From the NCBI GenBank assembly GCA_036961325.1, contig JBALVF010000002.1, positions 210,733 to 274,732 on the forward strand: a stretch of 64,000 bases of DNA. The letters are read 5' to 3'. Shown piece after piece: positions 1 to 64,000 of the stretch. A model generated the notes under the pieces. That model was given only the letters and a program-made list of their open reading frames with translations. It had not been told where the DNA came from and did no database searches. Source of the stretch: Cycloclasticus sp. GTDB taxonomy: Bacteria > Pseudomonadota > Gammaproteobacteria > Methylococcales > Cycloclasticaceae. A program made the translations under genes and the position numbers. The number at the start of each line of letters is the position of its first letter. The first letter of the stretch is position 1.

Positions 1-371
1 ATGCGTACATTGCGAATGCCATTTTATTTATTCTGGTTGGCGTTACGATTACCGTTTCGATGTTTACTGGCCAATGGTTCGCAATGCTTCTAGGTATTAT
101 CGCCGCCACCATCGCAAGAGGACTGGTAGTTTATGGCTTATTACCCGCGTTTACCCTGATCCCCGCAATTGTGAAAATAGATTCAAATTATAAAAATGTC
201 ATGATGTGGGGCGGTTTGCGGGGTGCGGTATCGTTGTCGCTTGCCTTATCAATTCCAACCGAGATCGAAGCTTGGTACACGGTACAGTCAATAGTTTATG
301 GCGTTGTGGTGTTTACGCTGTTCGTCCAAACACCTTTTATAAATAAGTTAGTTGTTAAAACACTTAAATAA
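1..371 (+). CDS. Na+/H+ antiporter, CPA1/NhaP family, 5'-truncated by window edge
   Basis: Frame of ORF 60..371 is open back to position 3 (AYIANAILFILVGVTIT...). Contains the CPA1 motif WGGLRGAVSLSLAL; hydrophobic throughout. Confidence 0.85.
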   Translation, partial: AYIANAILFILVGVTITVSMFTGQWFAMLLGIIAATIARGLVVYGLLPAFTLIPAIVKIDSNYKNVMMWGGLRGAVSLSLALSIPTEIEAWYTVQSIVYGVVVFTLFVQTPFINKLVVKTLK

Positions 372-699
372 AACGCCATTTTACAAAAAATTAATCGTAA
401 CCTGATCAAGAACAAGATCGGCTAAATTATTTGCACGTTTCTTATTCACTGAAGAGGTAGAATTTATTTTCGGTATTGGTGTAAAGGGCAGGCGGGGTGT
501 CATGGCTACGTAGACTGCCTCAAAACAAGCCTGTTAGCGCCAAACTGCCGTGTAGCAAGGTTTAATAACGCTATAAGCACAGAAGATAACGATAGTTGGT
601 TAAGGAGATACCAGCGTAACGCAGAAGAACAGCTATTCAGACGGGTTGATTTTTATATTACACAACCATTAGCTACCTACTGGGCCATAAAGGAAGAAT

Positions 700-2394
700 A
701 TGCAGCAAAGTTTTATCATGATAGGGATGCTAGCAGGCGGTTTAGGCCTGTTCCTGTTAGCAGTTAATATGATTACCGACGGTCTGAGGTTGGCCGCCGG
801 TCAAGCGTTACGCAAGCTGTTATCAAAATGGACTCGCTCACCATTGCGCGGTATTTTAAACGGTTTGTTGATCACGGCCATTGTGCAGTCATCCAGCGCG
901 GTGACGGTGGCGACGATTGGCTTTGTTAATGCCGGACTCATCACTATGCGGCAGGCGCTTGGAGTTGTCTACGGCTCTAATATCGGCACTACGATGACGG
1001 GGTGGCTAGTCGTCTTGATTGGTTTCAAAATTAATGTAGAAGCGTTTGCACTACCCATCATTGGTTTGGGCATGCTATTACGCCTAAGCGGTGGTGATAA
1101 TAAGCGGGCAAATCTGGGACTAGCGTTGGCGGGTTTCGGCCTGTTTTTTATGGGAATAGACGTCCTCAAAGACGCCTTTGATGGCCTGGTATCAACTATT
1201 GATCTGGAGAGATTTACTGTCGATGGGCTAGCAGGTGTGTTGTTCTACGTCGGTATAGGGTTTCTTATGACCGTACTCACTCAATCATCGAGTGCCGCCA
1301 TTGCGATTACCCTAACGGCAGCTTCTGGAGGGGTTTTGGGACTGTATGCGGCGGCGGCGATGGTCATCGGTACCAATTTGGGAACCACTTCAACGGCTGC
1401 TATTGCCGTTATTGGTGCCACCTCCAATGCAAAAAGAGTGGCGTGTGCGCATATTATCTTTAACGCTGGCACGGGCATAATCGCTTTAATGACCTTACCC
1501 GCTTTATTTTGGCTGGTAGAAAGCACCACTGTGTTACTAGGCCTGGAATCTGTGCCCGTTATTACCTTAGCCATGTTCCACACTACCTTTAATATATTGG
1601 GGGTTTTATTAATATTTCCTTTCAATGACCGCCTGGCTAGTTTTCTTGAAGGTCGATTTGTTTCCCAGGAGGAGGCTGAAGGACGCCCCAGATACCTCGA
1701 CAAGACCGTTATCGTTTCGCCAATACTCGCCATTAACGCGCTGGCGCTGGAGTTATCTAGAATAACGACGGTGGTACGGCGAATGGGGCTTGAAGCGCTA
1801 AGTAGTGAATTCATTCAAAGCAAAAATATCAGGATAGACCATATAGTGGCGCATAAACTCTCGGTCGCTGTGTCGGACTTTATTAGCCGCCTGGAAAGAG
1901 GCGAACTGGGTACAGAAGTTTCTGCACAGCTGACTAAAGTACTACGGGCAGAACAACATCTGTTAGCCTGTGGCGATCAGGCGTTATTAATAGCTAAAAC
2001 GCAGGCATCAGTTGAAAAGGTAATGGATGAGAAGTTAATGGCTGAGCTGTTTAACTACCGCGCAGAAGTGGTCAGTCTGATGGAAATATCGAACCCTGAA
2101 AACAGTGATTTTTCATTTGCTGATTGCGAGTTGCAATTAGATCGGGTGCAAAGTGCATACGACGAGGTAAAAGCATCTTTGTTACAAGCGGGGGTAGAAC
2201 GGCGCATAGCCATTTCCACTATGATGGATAATATCGATCAAAATAGTCGTATCCGCCGTATGGCCCGGCAAATGCTAAAAGCTATGCATTATCTCAGTCA
2301 GCTTTCTATGGTCGCGGGGACTGGAGAATCTCAGCTCGCGCTACCATCAGCCGTAGGCGAAGAAGAGCAGGGCGAGGTGATAAGTAAACCTTGA
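700..2394 (+). CDS. Na/Pi cotransporter family protein (NptA-like) with C-terminal PhoU-like helical domain
   Basis: Two repeats of the family motif (VQSSSAVT...GSNIGTT; TQSSSAAI...GTNLGTT); soluble helical C-terminus. Confidence 0.88.
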   Translation: MQQSFIMIGMLAGGLGLFLLAVNMITDGLRLAAGQALRKLLSKWTRSPLRGILNGLLITAIVQSSSAVTVATIGFVNAGLITMRQALGVVYGSNIGTTMTGWLVVLIGFKINVEAFALPIIGLGMLLRLSGGDNKRANLGLALAGFGLFFMGIDVLKDAFDGLVSTIDLERFTVDGLAGVLFYVGIGFLMTVLTQSSSAAIAITLTAASGGVLGLYAAAAMVIGTNLGTTSTAAIAVIGATSNAKRVACAHIIFNAGTGIIALMTLPALFWLVESTTVLLGLESVPVITLAMFHTTFNILGVLLIFPFNDRLASFLEGRFVSQEEAEGRPRYLDKTVIVSPILAINALALELSRITTVVRRMGLEALSSEFIQSKNIRIDHIVAHKLSVAVSDFISRLERGELGTEVSAQLTKVLRAEQHLLACGDQALLIAKTQASVEKVMDEKLMAELFNYRAEVVSLMEISNPENSDFSFADCELQLDRVQSAYDEVKASLLQAGVERRIAISTMMDNIDQNSRIRRMARQMLKAMHYLSQLSMVAGTGESQLALPSAVGEEEQGEVISKP

Positions 2395-2455
2395 GCAAAA
2401 AGAGTGTAGGTGATGTATTTGTTTCACATTAAATAAACATAAAAAGGTAAATATA

Positions 2456-2725
2456 ATGGCTTTGCTGAAAAAGATTGTTCTCGATGTGCTTAAACCTCAT
2501 CAACCCAATGTCCTGGAGCTTTCGCAAGCCCTGGCTGCTGCGGGCAACGATTACCGAGTGCGTTTGACCGTTATCGAGGTGGATGAAAAAACCGAAACGA
2601 TCCAAATAGAGATAGAAGGAAATGCGATTGATTTTGAAGTGGTTAAATCTGTCATTAGTAGCCTGGGCGCTTCATTGCACAGCATCGATGAAGTTGAAGT
2701 TGAGAGTGAAAAAAAGGCCGGATAA
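2456..2725 (+). CDS. DUF211-family small protein
   Basis: LDVLKPHQP...IEIEGNAIDFEVVKSVISSLGASLHSIDEV matches my recollection of DUF211; RBS-like AAAAGG upstream. Confidence 0.8.
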   Translation: MALLKKIVLDVLKPHQPNVLELSQALAAAGNDYRVRLTVIEVDEKTETIQIEIEGNAIDFEVVKSVISSLGASLHSIDEVEVESEKKAG

Positions 2726-2731
2726 ACTGAT

Positions 2732-3313
2732 ATGCGGTTATTAAATCAGGCTAAATTTCTCCTCGATATCACGCGCAGCAATGATATTGCTCGACGTTAC
2801 TTTGTGGTGAACGGCTTTGATGGGGCGCTCACCATGTTGGGGCTCATTATCGGCTTTCTTGTCAGTGAACCGGCAAATTTAACGGTGATTATCAACGTTT
2901 GTCTGGGGGCAGCCATTGCACTGTGCATGAGTGGCTTAAGTAGCGCCTACATCAGCGAGTCTGCAGAACGGCGACGCGTTCAGGCAAAACTGGAACGGGC
3001 AATGATCAGCGATCTCGGGGAAAGTGCGCATGGTTACGCCACACGCTGGGTGCCCGTGTGGATAGCGTTGGTCAATGGCCTGGCACCACTTATTATTTCG
3101 CTATTAATACTGGCTCCATTGTGGCTAGCCGTCGCCGAAGTTCCTTTACCTATACCACCGCTATACGCCGCTATCGCTGTCGCACTGCTGCTGGTTTTTT
3201 TGCTGGGAGTTTTCCTTGGCCGAATTGCAGATGTCTCATGGCTACGCAGTGGTAGCCAGACCCTGCTAGTGGCCGTGGTGACAGCGGTTCTTATTTTTAT
3301 GTTTGCAGGGTAG
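2732..3313 (+). CDS. VIT1/CCC1-like membrane protein (TIGR00267-type)
   Basis: RRYFVVNGFDGALTMLG and SAYISESAER motifs; about 5 TM segments; starts 6 nt after the DUF211 gene. Confidence 0.75.
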   Translation: MRLLNQAKFLLDITRSNDIARRYFVVNGFDGALTMLGLIIGFLVSEPANLTVIINVCLGAAIALCMSGLSSAYISESAERRRVQAKLERAMISDLGESAHGYATRWVPVWIALVNGLAPLIISLLILAPLWLAVAEVPLPIPPLYAAIAVALLLVFLLGVFLGRIADVSWLRSGSQTLLVAVVTAVLIFMFAG

Positions 3314-3317
3314 TAAT

Positions 3318-5954
3318 ATGACGCAACCTGCCTGGCACAATATTGAAACTAATGAAGTAGTACAACGTCTCGAGTCTTCTTTAAGCGGTTTAACGAAAGA
3401 AGAAGCGCAAAAACGTCTGGCTGCACATGGCCCGAACGCCCTTCCTGAAAAACAGGCCCGATCACTGTTAACTATGGTGTATGGGCAGTTCACCGATTTT
3501 ATGATCGTGGTACTGCTGATAGCCGCGCTGATTTCCGGCTTTATTGGTGAACCGCAGGATACCATCGCCATTTTAGTCATCGTCCTGCTCAACGCGATTA
3601 TTGGCGTGGTGCAGGAATTTAGGGCGGAACGCGCGATGGCGGCTTTGCGTAAAATGGCAGCGCCGGAGGCTCTAGTGTTGCGCGACGGTCATGCGATCAC
3701 GCTGTCGGCGACCGATTTGGTACCGGGTGATGTGGTTATGCTGGTTGCCGGTGATATTGTGCCCGCCGATCTGCGAATGCTGGAAGTGGAAGAAATGCAG
3801 GCAGACGAGTCAACCCTGACCGGTGAATCGCACCCGGTTGAAAAACTATCGTCTTGTTTAGCAGAAGCCGACTTGCCCATCGGCGATCGTCAAAACCTTG
3901 CCTTTAAGAACAGCCTGATCACCCGTGGGCAGGGTAAGGGAATAGTTGTTGCGACGGCTCATGAAACAGAAATTGGCCGTATTGCAGAGCTACTACGAGG
4001 TGAGGAACGGGTAAAGACACCACTGCAGAAACGACTAACACGCTTTGGTCGCTACCTTGCTTTGGCTGTGCTGGCCATTTGTGTGGTGGTGTTTAGCGCC
4101 GGATTGTTACAAGGTCAGCCAGTGATGTTGATGTTTCTTACGGCTGTAAGCCTGGCGGTTGCGGCAATACCCGAAGCGCTGCCAGCGGTAGTGACGATCT
4201 CGCTAGCCCTCGGCGCACGCAAGTTAATAAAGCATCATGCGCTGGTGCGTAATTTGCCCGCGGTAGAAACCCTTGGCTCGGTGACGTATATCTGTGCCGA
4301 CAAGACGGGCACCTTGACACAAAACAGCATGACCGTAGAGTTGTTTTTTGCCGCTGGTGAAGGGCATGAATCATTACCTGCTCTTGATAGCGACGAACCT
4401 TGGGCCGAGCTGGGTCAAGCTATGGCCTTGAATAACGATGTAGCGGAAAAGGATGCTAAAGCTGCTGGTGAACCGACAGAACTGGCTTTGTTTGAGGCCG
4501 CACTTAATGCCGGTTTTGACAAGACAGCACTTGAACAGCTGAAACCTAGATTGGCTGTTATCCCATTTGATAGCCAACGTAAACAGATGATGACCTTTCA
4601 TCAAGCAAAACAGTCGTCTGAAGAGGTGGTCGCGTACGTCAAAGGGGCACCCGAAAAAGTGCTGGCTCAGTGTGTTAATACGGTAAGTAATGGCGTGTCG
4701 CAGGCCTTTGAACCAGCAGCGGTATTGGCAGAAGCAGAACGCTTAGCGAACGAGGGTTATCGTGTACTGGCCTTTGCAAAGCGTGAGTATTCTGCGTTAC
4801 CAACAGCGATTGAAGCTGAAACGGCCTTGCAGAATTTGACGTTTCTCGGGCTGGTAGCTCTGATTGACCCGCCACGAGCCGAAGTGCCGCAGGCGGTGGC
4901 AGATTGTCTGACAGCGGGTATCACGCCGGTGATGATTACCGGTGACCATCCCGGCACTGCCATGGCCATCGCCCGTCGTCTTGGTATCGTTGATGATGAT
5001 CATGCAAAGATATTAATTGGCCAGGAGTTGTCAGATTTATCGGATGAAGACTTTTCCAGTATTGTCGAATCGGTACGCGTGTATGCGCGGGTAACGCCGG
5101 AACAGAAATTACGCATCGTTAAGGCCTTGCAGGAAAAGGATCAGTTTGTCGCCATGACGGGTGATGGTGTTAATGATGCGCCAGCATTGAAACGGGCGGG
5201 TATTGGCATAGCGATGGGGCTAAAAGGCACCGACGTGGCGCGTGAGGCCGCGGACATGGTGTTGCTTGATGACGACTTTACCTCCATCGTGCGTACTGTT
5301 CGCGCTGGTCGCCGGATCTTCGACAATATTCGCAAGTTCATCAACTACACCATGAGTTCCAACTCAGGTGAGATTTGGACGCTGCTACTTGCCCCATTTC
5401 TTGGCCTACCGATACCTTTGTTACCTATTCATATTTTGTGGATCAATCTTGTCACCGATGGTTTACCCGGGCTGGCTTTAACCGCAGAACAGGCAGAGCC
5501 AAACATTATGCGCCGTAAACCCAGGCCTACGAATGACAATATTTTCGCTCATGGTATGTGGCAACACATTGTCTGGGTGGGGCTATTTATCGCGGGTCTT
5601 TCTCTGGCTGCTATGGCGTGGGCTATTTCTCGTGAGGCCGCCCATTGGCAGACGATGGTGTTTACCGTACTGACCGTTTCACAGTTATTTAACTCCTTAT
5701 CCGTCAGAAGCGAGAGTGAATCACTATTTCGTATCGGCCTTTTCAGTAATCTGCCGTTATTAGCTGCGTTTATGCTAACGCTACTACTGCAGATGGCGGT
5801 GATCTATACCCCCGCATTAAACGTTATTTTTCATACCCAGCCTCTGCCGATGTTCGACCTTGCGGTCTGCATGGCGCTGTCTTCACTGGTTTTATTCGCG
5901 GTTGAGATTGAAAAGTGGCTGGTACGACGTGGTGTTTTATATAGCAATGCATAA
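3318..5954 (+). CDS. Cation-transporting P-type ATPase (P2A, Ca2+-type)
   Basis: TGES, PEALP, DKTGTLT, MITGDH, GDGVNDAPAL motifs. ATG at 3318 preferred over TTG at 3303. Confidence 0.93.
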   Translation: MTQPAWHNIETNEVVQRLESSLSGLTKEEAQKRLAAHGPNALPEKQARSLLTMVYGQFTDFMIVVLLIAALISGFIGEPQDTIAILVIVLLNAIIGVVQEFRAERAMAALRKMAAPEALVLRDGHAITLSATDLVPGDVVMLVAGDIVPADLRMLEVEEMQADESTLTGESHPVEKLSSCLAEADLPIGDRQNLAFKNSLITRGQGKGIVVATAHETEIGRIAELLRGEERVKTPLQKRLTRFGRYLALAVLAICVVVFSAGLLQGQPVMLMFLTAVSLAVAAIPEALPAVVTISLALGARKLIKHHALVRNLPAVETLGSVTYICADKTGTLTQNSMTVELFFAAGEGHESLPALDSDEPWAELGQAMALNNDVAEKDAKAAGEPTELALFEAALNAGFDKTALEQLKPRLAVIPFDSQRKQMMTFHQAKQSSEEVVAYVKGAPEKVLAQCVNTVSNGVSQAFEPAAVLAEAERLANEGYRVLAFAKREYSALPTAIEAETALQNLTFLGLVALIDPPRAEVPQAVADCLTAGITPVMITGDHPGTAMAIARRLGIVDDDHAKILIGQELSDLSDEDFSSIVESVRVYARVTPEQKLRIVKALQEKDQFVAMTGDGVNDAPALKRAGIGIAMGLKGTDVAREAADMVLLDDDFTSIVRTVRAGRRIFDNIRKFINYTMSSNSGEIWTLLLAPFLGLPIPLLPIHILWINLVTDGLPGLALTAEQAEPNIMRRKPRPTNDNIFAHGMWQHIVWVGLFIAGLSLAAMAWAISREAAHWQTMVFTVLTVSQLFNSLSVRSESESLFRIGLFSNLPLLAAFMLTLLLQMAVIYTPALNVIFHTQPLPMFDLAVCMALSSLVLFAVEIEKWLVRRGVLYSNA

Positions 5955-6004
5955 CGCTGCTAAGTTGGGGGCGTCGATTTTAATTTTAATCAGGGAGATA
6001 TATT

Positions 6005-7405
6005 TTGGCTAAATTAACGTTTTATGGTGCAACAGAAGGTGTAACCGGTTCTTCCTATATTTTAGAGACGGGTGGTAAAACAATATTATTGGATTGCGGT
6101 CTTTTTCAAGGTGGGCGTGAAGCAGAAAAGTCGAATAAAGATCCGTTTCAATTTGACGTGAGCAAGATCGATGCGGTGGTTTTATCGCACGCACATTTGG
6201 ATCATTCTGGACGTTTGCCTAAATTGGTCGCCGAGGGTTATCAACGGTCTTTATATATGACAGATCCTAGCTGCGAGCTATTAGAAATTATGCTGAAAGA
6301 CGCGGCGTTTCTACAACAGCGCGATACAGAATGGGAAAATAAGCGCAGGCGTCGGCAAGGCAAAGATGAGATTGAAGCCATCTATACGATTGAAGACGTT
6401 GAAGCAACATTGGCACTGTGTGACGGTACTGCTTACGGCGTTCGTCGTGAAATACTGGAAGGCGTTGAGGTCTGTTTTCGAGACGCCGGGCATATCCTGG
6501 GTTCGTCCATCGTCGAATTATTTATCAATGAGAATGGCACAGAAAAAAAACTGGTGTTTTCTGGCGACCTTGGTAATAGCTGTGCGGCCTTATTGCGTGA
6601 CCCAGAAATAGTTGATAAGGCAGATGTGCTCATGCTGGAGTCGACCTATGGCGATCGTAACCACCGCCCGATGGATGAAACCCTGGACGAGTTTGCAAGC
6701 ATCATTACTGAAGCCTCAAAAAATGGCGGTAATATTTTGATCCCGTCTTTTGCCGTCGGTCGAACACAGGAAATTATCTTTCGTCTGGGTGAGCTTTATC
6801 AAAAAGGGTTGTTACGACACCAAGCCGTTTATCTGGATAGCCCAATGGCTATCGCCGTGACCGAGGTCTATCACCGTTACCAAAATTTTTATAATAAAGA
6901 AGATGCATCGACGATGCGGAAGGGCGCAAAAATGAGTTTACATTCCTTTCTACCGATACTGCGATATACCCCCTCAACAGAAGAGTCGATGGCGTTGAAT
7001 AATATAGAAGCAGGCGCAATTATTATTGCGGGCAGTGGAATGTGTACGGGAGGCCGTATACGCCATCATTTCAAGCATAATATATGGAAAAGGAAGGCAC
7101 ACGTAGTGATCGTCGGTTATCAAGCGGTTGGCACGCCTGGACGCTCTTTAGTAGATGGTGCGAAAACGTTTCGTCACGGTGGTGATGACATTGCTGTACA
7201 GGCTACTATTCATACCTTAGGCGGGTTTTCTGCCCACGCCAGCCAGTCGCAACTGGTCGACTGGATCAGTCACTTCAAAACACCACACCCAAGGTTATAT
7301 CTAGTCCATGGCGAAACGGAGACCAAATCAACTTTCCAAAAACACCTGGCAGGGGTTGGCTGGTCAGCCGAAATACCGCATGAAGGTGAAAGTATTACGT
7401 TTTAA
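6005..7405 (+). CDS. MBL-fold beta-CASP RNA-metabolising metallo-hydrolase
   Basis: HAHLDH, AGHILGS, FSGDLG, ESTYGDR, AVGRTQE, GFSAHA, VHGE motifs; GGAG RBS before TTG start. Confidence 0.92.
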   Translation: MAKLTFYGATEGVTGSSYILETGGKTILLDCGLFQGGREAEKSNKDPFQFDVSKIDAVVLSHAHLDHSGRLPKLVAEGYQRSLYMTDPSCELLEIMLKDAAFLQQRDTEWENKRRRRQGKDEIEAIYTIEDVEATLALCDGTAYGVRREILEGVEVCFRDAGHILGSSIVELFINENGTEKKLVFSGDLGNSCAALLRDPEIVDKADVLMLESTYGDRNHRPMDETLDEFASIITEASKNGGNILIPSFAVGRTQEIIFRLGELYQKGLLRHQAVYLDSPMAIAVTEVYHRYQNFYNKEDASTMRKGAKMSLHSFLPILRYTPSTEESMALNNIEAGAIIIAGSGMCTGGRIRHHFKHNIWKRKAHVVIVGYQAVGTPGRSLVDGAKTFRHGGDDIAVQATIHTLGGFSAHASQSQLVDWISHFKTPHPRLYLVHGETETKSTFQKHLAGVGWSAEIPHEGESITF

Positions 7406-7465
7406 ATATAAAGCTCTATGGCTTTTACTTTAGACTGGTTTAGAAGGGTGGGGGAGTAGTTCCTT
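6900..7465 (+). repeat. Direct repeat copy 1 (MBL 3' third plus 60 nt downstream)
   Basis: Aligns gap-free to 23575..24140 at an offset of 16675 bp; about 34 mismatches in 566 nt by hand count. Confidence 0.95.
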
Positions 7466-7482
7466 CTAATAACTTGTTAGGC
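7464..7482 (+). other. attI-like integron recombination site (copy 1, upstream part deleted)
   Basis: TTCTAAT-AACTT-GTTAGGC fits L box / 5-nt spacer / R box. GTTAGGC is the exact complement of the next attC R'' (GCCTAAC). Confidence 0.7.
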
Positions 7483-7505
7483 GCAAATTAAAAGGTAACA
7501 ATCTT

Positions 7506-8384
7506 ATGTTCATAGTTAGAAATATTCTGGTGATATTAATCATTATGTTTTCAGGTAGTAATATTAATTTGTATGCTCAGGAAATAATTGATAGTGGTGA
7601 TGAAAAAATCAACAAACCATTATATAAGCCTTTTATAGAAAGATACGTTCTCGATGAGCTAAAACAATTACGTCAGGATCAATCAAATCTACGAGTAGAA
7701 GTTACCGAGAAAGTTGCAAATGCAAAGTTAGATTCGTCTGATAGAGTTATTAGATATACCGCTGATACAACAAATATCATTTTTTATATAATAACTGCGG
7801 CGGCTTCTATCATAGTTTTTCTAGGATGGAACTCATTGCGAGATATAAAAGACAAAATAGAATTTATTACGACTGAAAAATTGTCAGTTCTTACTCAGGA
7901 ATACGAAAATAGGTTAGATGAATTAGAGAATAAGCTGAAGAATCGTTCAGAACAAATAATAGCGACACAAGAGGAAGTGTCAAATTCAAACACAATACAT
8001 TCTTTGTGGATGCGAGCAGGACTAGAAAAAAGCGATCAAGAGAAGCTCAATATATATGATCATATATTAGAGATTAATCCTGATGATACGGAGGCACTAA
8101 CGTATAAGGCTGATGTTTTATTGGATTTGGGTGAAATAAAATGGGCTCTGTCATTATCAAACCAAGCGATAGAAAATGATAGTAATTATGCTTTAGCCTA
8201 TTGGCAGAGAGCTTGTGCTAAAGCGATGCTAGAGCAAGAAAGCGAAGCCTTAGAAGACATAAAAATGGCTATTAAACTTACTGATACCCTAAAAGATGAA
8301 ATAGCCGATGAAATTTATTTTGAGAGACTGAAATCTAATCATGAGTTTCTTGCTTTAATGGAAGAAATGGATTCTACGACTTAA
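7506..8384 (+). CDS. Membrane-anchored TPR-repeat protein (cassette)
   Basis: N-terminal hydrophobic segment, second TM, coiled coil, then TPR-like repeats (ALTYKADVLLDLGE, ALAYWQRACAKA); AT-rich. Confidence 0.75.
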   Translation: MFIVRNILVILIIMFSGSNINLYAQEIIDSGDEKINKPLYKPFIERYVLDELKQLRQDQSNLRVEVTEKVANAKLDSSDRVIRYTADTTNIIFYIITAAASIIVFLGWNSLRDIKDKIEFITTEKLSVLTQEYENRLDELENKLKNRSEQIIATQEEVSNSNTIHSLWMRAGLEKSDQEKLNIYDHILEINPDDTEALTYKADVLLDLGEIKWALSLSNQAIENDSNYALAYWQRACAKAMLEQESEALEDIKMAIKLTDTLKDEIADEIYFERLKSNHEFLALMEEMDSTT

Positions 8385-8435
8385 CATTATAATGTAGATG
8401 AATCGTTATTATTTTGTGCTTTTCAATTCAATAAG

Positions 8436-8522
8436 GCCTAACAAAGCGGTCAAGTTCGCATGTGCAAAAAGCGCATATGCTTGGACTCCGCTTACGCTTC
8501 GCCACTTACCTCGGCGTTATGC
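8436..8522 (+). other. attC site
   Basis: R'' GCCTAAC; L'' GGT(C)AAGT pairs with L' ACTTACC leaving one extrahelical base; R' GTTATGC; 87 bp imperfect palindrome. Confidence 0.9.
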
Positions 8523-8533
8523 AAAGAAAATAA

Positions 8534-9727
8534 TTGAAAAATATAAGTGCGACACTTAACATGGAATCAACGTCTCAACTTCTTATAGCGCTTGGTGGAA
8601 TTCTTCTATTGGGCCTGGTGATGTCCGCTCTCGGTCAACGGACATTGCTACCTCGAGTAACGCTGCTGTTAATTTTAGGCGTGGTCATAGGCAAGGAAAT
8701 GCTGGATATCATTCCGCTTATATTTTCCGAGTTGTTTGATATTATTGCTGTTATAGCACTACTGATGGTCGGATTTCTGTTAGGAGGAAGGCTCACCATT
8801 GATTCCCTACGGCAGTCCGTGGGCAAGGTTATGTGGATCTCCATAAGTGCAGCAATAATCACTACCCTTATTGTCAGCTTGGGGCTTGTGTGGGTCGGCG
8901 TATCGAAAGAGATTGCGATTCTGTTAGGTTGTATCGCCTCAGCCACCGCCCCAGCGGCAGTTCTGGATGTTGTTACGGAATCCAATTACAAAGGGCCATT
9001 CAAGGATTTGCTGCTTTCTATCGTTACACTTGATGACGCTTGGGCGTTGATGCTGTTTGGAATAGGTGTTGCCGTGGTTACGTCCTTAAATAGTCATGGA
9101 ATAGATGCCTCATCGATCCTGATGGCTCTTAGAGATATTGGCGGGGCTATAATTTTAGGTTTGTTGATTGGGTTTCCTGCCTCTTATTTAACGGGACGGC
9201 TTAAACCAGGGCAACCCATTTTGTCTGAAGCGCTGGGGCTTGTATTTGTCTGTGGCGGATTGGCCATCTGGTTTGATGTATCTTTTTTAATTGCTTCCAT
9301 GGTGCTCGGGGCGGTAATCACAAATTTTGCCAAACATCATGAGTATCCATTTCATGCTATTGAGGGTATTGACTGGCCGTTCATGGTGATCTTTTTCGTC
9401 CTGGCAGGGGCATCGCTTGAATTCAAGGCAGTAGCTGAGGTTGGTTTGGTCGGGACAGTGTATATTCTTGGCCGAATAGCAGGAAAACTCCTTGGGGCTA
9501 GAATTGGTAGTCAAATGAGCAGCGCAGATCAACAGACAAAAAGCTGGATGGGTGTTGCCTTATTGCCCCAGGCGGGTGTTGCTATTGGTATGGCGCTCGT
9601 AGCTTCAAACTATTTCCCTGAATATCGGCAAACATTGTTATCGGTGGTTATCAGCTCTACTATATTTTTTGAAATAATTGGTCCGGTATTTACTCGCATG
9701 GCTTTAAAGCGAGCACATAAAGCTTAA
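8534..9727 (+). CDS. Cation:proton antiporter (CPA superfamily; cassette)
   Basis: About 12 TM segments; ASATAPAAV, VTLDDAW, LLPQAGVAIGMAL motifs. Alternative ATG at 8561. Confidence 0.85.
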   Translation: MKNISATLNMESTSQLLIALGGILLLGLVMSALGQRTLLPRVTLLLILGVVIGKEMLDIIPLIFSELFDIIAVIALLMVGFLLGGRLTIDSLRQSVGKVMWISISAAIITTLIVSLGLVWVGVSKEIAILLGCIASATAPAAVLDVVTESNYKGPFKDLLLSIVTLDDAWALMLFGIGVAVVTSLNSHGIDASSILMALRDIGGAIILGLLIGFPASYLTGRLKPGQPILSEALGLVFVCGGLAIWFDVSFLIASMVLGAVITNFAKHHEYPFHAIEGIDWPFMVIFFVLAGASLEFKAVAEVGLVGTVYILGRIAGKLLGARIGSQMSSADQQTKSWMGVALLPQAGVAIGMALVASNYFPEYRQTLLSVVISSTIFFEIIGPVFTRMALKRAHKA

Positions 9728-9778
9728 CAAGAAACTCCAGCCGACACGAAAAACGTGCAGCTAAATATATCGTTAGGC
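9722..9778 (+). other. attC site (short, L-box pairing degenerate)
   Basis: R'' GCTTAAC contains the upstream gene's stop codon; central CACG-AAAAA-CGTG hairpin; R' GTTAGGC; 57 bp. Confidence 0.75.
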
Positions 9779-9812
9779 ACACGCTCAAATCTGTTTTATT
9801 TTGGGGAATGGC

Positions 9813-10532
9813 ATGTCAACGAAGACGGTTAGTGAAGGGGCAGCTCAAACAGTAACCACTCGCCAGTGGATCCGGTTAGTTGTGGTGTATCTCCTTATCC
9901 CGCTGATTTTATTGATATGCGGTGGGGACCTAGGTTGGTGGCAGGCGTGGGTCTATTCCACGCTGATCTTAGCCGCTGGTATAGGGGGGCATATATGGGC
10001 GGAACAACGACACCCCGGATTAACGGCCGAACGACAAAATATTGAAAATATCCAAAACGCAAAAGCCTGGGATAAAGTGCTTGCTCCTCTGATGGCAGTG
10101 AGTATCAGTTTTCCTATGGTTATTGTGGCAGGGCTGGACCATCGCTATAACTGGTCCCCCGAATTTCCGCTATGGTTAAGTGTAATTGGATTCATATTGA
10201 TCGCGTTCGGTTACGTTTTCGCTACATGGGCATTGGCAGACAACCGCTTTTTCTCCAGCGTGGTACGTATTCAGACGGAACGAGGGCATGTGGTGTGTGA
10301 TACCGGCCCGTACCGGTTTGTTAGGCATCCGGGTTATGCCGGAAATATTCTTGCACTGCTCGGTATTGTTCTTGCCCTGGGTTCGGTATGGACACTGATA
10401 CCTGCGGCGGTGGCAACAATCATTACGGTAATTAGAACAGTACTTGAAGACCAGACTTTACAGGAAGAATTACTGGGCTATCGAGACTATGCACAAGGTG
10501 TGCGCTATCGGTTAATTCCTGGAATTTACTGA
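9813..10532 (+). CDS. Isoprenylcysteine carboxyl methyltransferase family membrane protein (cassette)
   Basis: TGPYRFVRHPGYAG and EDQTL motifs with TM helices. ATG at 9813 within ORF 9801..10532. Confidence 0.85.
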   Translation: MSTKTVSEGAAQTVTTRQWIRLVVVYLLIPLILLICGGDLGWWQAWVYSTLILAAGIGGHIWAEQRHPGLTAERQNIENIQNAKAWDKVLAPLMAVSISFPMVIVAGLDHRYNWSPEFPLWLSVIGFILIAFGYVFATWALADNRFFSSVVRIQTERGHVVCDTGPYRFVRHPGYAGNILALLGIVLALGSVWTLIPAAVATIITVIRTVLEDQTLQEELLGYRDYAQGVRYRLIPGIY

Positions 10533-10675
10533 GAGAGTTGATTGCTGGGTATACCAGATCAGTTAAGAACTAGTTATGTGTTTCATATATTTACATCAAG
10601 AGCACATCAATAAAACTTATGAGAATTCACGATTCAAGGCTTGCCCCTTTAACCTTACTTAAAATTTAATTTCAT

Positions 10676-11719
10676 TTAAACTATAGCAGGCTCTTCGACT
10701 AACTCCGGCGGCATTAAGGCCCCATCATCCTGCATCGTACCTAAGTGTTCTTCTAGCAGAGAAGTTTTCTGTGAACGACCGATATGGAATAATGCTTCAC
10801 CTTCATACACCAATGGTATGTTACTTCTACCAATAATGATGCCTTCTGAGGTTGCTTCAATGACGGCTTCAGCTTTTCCGGCAGGATCTGAAATAATACC
10901 CAATACATCGCCCTTAACAACCAAGTCACCTAATGCCGCCTGAGCTCTTAAAATGCCACTTTTAGATGCGCGGATCCAATTGCTTGACTTCAATACAACC
11001 GGGGGCTTTATCTTTTTAGCTCTGGATTTAGCTAACATACCAAGTTCACGCATTACATTGAGGATGCCTTGGACACCAATTCGAATTGATACCTCATCAA
11101 ACCGAAGTGCTTCTCCCGCTTCATAAACCATGACAGGAACTCCTGCTTTCTCTGCGGCATAACGTAGGGAATTTTCGGGTGGTGCTGAATGTAATAAAAC
11201 AGGAGATGCAAATGCGCGAGATACAACATCCATCCTATCAGCCTTCAAATCAGCTCTTATCTGAGGAAAATTATCGCGATGTATTGCAGCAGTATGTAAA
11301 TCAATACCGAAATCTGAACGACAGACAACCTCAGACATAAAAATATTAGCAAGTCTTCCTGCTAGAGAACCTAATCCTCCCCCAGGAAAGCAACGATTTA
11401 AATCACGACGATCTGGTAAATAGCGTGAATGATTATCGAAGCCAAAAACATTGACAACTGGAACAGCAAGCAGTGTTCCTTTAAGGTGCTTTATGCTATT
11501 AAGCGACAATATCCTGCGGATAATTTCAACCCCGTTAATCTCATCTCCATGTACTGCCGCACTCAAAAAAAGGACAGGACCATTTTTTTTCCCGTGAACA
11601 ACATGCACCGGCATGGACACTTCTGTTTCAGAGTGAAGGCCAGGTAAAGTTAGGTGAACAACTTTTGATTCGCCAGGCTGTACGGTCTCACTGTTTATCT
11701 CAAAATACGCTCTCATCAA
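10676..11719 (-). CDS. Succinylglutamate desuccinylase/aspartoacylase family (M14-like) protein
   Basis: AAVHGDEING, DLNRCFPG, DLHT, YEAG motifs; usual neighbour of rimK. Confidence 0.88.
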   Translation of the reverse strand: MMRAYFEINSETVQPGESKVVHLTLPGLHSETEVSMPVHVVHGKKNGPVLFLSAAVHGDEINGVEIIRRILSLNSIKHLKGTLLAVPVVNVFGFDNHSRYLPDRRDLNRCFPGGGLGSLAGRLANIFMSEVVCRSDFGIDLHTAAIHRDNFPQIRADLKADRMDVVSRAFASPVLLHSAPPENSLRYAAEKAGVPVMVYEAGEALRFDEVSIRIGVQGILNVMRELGMLAKSRAKKIKPPVVLKSSNWIRASKSGILRAQAALGDLVVKGDVLGIISDPAGKAEAVIEATSEGIIIGRSNIPLVYEGEALFHIGRSQKTSLLEEHLGTMQDDGALMPPELVEEPAIV

Positions 11720-11742
11720 TCTAGGCTGTTTTTTTGGTTATT

Positions 11743-12204
11743 TTATTTGACATGCGTTCTACATGAATGCGGTCGTTTTTTACGCTTGCCAACGAGGTAC
11801 GACTTACCAGAGTCCACTAAGTAAAGCCCTTTCATGGCAGTTCGTCCAATAAGCATTCGAAAACCCATACTGTCTCGGTTCGTCAGCGTCATTTCAATAG
11901 TATGCAGATTAGGCCCAATTGCAATCTGGGTTCCTATGACATACCGTTTTTCACTGTGTCCACCTGAGTCTCGTACTTCACGTTCATCTAGTAGTACGGC
12001 CTGACATTCGATAACAGTATCCAAATCTTTCTGCTTTGGATGAATATTGAACTTCACAAGCTTTACACCATTATTTTCTACTAGCTGCACATTGAATGCG
12101 TGTAATGCAGACGTTCTTGCGCCGGTATCGACTTTAGCCTTAATTTGATCAATGCCCAGGTCAGGAAGTGATACCCATTCTCTCCATCCCAATATATCGG
12201 CCAT
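11743..12204 (-). CDS. RimK-associated putative protease (RimB-like, aspartyl-protease fold)
   Basis: GWREWV...KAKVDTGARTSALHA...RDSMGFRMLIGR. Confidence 0.88.
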   Translation of the reverse strand: MADILGWREWVSLPDLGIDQIKAKVDTGARTSALHAFNVQLVENNGVKLVKFNIHPKQKDLDTVIECQAVLLDEREVRDSGGHSEKRYVIGTQIAIGPNLHTIEMTLTNRDSMGFRMLIGRTAMKGLYLVDSGKSYLVGKRKKRPHSCRTHVK

Positions 12205-12208
12205 CTTC

Positions 12209-13411
12209 TCAGGTCTCGTTATGAGTAATAGGTGTATCAGGTAAATCCTGAACCTTAGGTCGACGTCGACGCCTTGTTTTAGCGGGGATCATACCTTTCA
12301 TAGATTCGAGTTTTCCAAAGCATAATAACCTGTCATTTGGTTCTAAAACTCGGCTCATCTTAGGGTTCGGTATGACTTTATTACCACGGTATAATGTGAG
12401 CACATTGAGGTCTTTTTCCGATAAATCAGTTTCTGACAGTTGTTTGCCAACGTATTCAGAGCCTTCAGGAACGTATATTTCACTGACGTCATAACCCTTA
12501 CTAACGGTGAGCCTTTGTCGAATATCTATCTCAGGAAATTCGACCTGTGCGGCAATATAGTCGATGATAGCTCCAGCAACATCTAGCTGTGTACATGTTT
12601 CAATTCCTTCCAAGCCTGGTGAAGAATTGACCTCCATTATTTGAGGTCCAGTTGAACTTTCAAGCATATCAACACCAGCCACTCGTAAACCCAAGATTTG
12701 GGTTGCACGGATAGCGGCTTCTACGTATTCATCAGAGAGTTCAACCGGCTCAGCTTTACCACCTCGATGAACATTGCTGCGGAATTCCTGACCTTGCGCA
12801 ACCCGCCTCATAGAAGCAACCACTCTGTCTCCAACGACAAATGCACGAATATCTTTACCACGGCTTTCTGCAACGAATTTCTGAATAAGAATGTTCTGCT
12901 TTTGACTTTGCAGCAACTCAATAATGGACTCAGCCGTTTTTACTGTTTCAGCAAGAAGCACACCGATACCCTGGGTTCCCTCAATCAATTTGATAATTAC
13001 TGGTGCACCACCAACTCTTTCAATCGCAGGTAATACATCCTTCTTATCACGAACAAACGTGGTTTCTGGTATGCCAATATGGTGCTTTGCAAGTATTTGT
13101 AAACTACGTAATTTATCACGCGAATTTGTTATTCCATTAGCGGTATTAGCACAAAAAACATCCATCTCCTGAAACTGCCTAACAACTGCAGTACCATAAT
13201 AGGTAATAGAGGCACCAATCCTCGGCAAAACAGCGTCATAAGACCGAAGTTGTTTTTGCCGAAAATACAGGTCTGGTGTTCCGCGTTTTAGGTCAATAGC
13301 AAATTTCAGTGTGTCCAATACCTTAACATCCATACCTCTGTCTAGAGCAGCTTCTTTAAGCCTGCGCGTGCTGTATGCCTTGAGTGATCTAGATAATATT
13401 GCTAATCTCAT
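12209..13411 (-). CDS. rimK: RimK-family alpha-L-glutamate ligase with C-terminal TrkA-C (RCK_C) domain
   Basis: ATP-grasp motifs IKLIEGTQGIGV, FRSNVHRGG, GVDML, EVNSSPG; extra ~100 aa resembling TrkA-C (EIYVPEGSEYVGKQL...LEPNDRLLCFG). Confidence 0.9.
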   Translation of the reverse strand: MRLAILSRSLKAYSTRRLKEAALDRGMDVKVLDTLKFAIDLKRGTPDLYFRQKQLRSYDAVLPRIGASITYYGTAVVRQFQEMDVFCANTANGITNSRDKLRSLQILAKHHIGIPETTFVRDKKDVLPAIERVGGAPVIIKLIEGTQGIGVLLAETVKTAESIIELLQSQKQNILIQKFVAESRGKDIRAFVVGDRVVASMRRVAQGQEFRSNVHRGGKAEPVELSDEYVEAAIRATQILGLRVAGVDMLESSTGPQIMEVNSSPGLEGIETCTQLDVAGAIIDYIAAQVEFPEIDIRQRLTVSKGYDVSEIYVPEGSEYVGKQLSETDLSEKDLNVLTLYRGNKVIPNPKMSRVLEPNDRLLCFGKLESMKGMIPAKTRRRRRPKVQDLPDTPITHNET

Positions 13412-13666
13412 ACTTGAACTCCCAAACCTTCAACCTGACTACTAATAACGATGTTGTTTTCTAAATCGGTCATTACATATCCTCACAATTGTTAGCCATA
13501 CATTTACTCATACCGGATCGCATATAATACCAACCCATTGAAAAAGACAAGGTTTATTATTCTGGATATGCAAGAATATCCAAGCCTTACATTTCTAATG
13601 TAACCGTTTGCACTAGCAAAATACCTCAGCCTGGTAGAAAATCTGTTTATAAATTAACTAGAATAG

Positions 13667-13703
13667 ACAACACAACACAACACAACACAACACAACACAA
13701 CAC
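13667..13703. repeat. Pentanucleotide simple sequence repeat (ACAAC)7 + AC
   Basis: Read directly; intergenic, about 256 bp upstream of the rimK start. Confidence 0.97.
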
Positions 13704-13924
13704 TAGGCCCCATAAGTGAATCTAAACAGGCGGTTTTCATGGATTGCTATCTGATAGTAACAACAGACACATAATAGCCTTATCGTTAGTTATTTCATTT
13801 CAAGCTGGGAAAGGCCGCTGGCTCAAAGGCGCGGGAAACTCTTTAAGTATGATTAATTATTATTCGAAATAATTACGATTATTTGGCGCTAAAAAACGAT
13901 ACACTTACGGTGCTAAAAAATCAC

Positions 13925-14899
13925 CTAAAACCATTTTAGTTTTTTGAAGAGCCACACTTGAAACACGATAATAAGGGCTAATATCGCCATAAATATCCAA
14001 AAAGCAGAATCATTTTCTGCACCAGGTATGCCGCCTACATTGATGCCGAGTAAACCCGTTAGAAACCCTAAAGGCAAAAATATAGCGGCAACGACTGAAA
14101 GCATATACATGTTTTTATTCAATCGATCAGACAGGCCTGTCACTAGTTCATCTTTAACAACTTGGGCTCTTTCACGTATCATGTCTAAATCTTCAACATA
14201 GCGAATAACATGATCTAATGCTTCCTGTATGCGACGCTTATGCATTTGGTCTAACCAAGGCTGATCAGAAACGCGCAGCCTTGCAATAACATCTCTTTGG
14301 GGGGCAATATATCGCTTAAACATAATAGCGTCTTTACGAATAGATGTGACAGCTTGTCGTTCGTTTGTATCTGGGTTTTCCATAACACTTTCTTCAACGC
14401 TATCCAATTTCTCATCAATTTCAGAAAAAATGGATTCCATACGCTCAAACAGATTAGCAATCAACATGGTAACAAAGTCACCACTATTTTTAGGACCTTT
14501 ACCAACTTTTAGCCTCCCTTGAATATCAAGGACGGCCTTTAATTTGCGGCGTCGTAAACTAATAATATTGTCTTTATCAACCCATAAGCGCATCGATACC
14601 ATGTCATTAGGTTCTGCGCCTTCATTTAAATTAACACCGCGTAAAATCAGTAGAGCGCCATAATCAAATTCAAGGATACGGGGTCTTGTTTCATCGGCAC
14701 ATAAGGCGTCTATAACCAGGCTATCTAAATGTGGGAAATGTTTTTCAAGCAAATGTCGACTTTGCGGGTGTTCAGCATCAAGGTGCACCCAAACTTGTCC
14801 CTCATCACTAATGGCATTAGAAATCTGCGCATCTTCCAGCAATGTACTCGAACCGTCACCATTCAGCCTACAGGCGTAAAGAATATGATTATTTTCCAT
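13925..14899 (-). CDS. zntB: CorA-family divalent cation transporter, ZntB subfamily
   Basis: FLPLGFLTGLLGINVGGIPG (GIN signature), two C-terminal TMs; start overlaps the upstream gene's stop by 11 nt. Confidence 0.88.
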   Translation of the reverse strand: MENNHILYACRLNGDGSSTLLEDAQISNAISDEGQVWVHLDAEHPQSRHLLEKHFPHLDSLVIDALCADETRPRILEFDYGALLILRGVNLNEGAEPNDMVSMRLWVDKDNIISLRRRKLKAVLDIQGRLKVGKGPKNSGDFVTMLIANLFERMESIFSEIDEKLDSVEESVMENPDTNERQAVTSIRKDAIMFKRYIAPQRDVIARLRVSDQPWLDQMHKRRIQEALDHVIRYVEDLDMIRERAQVVKDELVTGLSDRLNKNMYMLSVVAAIFLPLGFLTGLLGINVGGIPGAENDSAFWIFMAILALIIVFQVWLFKKLKWF

Positions 14900-17174
14900 T
14901 TAATATCCCCTCTAGTCCAGGTGCAGTGCGAATATGTAAATCCCTTTGTGGGAAAGAAATCTCTATTCCAGCTTCTTTAAAGGCGTCCCAAATTTGAAAG
15001 CGAACCTTGCTTGATATATCAAATACTTCACGAATATTACGAATAAAAAAACGTATCTCAAATATCAACGCACTGTCTGCAAAATCTTTAAAATAAATCG
15101 TCGGTTTAGGGTTATTCAGTATCTCATTATTACTGCTAATCAATTCTAAAAGAATATCTTGCACTTGCTGTGGGTTAGAAGAGTAGGAGACACCTACATT
15201 GATAATCACACGTCCAATTTTATCAGCATGTGTCCAGTTTTTTACCGATGATGAAATGAATTCAGAATTTGGCACAATAATCGATGTGCGATCAAATGTT
15301 TCAACGACCGTAGCGCGTACGCTAATTTTCTTTACAATTCCCTCACCGGAATTTGTAATAACCCAGTCTCCAACTTTAATGGGTCGTTCAAACAATAGAA
15401 TAAGGCCAGAAACAAAATTACTCACAATGCTTTGTAAGCCAAAGCCGATACCAACAGATAATGCACCTGCAATCAATGCCAAGTTTGTTAAATCAAACCC
15501 CATCGTCGATATGCCGGCCATTAGCGCAATAATTAGCCCAACATAACCCAAAACTTGCGTTATCGACTGGCGAATACTGGCATCCATTTTAGTTTTAGGG
15601 AGAATTTTTTTCTCCAACAGACGTTGAATAAGGCGGGTTACAAACAACAAGATTAAAAAGACAATAAAAGCAATCCCAATGTTTGCGATCGAAACCGTCA
15701 TCGTTCCAATTTTAAAACCAAAGAATGCTTGTTTTAACGTATCTTGGATGTAGAGCCATTCTGTGCCAAGAATACGGGCAATAAGAGGAAGGGATATAAA
15801 TAATAAAATTAGATCCACTGATAACGAAAACCAGAAATAAATAAAGTGTTCTGAATCTTGATCAGTTTTTTCACGGACAAAATGTCGGTCTAACTTATAG
15901 AGATAAGGGCGGATAATTGCTCTTATCACCAGAAACGCTGCAAATAAAGAAAAGACTAGAACAAAACCTTCAAATATGTAGCGGCTTAGTGCAGCATAAC
16001 CAAATGTATTGGCAACAATAATGCACAAGCTAATGGCTATAAAAACAATAAATGCCTGTCTTGGAAAGAAATAGTGCCTAGCGTCCTGTGGGGCTAACAA
16101 AATAAAGAAAGAGCACAGCCCTAATATGCATGCAAAGGTAGTTGTTACGATATAGCTTTGAACTACAGCAAACTCTAAAGGCATCCCCGTGATTTTGCCG
16201 CTAGCAAGCAACAGGGCATCTGCCGAATATATGAGTGCAACCATAAAAATGAGTAAGTGTGAATTTGCACGAATTATTTTCGCTTTTGAAAAGCGTTTCG
16301 TCATCAAATAGACAACAATCAAAAACCCTATAAGCAACAGGCTCTTATCAATAAAAAAACCATTAGACTCATTGATAACCTGCTGCGTAACCAATGTTTG
16401 ATAAATGATAAACAACCCTAAGCCTAATGCCACCAGTGGCAACAGCAAAGACTGTGAAACCGTTGAAAAAATATCTGGCCTTTCTTCAACAGCTTGTAAC
16501 TTTTTATGTAATCTTTTTCTGGATAATAGTGTTGCGACAAAAAACACTATAAAAAAGAGAAGACTAGCCGTGATTAAAGGAAACAGAACGCCTTTATCTA
16601 TGTGTTTGAATGTGCGTTTATAGCCAGATAGTTGAGGAATATAGGTGTCTACTGCTCCCTTCAATAAAGCTATATTAAACGGCGATATTTGTCGTTCAAA
16701 GAGGCCATTTAAAAATAGGCTTCTTCTTAAAGAGGAGGCTTTTTCTAAAAGACGTGATGTTTTAGAGCTTAGAGCTTCAGCCTGTTTCAACACGCCTTCT
16801 GTTAAAAGAGCGTCCGTAGTTAACTCTGCGCGTAACCTCTGAATATTTTCAGGCTCACTTGATGGTTTTTCACCCTCTGGCACTACGCCAAGATCAGCAA
16901 GGTCAACCTGTGTGCTGTCATTAACTGGTTTAATAATAGCAACAATGTTTTGCAACTCAGAACGAGATAACCTAAGCGTTTGTCGAAATTTTAATAAACG
17001 AGCTTCATCAATAGCGCTTTCAGCAAGCTCTGGGGCAATAAGCTCAATCCTGGTTTGTAATTGCTTAAGTTGTAATTCAATTGCCTTTATATCAATAGCA
17101 TCGTTCGCAACAGCCGAGGTAGACGCACATAAAACAAAGAAACACCAGCAAACAAAAAATCGCACAAAATTCAT
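14889..17174 (-). CDS. Large MscS-family mechanosensitive channel protein
   Basis: Signal peptide, periplasmic coiled coil, multiple TMs, then the MscS core (GIGFGLQSIVSNFVSGLILLFERPIKVGDW; IVPNSEF). Confidence 0.9.
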   Translation of the reverse strand: MNFVRFFVCWCFFVLCASTSAVANDAIDIKAIELQLKQLQTRIELIAPELAESAIDEARLLKFRQTLRLSRSELQNIVAIIKPVNDSTQVDLADLGVVPEGEKPSSEPENIQRLRAELTTDALLTEGVLKQAEALSSKTSRLLEKASSLRRSLFLNGLFERQISPFNIALLKGAVDTYIPQLSGYKRTFKHIDKGVLFPLITASLLFFIVFFVATLLSRKRLHKKLQAVEERPDIFSTVSQSLLLPLVALGLGLFIIYQTLVTQQVINESNGFFIDKSLLLIGFLIVVYLMTKRFSKAKIIRANSHLLIFMVALIYSADALLLASGKITGMPLEFAVVQSYIVTTTFACILGLCSFFILLAPQDARHYFFPRQAFIVFIAISLCIIVANTFGYAALSRYIFEGFVLVFSLFAAFLVIRAIIRPYLYKLDRHFVREKTDQDSEHFIYFWFSLSVDLILLFISLPLIARILGTEWLYIQDTLKQAFFGFKIGTMTVSIANIGIAFIVFLILLFVTRLIQRLLEKKILPKTKMDASIRQSITQVLGYVGLIIALMAGISTMGFDLTNLALIAGALSVGIGFGLQSIVSNFVSGLILLFERPIKVGDWVITNSGEGIVKKISVRATVVETFDRTSIIVPNSEFISSSVKNWTHADKIGRVIINVGVSYSSNPQQVQDILLELISSNNEILNNPKPTIYFKDFADSALIFEIRFFIRNIREVFDISSKVRFQIWDAFKEAGIEISFPQRDLHIRTAPGLEGILNGK

Positions 17175-17649
17175 ATCATATTTTCTCGACTATAAATACG
17201 GGGTAGATAATCGCATACAGCGCACATCCATTTCCATCCATTTGAAAACCAATAATTCAAGTTTAAACCCATCTTAGTATTTTCATAATAGCTGATATAG
17301 CACCTAATGTACTGCTCTAATAGAGCCAGACACATTAATGAGAGACAATAACCGTCAACCATTGAGGTGTTTATCATTGGTGAACCTGAGCCTGCCGTAG
17401 TTTATCGGGTGCATTAAATAAATGATAAATCAAAGGACTCATACTCAATTCATTTTTGGTTTAAACCGAATTACTTACCCAGTTATTGAATTAACATCTG
17501 AGGTTGTGGCGTTAGTTTAAGGCGGCCCGACTTCATACTAATGCAATAAAATCATTCATTTTGAATTAATGTGATTGGCCTATAATGCGCAATTTATTTT
17601 GGTGCTCTACGAGTTGAGTAAAATATATGGTTTATATGGTGGGACTTTA

Positions 17650-19401
17650 ATGGGTGACTTATTGAAGACTAGAATCAATCTTCTAGTGTGTATTGTCTTG
17701 CTATGTGTTGCATTCCAGGCGCAGTCGTCTGGAATGTCTGTTGCGGTTGAGCTGGAGGGTGCTCCGAAGGGTAAAGCCGAAGTTTTACTCAGCGGTCTAA
17801 GTATCTACCGGCTAAAAGACAGCGAACGCTTAACGCAAAGGCAGCTCCAACAACTGCATCAAAAAGCGGTCGATGAATTAAGCGATATGCTGAAGGTTTA
17901 TGGGTTTTATCAAGCTAAAATCAATAGTCAATTAATACAACAAAATGACCAATGGCGGGCGAGCTATCTAATTGACTTAGGTCAGCAGGTTAGTTTATTT
18001 AAAGTGCAGGTAACGGTGCAAGGTGAGGCTGAAACGGATAATAAATTTTCTGCTTTAGTGTCAAATTTTCCGTTAAAAGAAGGTGGTTTGTTTGACCACG
18101 ATAGTTATGAATCCGCGAAAAAAAAGTTATTGCGACTGGGTGTGGAACGCGGCTACTTTGATGCTGAATTAAAGCAGCATAAAGTTGAGATCGACATGCT
18201 CATTAATACGGCAGTGGTTACTTTGTTTTATGACTCTGGGCCACGCTATAAGTTTGCTTCACTAGATGTGCCTGACACCGTTATTAGCCATCAAACCCTA
18301 TCAAAATTAATTCCATTTAAAGCGGGTGATCCTTATTTCGCTGGAAAAGTACTGACGTTAAAAAAAAATCTAAAGAATGCTGCTTATTTTCGTGACGTTG
18401 AGGTCGATGTGCTGACTGACCAGCGACAAAATAATGAAGTAAAGCTTCGCGTTAGCCTTAGCGAAGAACTTCAGTATAAATATAATGCAGGTCTGGGGTT
18501 TGGCACCGATACTGGAGCCAGGATCAGTTTGGGTTGGGAAAATAAATACTTTAACTCCAGTGGGCACCGATTAAGTGCGGCAGCAAGGCTTTCTCAAACG
18601 GGTAACACCGTGACTGCGGATTATCAGATACCGCTATTGAGTGGGCTGGTCTCGGATATTGGATTCAGCAGTGAGTTTAAAACCGAAGACACCGATAGCA
18701 CACAAAGCAGTTCCTTTGCTATTGGCAGTTACTATAAGGCTAAACGTTGGGGCTGGGGTGAAACTGGAAGCATTAAACTGTTGAGTGAAAGCTTTGATGT
18801 GTCAGACGATAGTAATACCTCAGTTATACTAATACCTAGTATTGGTTGGACTAAAACCTGGGCTGATGACAGCATTTATACAAAACAGGGTGGCAAACTA
18901 TCTTTATCTTTATCAGGCGCCAGCGAGGCATTGTTATCAGATGTGAGTTTTGCACAAGTCGTGTTACGGGGTAAATATATCTACTCGTTCAACCACAGCG
19001 GACGATTGATAACCCGCGCAAATCTTGGTGCTACAGAGGTGAGTGATTTTGAAAAACTACCCAGCTCATTACGTTTTTTCGCCGGTGGCGATAACAGTAT
19101 TCGTGGCTTTGATTTTCAATCATTGGGCCCACTCGGTGACGATGGAAATGTTGAAGGGGGGCGTTACTTAGCCACCGTTAGCGTGGAATATGAACACATG
19201 TTTACAGACAAATGGGGCGCTGCGGTCTTTACTGATGCTGGTAACGCTTATAACGGCGTCAACGACCCATTCGAGCATAGCGTAGGGCTTGGCTTGCGTT
19301 GGCGTTCACCGATTGGACTGATTCGGTTTGATGTAGCAAAAGCGCTGTCTGATAGCGATAATGGACTCGGCTTCCATTTGGTGATTGGGCCAGATTTATG
19401 A
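17650..19401 (+). CDS. tamA: Autotransporter assembly outer-membrane protein TamA (Omp85 family)
   Basis: POTRA-like N-terminus and RFFAGGDNSIRGF barrel motif; ends IGPDL; directly upstream of tamB. ATG at 17650 preferred over TTG at 17575. Confidence 0.9.
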   Translation: MGDLLKTRINLLVCIVLLCVAFQAQSSGMSVAVELEGAPKGKAEVLLSGLSIYRLKDSERLTQRQLQQLHQKAVDELSDMLKVYGFYQAKINSQLIQQNDQWRASYLIDLGQQVSLFKVQVTVQGEAETDNKFSALVSNFPLKEGGLFDHDSYESAKKKLLRLGVERGYFDAELKQHKVEIDMLINTAVVTLFYDSGPRYKFASLDVPDTVISHQTLSKLIPFKAGDPYFAGKVLTLKKNLKNAAYFRDVEVDVLTDQRQNNEVKLRVSLSEELQYKYNAGLGFGTDTGARISLGWENKYFNSSGHRLSAAARLSQTGNTVTADYQIPLLSGLVSDIGFSSEFKTEDTDSTQSSSFAIGSYYKAKRWGWGETGSIKLLSESFDVSDDSNTSVILIPSIGWTKTWADDSIYTKQGGKLSLSLSGASEALLSDVSFAQVVLRGKYIYSFNHSGRLITRANLGATEVSDFEKLPSSLRFFAGGDNSIRGFDFQSLGPLGDDGNVEGGRYLATVSVEYEHMFTDKWGAAVFTDAGNAYNGVNDPFEHSVGLGLRWRSPIGLIRFDVAKALSDSDNGLGFHLVIGPDL

Positions 19402-22400
19402 TGCGTCGCTTAGTCATATCAACTCTCGTTATTGTTGCATTGCTGATTAGTGTTTTAGTGTGCTTGTTTACGACTGAAGTCGGCTTGTCAACATCGTCAT
19501 CAATGCTGCAACGTTGGGTACCGGCTTTAAGTATTGAAAAAGTAACTGGACGACTTAATCAATCTGCGACACTTGAGGGGCTCGTCTATCGCGCCGCGGA
19601 TCAGCAGCAATATCGAATCAATAAGTTGATTGTTAGCTTATCGCCTATCAGTTTATTGAGTGGTCGTATGACTGTTGATGTGCTGCAATTGGATGGTATT
19701 GAACTGACTCTGGGCAGCTCAGCGGAAAAACCGCTAGAGGATAACGCGTTCTTGCTAGCCGATCTTGCTTTGCCTATAGCATTCAATATCGCCGATTTAC
19801 GCGTTGGTAACGTATCACTAATTAATGAGTCGTCACAAAAAAATACGGTCTTTACAGGTTTGTCTGCGTCGCTTAGCGCATCTGGGCAAACGTTAAACCT
19901 TAAACAATTAACGTTACAAAAGGACGCTGAAGCAAGCCTTGAAATAGAAGGTATTATCAGCCTGAACGGTACTGATCCGACGCATTTAAATTACCGTTGG
20001 CGTTTAGCAACGAACGCTAAACCGCTGTCAGCTGAAGGTCAGATTAAAGGCAATTTTGCAGACTTAACGATTGAGCAGCAACTGCTAGAACCGGTTCAAT
20101 CCAAGCAAACCATTAAGGTAACGAAGTTATTGAGCGACTTTAATTGGACGGCTCAGGCGCAACTGGCAGCATTAACATGGTCGGATTTGATAGATGGACA
20201 ACCAGGCGGACTTAGTAACGCCACGTTAACAGCGAGCGGCACTAAACGTAACGCCAAGGTGATAATTAACAGCCAACTTGTTGATCATGCCCTCGCTGAC
20301 TTTAAATTAGATTTTAATGCCAATAGCGATGAGGCCGATAACTGGAAAATTAACGCCCAGCTCCTATCTTCAAGCAAGCTGGGATTGACTTTAGTGGGTT
20401 ATGTTCGGCAACCATTTAAGCAACCTCAATTAGAATTAGAGGGTAACTGGCAACAAATACAGTGGCCTGTTGGAGCGGACAACATCCCTTTATTTAGCCG
20501 AAAAGGCAAGTTTTCGATACACGGCAAGGACGAGCAATATCGTATTGAAGCATTAGGTGATTTAGACATCGAGCAACAACACGCTACGTTCAGCTCTGAA
20601 ATTGACTTTACAAAAGATCGATTAGTACTTAAACGTTTTGACCTTAAAGGCTTTGGTGGTCAGACAACCTTGAGCGGGGAAGTGTTATTTAATACAGAAA
20701 ATCCCGTATATCAACTACAGGCCAAACTGATGAACTTAACCGTTCCCAGAGCCTTGAGTAAGGCATTGATGGTTATCAATAAGGGGGATATTGAACTATC
20801 AGGAACGATTGATGCACCGCTGCTGAATATTCAGGCTGAACTGCTGGTTGATACTAAACCCGTTAATTTAAACTTAACGTATCAGACAGATGCTAGCGGT
20901 AGCAACCAGCTAAATATACTTGCTAACATGAAAACGGCTCGCGCCAAATTTAATGGAACGGCACAGTTGAGCGATCTGTTTAAGCTAAATGGTGTCGTTA
21001 AGTTACATCAGGTCGATCCGAGCTTATTCGCAAAAGACTGGCCGGGGACGTTGTCAGGTGGTTGGCAAATGAGCGTAAATAAGCGTTCGGGAGATGGGTT
21101 TGATCTTAATATTAAAGCGCTAACTATTGACGGCACACTCAGGCAACGGCCGCTGCGAGTGACAGCCGATTTGAGTTACCTCAATGGGGCTATTAATGTT
21201 CCGTCGTTACAAATAAGTTCGGCTAAATCAGTGATCCGCGCGGAGGGCAGCTTAAAAGACAAGTTGGCTTTCAATTGGTGGTTGAATACACCAAACCTGG
21301 CAGATATTCACCCTGATTTAACGGGTCAATTACACGCCAATGGCAAACTGTCTGGCGATATGGATACGCCTTCAATAAGTACTAAATTGAACGGCAAAAA
21401 CATTATATACACGGGCGTATTTCAGCTTGATAAAGTCGACTCCGAGGTGTTTGTTGATATGGCAAAGCAAGGCCGAATGGACGTAAACATCGCTTTTTCG
21501 GCTTTATCTTTGAAAGGTTCGCAAATTATAGACGGCAGCCTGTCGATGACTGGCCCAACAGATCAGCATAACGTTACGTTAAAGGCGAATGACAAAACAG
21601 CCAGCGTATTTGGTCGCGCATCAGGCGGTTTTACTGATCAGCAATGGCGAGGAAAATTCAGCGAACTCCACGTTAATCAGGAAGATGGCACTCAGTGGAA
21701 AGCGAAAAAATTTGGATCGATTGTGCTGGCGAAAAATCATTTCCAGATAGATCAGCAGTGTTTACAGGCTGCTCAAAGTGCCTTCTGTCTGCAAGCGAAT
21801 TACAAAGAAAAAGGTGACTGGAAAAGCAAGTTTAGCTTGCAGGCAATACCGATGACGCTGGTGAATGCTTACACTGATTTTGTCGAGCCATTGCAAGGCG
21901 AAATAAACGCAGATATAGAATTAAACGGACAGGGACTTTACCCTACCGGTGGACGTGGTCAACTCAATGTACAAAAGGCCCGTCTATTATTAGATGCTGA
22001 GACAAAGGATCAAAAAATCATCCCACTAAAGCAACTAAGCCTTAGTTACCAATTAAGCGAAAAGAACAGTCTTATCGATTTGTTGCTGACACCCGATATT
22101 AAAGGTGTTAGTCCATTGACGGGACGTTTGTCGCTGTCTGATATTAAAACCGCAATACTGGATCCAGATAAGTCGACGGTATCGGGTTATTTAAAAACGA
22201 CTGTAGCTGATTTGGCGGAAATTGATTCCTTACACGATGACTACGAGAATCTAAAAGGCCAGCTAACAGTTGATATTGGTGTCTCAGGGACGGTTAAAAA
22301 ACCATTATTAAATGGCCTTCTGGCGCTTAACAACGGCCATGTCGAACTGCCGCGCTTAGGTATTAAGCTTGAAGACGTTCGCGTATTGGCTGAAAGTGAT

Positions 22401-23429
22401 GCCCTCAACGTCATTAAGTTAAATTACCAGCTCAAATCTGGACAAGGGCAGTTAATTGGTGAAGCTGAGCTGAGCAATAGCAAACAAGGCTGGAATATTG
22501 TAAGCACAGCTAAAGGTAAGGATGTTCAAGTGTTAAACCTGCCTGAGGCATATGTAGTGGCTTCGCCCGATTTGTCCTTCGCGCTAAAAAATAATGCTTC
22601 CCAACTCTCAGGTACGGTTATTGTGCCGATTGCAGAACTGGTACCTTTGCAATTCAATTCCCCAGTGTCGGCGAGTGATGATGTGGTGGTGATAAACGGA
22701 CAAAGTGAAAAGGCAGCCCAATCAATAGCCACGGATTTTAATGTGAACCTTACATTAGGCGATAAGGTTAAGGTCGAGGGATTAGGATTTGATGGCCGAT
22801 TGTTAGGCAAACTATTAATCAGTGGCAATAGTAAAAAACTATTATTAGGCACTGGCGATATCGTCATTAAAGAAGGTAGTTACGTCGCCTATGGGCAAAA
22901 ATTAGAGATTGATAACGGTAAAATTCATTTTACCGGCGGTGCTTTAGATAATCCCAGTCTGGATATTAAAGCGATTAGAAAAAGTGGAAAAGTTACCGCT
23001 GGCCTTCAGGTAACCGGTACCGCAGATGAACCTTTAGTCGGTCTCTTTTCTAGTCCCTCAATGAGTGATGACAATATATTGTCTTACCTAATGATTGGAC
23101 GGCCACTGGCCAGTGCTTCAGCGGGTGATGCTGCAATCCTCGCTTCAGCGGCCACTGGCCTGGGTATTAAGGGGGGCAATATGTTAGGCGAACAAATCGC
23201 CAGTACCTTCGGTTTGGATTCGTTAGCAATCAATGGCAATGGTGGGGGCGATACCGCCTTACAAATAGGCAAATACCTCTCGCCTAAGTTATACCTGAGT
23301 TACGGTATTGGTTTGTTTGAACCGGTTAGTACCGTCAAGCTAAATTATGAACTCAATGAAAGTTGGTCGGTAAAAACGGAATCGGGTGTAGAGACCGAGG
23401 TCGATATCTTATATACAAAAGAAAGATAA
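19398..23429 (+). CDS. tamB: Translocation/assembly module TamB
   Basis: 1343 aa, N-terminal anchor, beta-rich body, DUF490-like C-terminus (GKYLSPKLYLSYG); overlaps the tamA stop. Confidence 0.9.
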   Translation: MMRRLVISTLVIVALLISVLVCLFTTEVGLSTSSSMLQRWVPALSIEKVTGRLNQSATLEGLVYRAADQQQYRINKLIVSLSPISLLSGRMTVDVLQLDGIELTLGSSAEKPLEDNAFLLADLALPIAFNIADLRVGNVSLINESSQKNTVFTGLSASLSASGQTLNLKQLTLQKDAEASLEIEGIISLNGTDPTHLNYRWRLATNAKPLSAEGQIKGNFADLTIEQQLLEPVQSKQTIKVTKLLSDFNWTAQAQLAALTWSDLIDGQPGGLSNATLTASGTKRNAKVIINSQLVDHALADFKLDFNANSDEADNWKINAQLLSSSKLGLTLVGYVRQPFKQPQLELEGNWQQIQWPVGADNIPLFSRKGKFSIHGKDEQYRIEALGDLDIEQQHATFSSEIDFTKDRLVLKRFDLKGFGGQTTLSGEVLFNTENPVYQLQAKLMNLTVPRALSKALMVINKGDIELSGTIDAPLLNIQAELLVDTKPVNLNLTYQTDASGSNQLNILANMKTARAKFNGTAQLSDLFKLNGVVKLHQVDPSLFAKDWPGTLSGGWQMSVNKRSGDGFDLNIKALTIDGTLRQRPLRVTADLSYLNGAINVPSLQISSAKSVIRAEGSLKDKLAFNWWLNTPNLADIHPDLTGQLHANGKLSGDMDTPSISTKLNGKNIIYTGVFQLDKVDSEVFVDMAKQGRMDVNIAFSALSLKGSQIIDGSLSMTGPTDQHNVTLKANDKTASVFGRASGGFTDQQWRGKFSELHVNQEDGTQWKAKKFGSIVLAKNHFQIDQQCLQAAQSAFCLQANYKEKGDWKSKFSLQAIPMTLVNAYTDFVEPLQGEINADIELNGQGLYPTGGRGQLNVQKARLLLDAETKDQKIIPLKQLSLSYQLSEKNSLIDLLLTPDIKGVSPLTGRLSLSDIKTAILDPDKSTVSGYLKTTVADLAEIDSLHDDYENLKGQLTVDIGVSGTVKKPLLNGLLALNNGHVELPRLGIKLEDVRVLAESDALNVIKLNYQLKSGQGQLIGEAELSNSKQGWNIVSTAKGKDVQVLNLPEAYVVASPDLSFALKNNASQLSGTVIVPIAELVPLQFNSPVSASDDVVVINGQSEKAAQSIATDFNVNLTLGDKVKVEGLGFDGRLLGKLLISGNSKKLLLGTGDIVIKEGSYVAYGQKLEIDNGKIHFTGGALDNPSLDIKAIRKSGKVTAGLQVTGTADEPLVGLFSSPSMSDDNILSYLMIGRPLASASAGDAAILASAATGLGIKGGNMLGEQIASTFGLDSLAINGNGGGDTALQIGKYLSPKLYLSYGIGLFEPVSTVKLNYELNESWSVKTESGVETEVDILYTKER

Positions 23430-23574
23430 ATTCACCGACATTTACCGTGGGCTAACTTGCGCCTGGTCAAAGACTTTTCCCTATAAGTTGCTTTTTACAT
23501 AATCGAATACGGTAATGGTTAACCCGTAGGCGCAAAATTGTGTGAATTTAAATAGCCTTAACCTGCTCAAGGAT

Positions 23575-24080
23575 AAGACGCTTCGACGATGAAGAAGGGC
23601 GCAAAAATGAGCTTGCATTCCTTTTTACCGATACTGCGATATACCCCCTCAACAGAAGAGTCGATGGCGTTGAATAATATAGAAGCAGGCGCAATTATTA
23701 TTGCGGGCAATGGCATGTGCACAGGTGGCCGTATACGGCATCATTTCAAGAACAATATATGGAAAAGGAAGGCACACGTAGTGATCGTCGGCTATCAAGC
23801 GGTTGGCACGCCTGGGCGATCTTTGGTGGATGGTGCAAAAACGTTTCATCACGGTGGTGATGATATTGCTGTTCAGGCGACTATTCATACCTTAGGCGGG
23901 TTTTCTGCCCACGCCAGCCAATCGCAACTGGTCGACTGGATAAGTCACTTCAAAACACCACACCCCAGGTTATATCTCGTCCACGGTGAAACGGAGACCA
24001 AATCAACTTTCCAAAAACACCTGGCAGGTGTTGGCTGGTCAGCCGAAATACCGCATGAAGGTGAAAGTATTACGTTTTAA
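23575..24080 (+). pseudogene. 5'-truncated second copy of the MBL beta-CASP gene
   Basis: Last 163 aa of the 6005..7405 protein with 4 substitutions (R>K, S>N in AGSGM, H>N, R>H); lacks the HxHxDH catalytic domain. Confidence 0.9.
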
Positions 24081-24140
24081 ATATAAAGCTCTATGGCTTT
24101 TACTTTAGACTGGTTAAGAAAGGTGGGGGAGTAGTTCCTT
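23575..24140 (+). repeat. Direct repeat copy 2
   Basis: Partner of 6900..7465. Confidence 0.95.
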
Positions 24141-24240
24141 GTTTGGTCTTTATTATAAGATGACAGGGTATTATAGTTCGGACAAGTGCCCGCTTTTCTT
24201 TCGGTGTATATGTAAGGGAATTACAGGGACTTTTTGTTCC

Positions 24241-24259
24241 TACTAATAACTTGTTATAA
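24241..24259 (+). other. attI-like integron recombination site (copy 2)
   Basis: TACTAAT-AACTT-GTTATAA; very close to the class 2 attI2 core as I recall it (TACTAATAAAATGTT). GTTATAA is the exact complement of the first cassette's R'' TTATAAC. Confidence 0.78.
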
Positions 24260-24262
24260 ATC

Positions 24263-24736
24263 ATGAAAAAGTTTACTTTGAGTTTGAAAGAGCAGAAATA
24301 TAATTACGGTGCATATGCATGGGTTATTTTTGACAAGGAATCTAATTTAGCCGTTAAGGTATTTAAAAAAAGGAATAGTACTGAACACGCTAGGAATGTT
24401 TTTAAATCAGAAGTAAAGGCATATGAAATAGCAATGCGCCAAGATGAAATAAGGTCATTGGTACCTTTGTTTCACGGTGAAGTTCATATAGACAAGCTTG
24501 AGAATGCAACAGAAACCTTTCATAGAGATATGGCATATGCGATGTCAATAGAACAAGATATGTTTGTAAAAATAGGAGTTATTGATAGCTTTGAAAGGAC
24601 AAGAATTACAGAACTCTTTAGAAAATTTGGAATCAATTATACCAAAGATGCCTCTGTTCTACTTAATGATGAAAACGAAGTAGTGAAAATAATTGATTTT
24701 GCAACAGAGGAATTTGAATTGTGGCATCAAGAATAA
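24263..24736 (+). CDS. Minimal protein-kinase-like protein (cassette)
   Basis: Ordered kinase-like motifs in 157 aa: YGAYAWV (Gly loop), AVKVF, SEVKAY (helix-C Glu), GINYTKDASV (catalytic-loop-like), KIIDFA (DFG-like). Confidence 0.55.
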   Translation: MKKFTLSLKEQKYNYGAYAWVIFDKESNLAVKVFKKRNSTEHARNVFKSEVKAYEIAMRQDEIRSLVPLFHGEVHIDKLENATETFHRDMAYAMSIEQDMFVKIGVIDSFERTRITELFRKFGINYTKDASVLLNDENEVVKIIDFATEEFELWHQE

Positions 24737-24740
24737 TGAC

Positions 24741-24804
24741 TTATAACAATTCGCTCAAGCAGGGTCGCATAAAAGACATGCGCCCCTTAGCTTAACCGTT
24801 AGAA
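24741..24804 (+). other. attC site
   Basis: R'' TTATAAC; GCT(C)AAG/CTTAGC and GGG(T)CGCAT/ATGCGCCC give two extrahelical bases; R' GTTAGAA; 64 bp. Confidence 0.92.
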
Positions 24805-24827
24805 CTCAACAATTACTAAGGCATACG

Positions 24828-26645
24828 ATGTTACTAAAATCAATAAAAGCAAAGAATATTCTTCCCATTCTGCGTTTTGATGTCGAAAACTTGTCAGATG
24901 TCGTAGTCCTTGCTGGCCGGAATGGTGTCGGTAAAACCAGACTATTGCAGGCACTAATTAATGGGTTCCAGAATCCGGTAGGGCAGAAAAATATTCAATA
25001 TATAATTGAAGCCACTAATGATGAAGAAAGATCGAAATGGGGTAAAAGTATATTAGATACTGGTATACCTCAAGATGCGCAGCTGCTCCAATCTACTCTC
25101 CATGAAAATAGGTTTAGAAGAAATTGGCGCGGAAGTGTAATAAATATTGAAAGTGACAGATCAATACAGAAAATAAACCCATATGCATTCACGTTCGACG
25201 CTGTCGACCCAGATAAGGAGCAAATTGGCTGGAATTTTATGCTTGGCGGAATGAGGAGTAGGCATCAAGATACCCTTCATTCTATTTTCAGAAAAGTTCA
25301 TGCACATAGAAACAAAATCTCGACCTTGGCAGAGAAGTTAATCCGTGAAGGAAAGTCTTCTATGGAGCTCAACTTCCCTGATCCATTGGAAAAGTTTAAG
25401 CATGCTTTCAGGCGGTTGCTGGCTCCAAAAGAGCTTCTTGATGCGGATTTACAATCGCAACAATTAAAATATTCTATTGGTGAGCAGGAGTTATTGTTAA
25501 ACACACTTAGCTCAGGAGAAAGAGAGGTAGTCAATATAGTTTTTGATTTTATTCTCAGAAACCCAAGCGATTGCATAGTATTTTTTGATGAGCCAGAGAT
25601 TCACCTGCACCCTGAATTAAGTTACAAACTTATTCAAACATTGACAAGTCTTGGTGATAACAACCAGTTTATATTTTGTACTCACTCACCTGACATAATA
25701 ACTGCTTCACTCGAACATTCGGTTATATTTGTTGCCCCGCCGCAGGATGCTAATACTAATCAAGCAATTACAGTATCCGAGGATGATGAAACAAATCGAG
25801 CACTTAAACTTCTAGGTCAATCTGTAGGGGTAATTGCTTTAGGCAAAAAAATCGTTCTGATAGAAGGTGAGCACGCAAGTCTAGATAAACAAACATATGG
25901 CGCTATTTTGAAAGATAACTTCCCAGAGTTAGTTTTAGTTCCTAGCGGCGGAAAAGGGCTTATTAAATCATTTTCTCTTCTTCTAAAAGAAGTGCTAGAA
26001 AAGTCTATTTGGGGAGTAGAATTTTTTATGTTGTGTGACAGGGATGTCATTCCTTTGTCCAAAACTGAAGCGGAGCTCGGAAATGGTAGATTTCAAACCA
26101 TACGAAAATATCATCTCGAGAACTACTTTTTAGATGCGGACGTTATTTCAAAGGTATTTCAAAATATAGAACCGGAAGGATCTTGGCTTCGTTCATCAGA
26201 ATCTATAAACGATAAGTTGAAAGAAATTGCTAAAGAAATGGTCTCATATTCTGTGGCCTTGTATGCAACTGCCTATTTTCGCGAACAAGTAGGCAATATC
26301 GACTTAATGCCAAAAGATTGCCATAAAAAAACGAAAGAAGAGCTAGTTGCTCTGATATTAGCAAAGTCAGAGTTAGAACTGCAGCGAGTGGGACATAGTA
26401 TGACGCCAGATGTCATATCGAATTATGTAAATGATACTGCACAAAAATTGGAAGAAAGTGTGGGCAATGGTGATGGCTGGAAGGATCTGATTCCTGGGAA
26501 GAGAATATTAAACGTATTTGCAAGCAAAGCTAATATTTCTGTTGGAAGATTGAAAAGAGCATATATTGTTGAGGCGGCAAAAGTTGAAAACAATCCTTTT
26601 CAAGATATTATAGACATATTCTCTGATTTCAACTCAATGGAGTGA
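24828..26645 (+). CDS. ABC-type ATPase fused to TOPRIM/DUF4435-like domain (OLD-family/fused PARIS-like; cassette)
   Basis: Walker A GRNGVGKT, signature LSSGEREV, Walker B FFDEPEIHLHP, H-loop THSP; C-terminal IEGE...CDRD...YHLENY...PGK. Confidence 0.8.
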   Translation: MLLKSIKAKNILPILRFDVENLSDVVVLAGRNGVGKTRLLQALINGFQNPVGQKNIQYIIEATNDEERSKWGKSILDTGIPQDAQLLQSTLHENRFRRNWRGSVINIESDRSIQKINPYAFTFDAVDPDKEQIGWNFMLGGMRSRHQDTLHSIFRKVHAHRNKISTLAEKLIREGKSSMELNFPDPLEKFKHAFRRLLAPKELLDADLQSQQLKYSIGEQELLLNTLSSGEREVVNIVFDFILRNPSDCIVFFDEPEIHLHPELSYKLIQTLTSLGDNNQFIFCTHSPDIITASLEHSVIFVAPPQDANTNQAITVSEDDETNRALKLLGQSVGVIALGKKIVLIEGEHASLDKQTYGAILKDNFPELVLVPSGGKGLIKSFSLLLKEVLEKSIWGVEFFMLCDRDVIPLSKTEAELGNGRFQTIRKYHLENYFLDADVISKVFQNIEPEGSWLRSSESINDKLKEIAKEMVSYSVALYATAYFREQVGNIDLMPKDCHKKTKEELVALILAKSELELQRVGHSMTPDVISNYVNDTAQKLEESVGNGDGWKDLIPGKRILNVFASKANISVGRLKRAYIVEAAKVENNPFQDIIDIFSDFNSME

Positions 26646-26652
26646 AAATGAG

Positions 26653-26739
26653 TTCTAACAATTACTTGCACACGGACAAAATAAAGCTACGTTGCTTCGC
26701 TCCTCCGCTTTATTTTGCCAGTGAAGCAAGACGTTATAC
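26653..26739 (+). other. attC site
   Basis: R'' TTCTAAC; CTT(G)CAC/GTGAAG; CAAAATAAAGC/GCTTTATTTTG stem; R' GTTATAC; 87 bp. Confidence 0.92.
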
Positions 26740-26752
26740 GGAGAAAACATAG

Positions 26753-27610
26753 ATGGAGACAATTTTTCATTACTGTTCATCATCTACATTCACATCGATT
26801 ATCTCTAATAATTCCATTTGGTTATCATCTTTATCTTTATCAAATGACACTATGGAGGGACGTTTCGTTGCACAAACATTCGATAAGCTACTTGCGAAAT
26901 CGGATGTAGATGCTGAAGAAGCTGAAGAAATTCGAAAAGCTCTCCGTATCACAGGAGAGCTTTTCGACGGCCTTGGTTTTTGTCTATCTGAGAAACCAGA
27001 CCTTTTAAGTCAATGGAGAGGTTACGCAGATGATGGACAAGGATTCTCCATTGGCTTTAATAAAGAATACCTTGATGAACTTTCAAATATAAAAGATAAA
27101 AATGTACCTAGCTTTAAGCTTAAAAAAGTATTTTATGAGCCAGTCGAGCATGAAGCGGAACTTAAACCCATATTTGATGAAATAATGAAACTCGTAGAAA
27201 GCGGGAAATTAAAAAAGCCAAAATATGGTTTGTTAACTATGCCTAGTGATGATGAATTAAAAACTAAGAATGACGAGTATTTAAAATCAATAAATGATTT
27301 ATGGTCTAAGGCTATTAGAACATTACCTAATATACACATACTTAAAAATAAGGCTTTTTCAGAAGAAGTTGAGTGGAGACTTATATCGTACTTATTAAAA
27401 GAGTCTGGTGACTCAGCTTTATTCAGGTCATCTGGGAACAGACTAGTTCCGTATAGAGAATTTAAATTAAAACCACTATCTTCAAATGCAATTAACGAGG
27501 TATATATTGGGCCAAAAAACATTACGCCTTATTTTGTTGTAGAGAAATTTTTATTATTAAACGGATTTCAAGGTGTAACAATAAATAAATCGGAAGCTAC
27601 ATACCGTTAA
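26753..27610 (+). CDS. DUF2971-domain protein (cassette)
   Basis: IFHYCS...SNDTMEG...FCLSEKPDLLSQWRGYADDGQGFSIGF...KNKAFSEEVEWR. Confidence 0.82.
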   Translation: METIFHYCSSSTFTSIISNNSIWLSSLSLSNDTMEGRFVAQTFDKLLAKSDVDAEEAEEIRKALRITGELFDGLGFCLSEKPDLLSQWRGYADDGQGFSIGFNKEYLDELSNIKDKNVPSFKLKKVFYEPVEHEAELKPIFDEIMKLVESGKLKKPKYGLLTMPSDDELKTKNDEYLKSINDLWSKAIRTLPNIHILKNKAFSEEVEWRLISYLLKESGDSALFRSSGNRLVPYREFKLKPLSSNAINEVYIGPKNITPYFVVEKFLLLNGFQGVTINKSEATYR

Positions 27611-27627
27611 CCTAATGGCATATAAGC

Positions 27628-27687
27628 GTATAACAAGTCAATTAGTGCGACCGCAAAAAGCGCGTCGCCTTATTTCAAACGTTAAGT
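27628..27687 (+). other. attC site
   Basis: R'' GTATAAC, GCGAC/GTCGC stem, R' GTTAAGT; 60 bp. Confidence 0.88.
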
Positions 27688-27702
27688 ATCTAAAGGTGCA
27701 TC

Positions 27703-28389
27703 GTGCAGCATTCAAAAAATAAATTTTCTAGGGTTAGCGGCATTGCGAGCACTTACATTCATCTGAAAGACATGCCGCGCGGCCTATCTTTAGAGGAAGC
27801 ACATGAGTACCTTGAGAGAATCGCAAGGAAGTGGGCAAAACTACAATACAACCGTGAATTTGACGTTAATGTTCTAGTAGAAGAAGGATCATTAATCGGG
27901 CGAATTGTCCTAAGTGGGGTCACAATATATGGATTAGTAGCTGGTTATGGCTCATTTCGTAGTGGCATTGACCACATTGTTGAGGACGGCCACGCTTTTT
28001 CAAGTCATGTAATCGATCAGTTCGAAAATGACTATCACATAACTGACGATGCAATTATTCGCGCTGAGCGTAGGTTAGGTGTACCAGGTAAAATTCAACG
28101 CTTTTTCGTTCGCCTCGATGGATTAAATTCTGATGATCTCAGCCGAAATGAAAGAGAAGTTGAGATAGAGAAGCTCCAACAAGAATTTATCAAAATCATT
28201 GAGCTTCTACCTGACGATCGAGATCGAGCTATTTTCCAGGAAGCCGCCAACTCGGAACCGCACGAAACCAATGAACTGATTGATAGACAACCTCCGAACG
28301 TTCCATTTGAATGGCCCTTTGATCCCTTCCCAATCCCGGAAGGCGGGAATGTGCCGAGAATTGCCGGGCCTAGAAATGAAGATACTTAA
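27703..28389 (+). CDS. Hypothetical protein (cassette)
   Basis: 228-aa ORF filling the cassette, with its stop codon inside R''. No domain recognised; Pro-rich tail. Confidence 0.7.
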   Translation: MQHSKNKFSRVSGIASTYIHLKDMPRGLSLEEAHEYLERIARKWAKLQYNREFDVNVLVEEGSLIGRIVLSGVTIYGLVAGYGSFRSGIDHIVEDGHAFSSHVIDQFENDYHITDDAIIRAERRLGVPGKIQRFFVRLDGLNSDDLSRNEREVEIEKLQQEFIKIIELLPDDRDRAIFQEAANSEPHETNELIDRQPPNVPFEWPFDPFPIPEGGNVPRIAGPRNEDT

Positions 28390-28470
28390 CAAGTTGCTGT
28401 TGTCGCCATGCTGTGCATGGCTGGGACAGCCTACACTGTGTTGCGGCAGCCCCAAAGCAATGCGTTAGGT
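28384..28470 (+). other. attC site
   Basis: R'' ACTTAAC; GCT(G)TTG/CAAAGC; R' GTTAGGT; 87 bp. Confidence 0.88.
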
Positions 28471-28489
28471 TTATGGAGGCAACGGAACT

Positions 28490-28555
28490 AAGGGGTCAAG
28501 TCTTGAATCATGAATTTTCTCGTCGATTATACTAGGCCTCTATGGCTAGACCCTT
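28490..28555. repeat. Degenerate GGGGTC...GACCC inverted-repeat mini-element
   Basis: AAGGGGTCAAG ... CTAGACCCTT, 66 bp; similar size and ends to the elements at 54941 and 56726, different interior. Confidence 0.4.
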
Positions 28556-28593
28556 ACGAATATAATCAAAAAAGCCAGTCTCCATTGACTTCT

Positions 28594-28621
28594 TTGACTT
28601 TATTGGCTTAACTGCTAGAAT
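28594..28621 (+). promoter_or_regulatory. Putative sigma70 promoter for the metal-efflux operon
   Basis: TTGACT-16 nt-TAGAAT, 67 nt upstream of the ATG at 28688. Confidence 0.45.
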
Positions 28622-28687
28622 TCCAATTGTTAAAAGGCTTTGTTAATGCAAAGCGTTGAGTTTAAAACATTTGTTCAGAAACCGACG

Positions 28688-29044
28688 ATGACAAAAAAAC
28701 TGTTGATTCTACTCATATTGATGATGGTGATAGCGCCAGTCGCTTCAGCGTCTAGCCATTGTTCGAATATGGCTACTGATATGGATGTCGTTGATTCAAC
28801 TGATGTGCAGGAAACTAGTGGACATGAGCACCATGCGCAAGCCGATACTCTTCCTGTTGATAGTGATAGCTGTGACTGCGCAGCCAGCATGGATTGCGCC
28901 GGTCACGTTTGTGCTTATGTGATGCCGTATGACGTTGCGGCAAGTCGTTCTATAGTACTCACTGGTTTCTTAACGCTCGATCACACCTTTCCCCTCAGCG
29001 AAACCATTTCTCCTGAAATAAGACCCCCCAGCCTAAGCGTATAA
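28688..29044 (+). CDS. Exported Cys/His/Met-rich small protein (CzcI/DUF2946-like)
   Basis: Signal peptide MTKKLLILLILMMVIAPVASA, GHEHH, CDCAASMDCAGHVC, C-terminal EIRPP; immediately upstream of the RND operon. Confidence 0.65.
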   Translation: MTKKLLILLILMMVIAPVASASSHCSNMATDMDVVDSTDVQETSGHEHHAQADTLPVDSDSCDCAASMDCAGHVCAYVMPYDVAASRSIVLTGFLTLDHTFPLSETISPEIRPPSLSV

Positions 29045-29191
29045 CAGAGGGCTAGTCCGTCTGCTGTTTTTAAACGGCCAGGTATTTACAAGAATATTCC
29101 TACCGTTTACGCCAGTGACGAACTTCGTTCATTGCCCTCTAAAGTTTTTCGATGCTAATTCATTATCGATTTTTATACGCTTGAGGACATT

Positions 29192-30472
29192 ATGGTTTTA
29201 TTTAAGAAACTGGCACTACTAACAATACTTTTAGTTTTATCCAGCACCGCCAGTGCTGAAGAGGCTAGCGTCTTAACGCTAGAGATGGCGCTCGGTATTG
29301 CCGTTCAGAACAACCCAGGTCTGGCTGAAATGCGCGCCCGTTCCGACGCAATGGCGGCGATCCCATCACAGGTGGGAACCTTGCCTGACCCGATGATCAG
29401 TTTTAACGCCTTAAATTTTCCGGTTGATACCTTTGATATTGATCAGGAAAATATGACGCAGCTGCAAACGGGACTGTCTCAGTTGATTCCGTTCCCTGGC
29501 AAATTGGCGCTGCGTGAAGAGGGTGCAGAGCACGAAGCCGAGGCGGCTAATCATAACGTTACAGAAACTCGTTGGTTTTTACTGCGAGACGTTAAAAAAA
29601 CCTGGTGGGCTATTTTTTATTTAGATCACGCGCTAGAGATTATTTCTGCTAATCAGGATTTGTTACGGCAGTTTGTTCAAATCGCACAAACTAAATATCA
29701 GGTGGGTGAGGGACTGCAGCAGGACGTTTTATTAGCGCAACTGGAACTATCTAAGTTACTGGACAATAAACTCAGCTTACAAGCCGCAAGAGACAGGGTT
29801 AGGGCGCAATTAAATGCCTTGCTTGACCGATCAGCTGAACAGCAAATTAATATGCCAGCGATGGTTTTAGAGAAGTTGCCCAAATTACGAGCAGAAGCAG
29901 AACTATTTCAGTTCGCAGAAAATTATCGGGCTTTACTGGCTGCTCAGCGTGAATCTATTAATGCGGCGCAATCACGCTTAGACCTTGCGAAAAAAGACTT
30001 CTATCCAGACTTCAACGTAGGGGCTTTTTATAGCGTCCGAGATGATATGCCATCCGGGCCTGATAGAGCCGATTTTCTCAGTTTAAGACTGAGTATGAAT
30101 CTGCCTATTTTTACCGACACCAAGCAGCAAAAAGCGGTAGATCAACGAAATAAAGAATTATTGCAGCGTAAGTTCAACTTGCGGGATAAATGGAACCGCG
30201 TACGCGCTGAGATATCAACGGCTTATAGCTATTACCAAAAAAGCAGCCAGCAGGTTGAGCTATTCAAAAGCGGCATTATTCCTCAGGCGCGGCAAACCGT
30301 CGCGTCAATGCTTGCGGGATATCAGGTCGATAAGGTCGATTTTCTAAATCTGATACGCAGTCAAATCACGCTTTATAACTACGAAACGCAATACTGGAAG
30401 GCACTAACAGAAGCTAATCAGGCATTGGCAGAATTAACCGCCGTTGTTGGCAAGGAAGAGATTTATGAATAA
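29192..30472 (+). CDS. TolC-family outer-membrane efflux protein (CusC-like)
   Basis: Signal peptide, two OEP-like repeats; first gene of the RND triplet. Confidence 0.88.
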   Translation: MVLFKKLALLTILLVLSSTASAEEASVLTLEMALGIAVQNNPGLAEMRARSDAMAAIPSQVGTLPDPMISFNALNFPVDTFDIDQENMTQLQTGLSQLIPFPGKLALREEGAEHEAEAANHNVTETRWFLLRDVKKTWWAIFYLDHALEIISANQDLLRQFVQIAQTKYQVGEGLQQDVLLAQLELSKLLDNKLSLQAARDRVRAQLNALLDRSAEQQINMPAMVLEKLPKLRAEAELFQFAENYRALLAAQRESINAAQSRLDLAKKDFYPDFNVGAFYSVRDDMPSGPDRADFLSLRLSMNLPIFTDTKQQKAVDQRNKELLQRKFNLRDKWNRVRAEISTAYSYYQKSSQQVELFKSGIIPQARQTVASMLAGYQVDKVDFLNLIRSQITLYNYETQYWKALTEANQALAELTAVVGKEEIYE

Positions 30473-31919
30473 TAAAATAATAGTGATTATGGCACCTGCT
30501 TTATTATTGGCAGGATTGACGGCTGGTTATTGGTTGGCTGGAATGAATCAGCATAAAGAGGCAGCTAGTTCAGAGGCGATGGAACCGAGCATTCTTTTCT
30601 ACCGTAACCCAATGAACCCGGACATTACTTCGCCGTTGCCAGCAAAAGATGATATGGGCATGGATTACTTACCCGTGTATGCGGAAGAAGAAACGCCCAA
30701 AGTAGCGAAAATTCTGTTTTATCGTAACCCTATGAACCCTGATATTACCTCAGCAACACCGGCTCAGGATGATATGGGGATGGATTATATCCCCGTTTTT
30801 GCTGATACCAGTAACGACGACGAAGCGCCGGCGGGCACGGTTAAAATTGACGGTGTGACGACTCAAAATATCGGTGTGCGAACAGCAAAAGCCGTTGAAT
30901 TGGCCTTGTCGCATACCGTTCGAGCCGTTGGCAGGGTGGCCTATGACGAAGAAAAAATGTTGCATTTACACCCTAAAACCGAAGGCTGGATTGAAAAGAT
31001 GCACGTTGATAAAACCGGTCAATGGGTAAAAGAGGACACGGATTTATTGAGTATTTATTCTCCACAGCTGGTCACCAGTCAACAAGAATACTTACTCGCG
31101 CTAAATAATTTGAAGGCGCTTGAAAAAAGTCCAATCGAAGACATACGGCGCGGCGCTGAAGCGTTGGTAAAAAGCGCACGTGAACGATTGAAGTTGCTAG
31201 ATTTTCCTGCGCACCAGATGCGGGAGTTAGATAAAAGCCGACAGATCAAAAAGAGCATTCATATACATACGCCAACGGAAGGTATTGTGATGAAGATAGG
31301 CGCCCGTGAGGGGCAGTTCGTCACGCCTAAAACTGAGATATATATGATCGCCGATTTACGCAAAGTATGGGTGTACGCCAATATTTACGAATATGAACTA
31401 CCGTGGGTTAAAGAGGGTGATTCGGTGGAGATGCAGTTAGTCGGTATTCCAGGGCGAGTTTATAAAGGACACCTGGCCTATATCTATCCCTACGCTGAAT
31501 CTAAAACACGGACCATTAAGGTGCGCTTAGTGTTTGATAACCCTGACCTCCTTTTAAAACCAAATATGTTTGCAGACCTGACTATTAACGCTGGTAAACG
31601 GGCAAATGCGGTGGTGATTCCATCAGAAGCGGTGATCCGTTCAGGTTCTCGCAATCAGGTCTTTGTCGTTCGAGGTCCAGGGAAATTTGAACCGCGTCTG
31701 GTCAGACTAGGGCTGGATTCAAATGGACGGGTCGAAGTGCTTGAAGGTGTTAAAGCGGGAGAGGAAGTCGTTACCTCAGCGCAATTTTTAATCGATTCAG
31801 AATCGAAGCTACGTGAAGCGACGGCGAAAATGTTACAGCTGATGGATGAAAAGAAACAAATGGACGCAACATCAGCTTCAAATAAGCAGGGCGACTCTAT
31901 GGAGATGAACGATGATTAA
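30465..31919 (+). CDS. cusB: RND periplasmic adaptor with two tandem heavy-metal-binding repeats
   Basis: Two copies of FYRNPMNPDITS...DDMGMDYxPV; LLSIYSPQLV, YIYPY, LKPNMFA motifs. ATG at 30465. Confidence 0.88.
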   Translation: MNNKIIVIMAPALLLAGLTAGYWLAGMNQHKEAASSEAMEPSILFYRNPMNPDITSPLPAKDDMGMDYLPVYAEEETPKVAKILFYRNPMNPDITSATPAQDDMGMDYIPVFADTSNDDEAPAGTVKIDGVTTQNIGVRTAKAVELALSHTVRAVGRVAYDEEKMLHLHPKTEGWIEKMHVDKTGQWVKEDTDLLSIYSPQLVTSQQEYLLALNNLKALEKSPIEDIRRGAEALVKSARERLKLLDFPAHQMRELDKSRQIKKSIHIHTPTEGIVMKIGAREGQFVTPKTEIYMIADLRKVWVYANIYEYELPWVKEGDSVEMQLVGIPGRVYKGHLAYIYPYAESKTRTIKVRLVFDNPDLLLKPNMFADLTINAGKRANAVVIPSEAVIRSGSRNQVFVVRGPGKFEPRLVRLGLDSNGRVEVLEGVKAGEEVVTSAQFLIDSESKLREATAKMLQLMDEKKQMDATSASNKQGDSMEMNDD

Positions 31920-34900
31920 TGCAATTATCAATGCCTCCATAAAAGACCGTTTTATGGTATTAATTGCGACGCTGATTATCGCTGTGGCCGGTTTATGGAG
32001 TTATAACAATACGTTTTTAGACGCTATTCCTGATTTATCCGACGTGCAAGTGATTGTTTTTACGAAGTATTCAGGCCAAGCACCGCAAGTCGTTGAAGAT
32101 CAGGTGACCTACCCGTTGACCACCGCGATGCTGTCGGTACCACATTCTAAAATCGTTCGTGGTTATTCTTTTTTTGGTTTGTCGTTTGTCTACATCATTT
32201 TTGAAGACGGTACCGATATGTACTGGGCTCGATCGCGCGTGCTGGAGTCGCTGAATTTTGTTAGCAGTAAACTACCCGAAGGCGTAACGCCGACCCTGGG
32301 TCCAGATGCTACTGGCGTTGGTTGGGTTTATGAGTACGCTCTGGTGGATAAAACCGGTCAGCATGATTTGGCGCAACTGCGTTCAATTCAAGATTGGTAT
32401 TTGCGTTACCCCTTACAGACCGTAGCGGGTGTTGCCGAGGTCGCTTCGGTGGGCGGTTTCGTTAAACAATATCAGGTTGAGGTTGATCCCAATGCGCTAC
32501 AGGCTTATGGCATTCCGTTATCGAAAGTCAAACATGCTATCAAACGCTCGAATAATGACGTCGGTGGCCGTTTAATAGAAATGGCAGAAACCGAATATAT
32601 GGTTCGCGGTTTGGGCTATATCCAGTCACTAGAAGATTTAAATAGTATCCCTGTCGGCGTCGATAGCAACGGCACACCGATTCGTTTGCAGGATATCGCA
32701 AACGTCCATATCGGGCCAGAGCTTAGACGTGGGGTGGTGGAACTAAACGGCGAAGGTGAGGTGGCGGGTGGCGTTGTGATTATGCGTTACGGCGAGAATG
32801 CCTTATCCACCATCCAGGGTGTACGCAAAAAACTGGAAGAGCTGAAGCAGGGCTTACCCGCTGGCGTCGAGATCGTTCCAGTATATGACAGGGGCAACTT
32901 GATAGAAGGAGCTGTCGCCAGTTTAAATACATCGCTATTACAAGAATTAGCCATCGTCAGTTTGGTCGTCATGCTGTTTTTATTACACGCACGCTCTGCG
33001 CTAGTCGCGATTATTACCTTACCGTTAGGCATTTTAATGGCCTTTATCGTGATGAAATTTCAGGGGCTTAACGCGAATATCATGTCTTTGGGTGGTATTG
33101 CGATCACCATTGGGACGATGGTCGATGGCGCTATCGTTATGGTGGAAAATGCGCATAAACACCTGGAACAGTCTGCGGCCAAAAAAGGAGCAGATTTAAC
33201 CATTGACGAGCGGTGGACGGCGATCGCTAACGCTTCACGCGAAGTGGGCCCTGCGTTGTTTTTTTCCTTATTGATTATCACGGTTTCTTTCCTACCCATT
33301 TTTACCATGCAGGCGCAAGAAGGACGGATGTTCAGTCCATTAGCCTTTACCGCAGCGTATGCGATGGCCGCTTCGGCGATACTCGCGGTGACCCTGGTGC
33401 CGGTGATGATGGGTTACTTTATTCGTGGAAAAATTATTTCCGAACGTAAAAACCCGGTCAATCGTTTATTACACGCCGTTCATACGCCGTTATTAAAAAT
33501 GGCGATGCAATGGCGTAAAGTGACCGTTGTTTTAGCGCTTGGCTTATTGGTACTAACGCTTTATCCCTACTCAAAACTCGGCAGCGAATTTATGCCGCCG
33601 CTCGATGAGGGAGATATTTTGTATATGCCAACGACTTTCCCGGGCATCTCCATCACCAAGGCAAAGGAACTGTTGCAGCAGACGGACAAGATTATTAAAA
33701 CCTTTCCGGAAGTGCATCACGTATTCGGTAAGGTAGGTAGGGCAGAAACGGCCACCGACGCCGCGCCACTATCGATGATAGAAACGACGATTAGCCTTAA
33801 ACCGAAAGAAGAATGGCCTGATCCCGATAAAACCACCAAGCAATTAATGAGTGAAATGGATCAGGCGATTAAGTTTCCAGGGCTTGCTAATGCCTGGACG
33901 ATGCCGATTAAAACGCGGATTGATATGTTATCAACGGGCATTAAAACGCCTGTGGGTATCAAGGTTTCCGGGCCGGATTTAAACGTACTGCAAACTATTT
34001 CCGGCGAAATTGAACGGGCCATGAAGACGATTCCCGAAACGACTTCAGCGTTTGGTGATCGCGCGGTAGGGGGTTATTACCTTGATTTTGATATCAACCG
34101 TGAAGCGGCTTCTCGTTATGGTTTAACGGTGGGCGACGTGCAAGACGTTATACAAAGTGCTATCGGCGGGATGAATATTACCGAAACCGTAGAAGGGCTA
34201 GAGCGTTACCCGGTCAACCTGCGTTACCCACGTGAATTACGTGATGACTTTGAAAGCTTGAAGCGGGTGCTGATTCCCACACCGACGGGTAGTCAAATAC
34301 CACTCGTGCAAGTAGCTGAGTTGAACTTCAGGCGTGGCCCACCGGTTATTAAGAGCGAGAATTCTCGGCCGAACGCCTGGATATACGTCGATATTAATAC
34401 CTCTGATATTGGCGGTTTTGTCACCAAAGCGAAACGGGTTTTGGCAGAAAATGTGACCATTCCAGCGGGTTATACGGTGGTTTGGTCCGGCCAATTTGAA
34501 TATATGGAAAGGGCGGCGAAACGTCTGAAAATAGTGGTACCCGCTACCCTTGTCATCATTTTCTTGCTGCTTTATATCCATTTTCGTAATGCCATTGAGC
34601 CGATTATCGTCATGTTGGCACTGCCGTTTGGCGTTATCGGTGGTATCTGGATGATCTATTTAAATGATTACAATTTATCCGTTGCCGTTTATGTGGGCTT
34701 TATTGCTCTAGCGGGGATGGCGGCAGAAATTGGCGTGCTGGTACTCAGCTTCATTGATATGGAAATTGCAAAACGCCGCACGGCGAGTTCAGAGCCACTA
34801 TCAACGGCAGAAATTAGAGAAGCGACGCATTCGGCAACCTCTATGCGCGTCCGTCCCGTCGTTATGACCGCAGTCTCCACCATGGCGGGGCTGGTTCCGA

Positions 34901-35097
34901 TTATGCTCAGTAGTGGAATAGGATCAGATGTAACGCACCGTATAGCCGCTCCGATGTTGGGCGGTATGCTGACTGTATTGATATTAAACCTGCTGGTACT
35001 GCCGGTTATTTATAGCTTTGTCTTGCAACACCAGGAAAGCCAAAAAAACAAATGGTTAACATTGGAAAATGATAACGGTGAAAAGCTCAGGGGATAG
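31912..35097 (+). CDS. cusA: CusA/CzcA-family heavy-metal RND permease (Cu/Ag type)
   Basis: DAIPDLSDVQVI, NIMSLGGIAI, FMPPLDEGD, NAWTMPIKTRIDMLSTG (CusA Met motif). Confidence 0.93.
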   Translation: MINAIINASIKDRFMVLIATLIIAVAGLWSYNNTFLDAIPDLSDVQVIVFTKYSGQAPQVVEDQVTYPLTTAMLSVPHSKIVRGYSFFGLSFVYIIFEDGTDMYWARSRVLESLNFVSSKLPEGVTPTLGPDATGVGWVYEYALVDKTGQHDLAQLRSIQDWYLRYPLQTVAGVAEVASVGGFVKQYQVEVDPNALQAYGIPLSKVKHAIKRSNNDVGGRLIEMAETEYMVRGLGYIQSLEDLNSIPVGVDSNGTPIRLQDIANVHIGPELRRGVVELNGEGEVAGGVVIMRYGENALSTIQGVRKKLEELKQGLPAGVEIVPVYDRGNLIEGAVASLNTSLLQELAIVSLVVMLFLLHARSALVAIITLPLGILMAFIVMKFQGLNANIMSLGGIAITIGTMVDGAIVMVENAHKHLEQSAAKKGADLTIDERWTAIANASREVGPALFFSLLIITVSFLPIFTMQAQEGRMFSPLAFTAAYAMAASAILAVTLVPVMMGYFIRGKIISERKNPVNRLLHAVHTPLLKMAMQWRKVTVVLALGLLVLTLYPYSKLGSEFMPPLDEGDILYMPTTFPGISITKAKELLQQTDKIIKTFPEVHHVFGKVGRAETATDAAPLSMIETTISLKPKEEWPDPDKTTKQLMSEMDQAIKFPGLANAWTMPIKTRIDMLSTGIKTPVGIKVSGPDLNVLQTISGEIERAMKTIPETTSAFGDRAVGGYYLDFDINREAASRYGLTVGDVQDVIQSAIGGMNITETVEGLERYPVNLRYPRELRDDFESLKRVLIPTPTGSQIPLVQVAELNFRRGPPVIKSENSRPNAWIYVDINTSDIGGFVTKAKRVLAENVTIPAGYTVVWSGQFEYMERAAKRLKIVVPATLVIIFLLLYIHFRNAIEPIIVMLALPFGVIGGIWMIYLNDYNLSVAVYVGFIALAGMAAEIGVLVLSFIDMEIAKRRTASSEPLSTAEIREATHSATSMRVRPVVMTAVSTMAGLVPIMLSSGIGSDVTHRIAAPMLGGMLTVLILNLLVLPVIYSFVLQHQESQKNKWLTLENDNGEKLRG

Positions 35098-35266
35098 GCA
35101 TATTTATTAATGCTTAAGTGTCGAGGAGGTTTCCAGCTGGAAGAATTACACGGCAATTATAAGATGACGGGTATCTTAACGTTTAGTAATACATAGACTT
35201 TAGGCTGATGCTAATTACCCTTTGTGTTGTAGAACTTTAAAGGCGAAGTGAATTGCTATCCGTGTG

Positions 35267-35902
35267 TTATATATCAAGTAGATTTTCTTGTAACGCCAAA
35301 TGCACTAATTCGGCAGTGGTGGTCACATTGAGACTTTTTTTAGTTTTACTCAAATAATTGGATACGGTTTTTTTAGATAAATGCATTTCGTTAGATATCT
35401 CACCAATGGATTGCCCCCTGGTTAAGCGTAAAAAAACGTCAAACTCCTTGGAGGTGAGCGCTGATAATGCAGAAATCTTTTGAGGGCCAAGCTGGCTTAA
35501 TGCAATTTTATCGGCTATATCAGGACTGATAAATCTCTTGCCTTTTACAACCTCAGCTAAAGCTTGCATTAGAATAACCCCACTACTTGACTTGGTAACA
35601 TACCCAGTAGCGCCTGCCTTGAAACACCTTTCAACCAGACTTTGGTGATCATACAATGAGGCAACTAAAATATACGCCTTTTCCTGGTGGTTGATAATGC
35701 GATGGATAGAACTCGCTATTCCTATGCCAGGCATCATCACATCAATGACGACTAGATCAGGTAGAAATTCTTTAAAAAGATTAACGGCTTCCTCGCCATT
35801 ACAAGCCTCAGCTACGACTTCGTGTAAGCCTGTCGATTCAAAAAGGCGTCGATAACCTGATCGAACTATTGGGTGGTCATCTGCAATTAGTATACGACTC
35901 AT
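35267..35902 (-). CDS. NarL/LuxR-family response regulator
   Basis: ADDHPIVR, IDVMMPG receiver domain; C-terminal LuxR-type HTH. Confidence 0.9.
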   Translation of the reverse strand: MSRILIADDHPIVRSGYRRLFESTGLHEVVAEACNGEEAVNLFKEFLPDLVVIDVMMPGIGIASSIHRIINHQEKAYILVASLYDHQSLVERCFKAGATGYVTKSSSGVILMQALAEVVKGKRFISPDIADKIALSQLGPQKISALSALTSKEFDVFLRLTRGQSIGEISNEMHLSKKTVSNYLSKTKKSLNVTTTAELVHLALQENLLDI

Positions 35903-35924
35903 TCCTTTACAATATTCCTATTTA

Positions 35925-37115
35925 TCAAACATAAGGTAACTGTACATGAATTTGAGCCCCACCTGCTGACGAGTCTCCACGATACAATGAACCGCCCAGT
36001 GATCTCACTCGCTCATTCATATATTTTAAGCCTAAACAACGGTTGTTGAATGTTTTAGGAAATCCACAGCCGTTATCAGAAATAACTAAGTCAACAATAA
36101 AACCACTACCTTTATTATTAATGAATTCTTTTGTAATCAACTTATTGTCTTGTTGTTCCATTTTATAAATGGAGAAGGCTGCTTGAACTTCTGTCGCCCC
36201 TGAGTGCCGAGTAATATTAGTCAACGCTTCTTGTGTCACGCGATATAGCATTTCTTTAATGTCTAAAGGCAGATCAGAATCTACCTTAGCGTTTAAAGTT
36301 ATTTGACCTATAACATTTCGATTCCTCTTATTCCAATCAGAAAATAAATCTTGAAGCATTTCATTAACTGTCAAATGTAAAATAACAGTGCGTGGATTTA
36401 GTCGGATGCTGATATTCCTGATAGTTTTAAGAAATTTTTCGGATAGTTTTATAATGTCGTTGATAGTTTCAGTTTCAGAAGCTGATCGCCCATTTTCCTG
36501 AATAGCTAAAAAATCTGCATTTAACTTAATTGCCGTACCTATTTGTCCTATTTCATCGTGCAAATCCTGAGACAGCTGTCGTCGTTCGTTATCTGTCGCG
36601 ATAACGATATCCTGAGTGAGTTTTTTATTTTCTTCGAGTAGCTTACCTAAAGACAACGTCGTATTTTTTAAAGCGGTGACGTCAACGGATGTTTTTATGG
36701 CGACAAACCTTCCATCATCCCAACGCATAACTTGATCGCAGCATTGAAACCATTTTTTTTTCATTAAGTTTAGGTAAGTCGAGTGGCGGATTCCCGTTGG
36801 TTGGCCTTTCTCGTTTATTAAGTTTTTATTCGTACAAAATTCACAAACTTTATTTTGTCCTTTTTGTAGCACCTTCCAGCATTTCTTTCCAACAACGGAA
36901 CCAAATAAATCGACGATTTTTTTGTTGGCAAAAATTATTTCTTCAGTCATTAGATCAACTATATAAATAGGTTCGTCGATAGTATCTAAGATATTTTTTA
37001 ATAACGTATTATCGGATGATTTATCACTCTGGGTTTTACTGTTTAAAGCCGTTAAGGTGTTTTTTTCCAGAAGACCAATAAGTTCTTTTTTTGATAGTGC
37101 TGAATAGAGTGTCAT
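35925..37115 (-). CDS. Soluble PAS-domain sensor histidine kinase (HisKA_3)
   Basis: SQDLHDEIGQ H-box, EALTNITRH, SDNGCGF; no TM segment; PAS contains KKCW...VCEFC. Confidence 0.88.
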   Translation of the reverse strand: MTLYSALSKKELIGLLEKNTLTALNSKTQSDKSSDNTLLKNILDTIDEPIYIVDLMTEEIIFANKKIVDLFGSVVGKKCWKVLQKGQNKVCEFCTNKNLINEKGQPTGIRHSTYLNLMKKKWFQCCDQVMRWDDGRFVAIKTSVDVTALKNTTLSLGKLLEENKKLTQDIVIATDNERRQLSQDLHDEIGQIGTAIKLNADFLAIQENGRSASETETINDIIKLSEKFLKTIRNISIRLNPRTVILHLTVNEMLQDLFSDWNKRNRNVIGQITLNAKVDSDLPLDIKEMLYRVTQEALTNITRHSGATEVQAAFSIYKMEQQDNKLITKEFINNKGSGFIVDLVISDNGCGFPKTFNNRCLGLKYMNERVRSLGGSLYRGDSSAGGAQIHVQLPYV

Positions 37116-37371
37116 TTTTTTAGTTAACCTTTAAATCATAGAATTACAGCGATTTTTAATCGTTTGGTTTTTAATTTAGTAACTCTTGTTGGAATTTTAA
37201 GTTAAATATTAAGACAAAAATTTTATTTTAAGGCCGAAAAAGTTAAATGGTTGAATTCATGAGAAATGCCCGTATTAAATTGGGAATACTTCCCATGTTT
37301 ATTTTTTAGTTGCTCATCTATGCTTTCAATGTGATTTAAGTATTTTAAATGTATCAAAAGGAGAGGATTGT

Positions 37372-37476
37372 ATGATTTTAAAAAACAAAAAATATTGCAG
37401 AGTGGCAGGTAACTTTATCGCTCATAAGTACCTATCTTCATTGTCGGGCTTATCTCTTAAAACACTTTATCTTTAA
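37372..37476 (+). other. 34-codon ORF in frame with the downstream GGDEF-EAL gene, separated from it by one TAA
   Basis: AAAAGGAGAGG RBS, ATG at 37372, TAA at 37474, then 4 codons to ATG at 37489 in the same frame. Confidence 0.6.
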
Positions 37477-37488
37477 GTAGCATTTATT

Positions 37489-39141
37489 ATGCTGACTGCG
37501 GCTGTTTTTTTTGAGGAATCATCATTAGGGATGATGTTTACCGATAAAAATATGAACATCACACTAGTTAATGAAGCGTTTACTAATATAACTGGGTATT
37601 TAGCCGAAGAAGCCATTAACCAGAAACCCACAATACTTAATTCAGGTAAACAAGACAGGGTTTTTTATCAACAGATGTGGTATTCCATCAATTCCAATGG
37701 ATATTGGACAGGTGAAATATGGAATAGACGGAAAAACGGTGAAATTTATCCGGAGCTGATGACAATAAACGTAATTTATAGAGATGACGGCGAACAAAAA
37801 GGATTTATTGCAGTTTTTTCGGATATTTCTAATGTAAAAAGTGGGGGGAATAATCTTGGGTATTTGGCAAGTCACGACCCATTAACGGGCCTGCCTAATA
37901 GGCTTTTTATAAGTTCCCAATTTGAAACGGCGATAGAAAGGGCGAAGCGAAACGACTCAGTGTTAGCGCTACTTTTTATCGATCTTGATAATTTTAAACC
38001 AGTGAATGATGTCTTTGGTCATTCAGTCGGTGACACAGTATTACAGAAGGTTGCCGAGCGTCTTGTCGCGCAATTAAGAAAATCGGAAACGGTATCCCGT
38101 TGGGGCGGGGATGAGTTTATTGTTGTATTAGAAGATATAGAATCAGCTGCGAATATATCGTTGGTCGCGGCTAAATTATTAAACGCTATCAGTAGTCCTT
38201 TTATTGTTGATCGGAATGAAATATTTATCGGCTGTAGTATCGGTGTTTCAGTGCTATCTGAAAATTTACAGAGTAATGAATCTGATGCTTTAGTTCGAAA
38301 TGCAGGCACGGCCATGTATCAAGCTAAAAAAGATGGGGGTAATAAATATCACTTTTATGATGAGGAGATGGAGAAGGCGCTACATCACAGGTTGTTTTTA
38401 GAAAGAGAATTACACAATGCTATAGAAAACGACGAACTTGAGCTCCATTATCAAGCAAAGTTCTGTACGAAAACGCAAAAAATCCAAGGGGTAGAGGCAT
38501 TAATACGCTGGTTACACCCAGTGAAAGGATTCATTCCTCCCGATCAGTTTATCCCTATTGCCGAGGAGACAGGCCTAATTATTCCAATAGGGGATTGGGT
38601 GATTCGCACAGCTTGCCAGCAAGCACTAATCTGGATAAAAGAAGGAACACCAGTTCAGGTCGCAGTGAATGTCTCTGCAAGGCAGCTCAATAGCGGGAAT
38701 CTTCATGAGGAGATCGAGTCTATTTTGTCAGAAACGGGCTTGCCTCCACACTTGCTAGAAATAGAATTAACAGAGAGCCTGCTGATAAAGAATGTTTCGG
38801 AAACTGTTTTTTTACTGGATAAGTTAACAGAGCTCGGTGTCTCCATAGCGATTGATGACTTTGGTACAGGTTTCTCATCGCTGAGCTATTTAACGCAGTT
38901 TCCTGTAAAAAAACTAAAAATAGATCGTTGTTTTGTTCAGAAAATCTCTTCAGATAGCGCTGATAGGCGTTTGGTAAATGCCATTGTAGCGTTGGCACAT
39001 TCAATCGACCTTGAAGTGGTAGCGGAAGGAATCGAAACAACGGAACAATTGACGTATTTTAAAGAAATTAAATGTGACTTCGTTCAGGGCTTTTTATTAG
39101 CGAAACCCGTTGAGGCTGAATTAATGAAATTCACCGCATGA
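37489..39141 (+). CDS. PAS-GGDEF-EAL c-di-GMP turnover protein
   Basis: PAS/PAC, HDPLTGLPNR, WGGDEF, EALIRW, DDFGTGFSSLSYL. Confidence 0.92.
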   Translation: MLTAAVFFEESSLGMMFTDKNMNITLVNEAFTNITGYLAEEAINQKPTILNSGKQDRVFYQQMWYSINSNGYWTGEIWNRRKNGEIYPELMTINVIYRDDGEQKGFIAVFSDISNVKSGGNNLGYLASHDPLTGLPNRLFISSQFETAIERAKRNDSVLALLFIDLDNFKPVNDVFGHSVGDTVLQKVAERLVAQLRKSETVSRWGGDEFIVVLEDIESAANISLVAAKLLNAISSPFIVDRNEIFIGCSIGVSVLSENLQSNESDALVRNAGTAMYQAKKDGGNKYHFYDEEMEKALHHRLFLERELHNAIENDELELHYQAKFCTKTQKIQGVEALIRWLHPVKGFIPPDQFIPIAEETGLIIPIGDWVIRTACQQALIWIKEGTPVQVAVNVSARQLNSGNLHEEIESILSETGLPPHLLEIELTESLLIKNVSETVFLLDKLTELGVSIAIDDFGTGFSSLSYLTQFPVKKLKIDRCFVQKISSDSADRRLVNAIVALAHSIDLEVVAEGIETTEQLTYFKEIKCDFVQGFLLAKPVEAELMKFTA

Positions 39142-39279
39142 TTTTAAAAATTCTAATGGAATGAAATATCGTCAATGGGGACTAACTGACGGCATAGAAA
39201 GGTCATGGAATAGTGTCCTTTTGAATAGATAGAATAAAAATAGCTCTAGAAATAATTGATCACTTAAAAAGGAAAATAT

Positions 39280-40857
39280 GTGAAAAATAATCAACCTGTA
39301 ACGGGTGTAAATAAAGATTTTAAGGCAGACGTTAACCTCCTTTCAACGACTAATCTAAAAGGCAGCATAACGTATACAAATCCTGAGTTTACTGAAATTA
39401 GCGGTTTTAGCGAGGATGAGTTAAAAGATAAAAATCATAATATAGTCCGCCACCCGGATATGCCTCCAGCTGCCTTTGAGAATTTATGGACTGACATTAA
39501 AGCCGGTAAACCATGGATGGGCATAGTAAAGAATCGTTGTAAAAATGGTGATCATTATTGGGTAGATGCATATGTGATGCCTATTCAGCAAAATGGCGTA
39601 ACCGTTGAATACCAGTCCGTGCGATTCAAACCAAAACCAGAAGCGGTTGGACGTGCAACGCAATTATATAAAAAATTACAAAAAAAAAGAGGAGTCCGAG
39701 ATAAGCTAAATATCCAGTTGAGTTTAAAAAACAAACTGCTTTTAAGTGCTTTTATATCACTACTGCCTGTATTCATTACCACTCAAGTAGAAAACCTTGT
39801 TCAGTACAGCCTGTTAGGGTTTGTGACTTCCTTGTTGTGTATTCTGGCAAGTAATATATGGTTAATGGGTCCTTTTGACGGCCTGGTTAAGGAAGCAAAA
39901 GAGATCTTTGATAACCCTTTAATGAATCGAGTTTATACAGGCCGTAATGATGAGTTCGGGCAGATACAACTCGCACTAAAAATGCAACATTCGCAAATTG
40001 ATTCGATAGTTGGTCGTTTGAGCGATACGACGCGAATTCTGGCTGATATTGCCATTGAAACGGCCGCTAATTCAAGCCAGGCGCATCAAGGCGCATTAAC
40101 CCAACATAACGAAATCTCAGAGGTCGCAACGGCGATGAAGGAGATGGCAAACACAGTACAAGAGGTTGCTAAGAATGCTTCAATGGCGGCCGAATCAACT
40201 GAGCTTGGGTTAAAAGAAGCAGCGAATGGAAATGAAGTCGTTGAGGGTACGATAGCGTCGATCAATGTGCTGGCTGAAGATGTACAAAAAGCGGCTGGAG
40301 TGGTTGAAAATTTATCAGAGTACAGTTCGAATATTGCTGATATTTTGGGCGTCATAAAAAGTATCGCGGAACAAACAAATCTGTTGGCGTTAAATGCTGC
40401 TATTGAAGCAGCAAGGGCTGGTGAGCATGGACGTGGTTTTGCAGTGGTAGCTGATGAGGTTCGTACGTTGGCGGGGCGAACACAAGGTTCAGCTCTTGAA
40501 ATTGAGGCGATGATCGAGCAGCTGATGACAAAAACTCATGACGCTGTAAAAGTGATGACTGAAAGTCGTGAGAAAGCTGAAGATAGTGTTCGACAAGCAA
40601 CTAAGGCGGGTGAGGCACTAGAAACTATCACCACGTCGATTGCTGGTATTGGCAGATTGAATCAACATATTGCTACAGGATCTGAAGTACAAAGTTCTGT
40701 TGCTGATGAAATAGATAAAAATATTGAAAATATTAGTCAACTAGCTAATGAAACAGCGGAAGGCGCAAAGAAAAGTGTCAGCTCTACAAAACAAATGGTT
40801 GAAACCATTCAAAGCTTGAATAATCTGGTGTCGCAGTTTACTAATAAATCTGCATAG
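39280..40857 (+). CDS. aer: Aerotaxis receptor (PAS + MCP)
   Basis: Aer-type PAS ([14 protein letters not shown]...GDHYWV), short membrane anchor, MCP core [21 protein letters not shown]. Confidence 0.9.
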
Positions 40858-40962
40858 CGGGTTTTGTAGTCGGCTTAACTAGTTAATAGGCGTCCTACTG
40901 TGCCGTGGCAGATGGTAACAATTGTCGTAGCCGAATACCTCCAGCCTACAGGTAATGAGTTC

Positions 40963-42666
40963 TTATTTAATGAGAATAAATATGATATTTGCCAATAGGC
41001 TTAATAAAGCAATGCTTTTCCAGAAGATTAAAGGGTTGCGCTCTATTAATGGCGTGTGCTTTTTTTCGATAAACAGCTTGTTCGGATAGGACAGGTCGTG
41101 GATAAATTCAGATATTTCTTCATATCGCTTTGATGGGTTTCTCTTGACGATTTTTCTAATGGCTCCGTCCACCCATAGGGGAATATCAGGGTTGAATTGT
41201 TGTGCGGGGATGTATTGCAATTTACTCAGTGCTTTTTCGCCGTATTTCTCTCCGAAAGGCAGTTTTCCGGTGAGCATTTCATAAGTAATGACGCCGAGAG
41301 AAAAAGCATCTGAACGTGTGCTCGGCTGTTGCCCCATCAGGTATTCCGGTGCCGTGTAGTGTTGTGTTCCCAATAGGTTGAGGCGTAGAACGGGAGTCGC
41401 TATTTCTTCGATACCGGCAATTTTAGTCGAGCCGAAGTCTATAATGATGACCGTACCCTGGGTGTCGATAATGATGTTTTCAGGCTTCAGATCCTGATGA
41501 ATCATTTCTTTGCTATGAAATGCGCGTAGCCCCCGTGCTATCTGGCGCACAATGCCTCTTACATCGTGCACGCTGGGTAGTGGGTTGTCGCTCATCCAGT
41601 GCCTTAAGGTTTGGCCTTCGATATACTCTGTTACGTAATATAGGAATTGTCTGGGACGGGTCTGCTCGATAATTTTTAAAACATGGTTATTATCCAGGCG
41701 TCGACCAACCCATTCTTCATGCACGAACATATCGAGGTAAGTGGGGTCGTCAACGTAATTGATAGAGGGTGTTTTAATCACCACATGAGCGCCGGTATCT
41801 TCATCGGTTGCAAGATACAGCTGGGTGCGATTACTGGCGTGCAGTTCACGTTCAATACGATATCCATCCAGGATCATGCCGGCGTTTAAATCAGGCGGGA
41901 AGGGTAGCTCGGTTAATTTACGGTAGACTTCCTGATCATTAATTTGCGGTAGTTGATTGAAGCGAACGACCTGACAACTGACGTTGTCATCGCTGCCCGC
42001 TTTCATCGCTAAGGATGTGATTTCACGCGCAGCGCGGTCTAAATTGTTGGCGTTATCATTAACCTTCTCCAACATAAGACTATCGCTAACAAACTCGTGC
42101 ACGCCGTCGGTGGTTAATAAAAAGGTATCACCTTGTTCGAGTAAAAAATTGCTGTAGTCGATTTCTAAGTGCAGGTCGATACCCATGGCGCGCGTCAGAT
42201 AGTTCTTATCTTTAGAGACCCAAAAACGATGATCCTGGGTTAAACATTCTAGTTTAGCTTGCCGTATCCGGTAGATCCGTGTGTCACCGATATGAAATAG
42301 GTGTACCGTTGAGGACTTAACGATCAGAGCGCTCATCGTCGTGGCTAGCCCTTTATAAGCGTGGCTACTTTGCTGCGCCATTCCTAACATCCAGCGATTG
42401 GTCGCCACCAGCACTTTTTGTGCGGATGTTTTTACCGTCCAGGAGTCGGGGGTGCAGTAATAATCGCTCAATAAACTTTTAACGCACGTTTCACTCGCCA
42501 GTTTGCCCGCTTCGCAACCGCTGACACCATCGGCGATAACAATGACGATGCCTTTTTGTTCTAAAACGGGAGACTCGGGCAATAAGACGCCGTAACTATC
42601 CTGGTTCTCCTCTTTAACCCCTTTATCAGAAGATTGTCCGAGATCAATTAAAGCGTTTGATTGCAT
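40963..42666 (-). CDS. Bifunctional PP2C phosphatase / Ser-Thr protein kinase
   Basis: NQDS, ADGVSG, HIGDTR, TTDGVH, DDNVS (PP2C); VVIK, HQDLKPEN, DFG, APE (kinase). Confidence 0.92.
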   Translation of the reverse strand: MQSNALIDLGQSSDKGVKEENQDSYGVLLPESPVLEQKGIVIVIADGVSGCEAGKLASETCVKSLLSDYYCTPDSWTVKTSAQKVLVATNRWMLGMAQQSSHAYKGLATTMSALIVKSSTVHLFHIGDTRIYRIRQAKLECLTQDHRFWVSKDKNYLTRAMGIDLHLEIDYSNFLLEQGDTFLLTTDGVHEFVSDSLMLEKVNDNANNLDRAAREITSLAMKAGSDDNVSCQVVRFNQLPQINDQEVYRKLTELPFPPDLNAGMILDGYRIERELHASNRTQLYLATDEDTGAHVVIKTPSINYVDDPTYLDMFVHEEWVGRRLDNNHVLKIIEQTRPRQFLYYVTEYIEGQTLRHWMSDNPLPSVHDVRGIVRQIARGLRAFHSKEMIHQDLKPENIIIDTQGTVIIIDFGSTKIAGIEEIATPVLRLNLLGTQHYTAPEYLMGQQPSTRSDAFSLGVITYEMLTGKLPFGEKYGEKALSKLQYIPAQQFNPDIPLWVDGAIRKIVKRNPSKRYEEISEFIHDLSYPNKLFIEKKHTPLIERNPLIFWKSIALLSLLANIIFILIK

Positions 42667-42682
42667 CTGCGTCTCTTTAGTT

Positions 42683-44149
42683 TTAGGTCACATCAATTAG
42701 CTGAACAGTGCCATCTTCGAGGACTTCAGCCGTTTGACCTTTTGGTTCTTGTAAAAATATAAACATTAATAATAGTACCAGTCCGGCAGTAGCGCCAATC
42801 ACCATAAAAAATACCTGCGGTGAAACAAACGATAAAACGGTCAAAAAGGTTAAGCCCCCAACGTTACCATACGCACCGACCATGCCCGCAACCTGCCCCG
42901 TCATGCGACGCTGGATCAATGGTACCATCGCATACACCGCGCCAGAACCGCCTTTGGCAAACAGACCGCACATAATCGTACATAAAACCACCATCGGAAC
43001 CGCCCACGTTGGGCTGACTTGCGCCAGAATTAAAAACGTTACCGTGATGCCGGAAAACAAAATGACCAATGATTTTTTACGGCCTATTTTGTCGCTTAAT
43101 ATACCGCCACCAGGGCGCGCTACCAAATTCATTACGGGGTAAATTGCGGCCAACAAACCAGCCGTGACCGGCGATAGGCCGAACATATCAATATAAAATA
43201 ATGGCAACATAGAAACCAGTGCTAGTTCTGAGCCAAAGGTCACCATATAGGCGAGATCCAAAATCGCAACCTGTTTAAATTGATAACGGAATAAGTCGGG
43301 TACCGGCTTGGTAAAAATGTCTTTATTGACCTTAATAATTTGCCAGGCTTGATAACTATAAATAGCGACAATAGTGATATAGCCGATGTTGGCCGTTTGT
43401 TCGCTCATCCACGCCATTCCTGTAGGCGAGAGCTTCCAGATCAATAAGCCCAGCGCACCATAGATAGGCGTGCTCATCAGTAAATAAAGAACGAGGTCGC
43501 CTTTACTCGTGACCTCCATGCCGCCCACCTTTTTGGGTTTAAAGTATGTGGACCCTTTTGGTGTGTCGGTGACGGCAAAATAATAATAAACACCATAACT
43601 GCTCGCAATAATGGCAGTGATAGTTAAGGCATAACGCCATCCATCTTCGCCACCAAGCCACAAAGCTAAACTGGGTAAGATCATTGCGGAGGCGGCAGAA
43701 CCAAAATTCCCCCAACCACCATAAATACCCTGAGCTAACCCCGTTTGTCTAGCGGGGAACCATTCGCCAATCATGCGAATACCGACGACAAATCCCGCGC
43801 CGACAAAACCCAATAAGAACCGAGCCAATGCGAGTTGTTGAAAGGTCTGAGCCCAGGCAAAAAATAAACATAAAAACCCCGATACCACTAAAATGCCAGA
43901 AAACATTCTACGCGGACCATAACTGTCAACCATCATGCCGACGACGATTCGAGCGGGGATGGTCAGGGCTACATTAAGTATCAGTAAAACGGATACTTCC
44001 TGATTGCTTAGATTGAAGACATCACGAATAACAGACATTAATGGCGCGTGGTTGAACCACACCATGAAGCTTATAAAGAAGGCGATCCAGGTCGAGTGTA
44101 AAATTCGGATGTTACCGGTGAAAGAGAATAAGTTTATTTTTTGCGACAT
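42683..44149 (-). CDS. narK: NarK/NRT2-family nitrate/nitrite MFS transporter
   Basis: Nitrate-signature motifs GIYGGWGNFG, YMVTFGSEL, ARPGGGILSD, AGMVGAYGNVGG. Confidence 0.92.
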   Translation of the reverse strand: MSQKINLFSFTGNIRILHSTWIAFFISFMVWFNHAPLMSVIRDVFNLSNQEVSVLLILNVALTIPARIVVGMMVDSYGPRRMFSGILVVSGFLCLFFAWAQTFQQLALARFLLGFVGAGFVVGIRMIGEWFPARQTGLAQGIYGGWGNFGSAASAMILPSLALWLGGEDGWRYALTITAIIASSYGVYYYFAVTDTPKGSTYFKPKKVGGMEVTSKGDLVLYLLMSTPIYGALGLLIWKLSPTGMAWMSEQTANIGYITIVAIYSYQAWQIIKVNKDIFTKPVPDLFRYQFKQVAILDLAYMVTFGSELALVSMLPLFYIDMFGLSPVTAGLLAAIYPVMNLVARPGGGILSDKIGRKKSLVILFSGITVTFLILAQVSPTWAVPMVVLCTIMCGLFAKGGSGAVYAMVPLIQRRMTGQVAGMVGAYGNVGGLTFLTVLSFVSPQVFFMVIGATAGLVLLLMFIFLQEPKGQTAEVLEDGTVQLIDVT

Positions 44150-44185
44150 TGCGGTTGGGTCTCCATTGACGTATCCAATGTCCTA

Positions 44186-44201
44186 AGCAATGGCTATGCC
44201 A
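44186..44201 (-). promoter_or_regulatory. sigma54 -24/-12 promoter for narK
   Basis: Minus strand TGGCAT-AGCCA-TTGCT, 37 nt before the narK ATG. Confidence 0.8.
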
Positions 44202-44263
44202 ACTAGCCAAGTGATTGTTAATTAATAATATTTTCTATTTTTTGAGAAATTTAATTATTTTAC

Positions 44264-44278
44264 GCACTAAAGTGGTGC
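44264..44278. promoter_or_regulatory. NtrC-type enhancer site
   Basis: GCAC-N7-GTGC (GCACTAAAGTGGTGC) between two divergent sigma54 promoters; half-site TGCACT near 44294. Confidence 0.7.
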
Positions 44279-44392
44279 GCATATTGACTTTCTTGCACTG
44301 CAATAAAACATAGCGACTTAAAGTAGTATTATTGAAAATACAAAAAAACTTCATTCACCTTTATATCAATAACTTAGAGTTTAAAAATTAGA

Positions 44393-44408
44393 TGGCATGT
44401 AATTTGCT
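44393..44408 (+). promoter_or_regulatory. sigma54 -24/-12 promoter for the nirB operon
   Basis: TGGCAT-GTAAT-TTGCT, 38 nt before the nirB ATG. Confidence 0.82.
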
Positions 44409-44445
44409 CTAACTTCACGAATACAATAAGCAACTGGGAATTAGG

Positions 44446-46971
44446 ATGAGTCAACCGAAGTTAGTCGTCATTGGTAATGGCATGGTAGGGCATAAGTTTT
44501 TGCAAGCCATGGTCAACAACGAGAGCAATAAGAAATATGAGATTATTACGTTTTGTGAAGAAACACGGCTAGCTTATGACCGAGTTCAGTTAACTTCTTT
44601 TTTTAACGGTAAAACAGCCGACGATCTATCTTTAGTAGAACCTGGCTTCTTCGAAGAAAACAATATCACCGTTCATACGGGTGATAGAGCAGCGCATATC
44701 GACCGTGATAAGCAGGTCGTTACTTCGGCCAACGGAATCAGCGTTGCATACGATAAGCTGGTGTTAGCGACGGGATCATTTCCATTTGTACCGCCTATTC
44801 CTGGCAATGAAAGAAAAAATTGCTTCGTCTATCGCACCATAGACGACCTAAACGATATCGCAACAGCTGGGAAAACGTCTAAGGTTGGCGTGGTTATCGG
44901 TGGTGGTTTATTAGGCCTTGAAGCCGCTAAAGCATTAAAAGATTTGGGTTTAAAAACACACGTTGTTGAATTTGCTCCTCGTTTGATGGCGGTGCAAATC
45001 GACGACGGTGCGGGTGCGTTGTTACGTAAAAAGATCGAGGAACTGGACGTAAGCGTACATACACAGAAGAACACGAAAAATATAGTTGATGGCGAAGAGT
45101 GCGTACACCGTATGAACTTTGCGGACGGCACACACATTGAAACAGACGTTATTCTTTTCTCAGCGGGTATTCGCCCAAGAGATGATATAGCACGAGATTG
45201 CGACTTAACCCTGGGCGCACGTGGCGGCATTGTTATCGATGATAACTGCCTGACATCGGATGAAAATATCTACGCCATCGGTGAGTGTGCGTTATGGGAC
45301 GGCAAAATATTTGGCTTGGTCGCGCCAGGTTATCAAATGGCGCAAGTCGTTGCCGATCAATTGTCGGACAAGCAAAATGCTTTTACCGGCGCAGATATGA
45401 GTACCAAATTAAAATTGATGGGTGTGGACGTCGCCAGCATCGGTGATGCACACGCAGCCACGGCGGGCGCGAAAGTTTATACCTACGTAAATGGCGCCGA
45501 TGATGTTTATAAGAAGATCGTCGTCAGCGAAGATAACAAGCGCTTATTGGGTGCTGTGCTGATTGGTGATACCGTCGATTACGGTAATCTGTTACAACTT
45601 AAATTGAATGATATCGCCTTACCCGAATACCCCGATGCGCTAATTCTACCGCAACGCGATGGCTCTGCCGCTACCGGTTTGGGCGTTGATGCCTTACCTG
45701 ATAATGCACAAATCTGCTCTTGCTTTGACGTATCAAAAGGCGCGCTTTGCCAAGCGGTATCAGACGGTGCAACGACCTTGGGCGCAATTAAAGAATGTAC
45801 GAGCGCAACAACGGGATGTGGTGGTTGTACGGCCTTGGTTGGACAGGTTCTGAATAAAGAATTAGAAAAACTGGGGATGGATGTTAATACCGACCTGTGC
45901 GAGCACTTTGCTTATACCCGTCAGGAAATGTACCACCTCGTACGCGTTGGTGGCATTAAAACGTTTGACGAAATGATTGAAAAACACGGTAAGGGATACG
46001 GTTGTGACATTTGTAAACCAACCACCGCGTCCATACTAGCGTCTTGCTGGAATGACTACGTATTAGAAAAGCCGCACGCCGGTCTGCAAGACACCAATGA
46101 TCGTTACCTGGCCAATATTCAAAAAAATGGCACATATTCGATTGTTCCGCGAATTGCCGCTGGTGAAATCACCCCCGATAAATTGATCGTACTGGGTCAG
46201 GTGGGTAAAAAATATAATTTGTACTGCAAAATCACTGGCGGTCAACGCGTGGACTTATTTGGTGCACGGCAGGAAGAGCTACCGCTTATCTGGAAAGAGT
46301 TAATTGACGCTGGTTTTGAAACCGGGCATGCCTATGGCAAATCGTTACGTACCGTTAAATCTTGCGTCGGCAGTACCTGGTGTCGTTATGGCGTTGCCGA
46401 TAGTGTAACGACCGCGATTGATTTAGAAAATCGTTATAAAGGTTTACGTTCGCCACATAAATTAAAGTTTGCCGTATCGGGTTGTACCCGTGAATGTGCA
46501 GAAGCCCAGAGCAAAGACGTGGGCCTTATCGCGACCGAAAACGGTTGGAATTTGTACCTGTGCGGTAACGGCGGAATGAAACCAAGACACGCCGATTTAT
46601 TCGCAACCGACCTGGATTATGAAACGGTGATCAAATATATCGACCGTTTCCTGATGTTCTATGTAAAAACGGGTGATCGTTTACAGCGCACCTCGACCTG
46701 GATGATGAATTTGGAAGGCGGCATTGATTATCTACGCGAAGTCGTTATCGAAGATTCACTTGGCTTGGCAGAAACGTTTGAGGAAGAAATGAAAACGGTC
46801 ATCGAGACGTATCAATGTGAGTGGAAAACAACCGTTGAAAGCGAAGAGAAATCTAAAACGTTCAACGCGTTTGTGAACTCAGATAAAGGCGATAGCCAAA
46901 TCGTATTCGTGCCGGAGCGCGATCAAATACGGCCCGCGCGTAAAGATGAAATTGTGGCAAAACTTAATTAA
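44446..46971 (+). CDS. nirB: NAD(P)H-dependent nitrite reductase large subunit
   Basis: GNGMVG and GGGLLGLE nucleotide-binding motifs, two BFD-like Cys clusters, KSCVGSTWC, GCTRECAE siroheme/Fe-S motif. Confidence 0.96.
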   Translation: MSQPKLVVIGNGMVGHKFLQAMVNNESNKKYEIITFCEETRLAYDRVQLTSFFNGKTADDLSLVEPGFFEENNITVHTGDRAAHIDRDKQVVTSANGISVAYDKLVLATGSFPFVPPIPGNERKNCFVYRTIDDLNDIATAGKTSKVGVVIGGGLLGLEAAKALKDLGLKTHVVEFAPRLMAVQIDDGAGALLRKKIEELDVSVHTQKNTKNIVDGEECVHRMNFADGTHIETDVILFSAGIRPRDDIARDCDLTLGARGGIVIDDNCLTSDENIYAIGECALWDGKIFGLVAPGYQMAQVVADQLSDKQNAFTGADMSTKLKLMGVDVASIGDAHAATAGAKVYTYVNGADDVYKKIVVSEDNKRLLGAVLIGDTVDYGNLLQLKLNDIALPEYPDALILPQRDGSAATGLGVDALPDNAQICSCFDVSKGALCQAVSDGATTLGAIKECTSATTGCGGCTALVGQVLNKELEKLGMDVNTDLCEHFAYTRQEMYHLVRVGGIKTFDEMIEKHGKGYGCDICKPTTASILASCWNDYVLEKPHAGLQDTNDRYLANIQKNGTYSIVPRIAAGEITPDKLIVLGQVGKKYNLYCKITGGQRVDLFGARQEELPLIWKELIDAGFETGHAYGKSLRTVKSCVGSTWCRYGVADSVTTAIDLENRYKGLRSPHKLKFAVSGCTRECAEAQSKDVGLIATENGWNLYLCGNGGMKPRHADLFATDLDYETVIKYIDRFLMFYVKTGDRLQRTSTWMMNLEGGIDYLREVVIEDSLGLAETFEEEMKTVIETYQCEWKTTVESEEKSKTFNAFVNSDKGDSQIVFVPERDQIRPARKDEIVAKLN

Positions 46972-46985
46972 GCGATAAGAAACGG

Positions 46986-47345
46986 ATGAATACTCAAATG
47001 GTTAATGAATTAAATAATAATGAAATTGATATCTGTGCGTTAACGGATCTTATTGAAGATGCCGGTATAGCAGCCTTGCTTGATGAGCTGCAGATCGCCC
47101 TGTTTTACGTTAAAAAAACAGAGCAAGTGTTTGCCCTAAGTAACTACGACCCGTTTAGTGAAGCAAACGTACTATCGCGTGGCATTATCGGAAGCATTGG
47201 TGATGAACTGGTCGTCGCTTCGCCGATCTACAAGCAGCATTTTAATCTTGCTACGGGACAATGTATTGAAGACGACAGCGTCGCCGTAACGGCTTACCCT
47301 GTAACAATAAAAAATGGCCGAATTCTTGTCGGTTTCGCCAGCTAA
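46986..47345 (+). CDS. nirD: Nitrite reductase small subunit
   Basis: NYDPFSEANVLSRG...VASPIYKQHFNL. Confidence 0.95.
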   Translation: MNTQMVNELNNNEIDICALTDLIEDAGIAALLDELQIALFYVKKTEQVFALSNYDPFSEANVLSRGIIGSIGDELVVASPIYKQHFNLATGQCIEDDSVAVTAYPVTIKNGRILVGFAS

Positions 47346-47359
47346 ATAAAGGCTTACTT

Positions 47360-48274
47360 ATGAATACAACGTATTACACCTTAGATGTTTTTACTAAAAC
47401 GGCGTTCCAGGGAGCGCAGATAGCTGTTTTTCCATTTGCAGAAAACTTGTCTGATGACCTGCTTCCGCTCATTGCTAAAGAACTTAATTTATCGGAAACG
47501 GTTTTTATTTATCCGTCGGAAGAAGGCAGTAATACGTTTAATATTAGAATTTTTTCCCCCAGAGGTGAGGTGGATTTTGCCGGTCATCCGATCCTGGCGA
47601 CCGCGCATGTATTAGCAGAAACAGGTCAGTTATCAATACAGGGCGATTATACGAGCATCACCTTGAATGAGAAATCAAAAACGATTGTTGCCAATATTTC
47701 CTTGCATGAGTCGGCAAATAAATTTGTCCAGTTCACCCTTCAATGTAACCCCGAAGTGGACCGTTTTACGCCACCTACTGAAGAGTTAGCGCGCTTTCTA
47801 TCGATTGATGAAAGTGATATTGATCAAACCCATTTTCATACCCGTTTAGTATCTGAAGGCCTGCCTTATTTAGTCGTGCCATTGTTGTCCCAAAGCGCTG
47901 TTAGACGAGCGCAATTCGATATTAAGGCGTGGAGTGAGTCCAGTGCGCCCGAAATGGCGGCACAGGAAATTCTTCTATTCAGTGCGAAAACGAATTCGAG
48001 CGATAGTAACTTTCATGGCCGTTTAGTGGGGCCGAGTATCGGCTTTAACGAAGATCCACCGATTGGTTCAGCGATGCCCGCTTTTTGTGGCTACCTGGCT
48101 TCGCACGATCATATTAGAAAAGGCACTTACAGTTTCGCGATCGATCGTGGCACGGTCGTAACGCGAAGAAGCTTATTACATATCGAAATGGATAAGCGCG
48201 TAGGTTGGCCGTTAACACTGAGGGTAGGCGGTGATTCGGTCTTAGTCAGCAAAAACGAACTACTGGTCAACTAA
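47360..48274 (+). CDS. PhzF-family isomerase-like protein
   Basis: DVFT, ELNLSETVF, EVDFAGHP, EDPPIGSA motifs; embedded in the nir/nas operon. Confidence 0.85.
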   Translation: MNTTYYTLDVFTKTAFQGAQIAVFPFAENLSDDLLPLIAKELNLSETVFIYPSEEGSNTFNIRIFSPRGEVDFAGHPILATAHVLAETGQLSIQGDYTSITLNEKSKTIVANISLHESANKFVQFTLQCNPEVDRFTPPTEELARFLSIDESDIDQTHFHTRLVSEGLPYLVVPLLSQSAVRRAQFDIKAWSESSAPEMAAQEILLFSAKTNSSDSNFHGRLVGPSIGFNEDPPIGSAMPAFCGYLASHDHIRKGTYSFAIDRGTVVTRRSLLHIEMDKRVGWPLTLRVGGDSVLVSKNELLVN

Positions 48275-48287
48275 GCGCGAGACAAGC

Positions 48288-50492
48288 ATGTTATTTGGAA
48301 GACATAAAAAGAACCCCATCAAAATGGTCGATAAACAGATCACCAAGTGGAGTTACGCCACCTGTGGTTATTGTTCTGTTGGCTGTTCGATAGAAATTGG
48401 CTCGAATGCAGACGGTAAAATAGTCGGCTCACGTGGCGTTGGTGGGGCGGACGTTAATCGTGGCAAGCTATGCGTAAAAGGCATTTTTGAACACGAGTTG
48501 TTCGAATCTTCAGGCCGAGGCGATAAGCCACTGATGCGCGATGCTATCGAAGAGAGCTATAAAGAAACGACTTGGGATGAAGCTACCAGCAAGGCGGCAA
48601 CAGAGATTCGTCGTATTCAAGAAACATATGGTCGTGATTCCTTCGCGGTTATTTCGACGGGTCAATTACTGACTGAAGAGTTCTACACCCTGGGTAAATT
48701 AACCCGTGGGCTTATCGGCACCAATAATTACGATGGCAACACCACCTTGTGTATGGCTTCTGCCGTTTCGGGCTACAAGCGCTCGTTCGGTTCAGATGGG
48801 CCACCGGGTTGTTACGAAGATTTTGAACACACAGAATGCTTAATGGCCTGGGGTTCGAACTTACCCGAACAGCACCCCATCATTTACTGGCGCTTTCAGG
48901 AAGCGCGTGAAAAACGCGACTTTCCTTTAATAGTTATCGACCCTCGCGTCACCATGTTGGCGCAAAAGGCAGACTATCATTTACCGATTACTCCAGGTAC
49001 AGATTTGGTATTGTTGAACGCATTAGCCTTCGTCATTCTTGATGAAGGTTTAGAGGACAGTGCGTACATTGAAGCAAACACAAACGGACTGGATGAACTA
49101 AAGGCAGAAGTCGCCAATTTCACCCCTGAATTAGCAGAGCCAATTTGTGGCATTGATGCTGAAACTATTCGTACCGTTGCGCGTATCTATGCAAAAGCTA
49201 AAACGGCGATGAGCATTTGGACTATGGGTATCAACCAAAGCACCCACGGTACCGACGGGGTAGTGGGCATCAATAATCTAAGCCTTATTACTGGCAATAT
49301 CGGCAAACCTGGCGGCACAAGCTTATCTATTACGGGTCAATGTAATGCCATGGGTACGCGTGAATGGTCATCTTGTTCTGGCTTACCCGGGTACCGATAT
49401 TTAGAAAGCGAAGCGGACCGAAATGAAATAGGTGAATTTTGGAATGTTGACCCTGAGTTCTTTCCGAAAAAACGTGGGATGGCGCAAACCGATATATTCC
49501 CGGCGATTGAGTCTGGTGAAATTAAGGGCATGTGGTTAGTTGCAACCAATCCAATGACGTCAATGGCGAATACCGAACGTACGCGTAATATACTGAAAAA
49601 ATTAGATTTTCTTGTGGTGCAAGATAGTTACGCCGACGTGGAAACCACGCAGTACGCACATTTGTATTTACCCGCCGCCACCTGGGCAGAAAAAGAAGGT
49701 GTGTTCACCAATACGGAACGGCGTGTCAATATCGTACGTAAAGCGGGTGATGCACCCGGTGATTCGAAATCAGATTTCGATATCTTTAACCTCATAGCCA
49801 AACACTTTCCGAATAACGAGAAAATGACATTTCCGGATAAGCCTGCTGGTGCGTTTGAGGAAATGAAAACGCTATCGAAAGGCCGCCTGGCTGATATCTC
49901 AGGCATGGATCACGACCTGATCGAAAAACAACGCGGCATTCAATGGCCCTATACCAAAGAACAAGCGGATAAAGGCGAGCTACCGCCAGCAGGTGGCAAG
50001 CGTTTATACACGGAAACTGCTTCCTTTCGCTTTGCCGATGGTAAGGCAAAACTTATCGCTATGCCGTTTGTTGATAATAACGAAGTACCCGACGAGCAAT
50101 ACCCTTTTTGGCTAAATTCGGGTCGTTTAGTCGAGCATTTTCACACACGCACCAAAACGGGCAAGCTCGGTAATACCAATAAATATAGCCCGATTCCTTT
50201 TATGGAAATTAACCCCGACGCGGCGATGGACTTAGGCATAGAGCAAGGCGAATACGTTCGCTGTGTATCACGGCGTGGTGATGCAGTTGTGATGGCAATG
50301 CTTACACAACGCGTGCCGGCAAATATGGTGTTTATTCCGTTTCATTACTATGACTGTGTGAACCGTTTATCGCTTGGTCTACTCGATCCATATTCGCGCC
50401 AACCTGCGTATAAGCAAGCGGCGATTAAAATCGAAAAATTGGAAGACCAAAAAGCCGCCGCTCAACTGAGCATGCAACGTCGTAATTTTTAA
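48288..50492 (+). CDS. nasA: Molybdopterin nitrate reductase catalytic subunit (assimilatory type, no Tat signal)
   Basis: CGYCSVGC...LCVKG Fe-S motif, TLCMASAV Mo-ligand loop, GQCNAMG, EKEGVFTNTERR; no RR leader and no C-terminal BFD domain. Confidence 0.85.
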   Translation: MLFGRHKKNPIKMVDKQITKWSYATCGYCSVGCSIEIGSNADGKIVGSRGVGGADVNRGKLCVKGIFEHELFESSGRGDKPLMRDAIEESYKETTWDEATSKAATEIRRIQETYGRDSFAVISTGQLLTEEFYTLGKLTRGLIGTNNYDGNTTLCMASAVSGYKRSFGSDGPPGCYEDFEHTECLMAWGSNLPEQHPIIYWRFQEAREKRDFPLIVIDPRVTMLAQKADYHLPITPGTDLVLLNALAFVILDEGLEDSAYIEANTNGLDELKAEVANFTPELAEPICGIDAETIRTVARIYAKAKTAMSIWTMGINQSTHGTDGVVGINNLSLITGNIGKPGGTSLSITGQCNAMGTREWSSCSGLPGYRYLESEADRNEIGEFWNVDPEFFPKKRGMAQTDIFPAIESGEIKGMWLVATNPMTSMANTERTRNILKKLDFLVVQDSYADVETTQYAHLYLPAATWAEKEGVFTNTERRVNIVRKAGDAPGDSKSDFDIFNLIAKHFPNNEKMTFPDKPAGAFEEMKTLSKGRLADISGMDHDLIEKQRGIQWPYTKEQADKGELPPAGGKRLYTETASFRFADGKAKLIAMPFVDNNEVPDEQYPFWLNSGRLVEHFHTRTKTGKLGNTNKYSPIPFMEINPDAAMDLGIEQGEYVRCVSRRGDAVVMAMLTQRVPANMVFIPFHYYDCVNRLSLGLLDPYSRQPAYKQAAIKIEKLEDQKAAAQLSMQRRNF

Positions 50493-50510
50493 CCTATACA
50501 AAACTCATTT

Positions 50511-52400
50511 ATGTTTGAAGTAAGAAGTGACGAACCAAAATATGCGTTTCTTTGGGATAAAGAAACTAAAGCCAAAAATATCTATGGTGATTCGATTGAA
50601 TTAACCTCTGATCAAGGCGGCTTGCATGGCGTTAGTTTAAATATTAACGGTGATGATGATTTAGGTGAAAACCCAAACCGTTACAAGCAGCACGGCTTTT
50701 ACTTCAATGCCGACAATTGTATTGGTTGTCACGCCTGTGAGGCCGCTTGTAGTGAGAAAAACGACAATCCGGCGCATATATCGTTCCGTTCAGTTGGCTT
50801 CGTAGAAGGCGGTACCTATCCCGATTATCAACGCCTGAATATTTCCATGGCGTGTAACCACTGTGATGACCCGGTTTGTTTAAAAGGTTGCCCAACACGT
50901 GCCTATACCAAATACGCAGAATACGGCGCGGTATTACAAGACCCCGATATTTGTTTTGGTTGCGGCTACTGTACCTGGGTTTGCCCGTACAACGCGCCCC
51001 AGCTTGACCCTGTAAAGGGCGAGGTGAGTAAATGTAATATGTGTGTGGATCGCTTAGAAGTTGGCTTAAAACCATCCTGCGTGTCTGCTTGCCTGGGTAA
51101 TGCGCTAGATTTTGGCGTGATCGAAAACGTGCCAGAAAACCGAGAAGAGTGCAAAACAGAGATACCCGGTTTCCCCACCACTGATATCACGCACCCGAAT
51201 ATTCGCTTCCAGCAGTCTCGGCAAACAAAACCTGAAATGACACGAACCGATTCGATGCCGCTTAAATACCATAAAGATGAAGACAGCGGGAAATACAAGC
51301 CGGTTGTCGATGCTAAAAAAGGCAAACAAAAACACTGGAACTGGAAACCTTTACTGCTAGCGCACGAAAGCTCACACGTGATTTTCACCTTGGCCACGCA
51401 AGCGATAGTCGGTGCCTTTGTGATGTTGATAGCAGGTGATTTACTTGGTTTACCAGCGTTTACCAGCATCACGTCATCGAGTGCTTACTTTGCCTTGCTG
51501 GTGGTAATGAATGTGTTGTTAACCATCGGCTTGTATAAATTGAATATGCACCTCGGTAAACCACACCGGTTCTACCGTGGTTTTTACAATTTACGTCATT
51601 CCCCCGTCAGTCGTGAAATTGCAGGGGTCAGCCTGTTTTATACCAGCTTGCTGGGTTATACCTTTTTTAGCTTATTCAATATTGACATCATCACCACGGC
51701 ATTTGGCGTGCTCGGCCTTATTTCAGGTCCTGTTGGGGTGTTTTATATGTACAAGTTGTACCGCATCAAAGCGCGTCCTTTTTGGAATCACTGGCAAACG
51801 GCCAGTTCCTTTATTGGTACTTGCCTGAGTCTAGGCGCGATCACCATTGCGCTAGTTGCTTTAGCCAGTGGCGATGTCAGCACGCTATCATTTAGTGTCT
51901 TAGTCGGCTGCATACTAGCCGGTCTATTACTTGAAGCAGTTGGACATATCGCCCACGCCAAAGACATTAGTAACGGAGAAGGTGAGGGCGCCGCGTCCTG
52001 GTATCTACAAACGACCCAATATGGTTGGCCTTTTATCATCAGTAATATCTTATTGGCATGCGCTATCGCGTTAGCGGGTGTATTAATTTTCACCCCAACT
52101 TCAATAGTCGTCTGGGTACTGTTATTCATCACCATGCTATCAACGGCGTTCATTAGACGTTCGTTATTCTTTGCCCTGGTTATTCCCACCACCATGCCGG
52201 GTGCGTTCTTCTGGAAAAACAAAGGTTTCGAAGAACACGCAAAAGAAACCGGCCTCGCGAATATGCAACAGGTTGGTGTTGAGTACGAGCATCACCGTAA
52301 ATTCAAGCTCAACGAGTTGATGGAGACGATCAAAACCACCACGTTTAATGAAGCGTACGAGCAAACAAAAAGCATATTTGTCTGGAAAAACGCTAAATAA
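50511..52400 (+). CDS. DmsB-like 4x[4Fe-4S] domain fused to DmsC-like membrane anchor
   Basis: CIGCHACEAAC, CNHCDDPVCLKGCP, CFGCGYCTWVCP, CNMC...SCVSAC; then about 8 TMs with HLGKPHRFY...SPVSREI. Confidence 0.88.
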   Translation: MFEVRSDEPKYAFLWDKETKAKNIYGDSIELTSDQGGLHGVSLNINGDDDLGENPNRYKQHGFYFNADNCIGCHACEAACSEKNDNPAHISFRSVGFVEGGTYPDYQRLNISMACNHCDDPVCLKGCPTRAYTKYAEYGAVLQDPDICFGCGYCTWVCPYNAPQLDPVKGEVSKCNMCVDRLEVGLKPSCVSACLGNALDFGVIENVPENREECKTEIPGFPTTDITHPNIRFQQSRQTKPEMTRTDSMPLKYHKDEDSGKYKPVVDAKKGKQKHWNWKPLLLAHESSHVIFTLATQAIVGAFVMLIAGDLLGLPAFTSITSSSAYFALLVVMNVLLTIGLYKLNMHLGKPHRFYRGFYNLRHSPVSREIAGVSLFYTSLLGYTFFSLFNIDIITTAFGVLGLISGPVGVFYMYKLYRIKARPFWNHWQTASSFIGTCLSLGAITIALVALASGDVSTLSFSVLVGCILAGLLLEAVGHIAHAKDISNGEGEGAASWYLQTTQYGWPFIISNILLACAIALAGVLIFTPTSIVVWVLLFITMLSTAFIRRSLFFALVIPTTMPGAFFWKNKGFEEHAKETGLANMQQVGVEYEHHRKFKLNELMETIKTTTFNEAYEQTKSIFVWKNAK

Positions 52401-52440
52401 AAAACTCGCAAGCGGAATCTATTGGGTGGTATTGTTAGTA

Positions 52441-52471
52441 CATCGAATGAATTTGCATTCGATGGATTTTT
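52441..52471 (+). terminator. Probable terminator of the nir/nas operon
   Basis: CATCGAATG-loop-CATTCGATG followed by GATTTTT. Confidence 0.5.
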
Positions 52472-52547
52472 AGTTGTCAGCTAACAGAGGGTAACAGTAA
52501 AGTAATTACACAGAAAATTCGTTCCTGTTTTAGTTAAATTAAGAGGG

Positions 52548-53231
52548 TTGTTTTCTCTTAAATTAAACTTGTGGTCTGTGGACATGATAAGTAGATTAGG
52601 CGCTATGTGTGATGATGAACTAATGACTGATGAAGAGTTTCTCGAAGACAGACGAAGTGCTTTACATGAATCAGTAGAGTATTTTTCAGCAGAACATAAA
52701 CCTGAGCGTGAGCAATGGGTCTGCATAGAATTTTTAACAAATTTAGGTCTAGCATTCAATGAAGATGAAGTGCTGTCATCTAAAGAAGACCCACCGGATG
52801 TTCTTTTTCGTGATGCTGCATTTGAAATAAAAGAAATTCTAGATCCGGGACGTAAACGTCATGATGAATTCAAAAAATCCTATCAAAAAGCACTTGAGGC
52901 AACAAAACCTGAGGACCTCCTAACAGAATATACGCCTATTGATATAACGCCTGATCAAATCAGTATATTGATATTAAAAGAATTGGAACGTTTGCAATAT
53001 CGCTACGCGCCTGCTGTGAAAAGTAATTTGGATTTACTCTTCTATGTGAATTTGACTGATAACTTATTAAAGGAAGGCGCAATGCCTTCAGCCCAGCAGT
53101 TCGATACTTTTGAGTGGCGCTCAATTTCTGCTATTTTTGGTTGGGGCGGATTGATTTTCTTTGCCAATGCTATTTCACCAGACTTTATATACTCTAGAGT
53201 AGGCACATTAACCCAAAAAAAGTTTGAATGA
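52548..53231 (+). CDS. DUF1780-family putative endonuclease
   Basis: EREQWVC...EDPPDVLFRDAAFEIKEILDPGR. True start probably a later ATG (MCDDE or MTDEE). Confidence 0.75.
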   Translation: MFSLKLNLWSVDMISRLGAMCDDELMTDEEFLEDRRSALHESVEYFSAEHKPEREQWVCIEFLTNLGLAFNEDEVLSSKEDPPDVLFRDAAFEIKEILDPGRKRHDEFKKSYQKALEATKPEDLLTEYTPIDITPDQISILILKELERLQYRYAPAVKSNLDLLFYVNLTDNLLKEGAMPSAQQFDTFEWRSISAIFGWGGLIFFANAISPDFIYSRVGTLTQKKFE

Positions 53232-53235
53232 ATTC

Positions 53236-53255
53236 GTCTAACAAACCACTCAAGT
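53236..53255 (+). other. Truncated attC (left arm only)
   Basis: GTCTAAC-AAACC-ACTCAAGT just after the DUF1780 stop; no right arm; GGGGTC follows at 53272. Confidence 0.55.
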
Positions 53256-53324
53256 ACTTCGAGAAAGAAACGGGGTCCAACTCGAATTTATTTTATAAAA
53301 TATTAGCTGTTAATTCATAGGGGT

Positions 53325-53620
53325 ATATTCGCTGCCGCGAGGGCGATCATTTCTTTTGTATGCCCATCACCTAAAGGTATAAGTCTCATAACTGCGGATA
53401 AAAAACATCCGCCTATTCGGCTAAAAGCTACGAACCAAAGAAAAAGGCACCCTGATCGCAACAATCAGTCATTTTTCGGGTTCGCGCTAAACTCGCTACG
53501 CTCAAACAACGCACTCTCTATTCCGAAAAACAACTAATTGCTAGCGCGATAAAGGGGAGAGAAAAGCCGTTAACTGGTCGGTTTTTTTTGATTTAACTCC
53601 CCTTTTACCTCACCGAAGAA
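53325..53620. repeat. Structured intergenic repeat-like element
   Basis: Contains TTTCTTTTG...AACCAAAGAAAAAGGCACCC and AACTCGCTACGCTCAAAC motifs that I recognise from dispersed proteobacterial repeats; internal GCGGAT/ATCCGC hairpin; boundaries approximate. Confidence 0.45.
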
Positions 53621-53818
53621 TAGATACTTTTTCCAACCGCTGAGGAACTCGCCCTTTAGGGTGAAACCTGATACTGAATACGACGCAAAGCAAATTGTTT
53701 ATTAAAAAGGTAATTAATTTACAAGGGCTGTTAGAATTTTAAAAAGTCGTGGAATTTGAAGCAATGATGGATTAGATTAAGCAGGGAGCTAACGAATTAT
53801 GTGTGAAAAGGGAAATAC

Positions 53819-54013
53819 ATGGATGCTGCTTTAAGCAATTTTGCCGCGACAATAATATCCTTCGTCGTTTTAATTGTAGGTGTATATGTGGTAATTACAT
53901 TTACCGTTCATTATGGTTTGAAAAATGTAATTACAAACAGAAAATTAAGAAACGACATAATTAAGCTAGCATCAGTTATTGCTTTCGGTGCGATTGCAAT
54001 GTCGATATATTAG
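53819..54013 (+). CDS. Small two-TM hypothetical protein
   Basis: 64 aa with AAAGGG RBS and two hydrophobic segments. Confidence 0.55.
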   Translation: MDAALSNFAATIISFVVLIVGVYVVITFTVHYGLKNVITNRKLRNDIIKLASVIAFGAIAMSIY

Positions 54014-54127
54014 GAAGCAACACATTTAAAAAAATGACAGGCAGATTAAATGCGATAAGGAAAAATCTGTAGCTCCGCCAGACTCCTTGTCTTTTGCGTA
54101 ATACTAAAAAATAATAAAGGGATGTAA

Positions 54128-54904
54128 ATGGATTTCACACCGCTAATTAATCAAGTCATAAGCATGCTCTGGTATCTGCTTCCTATTGGAGTAATTGTTG
54201 CACTAGTTAAATCACCCTGGTTCAAGGGCGTTGTGGGCGAAGCTATCGTAAATCTAAGTGCAAAGCTTTTTCTCGATAAAAAGAAATATCATCTTGTAAA
54301 AAATGTGACTTTGCCAACTGAAGACGGCAGCACACAAATAGATCATATTATTATTTCAAAGTATGGAATATTTGTTGTTGAAACAAAGAATATGAAAGGT
54401 TGGATATTTGGAGGCCCTAATCAAAAAATGTGGACACAAAAGATTTACAAACATTCTAGTAAATTTCAAAACCCGTTACACCAGAATTATAAACATACCA
54501 AAACGTTACAATCATTATTAGAGCTAAGCGATGAGCAAATATTCTCTGTTGTCGTATTCGTTGGTGACAGCACGTTTAAAACCGAAATGCCAGATAACGT
54601 AACCTACGGCAGAGGCTATATCCGATTTATACACTCCAAAACACAAGTTCATTTAAGCGACCAACAAGTTAAAGAAATAACAACTAAAATTCAATCCGGT
54701 AGGCTAACGCCCTCATTTAAAACAAACCGGGAGCATGTAAAGCACGTTAAATCGATCATAGCCGAGAAAGATAAAGTCCAAACTTGCCCTAAATGCGGTA
54801 GTAATATGTTGTTAAGAGATGTTAAAAAAGGGCAAAATGCAGGCAATAAATTTTGGGGTTGCTCGACGTTTCCAAAATGTAGGGGCGTTGTAAATGTTAC
54901 GTAA
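54128..54904 (+). CDS. NERD-domain nuclease-related protein with C-terminal topoisomerase-type C4 zinc ribbon
   Basis: TQIDHIIISKYGIFVVETKNMKG; CPKCG...FWGCSTFPKC. Confidence 0.9.
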   Translation: MDFTPLINQVISMLWYLLPIGVIVALVKSPWFKGVVGEAIVNLSAKLFLDKKKYHLVKNVTLPTEDGSTQIDHIIISKYGIFVVETKNMKGWIFGGPNQKMWTQKIYKHSSKFQNPLHQNYKHTKTLQSLLELSDEQIFSVVVFVGDSTFKTEMPDNVTYGRGYIRFIHSKTQVHLSDQQVKEITTKIQSGRLTPSFKTNREHVKHVKSIIAEKDKVQTCPKCGSNMLLRDVKKGQNAGNKFWGCSTFPKCRGVVNVT

Positions 54905-54940
54905 TCATTACTTCAAAACGTTTGTGTAAAGATACACACG

Positions 54941-55017
54941 TGATATTTGGGGTCAGAGTAAAAACTATTCAATGATCTCTATATTTACTCAATAATTTTT
55001 ACTCTGACCCCAATTAC
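54941..55017. mobile_element. 77-bp MITE-like element, copy 1
   Basis: Identical to 56726..56802; 18-bp perfect inverted repeat TTGGGGTCAGAGTAAAAA. Confidence 0.8.
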
Positions 55018-55088
55018 CTGATTATCGGACTTCGTTTAACGGGCGATTACAAAGAATTATTTACAGTCTCTAGCAATTAGTTACTCGA

Positions 55089-56450
55089 CTAGTTTTCTGT
55101 TTCGGGTGCCGGAGCCTCGAGGACATTAGTTTTAATGAGCCAGCGCTCCATCAGCTTGGCGGCAACCAGGTCACCGCAAACATTAACAGACGTTCGGCTC
55201 ATATCAAGAATACGGTCGACACCCATAATCAGAACAATACCCGTTGTTGGGATACCGGCTGTCTCTAGTACCATGGCAAGAATGATAATCCCGACACCAG
55301 GTGTTCCCGGTGAACCGATGGATGCGCCAACGGCAGTGACGATAACCAACAGTAATGCACTCGTACTCAGGTCTACACCATAGACTTGCGCCAGAAATAT
55401 GGTTGCAACACCCTGGTACAATGCCGTGCCATTCATGTTGATAGTGGCACCCAGCGGGATCACGAACTGGGAAACTGAAGGACTTACCCCAAGTTTTTCC
55501 TCTGCTGTCTTAATAGAAAGCGGCATAACAGCGGCAGAGCTGGAGGTGGAGAATGCCAATAACAGAACGTCCCGGGTATTGCGTAAGAAATGCAAGGGTG
55601 ACTCTCTGGCAAAAACATATATGAGCAACAGGTACATTGACGTAAGTATCGCCAGACCGAGTAACACAGTACCGACATATACACCCATTCCCAGTATCGC
55701 ATTTAACCCTATTTTGGTGGTGAGTTGCGCCATCAGTCCGAACACGGCAATTGGCGCAAGCCGCATCGCCCAGCCGACTACCGTCATACAGACTTCCTGA
55801 AGCGAAGCCATCAAATCAAGTAAGGGCTTGGACTGGTCGGCCTTCATCATTACGAGTGCAACGCCCATGATAGCGGCAAAGAGTACAACCTGTAGCATTT
55901 GCCCTTCAACCATAGATGTTAACGGGTTGGTAGGGAGTATAGTCACCAGCGTTTGCGGTAGCTCGGACAGGGTAGGCATTGTTGCATGCGCAGAAGGGGG
56001 TGCTGCCCCACTGGTTGCCAATGTAGTTTTTAGACTGCCGGCGTCAACAAAGCTACCGGGATTGATCAGTTTGGCAACACCCAGGCCAATGATGATGGCA
56101 ATGGTGGTGGTAATAACAAAATAAACCACGACACCGATTCCCATCTTGCGTAACTGCTCAAAACTTTCACTGGATGTTAGACCACGCACGACAGAGGCAA
56201 AGATTAATGGCATCACGATCATTTGGATAAGGGTCAGGAACAATTGCCCCGGTAATGCCAGCCAGTTTCCCACTGTGGTTGCGGTTTCGGCTGGAAGCCA
56301 TCCTGTTGTAGGACCAATTAGCATGCCTGTTGCAATACCCAGCAACATACCTATTAGTACTTTTAACCATAGGCGTCCTTGTACAAGTTTGGTCAGGTGT
56401 TTGCTGAGATAGTTGAACGGGTTATTCGCTGTAATATATTCAATAATCAT
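55089..56450 (-). CDS. Dicarboxylate/amino acid:cation symporter (DAACS/GltP family)
   Basis: FSTSSSAAVMP, GATINMNGTALY, GVDRILDMSRT motifs. ATG at 56450 preferred. Confidence 0.92.
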   Translation of the reverse strand: MIIEYITANNPFNYLSKHLTKLVQGRLWLKVLIGMLLGIATGMLIGPTTGWLPAETATTVGNWLALPGQLFLTLIQMIVMPLIFASVVRGLTSSESFEQLRKMGIGVVVYFVITTTIAIIIGLGVAKLINPGSFVDAGSLKTTLATSGAAPPSAHATMPTLSELPQTLVTILPTNPLTSMVEGQMLQVVLFAAIMGVALVMMKADQSKPLLDLMASLQEVCMTVVGWAMRLAPIAVFGLMAQLTTKIGLNAILGMGVYVGTVLLGLAILTSMYLLLIYVFARESPLHFLRNTRDVLLLAFSTSSSAAVMPLSIKTAEEKLGVSPSVSQFVIPLGATINMNGTALYQGVATIFLAQVYGVDLSTSALLLVIVTAVGASIGSPGTPGVGIIILAMVLETAGIPTTGIVLIMGVDRILDMSRTSVNVCGDLVAAKLMERWLIKTNVLEAPAPETEN

Positions 56451-56725
56451 GTGCTTGCCTGTATATTTTTGTGTGGAGACACTAGATGAAATCAATAGCA
56501 TAACATAACACTATGTTATAGATTAACGACCTAGCAGCTGCCTTAGGGGGCCGCATTGAAAAATGAAAACGAATTTTTCTACAGCTGAAAGTCTGTTCAC
56601 AAGATTGTAGAAGCTGGTAAACCAGATGGCGGAAATAATTATTGGAAAAACGCGTAGGCCGAAGAAGAAGCCCGGCGATAGACATTAATTTTACTCAGGT
56701 ACTTATTTCATAAGGACTATTGTTA

Positions 56726-56802
56726 TGATATTTGGGGTCAGAGTAAAAACTATTCAATGATCTCTATATTTACTCAATAATTTTTACTCTGACCCCAATT
56801 AC
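56726..56802. mobile_element. 77-bp MITE-like element, copy 2 (direct orientation)
   Basis: Identical to 54941..55017. Confidence 0.8.
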
Positions 56803-56843
56803 TTCACTTCACTACATAGTCGCCTTTGATGGCGGCGTAATGC
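56803..56843 (+). other. attC right-arm remnant
   Basis: CTTCACTACATAGTCGCCTTTGATGGCGGC-GTAATGC, directly after the element and 12 nt before the next gene; core GTT reads GTA. Confidence 0.5.
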
Positions 56844-56855
56844 AAAAGGTAAATT

Positions 56856-57299
56856 ATGAGACTTTGGTCAATACATCCAGGTTATTTAGATTCAAAAGGT
56901 TTAGTAGCCTTGTGGCGAGAGGGGTTATTGGCACAAAATGTGTTGCTCGGCAAGACAAAGGGTTACAAGAATCATCCACAGCTGAAGAGGTTCAAAAGTA
57001 CTGGCAATTCTGAAGTAGCTATTTGTAGCTATCTTTCTTGTGTTGCGGATGAGGCGGATAATAGAGCCTATAATTTTAACAGGGCAAAAATAGTCCAGAA
57101 TACCAAATGCGAACTTATGCTAGTAACCGAAGGGCAGCTGAATTACGAATTCAAGCATTTGTTGAATAAATTAAAGGTGCGTGACCCAAGTCGATATGAA
57201 GAATTGCAGTCAATTAAAAAAATAAAAACACATCCTTTATTCACACAAGTAGATGGTGGCATAGAAGAGTGGGAAGTCATTAATGATGAACCCCAATAA
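56856..57299 (+). CDS. Pyrimidine-dimer DNA glycosylase/endonuclease V family protein
   Basis: MRLWSIHP...GLVALWREGLLAQ...GYKNHPQL. Confidence 0.85.
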   Translation: MRLWSIHPGYLDSKGLVALWREGLLAQNVLLGKTKGYKNHPQLKRFKSTGNSEVAICSYLSCVADEADNRAYNFNRAKIVQNTKCELMLVTEGQLNYEFKHLLNKLKVRDPSRYEELQSIKKIKTHPLFTQVDGGIEEWEVINDEPQ

Positions 57300-57612
57300 T
57301 ATTTTTGATTTAATCCCTAAAAACCTTGATAAGGAACTCGTTGAGACGCTTATTCAGCAGGGCGATGTAAAAATTGAGCGCATAGTATCGACAGGCCAAT
57401 CTTCACCGGAATTTGGTTGGTACGACCAGGCACTTGTAGAATGGGTGATGGTTTTAAGTGGAGAGGCTATTATCGCGTTTGAAGGGGAGGAGGACTGCCA
57501 CCTTGTGGCGGGTAGTTACCTGAATATTCCAGCACACACGAAACATAAAGTTAAATGGACGAGTCCAACGGTTGAAACCGTATGGTTAACAGTTCATTAT
57601 CCTGCTGATTAA
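57283..57612 (+). CDS. Cupin-domain protein
   Basis: IERIVSTGQSSP...WYDQ...EWVMVLSG...IPAHTKHKVKWT. Confidence 0.85.
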   Translation: MMNPNNIFDLIPKNLDKELVETLIQQGDVKIERIVSTGQSSPEFGWYDQALVEWVMVLSGEAIIAFEGEEDCHLVAGSYLNIPAHTKHKVKWTSPTVETVWLTVHYPAD

Positions 57613-57684
57613 CCGCCAATGTTTAAAATGAAATTTATTAAAAAAAGCGGCATGATTGATGGGATGAAAATTTAATATGAAGCT

Positions 57685-57713
57685 AAAAAAACCCGCGATA
57701 AATTATCGCGGGT
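57685..57713 (-). terminator. Rho-independent terminator of the nrt operon
   Basis: 11-bp perfect stem ACCCGCGATAA/TTATCGCGGGT with an A-run that gives the U-tract on the minus strand. Confidence 0.75.
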
Positions 57714-57821
57714 ATAAGAGATTCTTTCGAACCTGAGGAGGTTGAACATATTGAGAACATGCCAACACTTTTAATCTTACGTACTTGATTTATTACAACA
57801 ATGACTTTGATCATTAATTTA

Positions 57822-59501
57822 TTAATGATCATTACATTGGGCAAGAAAGCTCAATAAATCTTCTCGGTATTTATAATAGTCAGGGTGTGCAACCAGTGCT
57901 TTACGGCTACGCGGTCGGGGTAGGTCTACCTGCATAACTTTACCGACGTTTGCATTCGGACCATTAGTCATCATCACGACTCTATCGGCTAATAAAATTG
58001 CTTCATCGACGTCGTGTGTGACCATAATCGCGGTCACTTTGGTGCGCGTCCAGACTTCCATTAGCACTTCTTGTAATTCCCACCTGGTTAGGGAATCTAA
58101 CATGCCGAATGGCTCATCTAATAATAAAAGCTTGGGCGATAAGGCGAACGCACGGGCGATGCCCACGCGTTGTTTCATACCATTCGATAATTCAGCGGCT
58201 TTTTTATTAAAGGCACTGCCTAAGCCCACTTTGCTTAGGTAATACTCCACAATGTCGTTACGTTCGGCTTTACTAGCGTGTGGGTAAACACGCTCTACGC
58301 CTAAAGCAACGTTTTCTTTGGCGCTCAACCAGGGAAATAAGCTAGGTGCCTGGAAAACGACGGCGCGGTCTGGGCCAGCGGCATTAATTTCTTTTTTATC
58401 CAATACGATGCCGCCGTCGCTGACCTCTGTTAGACCAGCGGTCATGGATAAAACGGTCGATTTACCGCAACCAGAGTGGCCGATGATGGAAATAAACTCG
58501 CCTTTTTGTATATTAAGATTAAAACCATCGACCACGGTTAATGGGCCTTTGGGGGTGGGGTAAACCTTAGTTAAATTAAAATATTCTAAATATTTTTTAT
58601 CGCCAATACCTTGCTGATATGGCTTTAGGATTGTAGGTTTTTCGTTATCGGTTAAGCCAAAGTTTGCGGCGGTATTAGGTTGAACGTTCGGCAGCTGATA
58701 GACGTTGCTCTCGGCTTCAGCCGCGTCGGCAATACCGATGTTCATTAAATATTGTGTGATATCGCTACGGAGTTTTTTGAATTTTTCGTCGTGGTTCATC
58801 GCAGTTCTGTCGCGCGGACGTGGTAGATCAACAATAAATTCGGGGCCAAAAGTAGCATTAGGCCCCGGGTTAAGAGGAATAATTCTATCGGCCATGATAA
58901 GGCCTTCATCCACATCATTGGTGATGAGCACGACGGTTTTCTTTTCCTGCTCCCAGATGCGGATAATTTCATCTTGTAAGTTGGCGCGGGTGAGGGCGTC
59001 GAGGGCACTGAGCGGTTCGTCGAGCAATAATACGTGCGGACTGGCGGCCAATGCTCTTGCCACATTCACGCGTTGCCTCATGCCGCCGGATAGTTCTGAA
59101 GGGTGACGGTTTGTCGCGTGCGATAAGCCCACCATGTCGATGTACTTTTCGATACGCTGTTGCCGTTCAGTGGGCGATAAGTTCGCAAAAACGGAGTCAA
59201 CAGCCAGGGCGACATTGTCGTACACGGTGAGCCATGGCATCAAAGAGTAGCTTTGAAATACCACGCCACGTTTTGAGCTGGGCCCAGTTACACGTTCACC
59301 TTCCATAACTACCTCGCCACTGTCGGCTTTAATGAGGCCCGCAATGGTGGATATAAGGGTCGTTTTTCCGCTGCCTGAGAAACCCACGATAGCGACGAAT
59401 TCACCTTCTTTTATATCAAGGTTAATATTACTCAGAACGTCTGTTTTATTGTGCCCTGATCCGTATGATTTACTGATATTTTTTAGTGCTAAAAATGACA
59501 T
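57822..59501 (-). CDS. nrtC: Nitrate ABC transporter ATP-binding protein (two fused ATPase domains, NrtC/D-like)
   Basis: GFSGSGKT/LSGGMRQ/LLDEP and GHSGCGKS/LSNGMKQ/LLDEP. Confidence 0.9.
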   Translation of the reverse strand: MSFLALKNISKSYGSGHNKTDVLSNINLDIKEGEFVAIVGFSGSGKTTLISTIAGLIKADSGEVVMEGERVTGPSSKRGVVFQSYSLMPWLTVYDNVALAVDSVFANLSPTERQQRIEKYIDMVGLSHATNRHPSELSGGMRQRVNVARALAASPHVLLLDEPLSALDALTRANLQDEIIRIWEQEKKTVVLITNDVDEGLIMADRIIPLNPGPNATFGPEFIVDLPRPRDRTAMNHDEKFKKLRSDITQYLMNIGIADAAEAESNVYQLPNVQPNTAANFGLTDNEKPTILKPYQQGIGDKKYLEYFNLTKVYPTPKGPLTVVDGFNLNIQKGEFISIIGHSGCGKSTVLSMTAGLTEVSDGGIVLDKKEINAAGPDRAVVFQAPSLFPWLSAKENVALGVERVYPHASKAERNDIVEYYLSKVGLGSAFNKKAAELSNGMKQRVGIARAFALSPKLLLLDEPFGMLDSLTRWELQEVLMEVWTRTKVTAIMVTHDVDEAILLADRVVMMTNGPNANVGKVMQVDLPRPRSRKALVAHPDYYKYREDLLSFLAQCNDH

Positions 59502-59513
59502 ATTGAATACTCC

Positions 59514-60650
59514 TTACATTGCGTCGCCATAAGAGAAATACTTTTGTAACGTCAACATAATGCGATCGAGCATAAAGCCGATGATACCGATAGTGAATAC
59601 AGCCACCATAATTTTGCCTAATGAGTGTTGGCTACCATTTTGGAATTCATCCCAGACAAACTTACCTAAGCCAGGGTTTTGAGCCAACATTTCTGCGGCG
59701 ATCAATACCATCCAGCCAACGCCTAGTGACAGACGTAAACCGGTAAAAATCATTGGTAGTGAACTAGGTAATACAATTTTTGTGACGGTTTTCCACCAGC
59801 CTAATTGCAATACTTTAGATACGTTCATCAAGTCATTATCAATGGTTGATACACCAACGGCGGTATTAATGAGCGTTGGCCATAAGGAACAGAGGGTAAC
59901 GGTGATTGCTGAAACGAGAAATGATTTGCTAAACATGGGCTCTCCATCAACGACGTATACGGCGCTAACGATCAATGTCACGATGGGTAGCCAGGCAAGC
60001 GGTGAAACGGGTTTAAATATTTGAATAATAGGGTTAATGGCAGCGTTAAATGCAGGGCTTAAACCACAGATAACACCAAGTGGAATAGCGATGATACTAG
60101 CCAGTATAAAACCAGCAAATACCGTCCATAGACTGGTCATTATTTGTTGTGGATAGGTTGCTTTACCCGTGTATTGACGTATTTTTACATCCGCATCAGG
60201 GTTTTTTTCTAATTTTTTAACGTTGCGAACATCTTGACGCTGATAGAAAGCTATCTCTTTTTCTTTCTCTTTATAGTGGTCAGCTGCGAGACTTTTAGTT
60301 TCTTGCCAAACGGCGGCGGGGCCTGGAATGGCGCCCAGGCTAGTGTGTACTTTTGAGGCGCCCCAACTCCAAAAAACTAAAAAAAGTAACATCGCAAGTA
60401 CGGGTACGCCGATGACTTTAAGGATTTCTTTCAATTGTTGTATTGGGTCTTCACCGGATAATAATTTAACAAAGGGTATAAACCAGGTGAAACCAATAAG
60501 GTTTAGAAAACTAATAATTTTAAGTGACACATTAACTCCTTCTTTAGAGTTGGGTTTGGTTTGAGGTTGAGTGGTTTTTGCTTGTTTCTTTTGCTCTAGT
60601 GCTTGCTGAGACATTGTTTCCTGTTCTTTTAATATTGCGTTATTTGACAT
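59514..60650 (-). CDS. nrtB: Nitrate ABC transporter permease
   Basis: KPVSPLAWLPI, LWPTLINTAVGV, GWMVLIAAEML. Confidence 0.92.
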   Translation of the reverse strand: MSNNAILKEQETMSQQALEQKKQAKTTQPQTKPNSKEGVNVSLKIISFLNLIGFTWFIPFVKLLSGEDPIQQLKEILKVIGVPVLAMLLFLVFWSWGASKVHTSLGAIPGPAAVWQETKSLAADHYKEKEKEIAFYQRQDVRNVKKLEKNPDADVKIRQYTGKATYPQQIMTSLWTVFAGFILASIIAIPLGVICGLSPAFNAAINPIIQIFKPVSPLAWLPIVTLIVSAVYVVDGEPMFSKSFLVSAITVTLCSLWPTLINTAVGVSTIDNDLMNVSKVLQLGWWKTVTKIVLPSSLPMIFTGLRLSLGVGWMVLIAAEMLAQNPGLGKFVWDEFQNGSQHSLGKIMVAVFTIGIIGFMLDRIMLTLQKYFSYGDAM

Positions 60651-60670
60651 AGGGATACCTCTATTAAGTT

Positions 60671-60705
60671 GCCAGGAACGCCTGAATGAATCAGGCGTTC
60701 CTGGC
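60671..60705. other. Intercistronic stem-loop between nrtA and nrtB
   Basis: 15-bp perfect stem GCCAGGAACGCCTGA/TCAGGCGTTCCTGGC with no minus-strand U-tract; likely stabilises nrtA mRNA. Confidence 0.7.
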
Positions 60706-60712
60706 TTAATTT

Positions 60713-62101
60713 TTACTTAACAATATCCTTACCTTTTAAACCAATTTTGAACTGGCCTAAATAGGCGTTTGGCGTGCGTCCATCGTAAGTAACGTCGTCA
60801 ATAAAGTGCTTTTGTGGTGCACGGTAACCATCTGAATCCCAGGGCATGTCTTCTTTAGCTATTTTTCCTTCTGCTAATAATTCTTTCGCCGCTGCTAAAT
60901 AGATATCTGGACGATAGACTTTCCTTGCGATTTCGTGGAACCATTCGTCAGATTTTTCCTCGGTAATTTGTCCCCAACGGCGCATTTGGGTCAGGTACCA
61001 GATAGCATCTGAGTAGTAGGGATAAGTTGCGTAATAACGATAAAATACGTTGAAGTCAGGCAGCTCTCGTTTATCACCTTTTTCGTATTCAAACGTACCA
61101 GTCATGCTATTGGCAATTACGTCATAATCGGCACCAACGTACTCAGATTGGGCCAGTATTTTTACCGCTTCAGGACGATTTTCGTCGTTATTCTCATCAA
61201 GCCATTTAGCCGCGCGAATAAGCGCTTTGATCACCGCTTTATGCGTATTTGGATTCGCTTTAGCCCATTCAGCACTTACGCCAAATACTTTTTCAGGGTT
61301 GTTTTTCCAGATTTCATAATCGGTTACGACGGGAACGCCAATACCTTTGAACACGGCTTGTTGGTTCCAGGGTTCGCCGACGCAATAACCATGAATGGTG
61401 CCGGCTTCAAGCGTTGATGGCATTTGTGGAGGAGGGGTCACTGACAATAAGGCATCGGCATCAATTTGGCCTGTAATATCAGATTTTGAATAATATCCAG
61501 GGTGAATACCACCGGCGGCTAACCAATAACGTAACTCGTAGTTATGAGTCGATACCGGAAAAACCATGCCCATTTTGAACGGTTTTCCATCCGCTTTAAA
61601 CTGATCTACCACTGGCTTTAAGGCATCGGCCTTAATGGGGTGCACGGGTTTACCATCAGATCGTTTTGCAATGTTTGGCTTCATGGCTGCCCAAACATCA
61701 TTCGATACGGTAATGGCGTTACCGTTTAAATCCATACTAAAGGCCGTAATAATATCTGCTTTTGTACCAAAGCCTATGGTTGCGCCGAGTGGTTGACCGG
61801 CTAGCATATGAGCGCCATCGAGTTCACCATCAATCACACGGTCGAGCAATACTTTCCAGTTGGCCTGTGGTTCAACGGTGACGTATAGACCTTCGTCTTC
61901 AAAAAAACCTTTTTCATAAGCAATGGCCAGTGGCGCCATATCGGTTAGTTTGATAAAGCCAAATTTGAGTTCGTCTTTTTCAAGTTCAGCTGAATAGGCG
62001 CCGCTCAATCCACCAGCAATGGTTAGTGCAAGACCGGCGAGGCATTTTTTAAATAATACCCCTATCTCTTTTTTCATAAGTTTTTTGTCGTCTGTTTTCA
62101 T
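60713..62101 (-). CDS. nrtA: CmpA/NrtA-family nitrate-binding protein
   Basis: [39 protein letters not shown]. Confidence 0.92.
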
Positions 62102-62128
62102 TTGTTTTCCTATGTTAATTAAAAATCC

Positions 62129-62234
62129 AAAAAAAACGTCCGCAGCTCGTTTTTCATAAGAAAAACGTGCATACGGACGTCGTTGTCCAGTTGACCATAT
62201 AGGGTCAGTTTTTTTATTACCCCGCCGTTGGGGT
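62129..62234 (-). promoter_or_regulatory. ANTAR (NasT/NasR-type) antitermination leader
   Basis: Minus strand: P1 ACCCC-AACGGC-GGGGT, P2 GGAC-AACGAC-GTCC; P2 overlaps the terminator ACGTCCG...CGGACGT followed by a U-run. Confidence 0.88.
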
Positions 62235-62264
62235 GTAGTACTACAATTTAGCTATTTAGTTTCT

Positions 62265-62843
62265 TCATACCAGCAGCTCGCTAGCAGAAATAACGCTTTT
62301 GGCTAACTCAGCCATTTTCATATTTTTATCCATCGCTGTTTTTCGTAGTGTTTTGTAGGCAGCGTCTTCATCAATATTTGAATGCTTCATCACGATGCCT
62401 TTTGCTTTATCAATCAACTTTCGTTCGGTTAAGCTGGTTTTAGTTTTTTCTAATTCCTGTTTAATTTGCTGCTGTTCCTGAAAACGGAAAAGCGCCGTAT
62501 CCAATATGGATACGATTCGTTTAGCCTGCAAACCATCGACGATATAGGCACTAACCCCGGCTTTAATCGCAAGCCTAATAACATCCCTGCTGTCGTCGTA
62601 GGTAAATACGACGACAGGCAGAGGGTTATGTAAATTAATTTGTTGTACACAGTTAAATAACTGATCAAACCGTTTGTCTGTCACCACCATCAGTAAATCG
62701 ACGATGCCTGATAGAGTGGCCTGACTGACTTGACTCAAGCTAGAACAGATACCCATTACTTCGTAGTTGGACTGGTATAAGCTATTTTGAATATCAACCA
62801 GTCCATCCGCTGTCGTGTTGAATAAAAGTACTTTGGTTTTCAT
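62265..62843 (-). CDS. nasT: ANTAR-domain antitermination regulator
   Basis: Pseudo-receiver domain (AIKAGVSAYIVDGL) plus ANTAR (ERKLIDKAKGIVM...AYKTLRKTAM). Confidence 0.92.
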   Translation of the reverse strand: MKTKVLLFNTTADGLVDIQNSLYQSNYEVMGICSSLSQVSQATLSGIVDLLMVVTDKRFDQLFNCVQQINLHNPLPVVVFTYDDSRDVIRLAIKAGVSAYIVDGLQAKRIVSILDTALFRFQEQQQIKQELEKTKTSLTERKLIDKAKGIVMKHSNIDEDAAYKTLRKTAMDKNMKMAELAKSVISASELLV

Positions 62844-62897
62844 CAGATTTTATTTAACTGTCTAAACTATAAGAAGGATACGAAGGCATGAAATAAT

Positions 62898-64000
62898 TTA
62901 AAATTTAGCCTGAACGAAAGCCCAAATTTTAGTGACGTCGTTAGGAGTCGTTGTGTTCAGACTATTCGTGTCAGCATTGAAATCAGCATACTTAAGACCA
63001 AGGGTGTAGTTTTTAGCTACTTTCTTTGTTGCCATGATATTAAACTCCGTACCATAATCGTAACTGTTTTTATCTGAGCTAAAGTCGTGATAAGCAGCAA
63101 CAAATTTCATGCCGTAAGCTTTTGCAACAGCAGTTAAGTAGATATCTTTAACACCATCGCCAGGGGTCACCAGGAACTGATCTGCCCAGCCCTGGTAAGC
63201 GTGATTCGTACCTAAGATAGTAACGAAACGATCTGCTCCACCGTTGCCTTCTTGCAGTTCATAACTCGCTTTGACTAGCAACATTTTCACGGGGCCGTCG
63301 AATGTCATTTTTGCGCCTAATTCGCCTAATAAATAATCCGCATCAATGGAGTTAGGGTTATCTGCTGCATCAGACTGGCTTGCGTATTCAGCGGTATAAA
63401 TAGCGTTAACACCATCAGCTACGGGCGTAGCGCCACTCGCTCTTAAACCATATGTATTGGTTGATAAAGCATCCGCATTTTTAAAGTCATATAAATACGC
63501 ATAGGCTTCGAGCTTTACTGGCTTAAAACCCATGTATTGCGCATTTATCAGGTGAGAGGCGCTATCGAAGTCATCCCATGGCTCTGGTGCATCTTCACCG
63601 AAGATACGGTTTACATTCCATACGTAGGCATAGCTAAGGGTCGTGTCCTGGATTGATTTGTTTGCAACGGAGAAAGCGTCGAGTGTCTGCCAGTTTTGAC
63701 GCCATGCAACGGTTCCGATGTGTCTATGAAAGGGGGCGTCGCGGTAGGTGAGTGCCTGACGACCCAGTTTGACAGAGGTGTCGCTAAGTCCGGTGTAAAA
63801 CAGATAGCCTTGATTTAGTTCAGTTTCATTTGGGTCGGCTATAACAGGGTAGGTCGCGCCTTTTGCTTGTGATTTATGTGCATAATTATTGCTAAATAAG
63901 CTGTGGACGCTTTCAACTTCGCCGTAAATACCCAGACCATAATAAGTGCCGGTTTTATACGCTGCTGTTAGTCTGGCGGTATAAGCGTTGGCTTCTTCTG
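62898..64000 (-). CDS. Alginate-export-family outer-membrane porin, 5'-truncated by window edge
   Basis: Frame is open from 63533 to the window end (DPNETELNQGYL...GRQ...RHIGTVAWRQNWQTLDA); terminal Phe. Confidence 0.85.
   Translation of the reverse strand, partial: EEANAYTARLTAAYKTGTYYGLGIYGEVESVHSLFSNNYAHKSQAKGATYPVIADPNETELNQGYLFYTGLSDTSVKLGRQALTYRDAPFHRHIGTVAWRQNWQTLDAFSVANKSIQDTTLSYAYVWNVNRIFGEDAPEPWDDFDSASHLINAQYMGFKPVKLEAYAYLYDFKNADALSTNTYGLRASGATPVADGVNAIYTAEYASQSDAADNPNSIDADYLLGELGAKMTFDGPVKMLLVKASYELQEGNGGADRFVTILGTNHAYQGWADQFLVTPGDGVKDIYLTAVAKAYGMKFVAAYHDFSSDKNSYDYGTEFNIMATKKVAKNYTLGLKYADFNADTNSLNTTTPNDVTKIWAFVQAKF

Follow-up and report, generated by a model that had tools for sequence, protein, structure and literature searches.

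Small elements ending in GGGGTC seemed to recur in this window, the whole stretch of 64,000 nucleotides that was analysed, exactly where its cassette arrays break off, which raises the question of what these elements are and whether they inactivate attC sites. The original prediction described four copies of one family, at 28490..28555, 53272, 54941 and 56726. We find that two of the four are exact dimers of one repeat (family A), while one belongs to a different repeat (family B) and one is a chance motif.

The two exact copies, neither with an assigned strand, lie at 54941..55017, between the 3′ ends of the NERD gene and a sodium:dicarboxylate symporter (SDF) gene, and at 56726..56802, between the divergent SDF and Pyr_excise genes, and form an exact 77-nt direct repeat in a shared orientation. 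The arms of copy 1 (54944-54969 and 54991-55016) are inverted about a 21-nt spacer; each arm of the dimer is 26 nt long, and the two are 92% complementary with a TTGGGGTCAGAGTAAAAA core. The window has four perfect GGGGTCAGAGT(AAAAA) arms, where chance would give 0.34-0.47, and no further family A arm was found there at up to three mismatches. As single-stranded DNA the 77-nt element folds with an energy of −17.9 kcal/mol (z = −8.1); one arm by itself forms no consistent stem, and the hairpin requires both arms. GTAG and CTAC are absent from the arms, and AAC...GTT boxes are absent from both strands of the dimer. The window dimers hold no gene and are hence non-autonomous, as had been proposed. 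We consider it likely that both are non-autonomous dimers of a TIRYT-type terminal inverted repeat, that is, of a TIRtron.

The hexamer at 53272..53277 (plus strand) is not an element end, judging from window counts, contig contiguity and alignment. The window has 14 occurrences of GGGGTC, where 14.2 are expected, and positions 28492 and 53272 share only GGGGTC(A) with the family A element, whose local alignment to 53263-53345 is no better than to shuffled sequence (p 0.07). Around this site the DNA is single-copy and, in three contigs, is joined without a break to the DUF1780 gene; one of the three has a G fewer. Repeated DNA begins only at about 53324-53358, and the supposed element copy is a chance occurrence. 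The putative attC left arm at 53235 has only an R″-like box, GTCTAAC. No attC turned up behind the PEMT-like gene that ends array 1. No tRNA genes were found in the window. True attC sites in the window have R″ (RYYYAAC) and R′ (GTTRRRY) boxes that close an imperfect hairpin. The degenerate attC left arm suggested behind the NERD gene proved to be a plain terminator-like hairpin (54918..54941, plus strand, −7.1 kcal/mol) that abuts dimer copy 1; in contig L125 this hairpin recurs, with unrelated DNA beginning after it at exactly 54941.

The element predicted at 28490..28555 is real and does stand next to the last attC of array 2, but belongs to family B and not to family A. That attC (28384..28470, plus strand; R″ ACTTAAC, R′ GTTAGGT) is a genuine, intact site at the end of a chain in which each R′ matches the next R″ (24741-24804, 26653-26739 and 27628-27687). 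The family B element (28484..28567, plus strand) has weak 12-nt terminal inverted repeats, TAAGGGGTCAAG and CTAGACCCTTA, and its GGGG lies 21 nt beyond the R′ core. A second copy (10565..10650, minus strand), with a conserved multi-copy core at 10612-10648, sits at the junction of the strain-variable end of array 1 with the backbone. The two copies have a 31-nt core in common (p<0.0005), that of the 28484-28567 element matching 10624-10648. The latter element is multi-copy with differing flanks in metagenome contigs, and in an allele without it in sequencing runs X1 and X4 the attC core meets the backbone directly. It forms no hairpin (z = −0.2), and its local alignment to the 77-nt family A element is no better than to shuffles (p 0.35). 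Comparison with the terminal inverted repeat (TIR) of a Pseudoalteromonas sp. THAF3 transposase gene gave p about 0.002 for 10605-10660 and about 0.014 for 28480-28529, both uncorrected for six tests. Viral contigs and fetched loci gave no gene flanked by B-type ends, and family B itself had no match in plasmids, viral contigs or fetched loci. The neighbouring attC is spared, which speaks against its inactivation by family B, and three of four other family B contexts lack an attC core.

TIRYTs are Y1/HUH tyrosine transposases related to the REP-associated transposases, and the whole unit of gene and repeats is called a TIRtron; we know of no biochemical study of these enzymes. Clustering of open reading frames over 120 loci from other genomes, carrying 243 family A arms, gave a seven-member protein family with Pfam Y1_Tnp matches of 2.5e-15 to 3e-08, as expected from the proposed link of GGGGTCAG ends to a class of Y1/HUH transposases. 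In other Gammaproteobacteria a 16-23 nt family A arm brackets a Y1 transposase gene coding for 231-241 residues; the proteins compared range over 230-241 residues. Their HUH (HVHLL) and tyrosine (RYIELNP) motifs are invariant. The top NCBIfam match is REP_Tyr_transpos at 61-71 bits, under its 80-bit cut-off, with the IS200 model far lower at 20-28 bits, and the closest solved relative is E. coli TnpA_REP (PDB 4ER8). Perfect arms bracket the Y1_Tnp gene in two loci, L006 (1914..2700) and L013 (88..892), so that the gene sought with these ends exists; the L006 arm has 23 nt in common with the window arm. One arm abuts the gene in three more (L047, L031 and L021). The same layout was found in two isolates, with AACTGGGGTCAGAGCAAA ends around the ‘transposase’ WP_130108377.1 of an Iodobacter fluviatilis plasmid and AAAGGGTCAGAGTTGTTG ends around the homologue in Pseudoalteromonas sp. 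THAF3. The associated proteins are mutually only 51-63% identical, whereas 18 nt of the arm are unchanged across many orders.

This architecture is that described for TIRtrons, in which the TIR consensus is GGGGWSAS and the repeats occur as singles, dimers and clusters (PMC3733652); GGGGTCAG fits this consensus at 8/8 positions. TIRYTs correspond to subclass 2.1 of TnpA_REP (Quentin et al. 2018, PMC6006769). In the literature they carry a C-terminal HTH-like domain, Bac_DnaA_C, HTH_23 or HTH_28, whereas the C-terminal extension here, though conserved across the six transposases compared, gave no Pfam match in its 90-100 residues even at E≤10, and no HTH. Given that the same arms surround a Y1/HUH gene in a TIRtron/TIRYT arrangement, the original prediction was right in its link to a Y1 transposase. 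By analogy with what is proposed for REPINs and RAYTs, the transposase would copy the dimers in trans, acting on the single-stranded hairpin, and we infer that a TIRYT could have mobilised the window dimers in this way. The 64-kb window itself contains no TIRYT gene. In runs X1-X4 the dimer unitig has a depth of 440/17/18/68 against about 500/400/60/130 for the backbone, which corresponds to roughly one dimer copy, or less, per genome of this population. Hence the dimer here is probably a relic, or was brought in with neighbouring DNA.

In other genomes we collected 55 family A dimers, in which the arm is conserved and the spacer variable. They are 40-130 nt long, are dispersed in extragenic DNA, and each would form a long hairpin as single-stranded DNA; only 13% of the 243 arms lie inside long open frames, though such frames span 83% of the DNA. 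A literature search for the arm sequence (TTGGGGTCAGAGTAAAAA) returned primers only. Rfam gave nothing at gathering thresholds and, at E≤1, only hairpin look-alikes far below threshold, and no promoter or terminator consensus was matched at the dimers.

These genomes also offer a test of attC preference. R′-type GTTRRRY boxes within 45 nt of 242 oriented arms number 12 against 12.2 expected, and a crude count of attC-like pairs over 873 kb gave 36, compared with 39 in shuffled sequence; the enrichment near attC that was looked for does not appear, and targeting as a family property fails by the refuting condition set out with the prediction. The pairs come from a home-made finder based on box complementarity and folding, which serves only as a crude enrichment control and is noisy, its strict version recovering 2/8 true sites and its loose version giving many matches inside genes. 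In a MAFFT alignment of eight attC sites the L″/L′ region was structurally inconsistent. The two nearest attC candidates (L041 and L014) have flanks that are not attC. Furthermore, the arrays hold 43% of the non-coding DNA in the window, so that an element inside an array is weak evidence by itself. On these comparisons, attC targeting is not supported as a property of family A.

One attC beside a dimer is nevertheless disrupted. Directly after copy 2 lies an attC right-arm remnant (56803..56843, plus strand) whose R′ core reads GTAATGC (56837-56843) in place of GTTATAA, a 3-nt deletion, and whose left arm is absent; neither the window nor L121-L126 yielded a complementary left arm. Two contigs (L122 and L123) that encode an identical Pyr_excise protein have at this position a complete attC ending GCGTTATAATG, which bears out the predicted right arm and supplies the uninterrupted attC alleles sought in relatives. 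With its left arm lost and its core shortened, the attC upstream of the Pyr_excise cassette is very likely a dead site. One dimer may have inserted in, or beside, this attC in this lineage. The proposal that the element inactivates attC sites therefore survives as one disrupted, core-mutated site and fails as a family habit, the boxes elsewhere being at chance level: judged by sequence comparison, the dimer in the attC is a local accident.

The same dimer marks breakpoints between strains, as seen by comparing metagenome contigs. Contigs L121 and L126 share the copy 2 dimer and its right-hand neighbourhood with one base changed. There are three right-junction alleles, each beginning directly after AATTAC, and at least five different left flanks, one of them formed by an IS256 transposase gene truncated at codon 22. 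The IS256-family element of L126, its identity confirmed by DNA similarity, stands against a partial arm (TATTTGGGGTC). In L121 and L126 the short truncated open reading frames to the left of the dimer had no Pfam match; the fragment in L121 may be DUF1059-like. No filled and empty site pair for the dimer was recovered among the compared strains. Since the dimer ends coincide with several different truncated flanks, the dimer marks a rearrangement hotspot. The alternative truncated flanks at both ends point to end-anchored deletions or rearrangements, which might stem from the transposase or from palindrome fragility; alternatively, the nested-deletion pattern could reflect repeated independent insertions into one attC.

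The reading of the dimers as TIRtron repeats has to be weighed against several others. The model behind the original prediction, in which a non-autonomous family would recognise attC sites folded as hairpins, insert there and immobilise cassettes, draws on the dimer standing where L122 and L123 have the left half of an intact attC, on right junctions at three depths within that one attC, which could be repeated insertions, and on the start of family B 21 nt (window) and 18 nt (another metagenome context) beyond an attC core. Yet in addition to the chance-level box and pair counts and the non-attC flanks of the nearest candidates, no left flank of the dimer is an attC left arm, the one asymmetric dimer and the 3-nt core deletion are common to all dimer alleles and favour one ancestral event, and family B spares its attC and mostly occurs without an attC core; we regard the model as improbable. 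A miniature element of a classical DDE insertion sequence (e.g. IS630-like, with a TA or ATAT target duplication) would account for the ATAT on both sides of 29/55 dimers and the TA bordering the window copies. However, only the palindromic ATAT is ambiguous: the non-ATAT flanks are inverted-complementary and not direct repeats (GGAACAT/ATGTTCC, GTAA/TTAC and others), the complementary flank extension averaging 4.0 nt against 0.33 expected, and the only gene that turned up within these ends codes for a Y1 transposase, which makes this origin very improbable indeed. A structural or regulatory hairpin selected by the host (a terminator, an mRNA stabiliser or a protein-binding site), which would be compatible with a TIRtron origin, would fit the extragenic positions and an arm more conserved than its proteins. 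It sits poorly with the lack of a T-run after the hairpin, of any promoter or terminator match at the dimers and of a credible Rfam match, with a copy number of about one or less in this population, and with partial tandem end duplications and truncated flanks that indicate activity at the DNA level, and we give it little credence.

A further possibility concerns the SDF gene (55089..56501, minus strand; Pfam SDF 1.9e-119), which both dimers enclose. The dimers and SDF could be a composite TIRtron in which cargo has replaced the transposase, or SDF could have been inserted or inverted by recombination between dimers, as the identical, directly oriented dimers and an SDF strand opposite to all surrounding cassettes would suggest. 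With the right-hand junction shared, L121 and L126 carry one dimer only and lack SDF, and in L014, too, there is a pair of identical dimers, 3.4 kb apart. Against this, dimer-SDF-dimer was seen at no second locus, and in run X4 SDF is linked to Pyr_excise and not to NERD; from 55072 onward its downstream context is a different one that lacks copy 1. Repeat families of this kind commonly have identical master copies, so that two independent insertions would explain the picture too, and we judge a composite unit unlikely. A minus-strand attC candidate behind SDF (55025-55085) has the boxes and folds at only −4 kcal/mol, and was not counted. The exact SDF and DUF1780 proteins have no database record.

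Taken as TIRYT-type terminal-repeat dimers, the repeat now has a name and a mechanism class. The locus is one concrete example, inside an integrase-less cassette array, of a dimer that shares its position with a dead attC and many strain-specific breakpoints, and family B adds a second small repeat at array-backbone junctions. Were such co-locations systematic, they would be relevant to the fixation of sedentary cassette arrays; present data say that the co-location of family A with attC is not. More speculatively, family A, and perhaps B as a second lineage, might be drawn to single-stranded hairpin DNA at attC cores, or just 3′ of them, in chromosomal cassette arrays, their active ends then producing anchored deletions that destroy attC sites and freeze cassettes, or B might be a docking sequence that seeds integrase-less arrays. 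We think either doubtful; if attraction to attC hairpins or family B docking were true, HUH transposition would be linked to integron dynamics.

Among known systems, TIRtrons and their TIRYTs (Di Nocera et al. 2013, PMC3733652; PMC6006769) share with family A a Y1/HUH protein of about 235 residues with a C-terminal extension, a gene bracketed by inverted repeats that start GGGGWSAS (here GGGGTCAG), and repeats also scattered as singles, dimers and clusters; the window differs in having only two dimers and no transposase gene, and the extension in giving no HTH match. REPINs and RAYTs (Bertels & Rainey 2011, PMC3116915) likewise combine inverted units and a variable spacer into an extragenic hairpin, are non-autonomous and flank an associated Y1 transposase gene. 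Family A, however, has no GTAG (or CGTC) tag, its single arm is not palindromic, and its protein is about 70-90 residues longer than RAYTs and scores below the REP_Tyr_transpos cut-off. IS200/IS605 elements share the HUH/Y1 chemistry and presumably single-stranded substrates, but their ends are different subterminal hairpins and not mutual inverted repeats. IS1111-attC elements and group IIC-attC introns are known to target attC, are kilobase-sized, carry their own enzyme and take a reproducible position in the site. One family A copy inside an attC resembles them, whereas family A shows no attC preference and this is one site in this lineage. Finally, the REP and BIME sequences of enterobacteria and pseudomonads are hotspots for IS insertion and rearrangement, much as the IS256-family element of L126 stands at a partial arm and the dimer ends here coincide with strain breakpoints.

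The motif GGGGTCAGAGT occurs four times in the window as two inverted pairs (54949/55011 and 56734/56796), where a motif count predicts 0.34 occurrences. The 16-mer GGGGTCAGAGTAAAAA is found at the identical four sites, with no further site in the window when three mismatches are allowed. Both pairs lie within a 77-nt sequence that is repeated exactly and in direct orientation (54941-55017 and 56726-56802), each copy consisting of 26-nt arms with 92% complementarity around 21 nt; we refer to this dimer as family A. Folded as single-stranded DNA, each copy forms a single long hairpin (-17.9 kcal/mol, z = -8.1). Between the two copies lies a sodium:dicarboxylate symporter gene (SDF, 55089-56501, minus strand). 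A segment of 51 nt lying between dimer copy 1 and the SDF stop codon (55020-55070) has a depth of 1250-1350 in X2 and X3, two of the four metagenome runs (X1-X4) holding the region (backbone 400 and 60), and occurs there in another, fixed context.

The original prediction had counted 28492 and 53272 as further copies of the same element. All that these share with the 77-nt repeat is GGGGTC(A), and their local alignment to it was no better than that of shuffled sequences (p = 0.35 and 0.07, respectively); the hexamer GGGGTC alone is present 14 times in the window against 14.2 expected, which is chance frequency. At 53272 the hexamer lies in single-copy DNA that three contigs show to be continuous with the DUF1780 gene (one of them has one G fewer), and repeated DNA nearby starts only at 53324-53358. 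In four metagenome runs the stretch 53302-53735 is 5-10 times as deep as its surroundings and shows numerous joints and loose ends. We regard it as a probable repeat mosaic flanked by an R''-like GTCTAAC (53236) and an R'-like GTTAGAA (~53747), and possibly as an attC stuffed with repeats. In the sister-strain contig L121 (34-75 and 173-361), 33 nt with 91% identity to window 53424-53456 precede a Tn3-family end (GGGGTTCTGGGGACATTCC...), which is followed by a DUF4158 transposase fragment.

The sequence at 28484-28567 is a genuine element, but of a second family, B. It has TAAGGGG(T)CAAGyCTTGAATCrTGAATTyTC in common with 10624-10648 on the minus strand (p < 0.0005). In the four metagenome runs both B cores have a depth several-fold that of their surroundings and are also seen with other flanks. 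B is an indel between strains, being absent from one allele in which the attC core GCGGCGTTAGTAAAAAC is joined directly to the backbone (~28575-28589). B forms no hairpin (z = -0.2). Both window copies, in arrays 1 and 2, are located where strain-variable cassette DNA and backbone meet. In the window, the GGGG of B lies 21 nt 3' of an intact core GTTAGGT; among other B contexts, GTTAGAA precedes GGGG by 18 nt in one, and no core is seen in three.

Three attC clusters are present in the window (arrays 1-3, at ~7400-10650, 23430-28470 and 52400-57860). No integron integrase gene was found in the 64 kb, hence the arrays are integrase-less attC clusters. In array 1, sites lie at 8436-8522 and 9722-9778, and array 2 is a chain (24741-24804, 26653-26739, 27628-27687 and 28384-28470) in which R' of each site matches the next R''. 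Arrays 1 and 2 have a duplicated proximal module in common. A 300-nt repeat with 92% identity (6900-7199 and 23575-23874) continues to ~7470 and ~24140; array 1 is preceded by a full beta-CASP/RMMBL gene and array 2 by a C-terminal fragment of the same gene, each followed by a conserved stretch with the end CTAATAACTTGTTAGGC or CTAATAACTTGTTATAA. Some X1 and X4 contigs skip the last cassette of array 2 (27690-28483, joint 27689 to 28484), as expected from cassette loss or gain. Array 3 has another strain-variable joint at its distal end: L121 and L126, both sister-strain contigs, have 115 nt in place of 248 nt (57613-57861), and one X1 contig skips this 248-nt stretch.

Directly after dimer copy 2, positions 56803-56843 read GTCGCCTTTGATGGCGGCGTAATGC. 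Two sister-strain contigs encoding an identical Pyr_excise protein (L122 and L123) have at the dimer position a complete attC ending GCGTTATAATG(A/C)AAAAGG. In the window, L121, L126 and one X4 contig the dimer is present, the left arm is absent and the core is shortened to GCGTAATGC. Judged from these sequences, the attC next to copy 2 is almost certainly non-functional, and the proposed inactivation of attC sites stands for this one site without being a habit of the family. Behind the NERD gene, where a degenerate attC left arm had been suspected, there is just a hairpin, which in L125 is followed by other DNA from exactly 54941. In that contig just 52 nt of other DNA separate NERD and its hairpin from the cupin gene (window 54940/54941 and 57284), an allele lacking both dimers, SDF and Pyr_excise.

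The dimer unitig has a depth of 440, 17, 18 and 68 in X1-X4, against a backbone of ~500, 400, 60 and 130, which corresponds to roughly one dimer, or less, per genome. Three alleles exist for its right junction; each begins with AATTAC|, and they retain 60, ~35 and 29 nt of attC remnant. On the left, five or more different partners adjoin the dimer: the hairpin behind NERD, the region upstream of SDF, a truncated small ORF (L121), an IS256-family transposase gene that the complete dimer cuts at codon 22 (L126, identity confirmed) and two other metagenome contexts. On the reverse strand of L126, ~120 nt left of the dimer, the start of the IS256-family element directly adjoins a partial arm TATTTGGGGTC, which looks as though the element had inserted into another dimer copy. 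These varied junctions probably stem from a single ancestral insertion of the dimer, with later rearrangements and deletions anchored at its ends. A series of insertions into one attC would be less parsimonious, since all alleles carry the same asymmetric dimer (GATAT left, TTAC right) and the same core deletion.

A scan for TTGGGGTCAGAGTAAAAA, using one genome per species, found at least 120 loci in many orders of Gammaproteobacteria. Most listed matches form plus/minus pairs 40-130 nt apart (mode 75-78 nt) with a conserved arm and unrelated spacers, and three listed pairs are 790-940 nt apart. Long open frames contain 13% of 243 listed arms, whereas they cover 83% of the loci. The sequence outside TTGGGG...CCCCAA varies between copies yet is complementary, with a mean extension of 4.0 nt versus 0.33 expected; GATAT/ATATC is the commonest outer flank, besides GTAA/TTAC, GGAACAT/ATGTTCC and others. 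We rejected these flanks as a target duplication, as their complementarity extends the inverted repeat. A partial arm fragment lies within 30 nt outside 15 of 55 listed dimers, versus 3.4% at random positions. The right end is often in tandem as partial copies, e.g. GACCCCAAACTTCGACCCCAAACTTCAAACTTC (L006, L013, L012, L050, L128 and other loci), which may be the footprint of transposition chemistry.

Outside 242 oriented listed arms, we counted 12 R'-type boxes at distances of up to 45 nt against 12.2 expected, and a crude finder gave 36 attC-like pairs in 873 kb against 39 in shuffles. The two nearest attC candidates beside family A were rejected as not attC. Furthermore, 43% of the window's non-coding DNA lies in arrays, so that position within them is weak evidence. 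Targeting of attC and freezing of cassettes as a family property is contradicted by these chance-level counts. The observation behind the original prediction is confirmed in part, with its attC-targeting model supported at one site only.

Clustering of ORFs over all listed loci yielded one seven-protein family, six members of which match Pfam Y1_Tnp. The best NCBIfam match, REP_Tyr_transpos, is below cut-off (four members tested). HVHLL and RYIELNP are invariant across six aligned members, and among solved structures the top match to their profile is E. coli TnpA_REP (4ER8); the C-terminal extension has no Pfam match. Arms exactly bracket the Y1 gene in L006 and L013, and a single arm adjoins it in L047, L031 and L021. 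In L013 (877-892) and L047 (4181-4196) the stop codon of the gene lies inside the right arm, with EFLL and the stop encoded by TTTTTACTCTGA. The same layout is seen in two isolate records, a 'transposase' on an Iodobacter fluviatilis plasmid with related ends AACTGGGGTCAGAGCAAA and an unannotated homologue in Pseudoalteromonas sp. THAF3 with ends AAAGGGTCAGAGTTGTTG, the right one reiterated four times.

With respect to known systems, an IS200/IS605 identity for family A was rejected, and family A is not REP sensu stricto because it has no GTAG tag and its lone arm is not a palindrome. B shows a weak similarity to the Pseudoalteromonas end (p ~0.002 and ~0.014, uncorrected), which is only suggestive of B being a single TIR from a different TIRYT lineage. 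TIRYT is the enzyme of an architecture that Di Nocera et al. named TIRtron, whose TIR repeats have the motif GGGGWSAS and occur scattered singly, as dimers or in clusters (PMC3733652); Quentin et al. equate TIRYT with TnpA_REP subclass 2.1, long proteins with a C-terminal extension (PMC6006769). GGGGTCAG agrees with GGGGWSAS at 8/8 positions, so the proposed link of such ends to Y1/HUH transposases is confirmed, and the Y1 gene bracketed by arms is exactly the layout of this published family, the TIRtrons.

What the first reader, a model, noticed from the sequence alone, without database searches (positions are those of the whole stretch)
48288..52400. Membrane-anchored, cytoplasm-facing assimilatory nitrate reductase (NasA + DmsB-DmsC fusion)
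The Mo subunit has the nitrate-reductase loop (TLCMASAV) but no Tat leader and no C-terminal BFD domain, and no NasB/NasC-type diaphorase gene is present. The next gene (18-nt gap) fuses a 16-Cys four-cluster Fe-S domain to a DmsC-type quinol-oxidising anchor. Established assimilatory enzymes take electrons from NAD(P)H or ferredoxin, and Nar/Nap use other partners. This sigma54/NtrC-type operon suggests a hybrid that reduces cytoplasmic nitrate with quinol and hands nitrite to NirBD.
Basis: partly seen in the sequence, partly recalled or inferred. Interest (0 to 1): 0.75.

Follow-up and report, generated by a model that had tools for sequence, protein, structure and literature searches.

The report
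Membrane-anchored quinol-type assimilatory nitrate reductase
A Cycloclasticus nitrate-assimilation operon pairs a cytoplasmic nitrate reductase with a fused iron-sulfur/quinol-binding membrane anchor, which suggests a widespread, apparently undescribed way of feeding nitrate assimilation from the membrane quinol pool instead of NADH or ferredoxin.

Summary
Window 48288-50492 encodes a 734-aa Mo-bisPGD enzyme. It has the nitrate-reductase ligand motif (TLCMASAV), no Tat leader and no C-terminal [2Fe-2S] domain.

Eighteen bases downstream, 50511-52400 encodes a 629-aa fusion of a 16-Cys four-cluster ferredoxin (DmsB-like) to an 8-helix DmsC-family anchor. Both genes sit in a sigma54-type nirB-nirD-phzF operon, divergent from narK.

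The pair is not a one-off:
- At least 583 species genomes carry the fusion (Cycloclasticus, Methylococcales, Thiotrichaceae, Porticoccaceae, chemosynthetic symbionts).
- In 77 of 77 testable loci the Mo gene lies directly upstream.

Three lines of evidence support a cytoplasm-facing quinol:nitrate oxidoreductase:
- The positive-inside charge bias puts the Fe-S side in the cytoplasm, like SoeC and opposite to E. coli DmsC.
- The DmsC quinol-site residues (His65, Ser82, Glu87) are invariant.
- The window's NirD lacks Rieske ligands, and no diaphorase gene is present in the window.

All of this is sequence inference; there is no biochemical or expression evidence. Nine literature searches found no description of such an enzyme. 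A 2020 phylogeny states that the Nas/Nap/Aio/Fdh clade has no canonical four-cluster or anchor partners.

Verdict: a new variant of known kinds (Nas catalytic subunit plus an inverted DmsBC/SoeBC-type module). Interest 0.72.

The parts
40963..42666 (-). PP2C phosphatase / Ser-Thr kinase fusion protein (567 aa), downstream of narK
   Evidence: Pfam PP2C_2 plus Pkinase. Found next to narK in many related loci, and in L090 directly after the fusion gene.
42683..44149 (-). NarK-family nitrate/nitrite MFS transporter (488 aa), divergent from the nirB operon
   Evidence: NCBIfam TIGR00886, 319.9 bits against a cut-off of 311.7. Conserved near the module.
44186..44201 (-). Sigma54-type -24/-12 element TGGCATAGCCATTGCT, 36 nt upstream of the narK start
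   Evidence: One of only two matches with at most 1 mismatch in the 64 kb.
44264..44278 (.). NtrC-type palindrome GCACTAAAGTGGTGC between the two sigma54 elements
   Evidence: Only match in the window. Expected 0.33 by chance, and 27 of 100 shuffles gave at least one match, so it is weak on its own.
44393..44408 (+). Sigma54-type -24/-12 element TGGCATGTAATTTGCT, 37 nt upstream of the nirB start
   Evidence: The same motif lies 47-77 nt (one at 180 nt) upstream of the first operon gene in 25 of 60 related loci, against a background of 0.010 per 260 nt.
44446..46971 (+). nirB, NAD(P)H nitrite reductase large subunit (841 aa)
   Evidence: NCBIfam NF011565, 1360 bits against a cut-off of 883.
46986..47345 (+). 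nirD, small subunit (119 aa) without Rieske cluster ligands
   Evidence: NCBIfam TIGR02378, 115.5 bits against a cut-off of 74.65. The only cysteines are C17 and C93, with no CxH or CxxH motif (sequence).
47360..48274 (+). PhzF-family isomerase-like protein (304 aa), role in the operon unknown
   Evidence: Pfam PhzC-PhzF, 182.6 bits. Present between nirD and the Mo gene in 27 of 80 related loci.
48288..50492 (+). Catalytic Mo-bisPGD subunit (734 aa): Tat-less nitrate reductase with FS0 [4Fe-4S] and no C-terminal 2Fe-2S domain
48744..48767 (+). Codons for TLCMASAV (residues 153-160), with Cys155 as the predicted Mo ligand
   Evidence: It aligns with the CMASAV of D. desulfuricans NapA and with the C-H of a formate dehydrogenase. 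GNTTLCM(A/S)SAVSGY(K/R)RSFGSDGP is conserved in 11 orthologues.
50511..50684 (+). N-terminal extension of the fusion protein (residues 1-58), conserved, no signal peptide
50685..51215 (+). Four-cluster ferredoxin domain (residues 59-235), 16 invariant Cys, DmsB/PsrB fold
   Evidence: Foldseek to PsrB 2vpw_B gives a target-normalised TM-score of 0.79.
51216..51368 (+). Lys/Arg-rich linker (residues 236-286, 12 K+R) between the Fe-S domain and TM1
51369..52175 (+). DmsC-family anchor, 8 transmembrane helices (residues 287-555)
   Evidence: Pfam PF04976. AlphaFold2 helices with pLDDT mostly above 90. Foldseek to ACIII ActC 6lod_C, E = 4.8e-4.
51549..51617 (+). TM2-TM3 loop HLGKPHRFYRGFYNLRHSPVSRE (residues 347-369) carrying the predicted quinol-site residues H347, S364 and E369
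   Evidence: Aligned to E. coli DmsC His65, Ser82 and Glu87. Invariant in alignment A1. Residue roles come from PMC8076601.
52176..52400 (+). Cytoplasmic C-terminal tail (residues 556-629) with the conserved PTTMPGAFFWKN motif, absent from E. coli DmsC, plus the stop codon
52441..52464 (+). Terminator-like hairpin (9-bp stem) followed by a T-run, closing the operon

Best explanation
Proposed mechanism. The two genes encode a two-polypeptide, three-module complex on the cytoplasmic face of the inner membrane: a ubiquinol:nitrate oxidoreductase serving nitrate assimilation.

Steps, all inferred:
1. [quoted passage not shown]
2. Its two electrons pass through the four [4Fe-4S] clusters of the fused DmsB-like domain to the FS0 cluster of the Mo subunit, and on to Mo-bisPGD liganded by Cys155.
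3. Cytoplasmic nitrate, imported by NarK, is reduced to nitrite.
4. NirBD reduces the nitrite to ammonium with NAD(P)H.

Because quinol oxidation and nitrate reduction are on the same side of the membrane, the step itself should not be electrogenic. It takes nitrate reduction off the NAD(P)H/ferredoxin pool. Reductant from NADH would first pass through coupling dehydrogenases, and quinol-level reductant from sulfide or methane metabolism could be used without reverse electron flow.

Shown by sequence analysis here:
- domain content, and absence of export signals;
- cytoplasmic charge bias of the Fe-S side;
- conservation of the quinol-site residues;
- strict gene pairing;
- the N-assimilation and sigma54 context.

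Not shown: physical complex formation, quinol as donor, nitrate as substrate, and physiological role.
For: 1. Identity of the Mo subunit
- Ligand motif GNTTLCMASAVSGYKRSFG matches Nas (LCMSSAV.GYKRAFG) and Nap (CMASAV). E. coli FdhF and a solved formate dehydrogenase have C/U-H at this position.
- The best annotated relatives in the plasmid collection, at 35-39% identity, are assimilatory nitrate reductases.
- Identity is 34-39% to Nas, 29-36% to NapA, 28% to FdhF, and 23-24% to DmsA and SoeA.
- PGAP names it 'nitrate reductase'.

2. Partnership
- The Mo gene ends directly upstream of the fusion in 77 of 77 loci with enough upstream DNA (median gap 77 nt), across at least 583 species genomes.
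- A fusion only 42% identical still sits beside a 67%-identical Mo gene in a narK / PP2C-kinase / nirBD cluster.

3. Orientation
- No leader on either protein.
- There are 8 TM helices (AlphaFold2 mean pLDDT 85.9, pTM 0.86).
- Mean K+R over 50 sequences is 25.6 on the Fe-S side against 0.7 on the opposite side.
- With controls, the counts are: window 11:0, SoeC (cytoplasm-facing) 9:0, E. coli DmsC (periplasm-facing) 2:5.

4. Quinol site
- The fusion is colinear with E. coli DmsB plus DmsC.
- H347, S364 and E369 (DmsC His65, Ser82, Glu87) are invariant in 50 sequences.
- Mutation of DmsC His65 blocks quinol oxidation according to PMC8076601.

5. No alternative donor at hand
- No BFD domain on the Mo subunit.
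- No diaphorase gene in the window.
- NirD lacks Rieske ligands.
- In Methylobacter the pair sits next to a complete conventional diaphorase plus NasA-BFD set, which implies that the two systems differ in donor.

6. Assimilatory regulation
- Sigma54 elements and an NtrC-type site are present in the window.
- Sigma54 elements lie upstream of the operon in 25 of 60 related loci, including directly upstream of the Mo gene where it is the first gene.
Against: - No expression, activity or localisation data. Three metatranscriptome runs held nothing from this locus.
- The Mo subunit reaches no curated NCBIfam cut-off: NasC 487.5 against 1100, haloarchaeal NasA 470 against 1000. Its top score is the broad Fdh-alpha model, 562 against 666.
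- In my small NJ tree the clade's position relative to Nas and Nap is unresolved, with bootstraps of 22-52%.
- DmsB-type clusters are usually low-potential. Whether they are tuned for ubiquinol in these aerobes is unknown.
- In the Thiotrichaceae-type clusters a genuine Rieske NasG-like protein is present. As in Paracoccus, it could deliver NADH-derived electrons.
- DmsC Ser62, one of the four listed quinone-site residues, is Leu here.
- A complex model could not be computed with the tools available.
Confidence: 0.62

Rival explanations
1. Same complex, different purpose. It is a quinol-oxidising nitrate reductase used mainly as an electron sink or for redox balancing under hypoxia (dissimilatory, Nap-like in role), and only incidentally supplies nitrite for assimilation.
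For: - Hosts are microaerophilic or gradient organisms (methanotrophs, thiotrophs, hydrocarbon degraders).
- A non-electrogenic quinol oxidase is what a redox valve looks like (inference).
- Methylobacter carries a conventional NADH-type Nas right beside it, so the pair could have a separate job.
- NirBD also serves in nitrite detoxification and DNRA in other bacteria (PMC4914600).
Against: - Sigma54/NtrC-type promoter elements, not an oxygen-responsive arrangement, precede the operon in the window and in 25 of 60 related loci.
- The module is embedded with nirB(D), narK and the same kinase across distant lineages.
- No respiratory accessory genes are in the cluster.
Confidence: 0.15
2. The fused protein is an electron relay and tether, but quinol is not the donor. 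The four-cluster domain receives electrons from a cytoplasmic source (the NirB/NasB flavin-FeS module, a Rieske NasG-like protein, or a ferredoxin). The DmsC domain only localises or regulates the enzyme at the membrane, for example next to NarK.
For: - In Paracoccus, NasC is fed by NasB through the Rieske protein NasG (established knowledge).
- Thiotrichaceae-type clusters encode a NasB-like NirB plus a true Rieske protein (CPH...CPLH) immediately upstream of the Mo gene.
- NirB is co-transcribed in most loci.
Against: - The quinol-site residues H347, S364 and E369 are invariant across 50 sequences down to 27% identity. That is hard to explain for a passive tether.
- In the window and its relatives NirD has no cluster ligands.
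- Some loci have the Mo-fusion pair as its own sigma54 unit without an adjacent nirB.
- Eight conserved helices are costly for a mere anchor.
Confidence: 0.12
3. The Mo enzyme acts on another substrate (formate, chlorate/perchlorate, selenate, arsenite) and feeds or drains the quinone pool like SoeABC or the proposed FqoABC. The nas context is coincidental.
For: - The highest NCBIfam score is to the broad Fdh-alpha model (562 bits), and the top solved-structure match is a formate dehydrogenase.
- No Nas model cut-off is reached.
- Cytoplasm-facing DmsC-type complexes known so far are dehydrogenases (PMC8076601).
Against: - The formate dehydrogenase His next to the Mo ligand is Met here, as in every nitrate reductase aligned.
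- The Cys ligand is present, unlike in AioA (PMC7331816).
- Linkage to nirB, narK and sigma54 promoters holds across many lineages.
- Oxidising nitrite to reduce ubiquinone is thermodynamically uphill (established redox potentials).
Confidence: 0.05
4. The complex faces the periplasm after all, exported by an unrecognised route, and is a Nap/Dms-like respiratory enzyme.
For: All characterised DmsC-type anchors except SoeC carry their partners on the periplasmic side (PMC8076601).
Against: - No Tat or Sec leader on either protein in any of the 11 orthologues examined.
- The start codons are fixed by in-frame stops.
- There is a strong positive-inside bias toward the Fe-S side, the reverse of E. 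coli DmsC.
- A 51-residue linker with 12 K+R precedes TM1.
Confidence: 0.02

Closest known systems
Assimilatory nitrate reductases NasA/NasC/NarB (Klebsiella NasA, B. subtilis NasC, Synechococcus NarB, Paracoccus NasC)
   Same: - Cytoplasmic Mo-bisPGD enzyme with an N-terminal [4Fe-4S] cluster and a Cys ligand in a C-M-(A/S)-S-A motif.
- About 730 aa, the size of the short NarB/NasC type.
- Sits with nirB(D) and a NarK transporter under nitrogen-type regulation.
   Different: - Only 34-39% identical, and a separate clade with 100% bootstrap.
- Below all curated Nas cut-offs.
- The electron-input module is a membrane-integral four-cluster/DmsC fusion instead of a BFD domain plus diaphorase, a Rieske NasG, ferredoxin or flavodoxin.
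SoeABC sulfite:quinone oxidoreductase (Allochromatium vinosum, Aquifex aeolicus)
   Same: - The only described NrfD/DmsC-type complex whose Mo and four-cluster subunits are held to face the cytoplasm (PMC8076601).
- No Tat leader, and an 8-helix anchor with the His65 equivalent.
- The same Arg-rich TM2-TM3 loop and the same K+R sidedness: 9:0 against 11:0 here.
   Different: - The catalytic subunit is unrelated beyond the superfamily: 24% identity over 247 aa.
- Proposed electron flow is the reverse (quinol to substrate).
- The B and C subunits are fused here and separate in Soe.
- The anchor is no closer to SoeC (29% over 70 aa) than to DmsC (26% over 148 aa).
E. coli DmsABC (and YnfFGH) DMSO/selenate reductases
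   Same: - The fusion is colinear with DmsB followed by DmsC.
- 38% identity to DmsB, four Cys groups, a Pfam DmsC match, and quinol-site residues His65, Ser82 and Glu87 conserved.
   Different: - DmsAB are Tat-exported and periplasmic, and the charge bias is opposite.
- DmsA belongs to a different clade: 23% identity, and it uses a Ser Mo ligand (established knowledge).
- The subunits are not fused, and there is no extended C-terminal tail.
Respiratory nitrate reductase NarGHI
   Same: Quinol-dependent, membrane-bound, with the active site in the cytoplasm. In mycobacteria it can also serve assimilation (established knowledge).
   Different: - NarG is a distant type II enzyme with an Asp ligand: narG model 62.6 bits on a 74-residue stretch.
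- The NarI anchor is a di-haem cytochrome b that oxidises quinol at the periplasmic face, which makes Nar electrogenic. Here the haem-less anchor should oxidise quinol at the cytoplasmic face.
Periplasmic nitrate reductase NapA with the NapGH/NapC quinol dehydrogenases
   Same: The Mo ligand motif CMASAV is identical, identity to monomeric NapA is 36%, and electrons ultimately come from quinol.
   Different: NapA has a Tat leader and NapD, NapB or NapC partners. None of these is present here.
B. subtilis ForCE (YjgC/YjgD) noncanonical menaquinone-linked formate dehydrogenase
   Same: A cytoplasmic member of the same Fdh/Nas/Nap clade that is linked to the quinone pool by an unusual partner (PMC8808070). 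YjgC is among the top solved-structure matches at 369 bits.
   Different: It is a formate dehydrogenase. Its partner is a small non-CISM protein, not a four-cluster/DmsC module, and electron flow is into the quinone pool.

Membership tests
Assimilatory nitrate reductase catalytic subunit (NasA/NasC/NarB) | N-terminal CxxCxxxC...C [4Fe-4S] motif plus Mo-bisPGD binding domains | tested here: met
   C26, C29, C33 and C62. Pfam Molybdop_Fe4S4, Molybdopterin and Molydop_binding.
Assimilatory nitrate reductase catalytic subunit (NasA/NasC/NarB) | Cys Mo ligand followed by Met (C-M-A/S-S-A), not the Sec/Cys-His of formate dehydrogenases | tested here: met
   TLCMASAV at 153-160. Aligned with Nas, Nap and FdhF sequences.
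Assimilatory nitrate reductase catalytic subunit (NasA/NasC/NarB) | Cytoplasmic: no Tat signal peptide | tested here: met
   The N-terminus MLFGRHKKNPIK is fixed by an upstream stop, and all 11 orthologues start the same way.
Assimilatory nitrate reductase catalytic subunit (NasA/NasC/NarB) | Score above the curated family cut-off (NCBIfam NasC NF047855, NasA NF041323) | tested here: not met
   487.5 against 1100, and 470 against 1000.
Assimilatory nitrate reductase catalytic subunit (NasA/NasC/NarB) | Falls inside the Nas clade in a phylogeny | tested here: inconclusive
   In an NJ tree of 21 sequences it is a separate 100%-supported clade. The nodes joining it to Nas or Nap have 22-52% support.
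Assimilatory nitrate reductase catalytic subunit (NasA/NasC/NarB) | Clustered and co-regulated with assimilatory nitrite reductase and a nitrate transporter | tested here: met
   Window operon, 47 of 80 related loci with nirB or nirD upstream, and sigma54 elements.
Assimilatory nitrate reductase catalytic subunit (NasA/NasC/NarB) | A known electron-input module (C-terminal 2Fe-2S domain with NAD(P)H diaphorase, Rieske NasG, or soluble ferredoxin/flavodoxin) | tested here: not met
   No BFD domain, no diaphorase in the window, and NirD without cluster ligands. Use of a soluble ferredoxin cannot be excluded from sequence.
Assimilatory nitrate reductase catalytic subunit (NasA/NasC/NarB) | Nitrate reductase activity required for growth on nitrate | not testable with these tools
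   Needs genetics and enzymology.
DmsABC-type complex iron-sulfur molybdoenzyme (B and C subunits) | Four-cluster protein with four Cys groups | tested here: met
   16 Cys, all invariant in 50 sequences. NCBIfam DmsB gives 162 bits, below its cut-off of 214. Fold matches PsrB, ArrB and FdnH.
DmsABC-type complex iron-sulfur molybdoenzyme (B and C subunits) | Haem-less 8-helix DmsC/NrfD-type anchor with the quinol-site His65/Glu87 | tested here: met
   Pfam PF04976 at 62.9 bits against a cut-off of 22.3. Eight helices in the AlphaFold2 model. H347 and E369 invariant.
DmsABC-type complex iron-sulfur molybdoenzyme (B and C subunits) | Catalytic and Fe-S subunits exported by Tat to the periplasmic face | tested here: not met
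   No Tat leader. The positive-inside bias is reversed relative to E. coli DmsC.
DmsABC-type complex iron-sulfur molybdoenzyme (B and C subunits) | DmsA-type catalytic subunit | tested here: not met
   23% identity to E. coli DmsA. dmsA_ynfE model 142 bits against a cut-off of 778.
SoeABC (cytoplasm-facing sulfite:quinone oxidoreductase) | Tat-less Mo and Fe-S subunits on the cytoplasmic side of an inverted DmsC-like anchor | tested here: met
   Same K+R sidedness as an Azospirillum SoeC-like protein encoded next to xsc. Orientation is predicted, not measured.
SoeABC (cytoplasm-facing sulfite:quinone oxidoreductase) | SoeA-type catalytic subunit | tested here: not met
   24% identity over 247 aa to the SoeA-like protein of L094.
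NapA periplasmic nitrate reductase | Twin-arginine leader and NapD/NapB/NapC/NapGH partners | tested here: not met
   No leader. NapA models score 393-408 bits against cut-offs of 904-931. No nap accessory genes in the operon.
NarGHI respiratory nitrate reductase | NarG-type subunit, NarH, and the di-haem cytochrome b NarI | tested here: not met
   narG model 62.6 bits against a cut-off of 1084, and narH 53.2 against 524. The anchor is DmsC-type, not NarI.

The most novel reading that the evidence does not exclude
The complex is not just a non-electrogenic shunt. It would be an energy-conserving assimilatory enzyme. The roughly 0.3 V drop from ubiquinol to nitrate would be used by the NrfD/DmsC-type anchor, whose family is proposed to conduct ions (PMC8076601), to release the quinol protons to the periplasm or to pump protons. 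Nitrate assimilation would then contribute to the proton motive force.

If so, this would define a third bioenergetic class of bacterial nitrate assimilation. It would dominate in methanotrophs, hydrocarbon degraders and chemosynthetic symbionts, and it would change reductant and ATP budgets in their metabolic models.
Probability: 0.12. Interest if true: 0.88.

Novelty: new variant of a known kind. Interest (0 to 1): 0.72.

Why it matters
1. Textbook assimilatory nitrate reductases are soluble and are driven by NAD(P)H or by ferredoxin/flavodoxin. A quinol-driven, membrane-anchored form would add a further electron-donor class.

2. It contradicts the published generalisation that no member of the Fdh/Nas/Aio/Nap clade associates with the canonical four-cluster and anchor subunits (PMC7331816). 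It would also be a second cytoplasm-facing DmsC-type complex after SoeABC, and the first proposed to run as a reductase.

3. It occurs in at least 583 species genomes of ecologically important Gammaproteobacteria: methanotrophs, Cycloclasticus oil degraders, Thiotrichaceae, and Solemya and Lamellibrachia symbionts. For these organisms NAD(P)H is costly, because it comes from reverse electron flow or competes with methane monooxygenase.

4. The anchor gene is currently annotated as 'DMSO reductase anchor/iron-sulfur subunit' or even 'aspartate carbamoyltransferase'. That can mislead metabolic reconstructions into predicting DMSO respiration and into mis-assigning the reductant cost of nitrate use.

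Tried and rejected
- Formate dehydrogenase reading. The top NCBIfam hit (Fdh-alpha, below cut-off) and the top solved-structure hit suggested it. I rejected it because the catalytic His is Met, as in all nitrate reductases aligned, and because of the gene context.
- Hidden leader peptides. Both ORFs begin at the first start codon after an in-frame stop, and orthologues share the same N-termini.
- NirD as a NasG-like electron shuttle. The window's NirD has no CxH/CxxH ligands. The Thiotrichaceae-type clusters do have a true Rieske protein, so this is kept as a rival.
- A diaphorase elsewhere in the window. Only the flavin domain of NirB matches.
- Expression evidence. No RNA run holds the locus, and laying three metatranscriptomes gave only three short spurious pieces.
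- Literature. Nine full-text searches combining Nas/nasA with DmsC, dmsB, NrfD, membrane anchor, quinol, ubiquinol, Cycloclasticus, Methylomonas and SoeABC found no description of this architecture. Subscription-only papers were not searched.
- Plasmid collection. It holds no full-length fused homologue.
- Complex structure prediction. It was not possible: the tool folds single chains of at most 1200 residues and accepts only window or database proteins.
- Phylogeny. A small NJ tree could not resolve whether the clade is sister to Nas or to Nap.

Full report
**What is there**

The + strand between 44446 and 52400 carries five tightly spaced genes, with gaps of 13-18 nt:
- nirB (841 aa; NCBIfam 1360 bits against a cut-off of 883);
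- nirD (119 aa);
- a PhzF-family gene (304 aa);
- a 734-aa molybdopterin enzyme at 48288-50492;
- a 629-aa protein at 50511-52400.

A terminator-like hairpin follows at 52441-52464. Divergently transcribed are a NarK-family transporter (42683-44149) and a PP2C/Ser-Thr kinase fusion (40963-42666).

The 296-bp intergenic region holds the only two sigma54 -24/-12 matches with at most 1 mismatch in the 64 kb. There is one for each direction, 36-37 nt from the start codons. Between them lies the window's only NtrC-type palindrome, GCACTAAAGTGGTGC.

Exact-sequence look-up places the proteins in Cycloclasticus sp. There NCBI calls the Mo protein 'nitrate reductase' and the second protein 'dimethyl sulfoxide reductase anchor subunit'.

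**Checking the observation**

The Mo protein has the Fe4S4, Molybdopterin and Molydop_binding domains and nothing after residue 711, so there is no BFD-type C-terminal domain. Its FS0 cysteines are C26, C29, C33 and C62, and TLCMASAV sits at residues 153-160. The N-terminus MLFGRHKKNPIK cannot be extended, because an in-frame stop lies just upstream. It has no twin-arginine or hydrophobic region.

The second protein has 16 Cys in four groups between residues 70 and 194. It also has a Pfam DmsC match over residues 285-556. Concatenated E. coli DmsB plus DmsC aligns colinearly along it.

**Is the Mo enzyme a nitrate reductase?**

HMM scores alone are ambiguous. The broad Fdh-alpha model scores highest (562 bits, below its cut-off), followed by NasC (487.5), haloarchaeal NasA (470) and NapA (408). 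None reaches its cut-off.

The residue-level evidence is clearer:
- Against a solved formate dehydrogenase the ligand region reads C-H. Against D. desulfuricans NapA it reads the same C-M-A-S-A-V as here.
- In a 21-sequence alignment, all 11 orthologues carry GNTTLCM(A/S)SAVSGY(K/R)RSFGSDGP.
- In the same alignment, conventional Nas proteins carry LCMSSAV.GYKRAFG, NapA carries CMASAV.GF, and E. coli FdhF carries V-U-H-G-P-S.

The best annotated relatives in the plasmid collection, at 35-39% identity, are 'nitrate reductase' or NasA-CysJ proteins. One monomeric NapA scores 36%. Pairwise identity is 34-39% to Nas, 29-36% to NapA, 28% to FdhF, and 23-24% to DmsA and a SoeA-like protein.

In an NJ tree the orthologues form their own 100%-supported clade. 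Its attachment to Nas or to Nap is unresolved. I conclude it is a nitrate reductase of the Nas/Nap lineage, but a distinct subfamily.

**How general is the pairing?**

The fusion has thousands of database relatives (3708 hits at E<=1e-5 among the 8000 candidates scored). The 120 best listed are 64-99% identical and nearly all full-length, from Cycloclasticus, Methylobacter, Methylomonas, Methyloglobulus and Pseudomonadales.

They add the following groups:
- Crenothrix, Methyloprofundus and Methylomicrobium lacus;
- Thiotrichaceae (Cocleimonas, Leucothrix);
- Porticoccaceae, Cellvibrionales, Arenicellales and Sedimenticolaceae;
- the Solemya velum and Lamellibrachia symbionts.

In the 80 loci fetched, the Mo gene's 3' end lies just upstream of the fusion in 77. 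The other three have less than 400 nt of upstream DNA. The median gap is 77 nt. A nirB-type gene, or nirD where the contig is cut, lies upstream in 47 loci. narK and the PP2C/kinase gene are frequent neighbours.

Two cluster types exist:
- The window type has NirB, a ligand-less NirD and PhzF.
- A Thiotrichaceae/symbiont type has a NasB-like NirB and a genuine Rieske protein (CPH...CPLH).

The Mo-fusion pair is the constant element across both. A fusion only 42% identical, from a metagenome, still sits between a 67%-identical Mo gene with the same motif and the PP2C/kinase, nirB and nirD genes. At 31% identity the fused anchor instead accompanies an unrelated Tat-less Mo enzyme, so fused cytoplasmic anchors are a wider phenomenon.

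Sigma54 elements lie 47-77 nt (one at 180 nt) upstream of the first operon gene in 25 of 60 loci, against a background of 0.010 per 260 nt. This includes five loci where the Mo gene itself is the first gene.

**Orientation**

AlphaFold2 with a 50-sequence alignment gave mean pLDDT 85.9 and pTM 0.86. The model shows:
- a ferredoxin domain;
- a linker;
- eight transmembrane helices (287-311, 325-347, 365-388, 392-417, 429-453, 458-487, 505-527, 532-555);
- a helical C-tail.

Foldseek matched the N-domain to PsrB (target-normalised TM-score 0.79), ArrB and FdnH. It matched the membrane domain to the NrfD-like ActC/ActF subunits of alternative complex III.

Because the Fe-S domain has no export signal and is fused before TM1, it should stay in the cytoplasm. 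With eight helices, the C-tail should too. The positive-inside rule agrees. Over 50 sequences, the loops on the Fe-S side carry on average 25.6 K+R, against 0.7 on the opposite side.

I repeated the count conservatively, using only 15 flanking residues at each terminus, and added controls:

| Protein | K+R, Fe-S side : opposite side | Note |
|---|---|---|
| Window | 11:0 | |
| Methylomonas | 11:1 | |
| 42% relative | 13:0 | |
| Azospirillum SoeC-like protein | 9:0 | encoded next to xsc; stands in for SoeC, which is held to be inverted (PMC8076601) |
| E. coli DmsC | 2:5 | periplasm-facing control |

So the anchor has the SoeC-type orientation, the reverse of DmsC.

**Is the quinol site retained?**

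The review of NrfD-like subunits lists Ser62, His65, Ser82 and Glu87 as the DmsC quinone site. It notes that replacing His65 blocks quinol oxidation. In the alignment these correspond to L344, H347, S364 and E369. H347, L348, G349, S364, R368 and E369 are invariant across 50 sequences down to 27% identity. That degree of conservation argues for a working quinone pocket rather than a passive tether. The pocket now lies on the cytoplasmic side.

**Where else could electrons come from?**

The usual Nas inputs are absent in the window:
- no BFD domain on the Mo subunit;
- no separate diaphorase;
- NirD cannot bind a cluster.

In Methylobacter the pair is followed immediately by a 405-aa diaphorase and an 880-aa NasA with a BFD domain. 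An NtrBC-like two-component system is encoded upstream of the pair on the opposite strand. Two complete systems side by side make most sense if they use different donors.

**Proposed mechanism (inferred)**

1. Ubiquinol is oxidised at the cytoplasmic face of the anchor.
2. Electrons run through four [4Fe-4S] clusters to FS0 and then to Mo.
3. Nitrate imported by NarK is reduced to nitrite.
4. NirBD converts nitrite to ammonium.

Both half-reactions are on the same side of the membrane, so the step should be non-electrogenic, unlike NarGHI. It spares NAD(P)H, and NADH-derived electrons can pass through coupling dehydrogenases first. The phyletic pattern fits organisms for which NAD(P)H is expensive: thiotrophs, methanotrophs and obligate hydrocarbon degraders. 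That last point is an argument from physiology, not a test.

**Comparison with known systems**

- Functionally, this would be a Nas.
- Architecturally, it is a complex iron-sulfur molybdoenzyme of the DmsABC/SoeABC kind.
- In orientation, it is closest to SoeABC.

It fails membership tests for DmsABC (no Tat export, wrong catalytic clade), SoeABC (wrong catalytic subunit), Nap (no leader, no Nap partners) and Nar (different catalytic subunit and anchor). Within Nas it meets the catalytic-site, localisation and context criteria. It does not meet the curated HMM cut-offs or the known electron-input modules.

Wells et al. 2020 state that none of the Fdh/NasA-NasC/AioA/NapA clade is associated with the canonical four-cluster or membrane-anchor subunits. 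Calisto and Pereira 2021 list no nitrate-assimilation complex among NrfD-like systems, and give SoeABC as the only N-side-oriented one. Nine full-text searches found no description of this enzyme. Genome papers on carriers' relatives simply call the gene nasA.

**Limits**

- Everything rests on sequence, a single-chain model and gene context.
- No transcript evidence could be found.
- The phylogeny is small and distance-based.
- The complex could not be modelled.
- The literature library omits subscription-only papers, so an existing description cannot be excluded.

**Verdict**

The architecture is a new variant assembled from known modules, it is widespread, and it can be tested directly.

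Noticed in passing
window 47360-48274: A PhzF-family (trans-2,3-dihydro-3-hydroxyanthranilate isomerase-like) gene sits between nirD and the nitrate reductase gene. It keeps that position in 27 of the 80 related loci (Cycloclasticus, Methylococcales, Porticoccaceae), but is absent from the Thiotrichaceae-type clusters. No role in nitrate assimilation is known to me.
   Followed up: partly
window 40963-42666: A single protein combines a PP2C phosphatase with a Ser/Thr kinase and a C-terminal hydrophobic tail. It is encoded next to narK. The same gene accompanies narK or the fusion gene across distant lineages, including locus L090, which suggests phospho-regulation of nitrate uptake or reduction.
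   Followed up: partly
L010 11924-15899 (Methylobacter); also L028 and L075: Directly downstream of the Mo-fusion pair lie a 405-aa NasC/NasB-type NAD(P)H diaphorase and an 880-aa conventional NasA with a C-terminal BFD [2Fe-2S] domain. An NtrBC-like two-component system is encoded upstream on the opposite strand. These genomes therefore carry two different nitrate reductase systems side by side.
   Followed up: partly
L061 4737-7545 (Thiotrichaceae): In the Thiotrichaceae/symbiont cluster type the nitrite reductase is a NasB-like NirB, 33-37% identical to the window's, with two BFD-domain matches. It is followed by a genuine Rieske protein (CPH...CPLH). The window's NirD has lost the cluster ligands.
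   Followed up: partly
L092 2100-5955: A fused four-cluster/DmsC protein 31% identical to the window's lies next to an unrelated 757-aa Tat-less molybdoenzyme (23% identity) outside any nitrogen cluster. Many 440-650-aa fusions at 30-50% identity appear among the 150 best of the 532 representative clusters at E<1e-30. Cytoplasm-facing fused anchors may serve several enzyme types.
   Followed up: partly
proteins P0005, P0031, P0060, P0105: Public records name several orthologues of the fusion 'aspartate carbamoyltransferase'. Others are named 'DMSO reductase iron-sulfur subunit' or 'anchor subunit'. These are annotation errors that could propagate.
   Followed up: no
window 48288-48350 and orthologues: All 11 orthologues of the Mo subunit start with a conserved MLFGRxxKNP(I/V)xxxDK extension before the FS0 cysteines, which conventional NasA lacks. 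It might be a vestigial leader or a chaperone-binding peptide, as in NarG.
   Followed up: no
window 50490-50513: The Mo gene and the fusion gene are in the same reading frame, separated only by TAA and five codons. There is no obvious Shine-Dalgarno sequence before the fusion's ATG, so translation may be coupled.
   Followed up: no
window 52176-52397: The fusion carries a 74-residue cytoplasmic C-terminal tail with a nearly invariant PTTMPGAFFWKN motif. E. coli DmsC and the SoeC-like protein lack it. It could contact the Fe-S domain or the Mo subunit.
   Followed up: no

What the first reader, a model, noticed from the sequence alone, without database searches (positions are those of the whole stretch)
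54941..56802. Two identical 77-bp inverted-repeat elements bracket a symporter gene: a transposase-free composite unit
The copies are 100% identical, directly oriented and 1785 bp apart, each with an 18-bp perfect internal inverted repeat. The passenger (DAACS symporter plus its upstream region) is antisense to all neighbours. Outside the pair lie a degenerate attC-like left arm and an attC right arm, as if the unit had landed inside one attC. Perfect identity implies a recent event; no target-site duplication is evident.
Basis: partly seen in the sequence, partly recalled or inferred. Interest (0 to 1): 0.7.

Follow-up and report, generated by a model that had tools for sequence, protein, structure and literature searches.

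The report
Relocated symporter between two hairpin repeats
A transporter gene in a marine Cycloclasticus bacterium has been copied about 14 kb from its usual place into a small hairpin-forming repeat, which now sits on both sides of it; the repeat belongs to a little-studied family tied to a single-strand-DNA (Y1/HUH) transposase, so this is a rare natural hint that such repeats can capture genes.

Summary
Two 100% identical 77-bp direct copies lie at 54941-55017 and 56726-56802, each with a perfect 18-bp stem, and they flank a DAACS symporter gene.

The repeat (E) is not an orphan. Its arm GGGGTCAGAGTAAAAA occurs in at least 120 loci of many gammaproteobacterial lineages. In 4 of 4 loci examined, the same arms bracket a 227-230-aa Y1/HUH transposase gene. 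This is the published TIRYT/"TIRtron" arrangement, whose TIR motif GGGGWSAS fits GGGGTCAG. E is therefore the gene-less hairpin form of that unit.

The passenger really moved:
- At least five related Cycloclasticus assemblies have the symporter between a PP2C-kinase gene and acrB, without repeats.
- The window copy still carries the last 24 nt of that kinase gene at one end.
- At the other end it carries the last 52 nt (intact end) of an IS256-family IS.

A colinear relative has one E at the same NERD/glycosylase site and the symporter at its old locus. The best reading is therefore insertion at a resident E, with E ending up on both sides (circle/translocatable-unit-like or template switch). 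It is not a composite transposon landing in an attC. There is no TSD, integrase or attC fold. No Cycloclasticus TIRYT gene was found, and the joining mechanism is inferred.

The parts
54941..55017 (+). Left copy of hairpin repeat E. Arms at 54947-54964 and 54996-55013, 31-nt loop. Functional borders are about GATAT(54942)...TTAC(55017).
   Evidence: Its left border coincides with the end of the NERD module shared with L140.
55019..55070 (+). Fragment of an IS256-family insertion sequence: last 17 codons of the transposase plus an intact right terminal inverted repeat (...ATTTACAGTCTC). The IS end abuts the symporter segment.
   Evidence: The same 52 nt are preceded in other strains by ...NRFMIEFED coding sequence and followed by 4 different flanks. 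Contigs of about 1.3 kb at 4-5x single-copy depth end here. The C-terminus and IRR resemble an annotated Vibrio IS256-family IS. Unique in the window.
55072..56725 (-). Relocated segment S: 17 nt downstream of the stop codon, symporter CDS (55089..56450), its native 252-nt upstream region with a terminator-like hairpin (56656-56673), and the last 24 nt of the neighbouring PP2C-kinase gene (56703-56726, last base shared with E).
   Evidence: 97-99.2% identical to the kinase-symporter-acrB locus of L123-L127 and L131-L133. Junctions read. Pfam. Terminator-like site.
56726..56802 (+). Right copy of hairpin repeat E. Corresponds to the resident copy found upstream of the glycosylase gene in relatives.
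   Evidence: Single E at the same place in L134 (98.7%), L137 and X5 (100%).
56803..56812 (+). TTCAC TTCAC, a 5-nt tandem duplication immediately right of E. It is single in X5 and replaced by 25 nt in L134/L137.
   Evidence: 5 letters left out at 56801 in X5.
54128..54904 (+). Left neighbour: NERD nuclease-related protein with a Top1-type zinc ribbon. Truncated at codon 108 and fused to E in X5.
56856..57299 (+). Right neighbour: pyrimidine-dimer DNA glycosylase (Pyr_excise), followed by a cupin gene (57283..57612).
35047..40996 (.). Ancestral locus of the symporter (between acrB and the PP2C-kinase gene). Here it is occupied by a 5.9-kb low-GC islet (response regulator, PAS histidine kinase, GGDEF-EAL, MCP).

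Best explanation
**What E is.** E is the gene-less hairpin form (left arm fused to right arm) of a TIRYT/TIRtron unit. That unit is a small element in which a RAYT-like Y1 (HUH) single-strand-DNA transposase gene sits between terminal inverted repeats beginning GGGGTCAG.

**What happened.** One E copy is resident between the NERD module and the glycosylase gene in this Cycloclasticus lineage. In the window genome a 1.7-kb piece was inserted at that resident E, and E is now present on both sides. The piece consists of:
- the end of an IS256-family IS that had inserted next to the symporter;
- the symporter gene with its own upstream region;
- the last 24 nt of the adjacent kinase gene.

The piece was copied from the lineage's own (or a very close relative's) kinase-symporter-acrB locus about 14 kb away. 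That old locus was separately overwritten by a diverged allele carrying a signalling-gene islet.

**Shown.** The identity and family of E, the origin and direction of the move, the resident single E in relatives, and the break points lying exactly at the feet of the hairpin.

**Inferred.** The joining chemistry. Most likely a one-E circle (E + IS fragment + symporter, 1785 nt) recombined with the resident E, or hairpin-foot cleavage and rejoining by the Y1 enzyme. Either would work like an IS26 translocatable unit or an integron cassette rather than like a composite transposon.
For: **E family**
- Among 132 copies, the 5 positions outside the arms and 2 positions inside are complementary above expectation, and there is no direct TSD.
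- Arms are intact at orthologous sites whose flanks are only 73-87% identical.

**Link to the transposase**
- A Y1_Tnp ORF in L050 is flanked by E hairpins.
- Three homologues (61-74% identical) in other genomes each lie between a left arm 85-100 nt upstream and a right arm 3-14 nt downstream.
- The HUH motif and the RYIELNP tyrosine are conserved.
- The published TIRYT TIR motif GGGGWSAS fits GGGGTCAG (PMC3733652, PMC6006769).

**Relocation**
- Searches show the symporter at the kinase-acrB locus in relatives.
- The kinase 3' 24 nt and the IS end sit at the borders of S.
- Third-codon identity of the symporter to relatives is 98.2%, against a background of 91-97% and 69-81% for the replaced acrB/kinase/narK.

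**Resident E**
- X5 has a contig NERD(1-108)-A-E-glycosylase-cupin, with S at the kinase locus on a contig that also reaches the DmsC-like gene.
- L134 and L137 have one E upstream of the glycosylase gene.
- At least 7 different left contexts and 4-6 right contexts abut E within +/-2 nt of GATAT... and ...TTAC.
Against: - No TIRYT gene could be shown for Cycloclasticus. Only 64 kb of the genome plus about 100 kb of relatives' contigs were readable.
- No relative shows E next to the symporter at its old locus, so the origin of a one-E circle is hypothetical.
- Junction microhomology is only 1-2 nt, which also fits illegitimate joining or template switching.
- Unitigs cannot phase across the 77-nt repeat, so a free circle, a tandem array or the linear form cannot be told apart.
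- The single-E form in X5 could in principle be a deletion derivative.
- TIRYT activity has, as far as the searchable literature shows, never been tested.
Confidence: 0.6

Rival explanations
1. MITE-type composite transposon. Two E copies first flanked the symporter elsewhere, and the whole E-S-E block was moved in trans by the cognate transposase into this site.
For: The copies are identical and directly oriented, and the passenger demonstrably moved. E belongs to a transposase-associated family. MITE pairs are discussed as able to form composite transposons (PMC6382973).
Against: A single E already occupies exactly this site, with the same right flank, in X5, L134 and L137. There is no TSD. 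No relative has E at either side of the symporter at its old locus. One border of S is an IS256 end, not E.
Confidence: 0.12
2. No dedicated enzyme. The hairpin stalls replication. The nascent strand, after copying E, switched template to the IS/symporter region 14 kb away, copied 1.7 kb and switched back to the start of E (a templated insertion). Alternatively, RecA recombination between 77-bp repeats did the work.
For: Both E copies are 100% identical and there is no TSD. Only 1-2 nt are shared at both novel junctions. The source lies on the same chromosome in the same orientation. Stuttered partial arms and tandem half copies next to E in many genomes look like slippage products.
Against: Many independent rearrangements in related strains end precisely at the intact feet of E. 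That fits site-specific cleavage better than stalling. A long-range 14-kb double switch is unusual in bacteria (own knowledge). RecA recombination needs a pre-existing second E next to S, which is not seen.
Confidence: 0.2
3. Two unrelated steps. The symporter segment arrived next to the resident E through IS256-family activity or illegitimate recombination, and a second E later inserted between NERD and the IS fragment.
For: An intact IS256-family end abuts S. The IS is multicopy and active in these populations, with 4 different flanks. IS256-family elements are known to build composite transposons (own knowledge, e.g. Tn4001).
Against: Only 52 nt of the IS remain, and its outward-facing end (not an inward pair) borders S. 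The other border of S abuts E directly with no IS trace. A second insertion would have to hit exactly the NERD-module border and delete 1.25 kb of IS.
Confidence: 0.06
4. Assembly artefact: a mis-join at a repeat in a metagenome-derived contig.
For: Repeats of 77 nt break short-read graphs. The source appears to be a metagenome.
Against: Unitigs from three runs carry E(30 nt)-IS'-S-E(30 nt), and NERD-E (L121, L122, L139). Both novel junctions are therefore real sequence. Only the order NERD-E-(S)-E-glycosylase versus a separate circle is unphased.
Confidence: 0.02

Closest known systems
TIRtrons / TIRYT (TIR-associated tyrosine transposases) and their TIR repeat families (Di Nocera et al. 2013, PMC3733652; subclass 2.1 TnpA_REP of Quentin et al. 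2018, PMC6006769)
   Same: A Y1/HUH transposase gene of about 230 aa flanked by long terminal inverted repeats with the motif GGGGWSAS (here GGGGTCAG). The TIRs are also dispersed in the genome as singles, dimers and clusters.
   Different: The papers describe moderately abundant repeats in a few genomes. Here the same 18-nt arm is shared across several orders and is conserved at orthologous sites. A dimer pair also brackets a relocated gene, and that behaviour is not described there.
REP / REPIN-RAYT systems (Bertels & Rainey 2011, PMC3116915; Bertels et al. 2017, PMC5581495)
   Same: Extragenic hairpin doublets whose sequence also flanks a Y1 transposase gene. No TSD, vertical persistence, clustering and nesting.
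   Different: There is no GTAG tag. A single arm is not itself a palindrome. The transposase scores below the NCBIfam REP_Tyr_transpos cut-off (69.7 vs 80).
IS26 translocatable units (Harmer et al. 2014, PMC4196232)
   Same: Works alike: passenger plus one copy of the element, preferentially joined next to an existing copy. This gives two direct copies and no new TSD.
   Different: IS26 is an 820-bp autonomous DDE element. E is a 77-bp gene-less hairpin of a Y1/HUH family, and no circle has been observed here.
MITE-bounded composite structures (e.g. MITEAba12 paper, PMC6382973; integron mobilization units and Tn3-derived TIME pairs, own knowledge)
   Same: Two identical miniature inverted-repeat elements flank a passenger gene.
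   Different: Those elements derive from DDE transposons and leave target-site duplications. Here there is no TSD and a resident copy pre-exists.
Integron gene cassettes / attC sites
   Same: A hairpin-forming site with conserved ends and a variable centre marks the borders of exchangeable modules in a strain-variable region.
   Different: No R''/R' core sites, no IntI, no array. The joined flanks do not fold as an attC.

Membership tests
TIRtron / TIRYT repeat family | Y1 transposase with an HUH motif and a catalytic tyrosine | tested here: met
   PF01797 at 6e-12 to 3e-15 for four proteins. Conserved NH(I/V)HLL and RYIELNP.
TIRtron / TIRYT repeat family | The gene is flanked by long terminal inverted repeats rather than by REP stem-loops | tested here: met
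   L141-L143 have a left arm 85-100 nt upstream and a right arm 3-14 nt downstream; the IR in L143 is 26 nt and perfect. In L050 the gene is flanked by whole E hairpins.
TIRtron / TIRYT repeat family | TIR carries the motif GGGGWSAS | tested here: met
   GGGGTCAG in all copies. Motif quoted from PMC3733652 and PMC6006769.
TIRtron / TIRYT repeat family | TIRs also dispersed in the genome as singles, dimers or clusters | tested here: met
   At least 120 loci and 134 perfect dimers, plus solo and tandem arms.
TIRtron / TIRYT repeat family | C-terminal helix-turn-helix extension (subclass 2.1) | tested here: inconclusive
   About 100 aa lie beyond the Y1 domain, but there is no Pfam HTH hit even at E <= 5.
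TIRtron / TIRYT repeat family | A cognate TIRYT gene in the genome that carries the window's E copies | not testable with these tools
   None in the window or in the Cycloclasticus contigs held. None at >= 80% DNA identity in four runs.
REP / REPIN-RAYT | GTAG (or CGTC) tag at one end of the repeat | tested here: not met
   No GTAG or CGTC in GATATTTGGGGTCAGAGTAAAAA (sequence).
REP / REPIN-RAYT | Each REP unit is itself an imperfect palindrome | tested here: not met
   A single arm folds at -0.4 kcal/mol, z 0.23.
REP / REPIN-RAYT | Transposase reaches the RAYT equivalog score | tested here: not met
   NF047646 scores 69.7 bits against a cut-off of 80.
Composite (MITE- or IS-bounded) transposon | Direct target-site duplication outside the two bounding elements | tested here: not met
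   The flanks ...ACACACG and TTCACTTCAC... differ. No TSD at any offset in 132 family copies.
Composite (MITE- or IS-bounded) transposon | The empty site in relatives lacks the bounding element | tested here: not met
   X5, L134 and L137 keep one E at the site.
Integron cassette / attC | attC hairpin with R''/R' cores, and an IntI integrase nearby | tested here: not met
   The joined flanks fold with z -1.15. No integrase among the window ORFs scanned with Pfam.
IS26-like translocatable unit (functional analogy only) | Circular passenger plus one element copy that targets an existing copy | not testable with these tools
   Only unitigs of pre-2026 runs are available, and they cannot span the 77-nt repeat.

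The most novel reading that the evidence does not exclude
TIRYT hairpin repeats are active recombination sites. The Y1/HUH enzyme cuts at the feet of the hairpin and can excise 'one hairpin + neighbouring DNA' as a circle that re-inserts at another hairpin. REP-like repeats would then act as a cassette- or translocatable-unit-like gene-capture system, without a DDE transposase or an integrase.
Probability: 0.2. Interest if true: 0.85.

Novelty: new variant of a known kind. Interest (0 to 1): 0.6.

Why it matters
REP-, REPIN- and TIR-type hairpin repeats are among the commonest non-coding repeats in bacteria. Yet whether their Y1/HUH transposases still move DNA, and whether the repeats ever mobilise genes, is largely untested. 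Only two papers in the searchable library even mention TIRYT.

This locus, together with its population variants, is a natural experiment:
- A functional gene with its promoter sits between two identical hairpins.
- A colinear relative has one hairpin and the gene at its old place.
- At least seven further rearrangements end exactly at the hairpin's feet.

This makes hairpin-directed gene capture directly testable by junction PCR, long reads and in vitro cleavage. It also supplies a very widely conserved 18-nt arm as a substrate.

Tried and rejected
1. **E as an IS256-derived MITE.** An apparent match between the E arm and an IS256-like end in L137 (TATTTGGGGTCGGAT...) turned out to be a partial E arm lying next to the true IS end GAGACTGTAAAT. 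This was shown by comparison with an annotated Vibrio IS256-family IS.
2. **Symporter acquired by HGT.** This was first suggested by 99% identity against 87-93% for neighbouring genes. Third-codon identities show that the diverged part is the replaced acrB-kinase-narK stretch. The background is 91-97% for nirB, nirD and phzF, and nucleotide identity in the nrt region is 98.5%.
3. **attC / integron.** No fold, cores or integrase.
4. **Rfam.** Only sub-threshold miRNA-like hairpin noise.
5. **Plasmid and phage collections and IMG/VR.** No E.
6. **Literature search for the 16-mer.** Nothing found.
7. **A transposase recurrently adjacent to E, or a long arm...arm unit among the 120 loci.** None by clustering or arm pairing. 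The link appeared only when a remembered E. coli RAYT sequence was used as a tblastn probe.
8. **E pairs as general cassettes.** In E-rich genomes, pairs simply flank housekeeping genes such as thiG and gloB.
9. **Clean filled-versus-empty sites in orthologous loci.** Only replacements were found, no simple insertions.
10. **A Cycloclasticus TIRYT.** Not found.
11. **Circle evidence from depth.** The S unit is 1.2-2.3x the NERD flank, but strain mixtures confound this.
Full report
**1. Observation**

The window holds two 77-nt direct copies, 100% identical, at 54941-55017 and 56726-56802, with a start-to-start spacing of 1785 nt.
- Each copy is a hairpin: an 18/18 complementary stem (TTGGGGTCAGAGTAAAAA / TTTTTACTCTGACCCCAA), extendable to 26 nt at 92%, around a 31-nt AT-rich loop.
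- As single-stranded DNA it folds at -17.9 kcal/mol, z about -7 to -8.
- No other copy exists in the 64 kb, even with mismatches.
- Between the copies lies an intact 453-aa SDF/DAACS symporter gene on the minus strand (55089..56450). It is antisense to its neighbours: a NERD/Zn-ribbon gene (54128..54904), a pyrimidine-dimer glycosylase gene (56856..57299) and a cupin gene.
- No direct repeat flanks the pair.
- Public unitigs from three separate runs contain both inner junctions (L121, L122), so the structure is real sequence.

**2. What the repeat is**

*Distribution and shape.*
The hits come from many gammaproteobacterial lineages: Haliea, Halioglobus, Seongchinamella, Woeseiaceae, Lysobacterales, Thiogranum, Thiohalobacter, Chromatiaceae and Pseudohongiellaceae. 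Single chromosomes carry up to about 25 perfect copies among the captured loci.
- Across 132 copies, the five positions outside each arm (consensus GATAT...ATATC) and the first two loop positions are complementary well above expectation. Examples are 0.77 vs 0.45 and 0.90 vs 0.51. No direct target duplication exists at any offset.
- Loops fall into subfamilies: an 11-nt TACAGGCTGTA form, a roughly 39-nt form, and the 31-nt Cycloclasticus form.
- Copies are often nested in, or accompanied by, partial arms.
- At orthologous sites in genomes whose flanks are only 73-87% identical, the arms are intact while the loops have diverged. Both members of each such pair were retrieved because their arms are perfect, so this comparison is biased towards intact arms.
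- In E-rich genomes the copies simply occupy intergenic spaces around housekeeping genes.
- Rfam, plasmid, phage and IMG/VR searches and a literature search for the 16-mer were negative.

*The link to a transposase.*
- A tblastn probe with a remembered E. coli RAYT sequence (my memory, used only as a probe) picked up a 230-aa ORF in L050.
- That ORF is a Y1_Tnp protein (PF01797). It scores 69.7 bits on NCBIfam REP-associated tyrosine transposase, below the cut-off of 80.
- It is flanked on both sides by E hairpins.
- Three homologues, 61-74% identical and from unrelated assemblies, were fetched with their flanks. In all three, the gene lies between a left arm GGGGTCAGAGTAAAA... 85-100 nt upstream of the ATG and a right arm ...TTTTACTCTGACCCC 3-14 nt after the stop codon. 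In L143 the inverted repeat is 26 nt and perfect.
- HUH (NH[I/V]HLL) and the RYIELNP tyrosine motif are invariant.

*The published family.*
- This is the arrangement published as a TIRtron: a TIR-associated tyrosine transposase (TIRYT) flanked by long TIRs sharing the motif GGGGWSAS. The TIRs can also form moderately abundant repeat families arranged as singles, dimers and clusters (PMC3733652). It corresponds to subclass 2.1 in PMC6006769.
- GGGGTCAG fits that motif.
- E is therefore the gene-less arm-to-arm form of such a unit. The short-loop form TACAG-G-CTGTA is literally the two inner ends of the unit fused.
- E is not a canonical REP or REPIN: it has no GTAG tag, and a single arm does not fold.

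**3. The passenger moved, and from where**

*Source organism and ancestral locus.*
- The symporter identifies the source as Cycloclasticus (99% to a Cycloclasticus MAG protein).
- In at least five independent related assemblies (L123-L127, L131-L133) the same segment (window 55072-56726, 97-99.2% identical) lies between a PP2C/protein-kinase gene and acrB, next to narK-nirBD-nasA. No E is present there.

*Borders of the moved segment.*
- The window copy still ends with the last 24 nt (7 codons plus stop) of the relatives' kinase gene, identical to L132/L133. It abuts the right E copy.
- The window's own kinase gene (40963..42666) has a different 3' end.
- On the other side, 17 nt past the symporter stop codon, S abuts the intact terminus of an IS256-family IS, of which only the last 52 nt remain (55019-55070).
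- Evidence for that IS: the same 52 nt are preceded in other strains by ...NRFMIEFED coding sequence. They sit at the end of roughly 1.3-kb contigs at 4-5x single-copy depth with four different outer flanks. Both the C-terminus and the IRR resemble an annotated Vibrio IS256-family element.
- So the direction of the move is kinase-S-acrB to the present site.

*The old locus.*
- In the window, the old locus (35047-40996) holds a 5.9-kb low-GC signalling islet.
- Third-codon identities to L132 are: symporter 98.2%, phzF 94-97%, nirB 91%, narK 81%, kinase 77%, acrB 69%.
- Thus the symporter matches the genomic background, and the acrB-narK stretch is the imported, diverged part. I withdrew my earlier idea that S itself was horizontally acquired.

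**4. A resident E pre-exists at the target**

- Run X5 (same assembly as L132) contains a 10.4-kb contig that reads: 64-aa ORF, NERD codons 1-108, one extra A, a single E (100% identical), glycosylase, cupin.
- The contig carrying S at the kinase locus in the same run also reaches the DmsC-like gene upstream (joint 54451 to 56727). That genome is colinear with the window, has one E, and keeps the symporter at its old place.
- L134 and L137 also have one E directly upstream of the glycosylase gene, with other left neighbours. In L137 the left neighbour is the first 160 nt of the same IS256-family IS, preceded by a partial E arm.
- L140 joins the NERD flank, ending at exactly 54940, to the cupin gene through 52 nt. 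L135 and L136 have other genes upstream of the glycosylase gene.
- In all, at least 7 different left contexts abut E within +/-2 nt of GATATTTGGGG, and 4-6 right contexts abut ...CCCCAATTAC.
- The feet of the hairpin are thus recurrent, precise break points in a strain-variable region.

**5. How it most likely works**

*Shown.* E is a TIRYT-type hairpin. S was copied from the kinase locus. One E is resident at the site. Both novel junctions are at E's feet, with only 1-2 shared nucleotides. There is no TSD.

*Inferred.* The 1708-nt piece was inserted at the resident E in a way that leaves E on both sides. Two routes are possible:
- Preferred route: a 1785-nt unit (one E + IS fragment + S) behaving like a circle that recombines with the resident E. 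This is formally like an IS26 translocatable unit (PMC4196232) or an integron cassette. The cutting and joining at the hairpin feet would be done by a Y1/HUH enzyme acting on single strands. That would also explain the absence of TSDs, the half copies and the nesting seen across the family.
- Alternative route: template switching at the hairpin, or RecA recombination.

I cannot separate these routes. No Cycloclasticus TIRYT gene was found in the little sequence available. Only unitigs, not reads, exist for the relevant runs. The S-unit unitig is 1.2-2.3x deeper than the NERD flank in the three runs holding this form. That is suggestive of extra copies but is confounded by strain mixtures.

**6.

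- The composite-transposon reading is weakened by the resident E, the lack of a TSD and the IS end at one border.
- The attC idea fails. The joined outer flanks do not fold (z -1.15), and no integrase or other recombinase turned up among the window ORFs scanned with Pfam.
The near-empty site and the cognate transposase type both exist.

**7. Comparison and novelty**

- The element family is known (TIRtron/TIRYT) but barely studied; only two papers in the library use the term.
- New here:
  - the breadth and depth of conservation of one 18-nt arm;
  - population-level evidence that its feet are active break points;
  - a gene with its promoter caught between two identical copies, together with a colinear single-copy relative.
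- I rate it a new variant of a known kind, with interest 0.6.
- The boldest reading still allowed is hairpin-directed, HUH-driven gene capture as a general cassette-like system. I give it about 0.2 probability.

Noticed in passing
window 35047-40996: A 5.9-kb low-GC islet (LuxR-type response regulator, PAS histidine kinase, PAS-GGDEF-EAL, PAS-MCP) replaces the symporter at its ancestral locus. Break points lie inside the 3' ends of acrB and the PP2C-kinase gene. acrB, kinase and narK are much more diverged from relatives than nirB and phzF (3rd-codon identity 69-81% vs 91-97%), which suggests an imported allele.
   Followed up: partly
window 55019-55070; L137 3860-3985: Fragments of a roughly 1.3-kb multicopy IS256-family IS lie directly against E. 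The window has the 3' end and L137 has the 5' end (IRL plus 23 codons, MDRKEIEAFARKAAKGIKTEKD). The IS is about 4-5x single-copy depth in several metagenomes.
   Followed up: partly
window 6900-7409 and 23575-24084; island 23577-28400: A roughly 500-bp direct duplicate (92%) of the 3' end of a beta-CASP/RMMBL gene bounds a low-GC island. The island carries a PARIS-like fused AriAB ATPase-Toprim gene (24747..26645, PADLOC 2e-60) and a DUF2971 / PDC-S31-like gene. It looks like a defence island inserted at the gene's 3' end.
   Followed up: partly
window 52400-57300; L134-L136, L140: The stretch between the DmsC-like gene and the cupin gene is a mosaic of small modules that differ between closely related strains: DUF1780, a 64-aa membrane ORF, NERD and the glycosylase. 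In L140 the NERD flank joins the cupin gene through 52 nt with no glycosylase. L135 and L136 have other genes and a GTTATAA-ended imperfect palindrome upstream of the glycosylase gene.
   Followed up: partly
window 56803-56812: TTCAC TTCAC, a 5-nt tandem duplication immediately right of the right E copy. It is single in run X5 and replaced by 25 nt (TGGCGTCTTCTCCGTTGCGCTACGC) in L134 and L137.
   Followed up: no
L028 1228-1410; L009, L036, L049, L096: Complete E copies are accompanied by tandem half copies (L028 has 2 left arms and 4 right arms) or sit inside truncated outer arms. This suggests repeated insertion into, or next to, existing copies.
   Followed up: partly
L102 4655-4735; L014, L034, L066, L098, L112: Other small palindromic repeats sit beside E: two GGGGACAGATTTnAAATCTGTCCCC hairpins in L102, and GCGGGCCTGCCCGCGAT-type REP-like units in the JAURWS01 MAG.
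   Followed up: no
runs X2/X3, contigs of 993 and 4252 nt laid on window 56727-56804: An E copy with the same arms but a different loop (13 mismatches, 3 gaps) is present at 405x depth in X2, in another context (…GGGATATTTGGG|E|TAGCTTTCATGG). The contig was not assigned to an organism.
   Followed up: no
L023 4225-4497: A second, distant Y1_Tnp-like ORF (27-32% identical to the TIRYTs) lies 2.5 kb from an E copy in another MAG.
   Followed up: no
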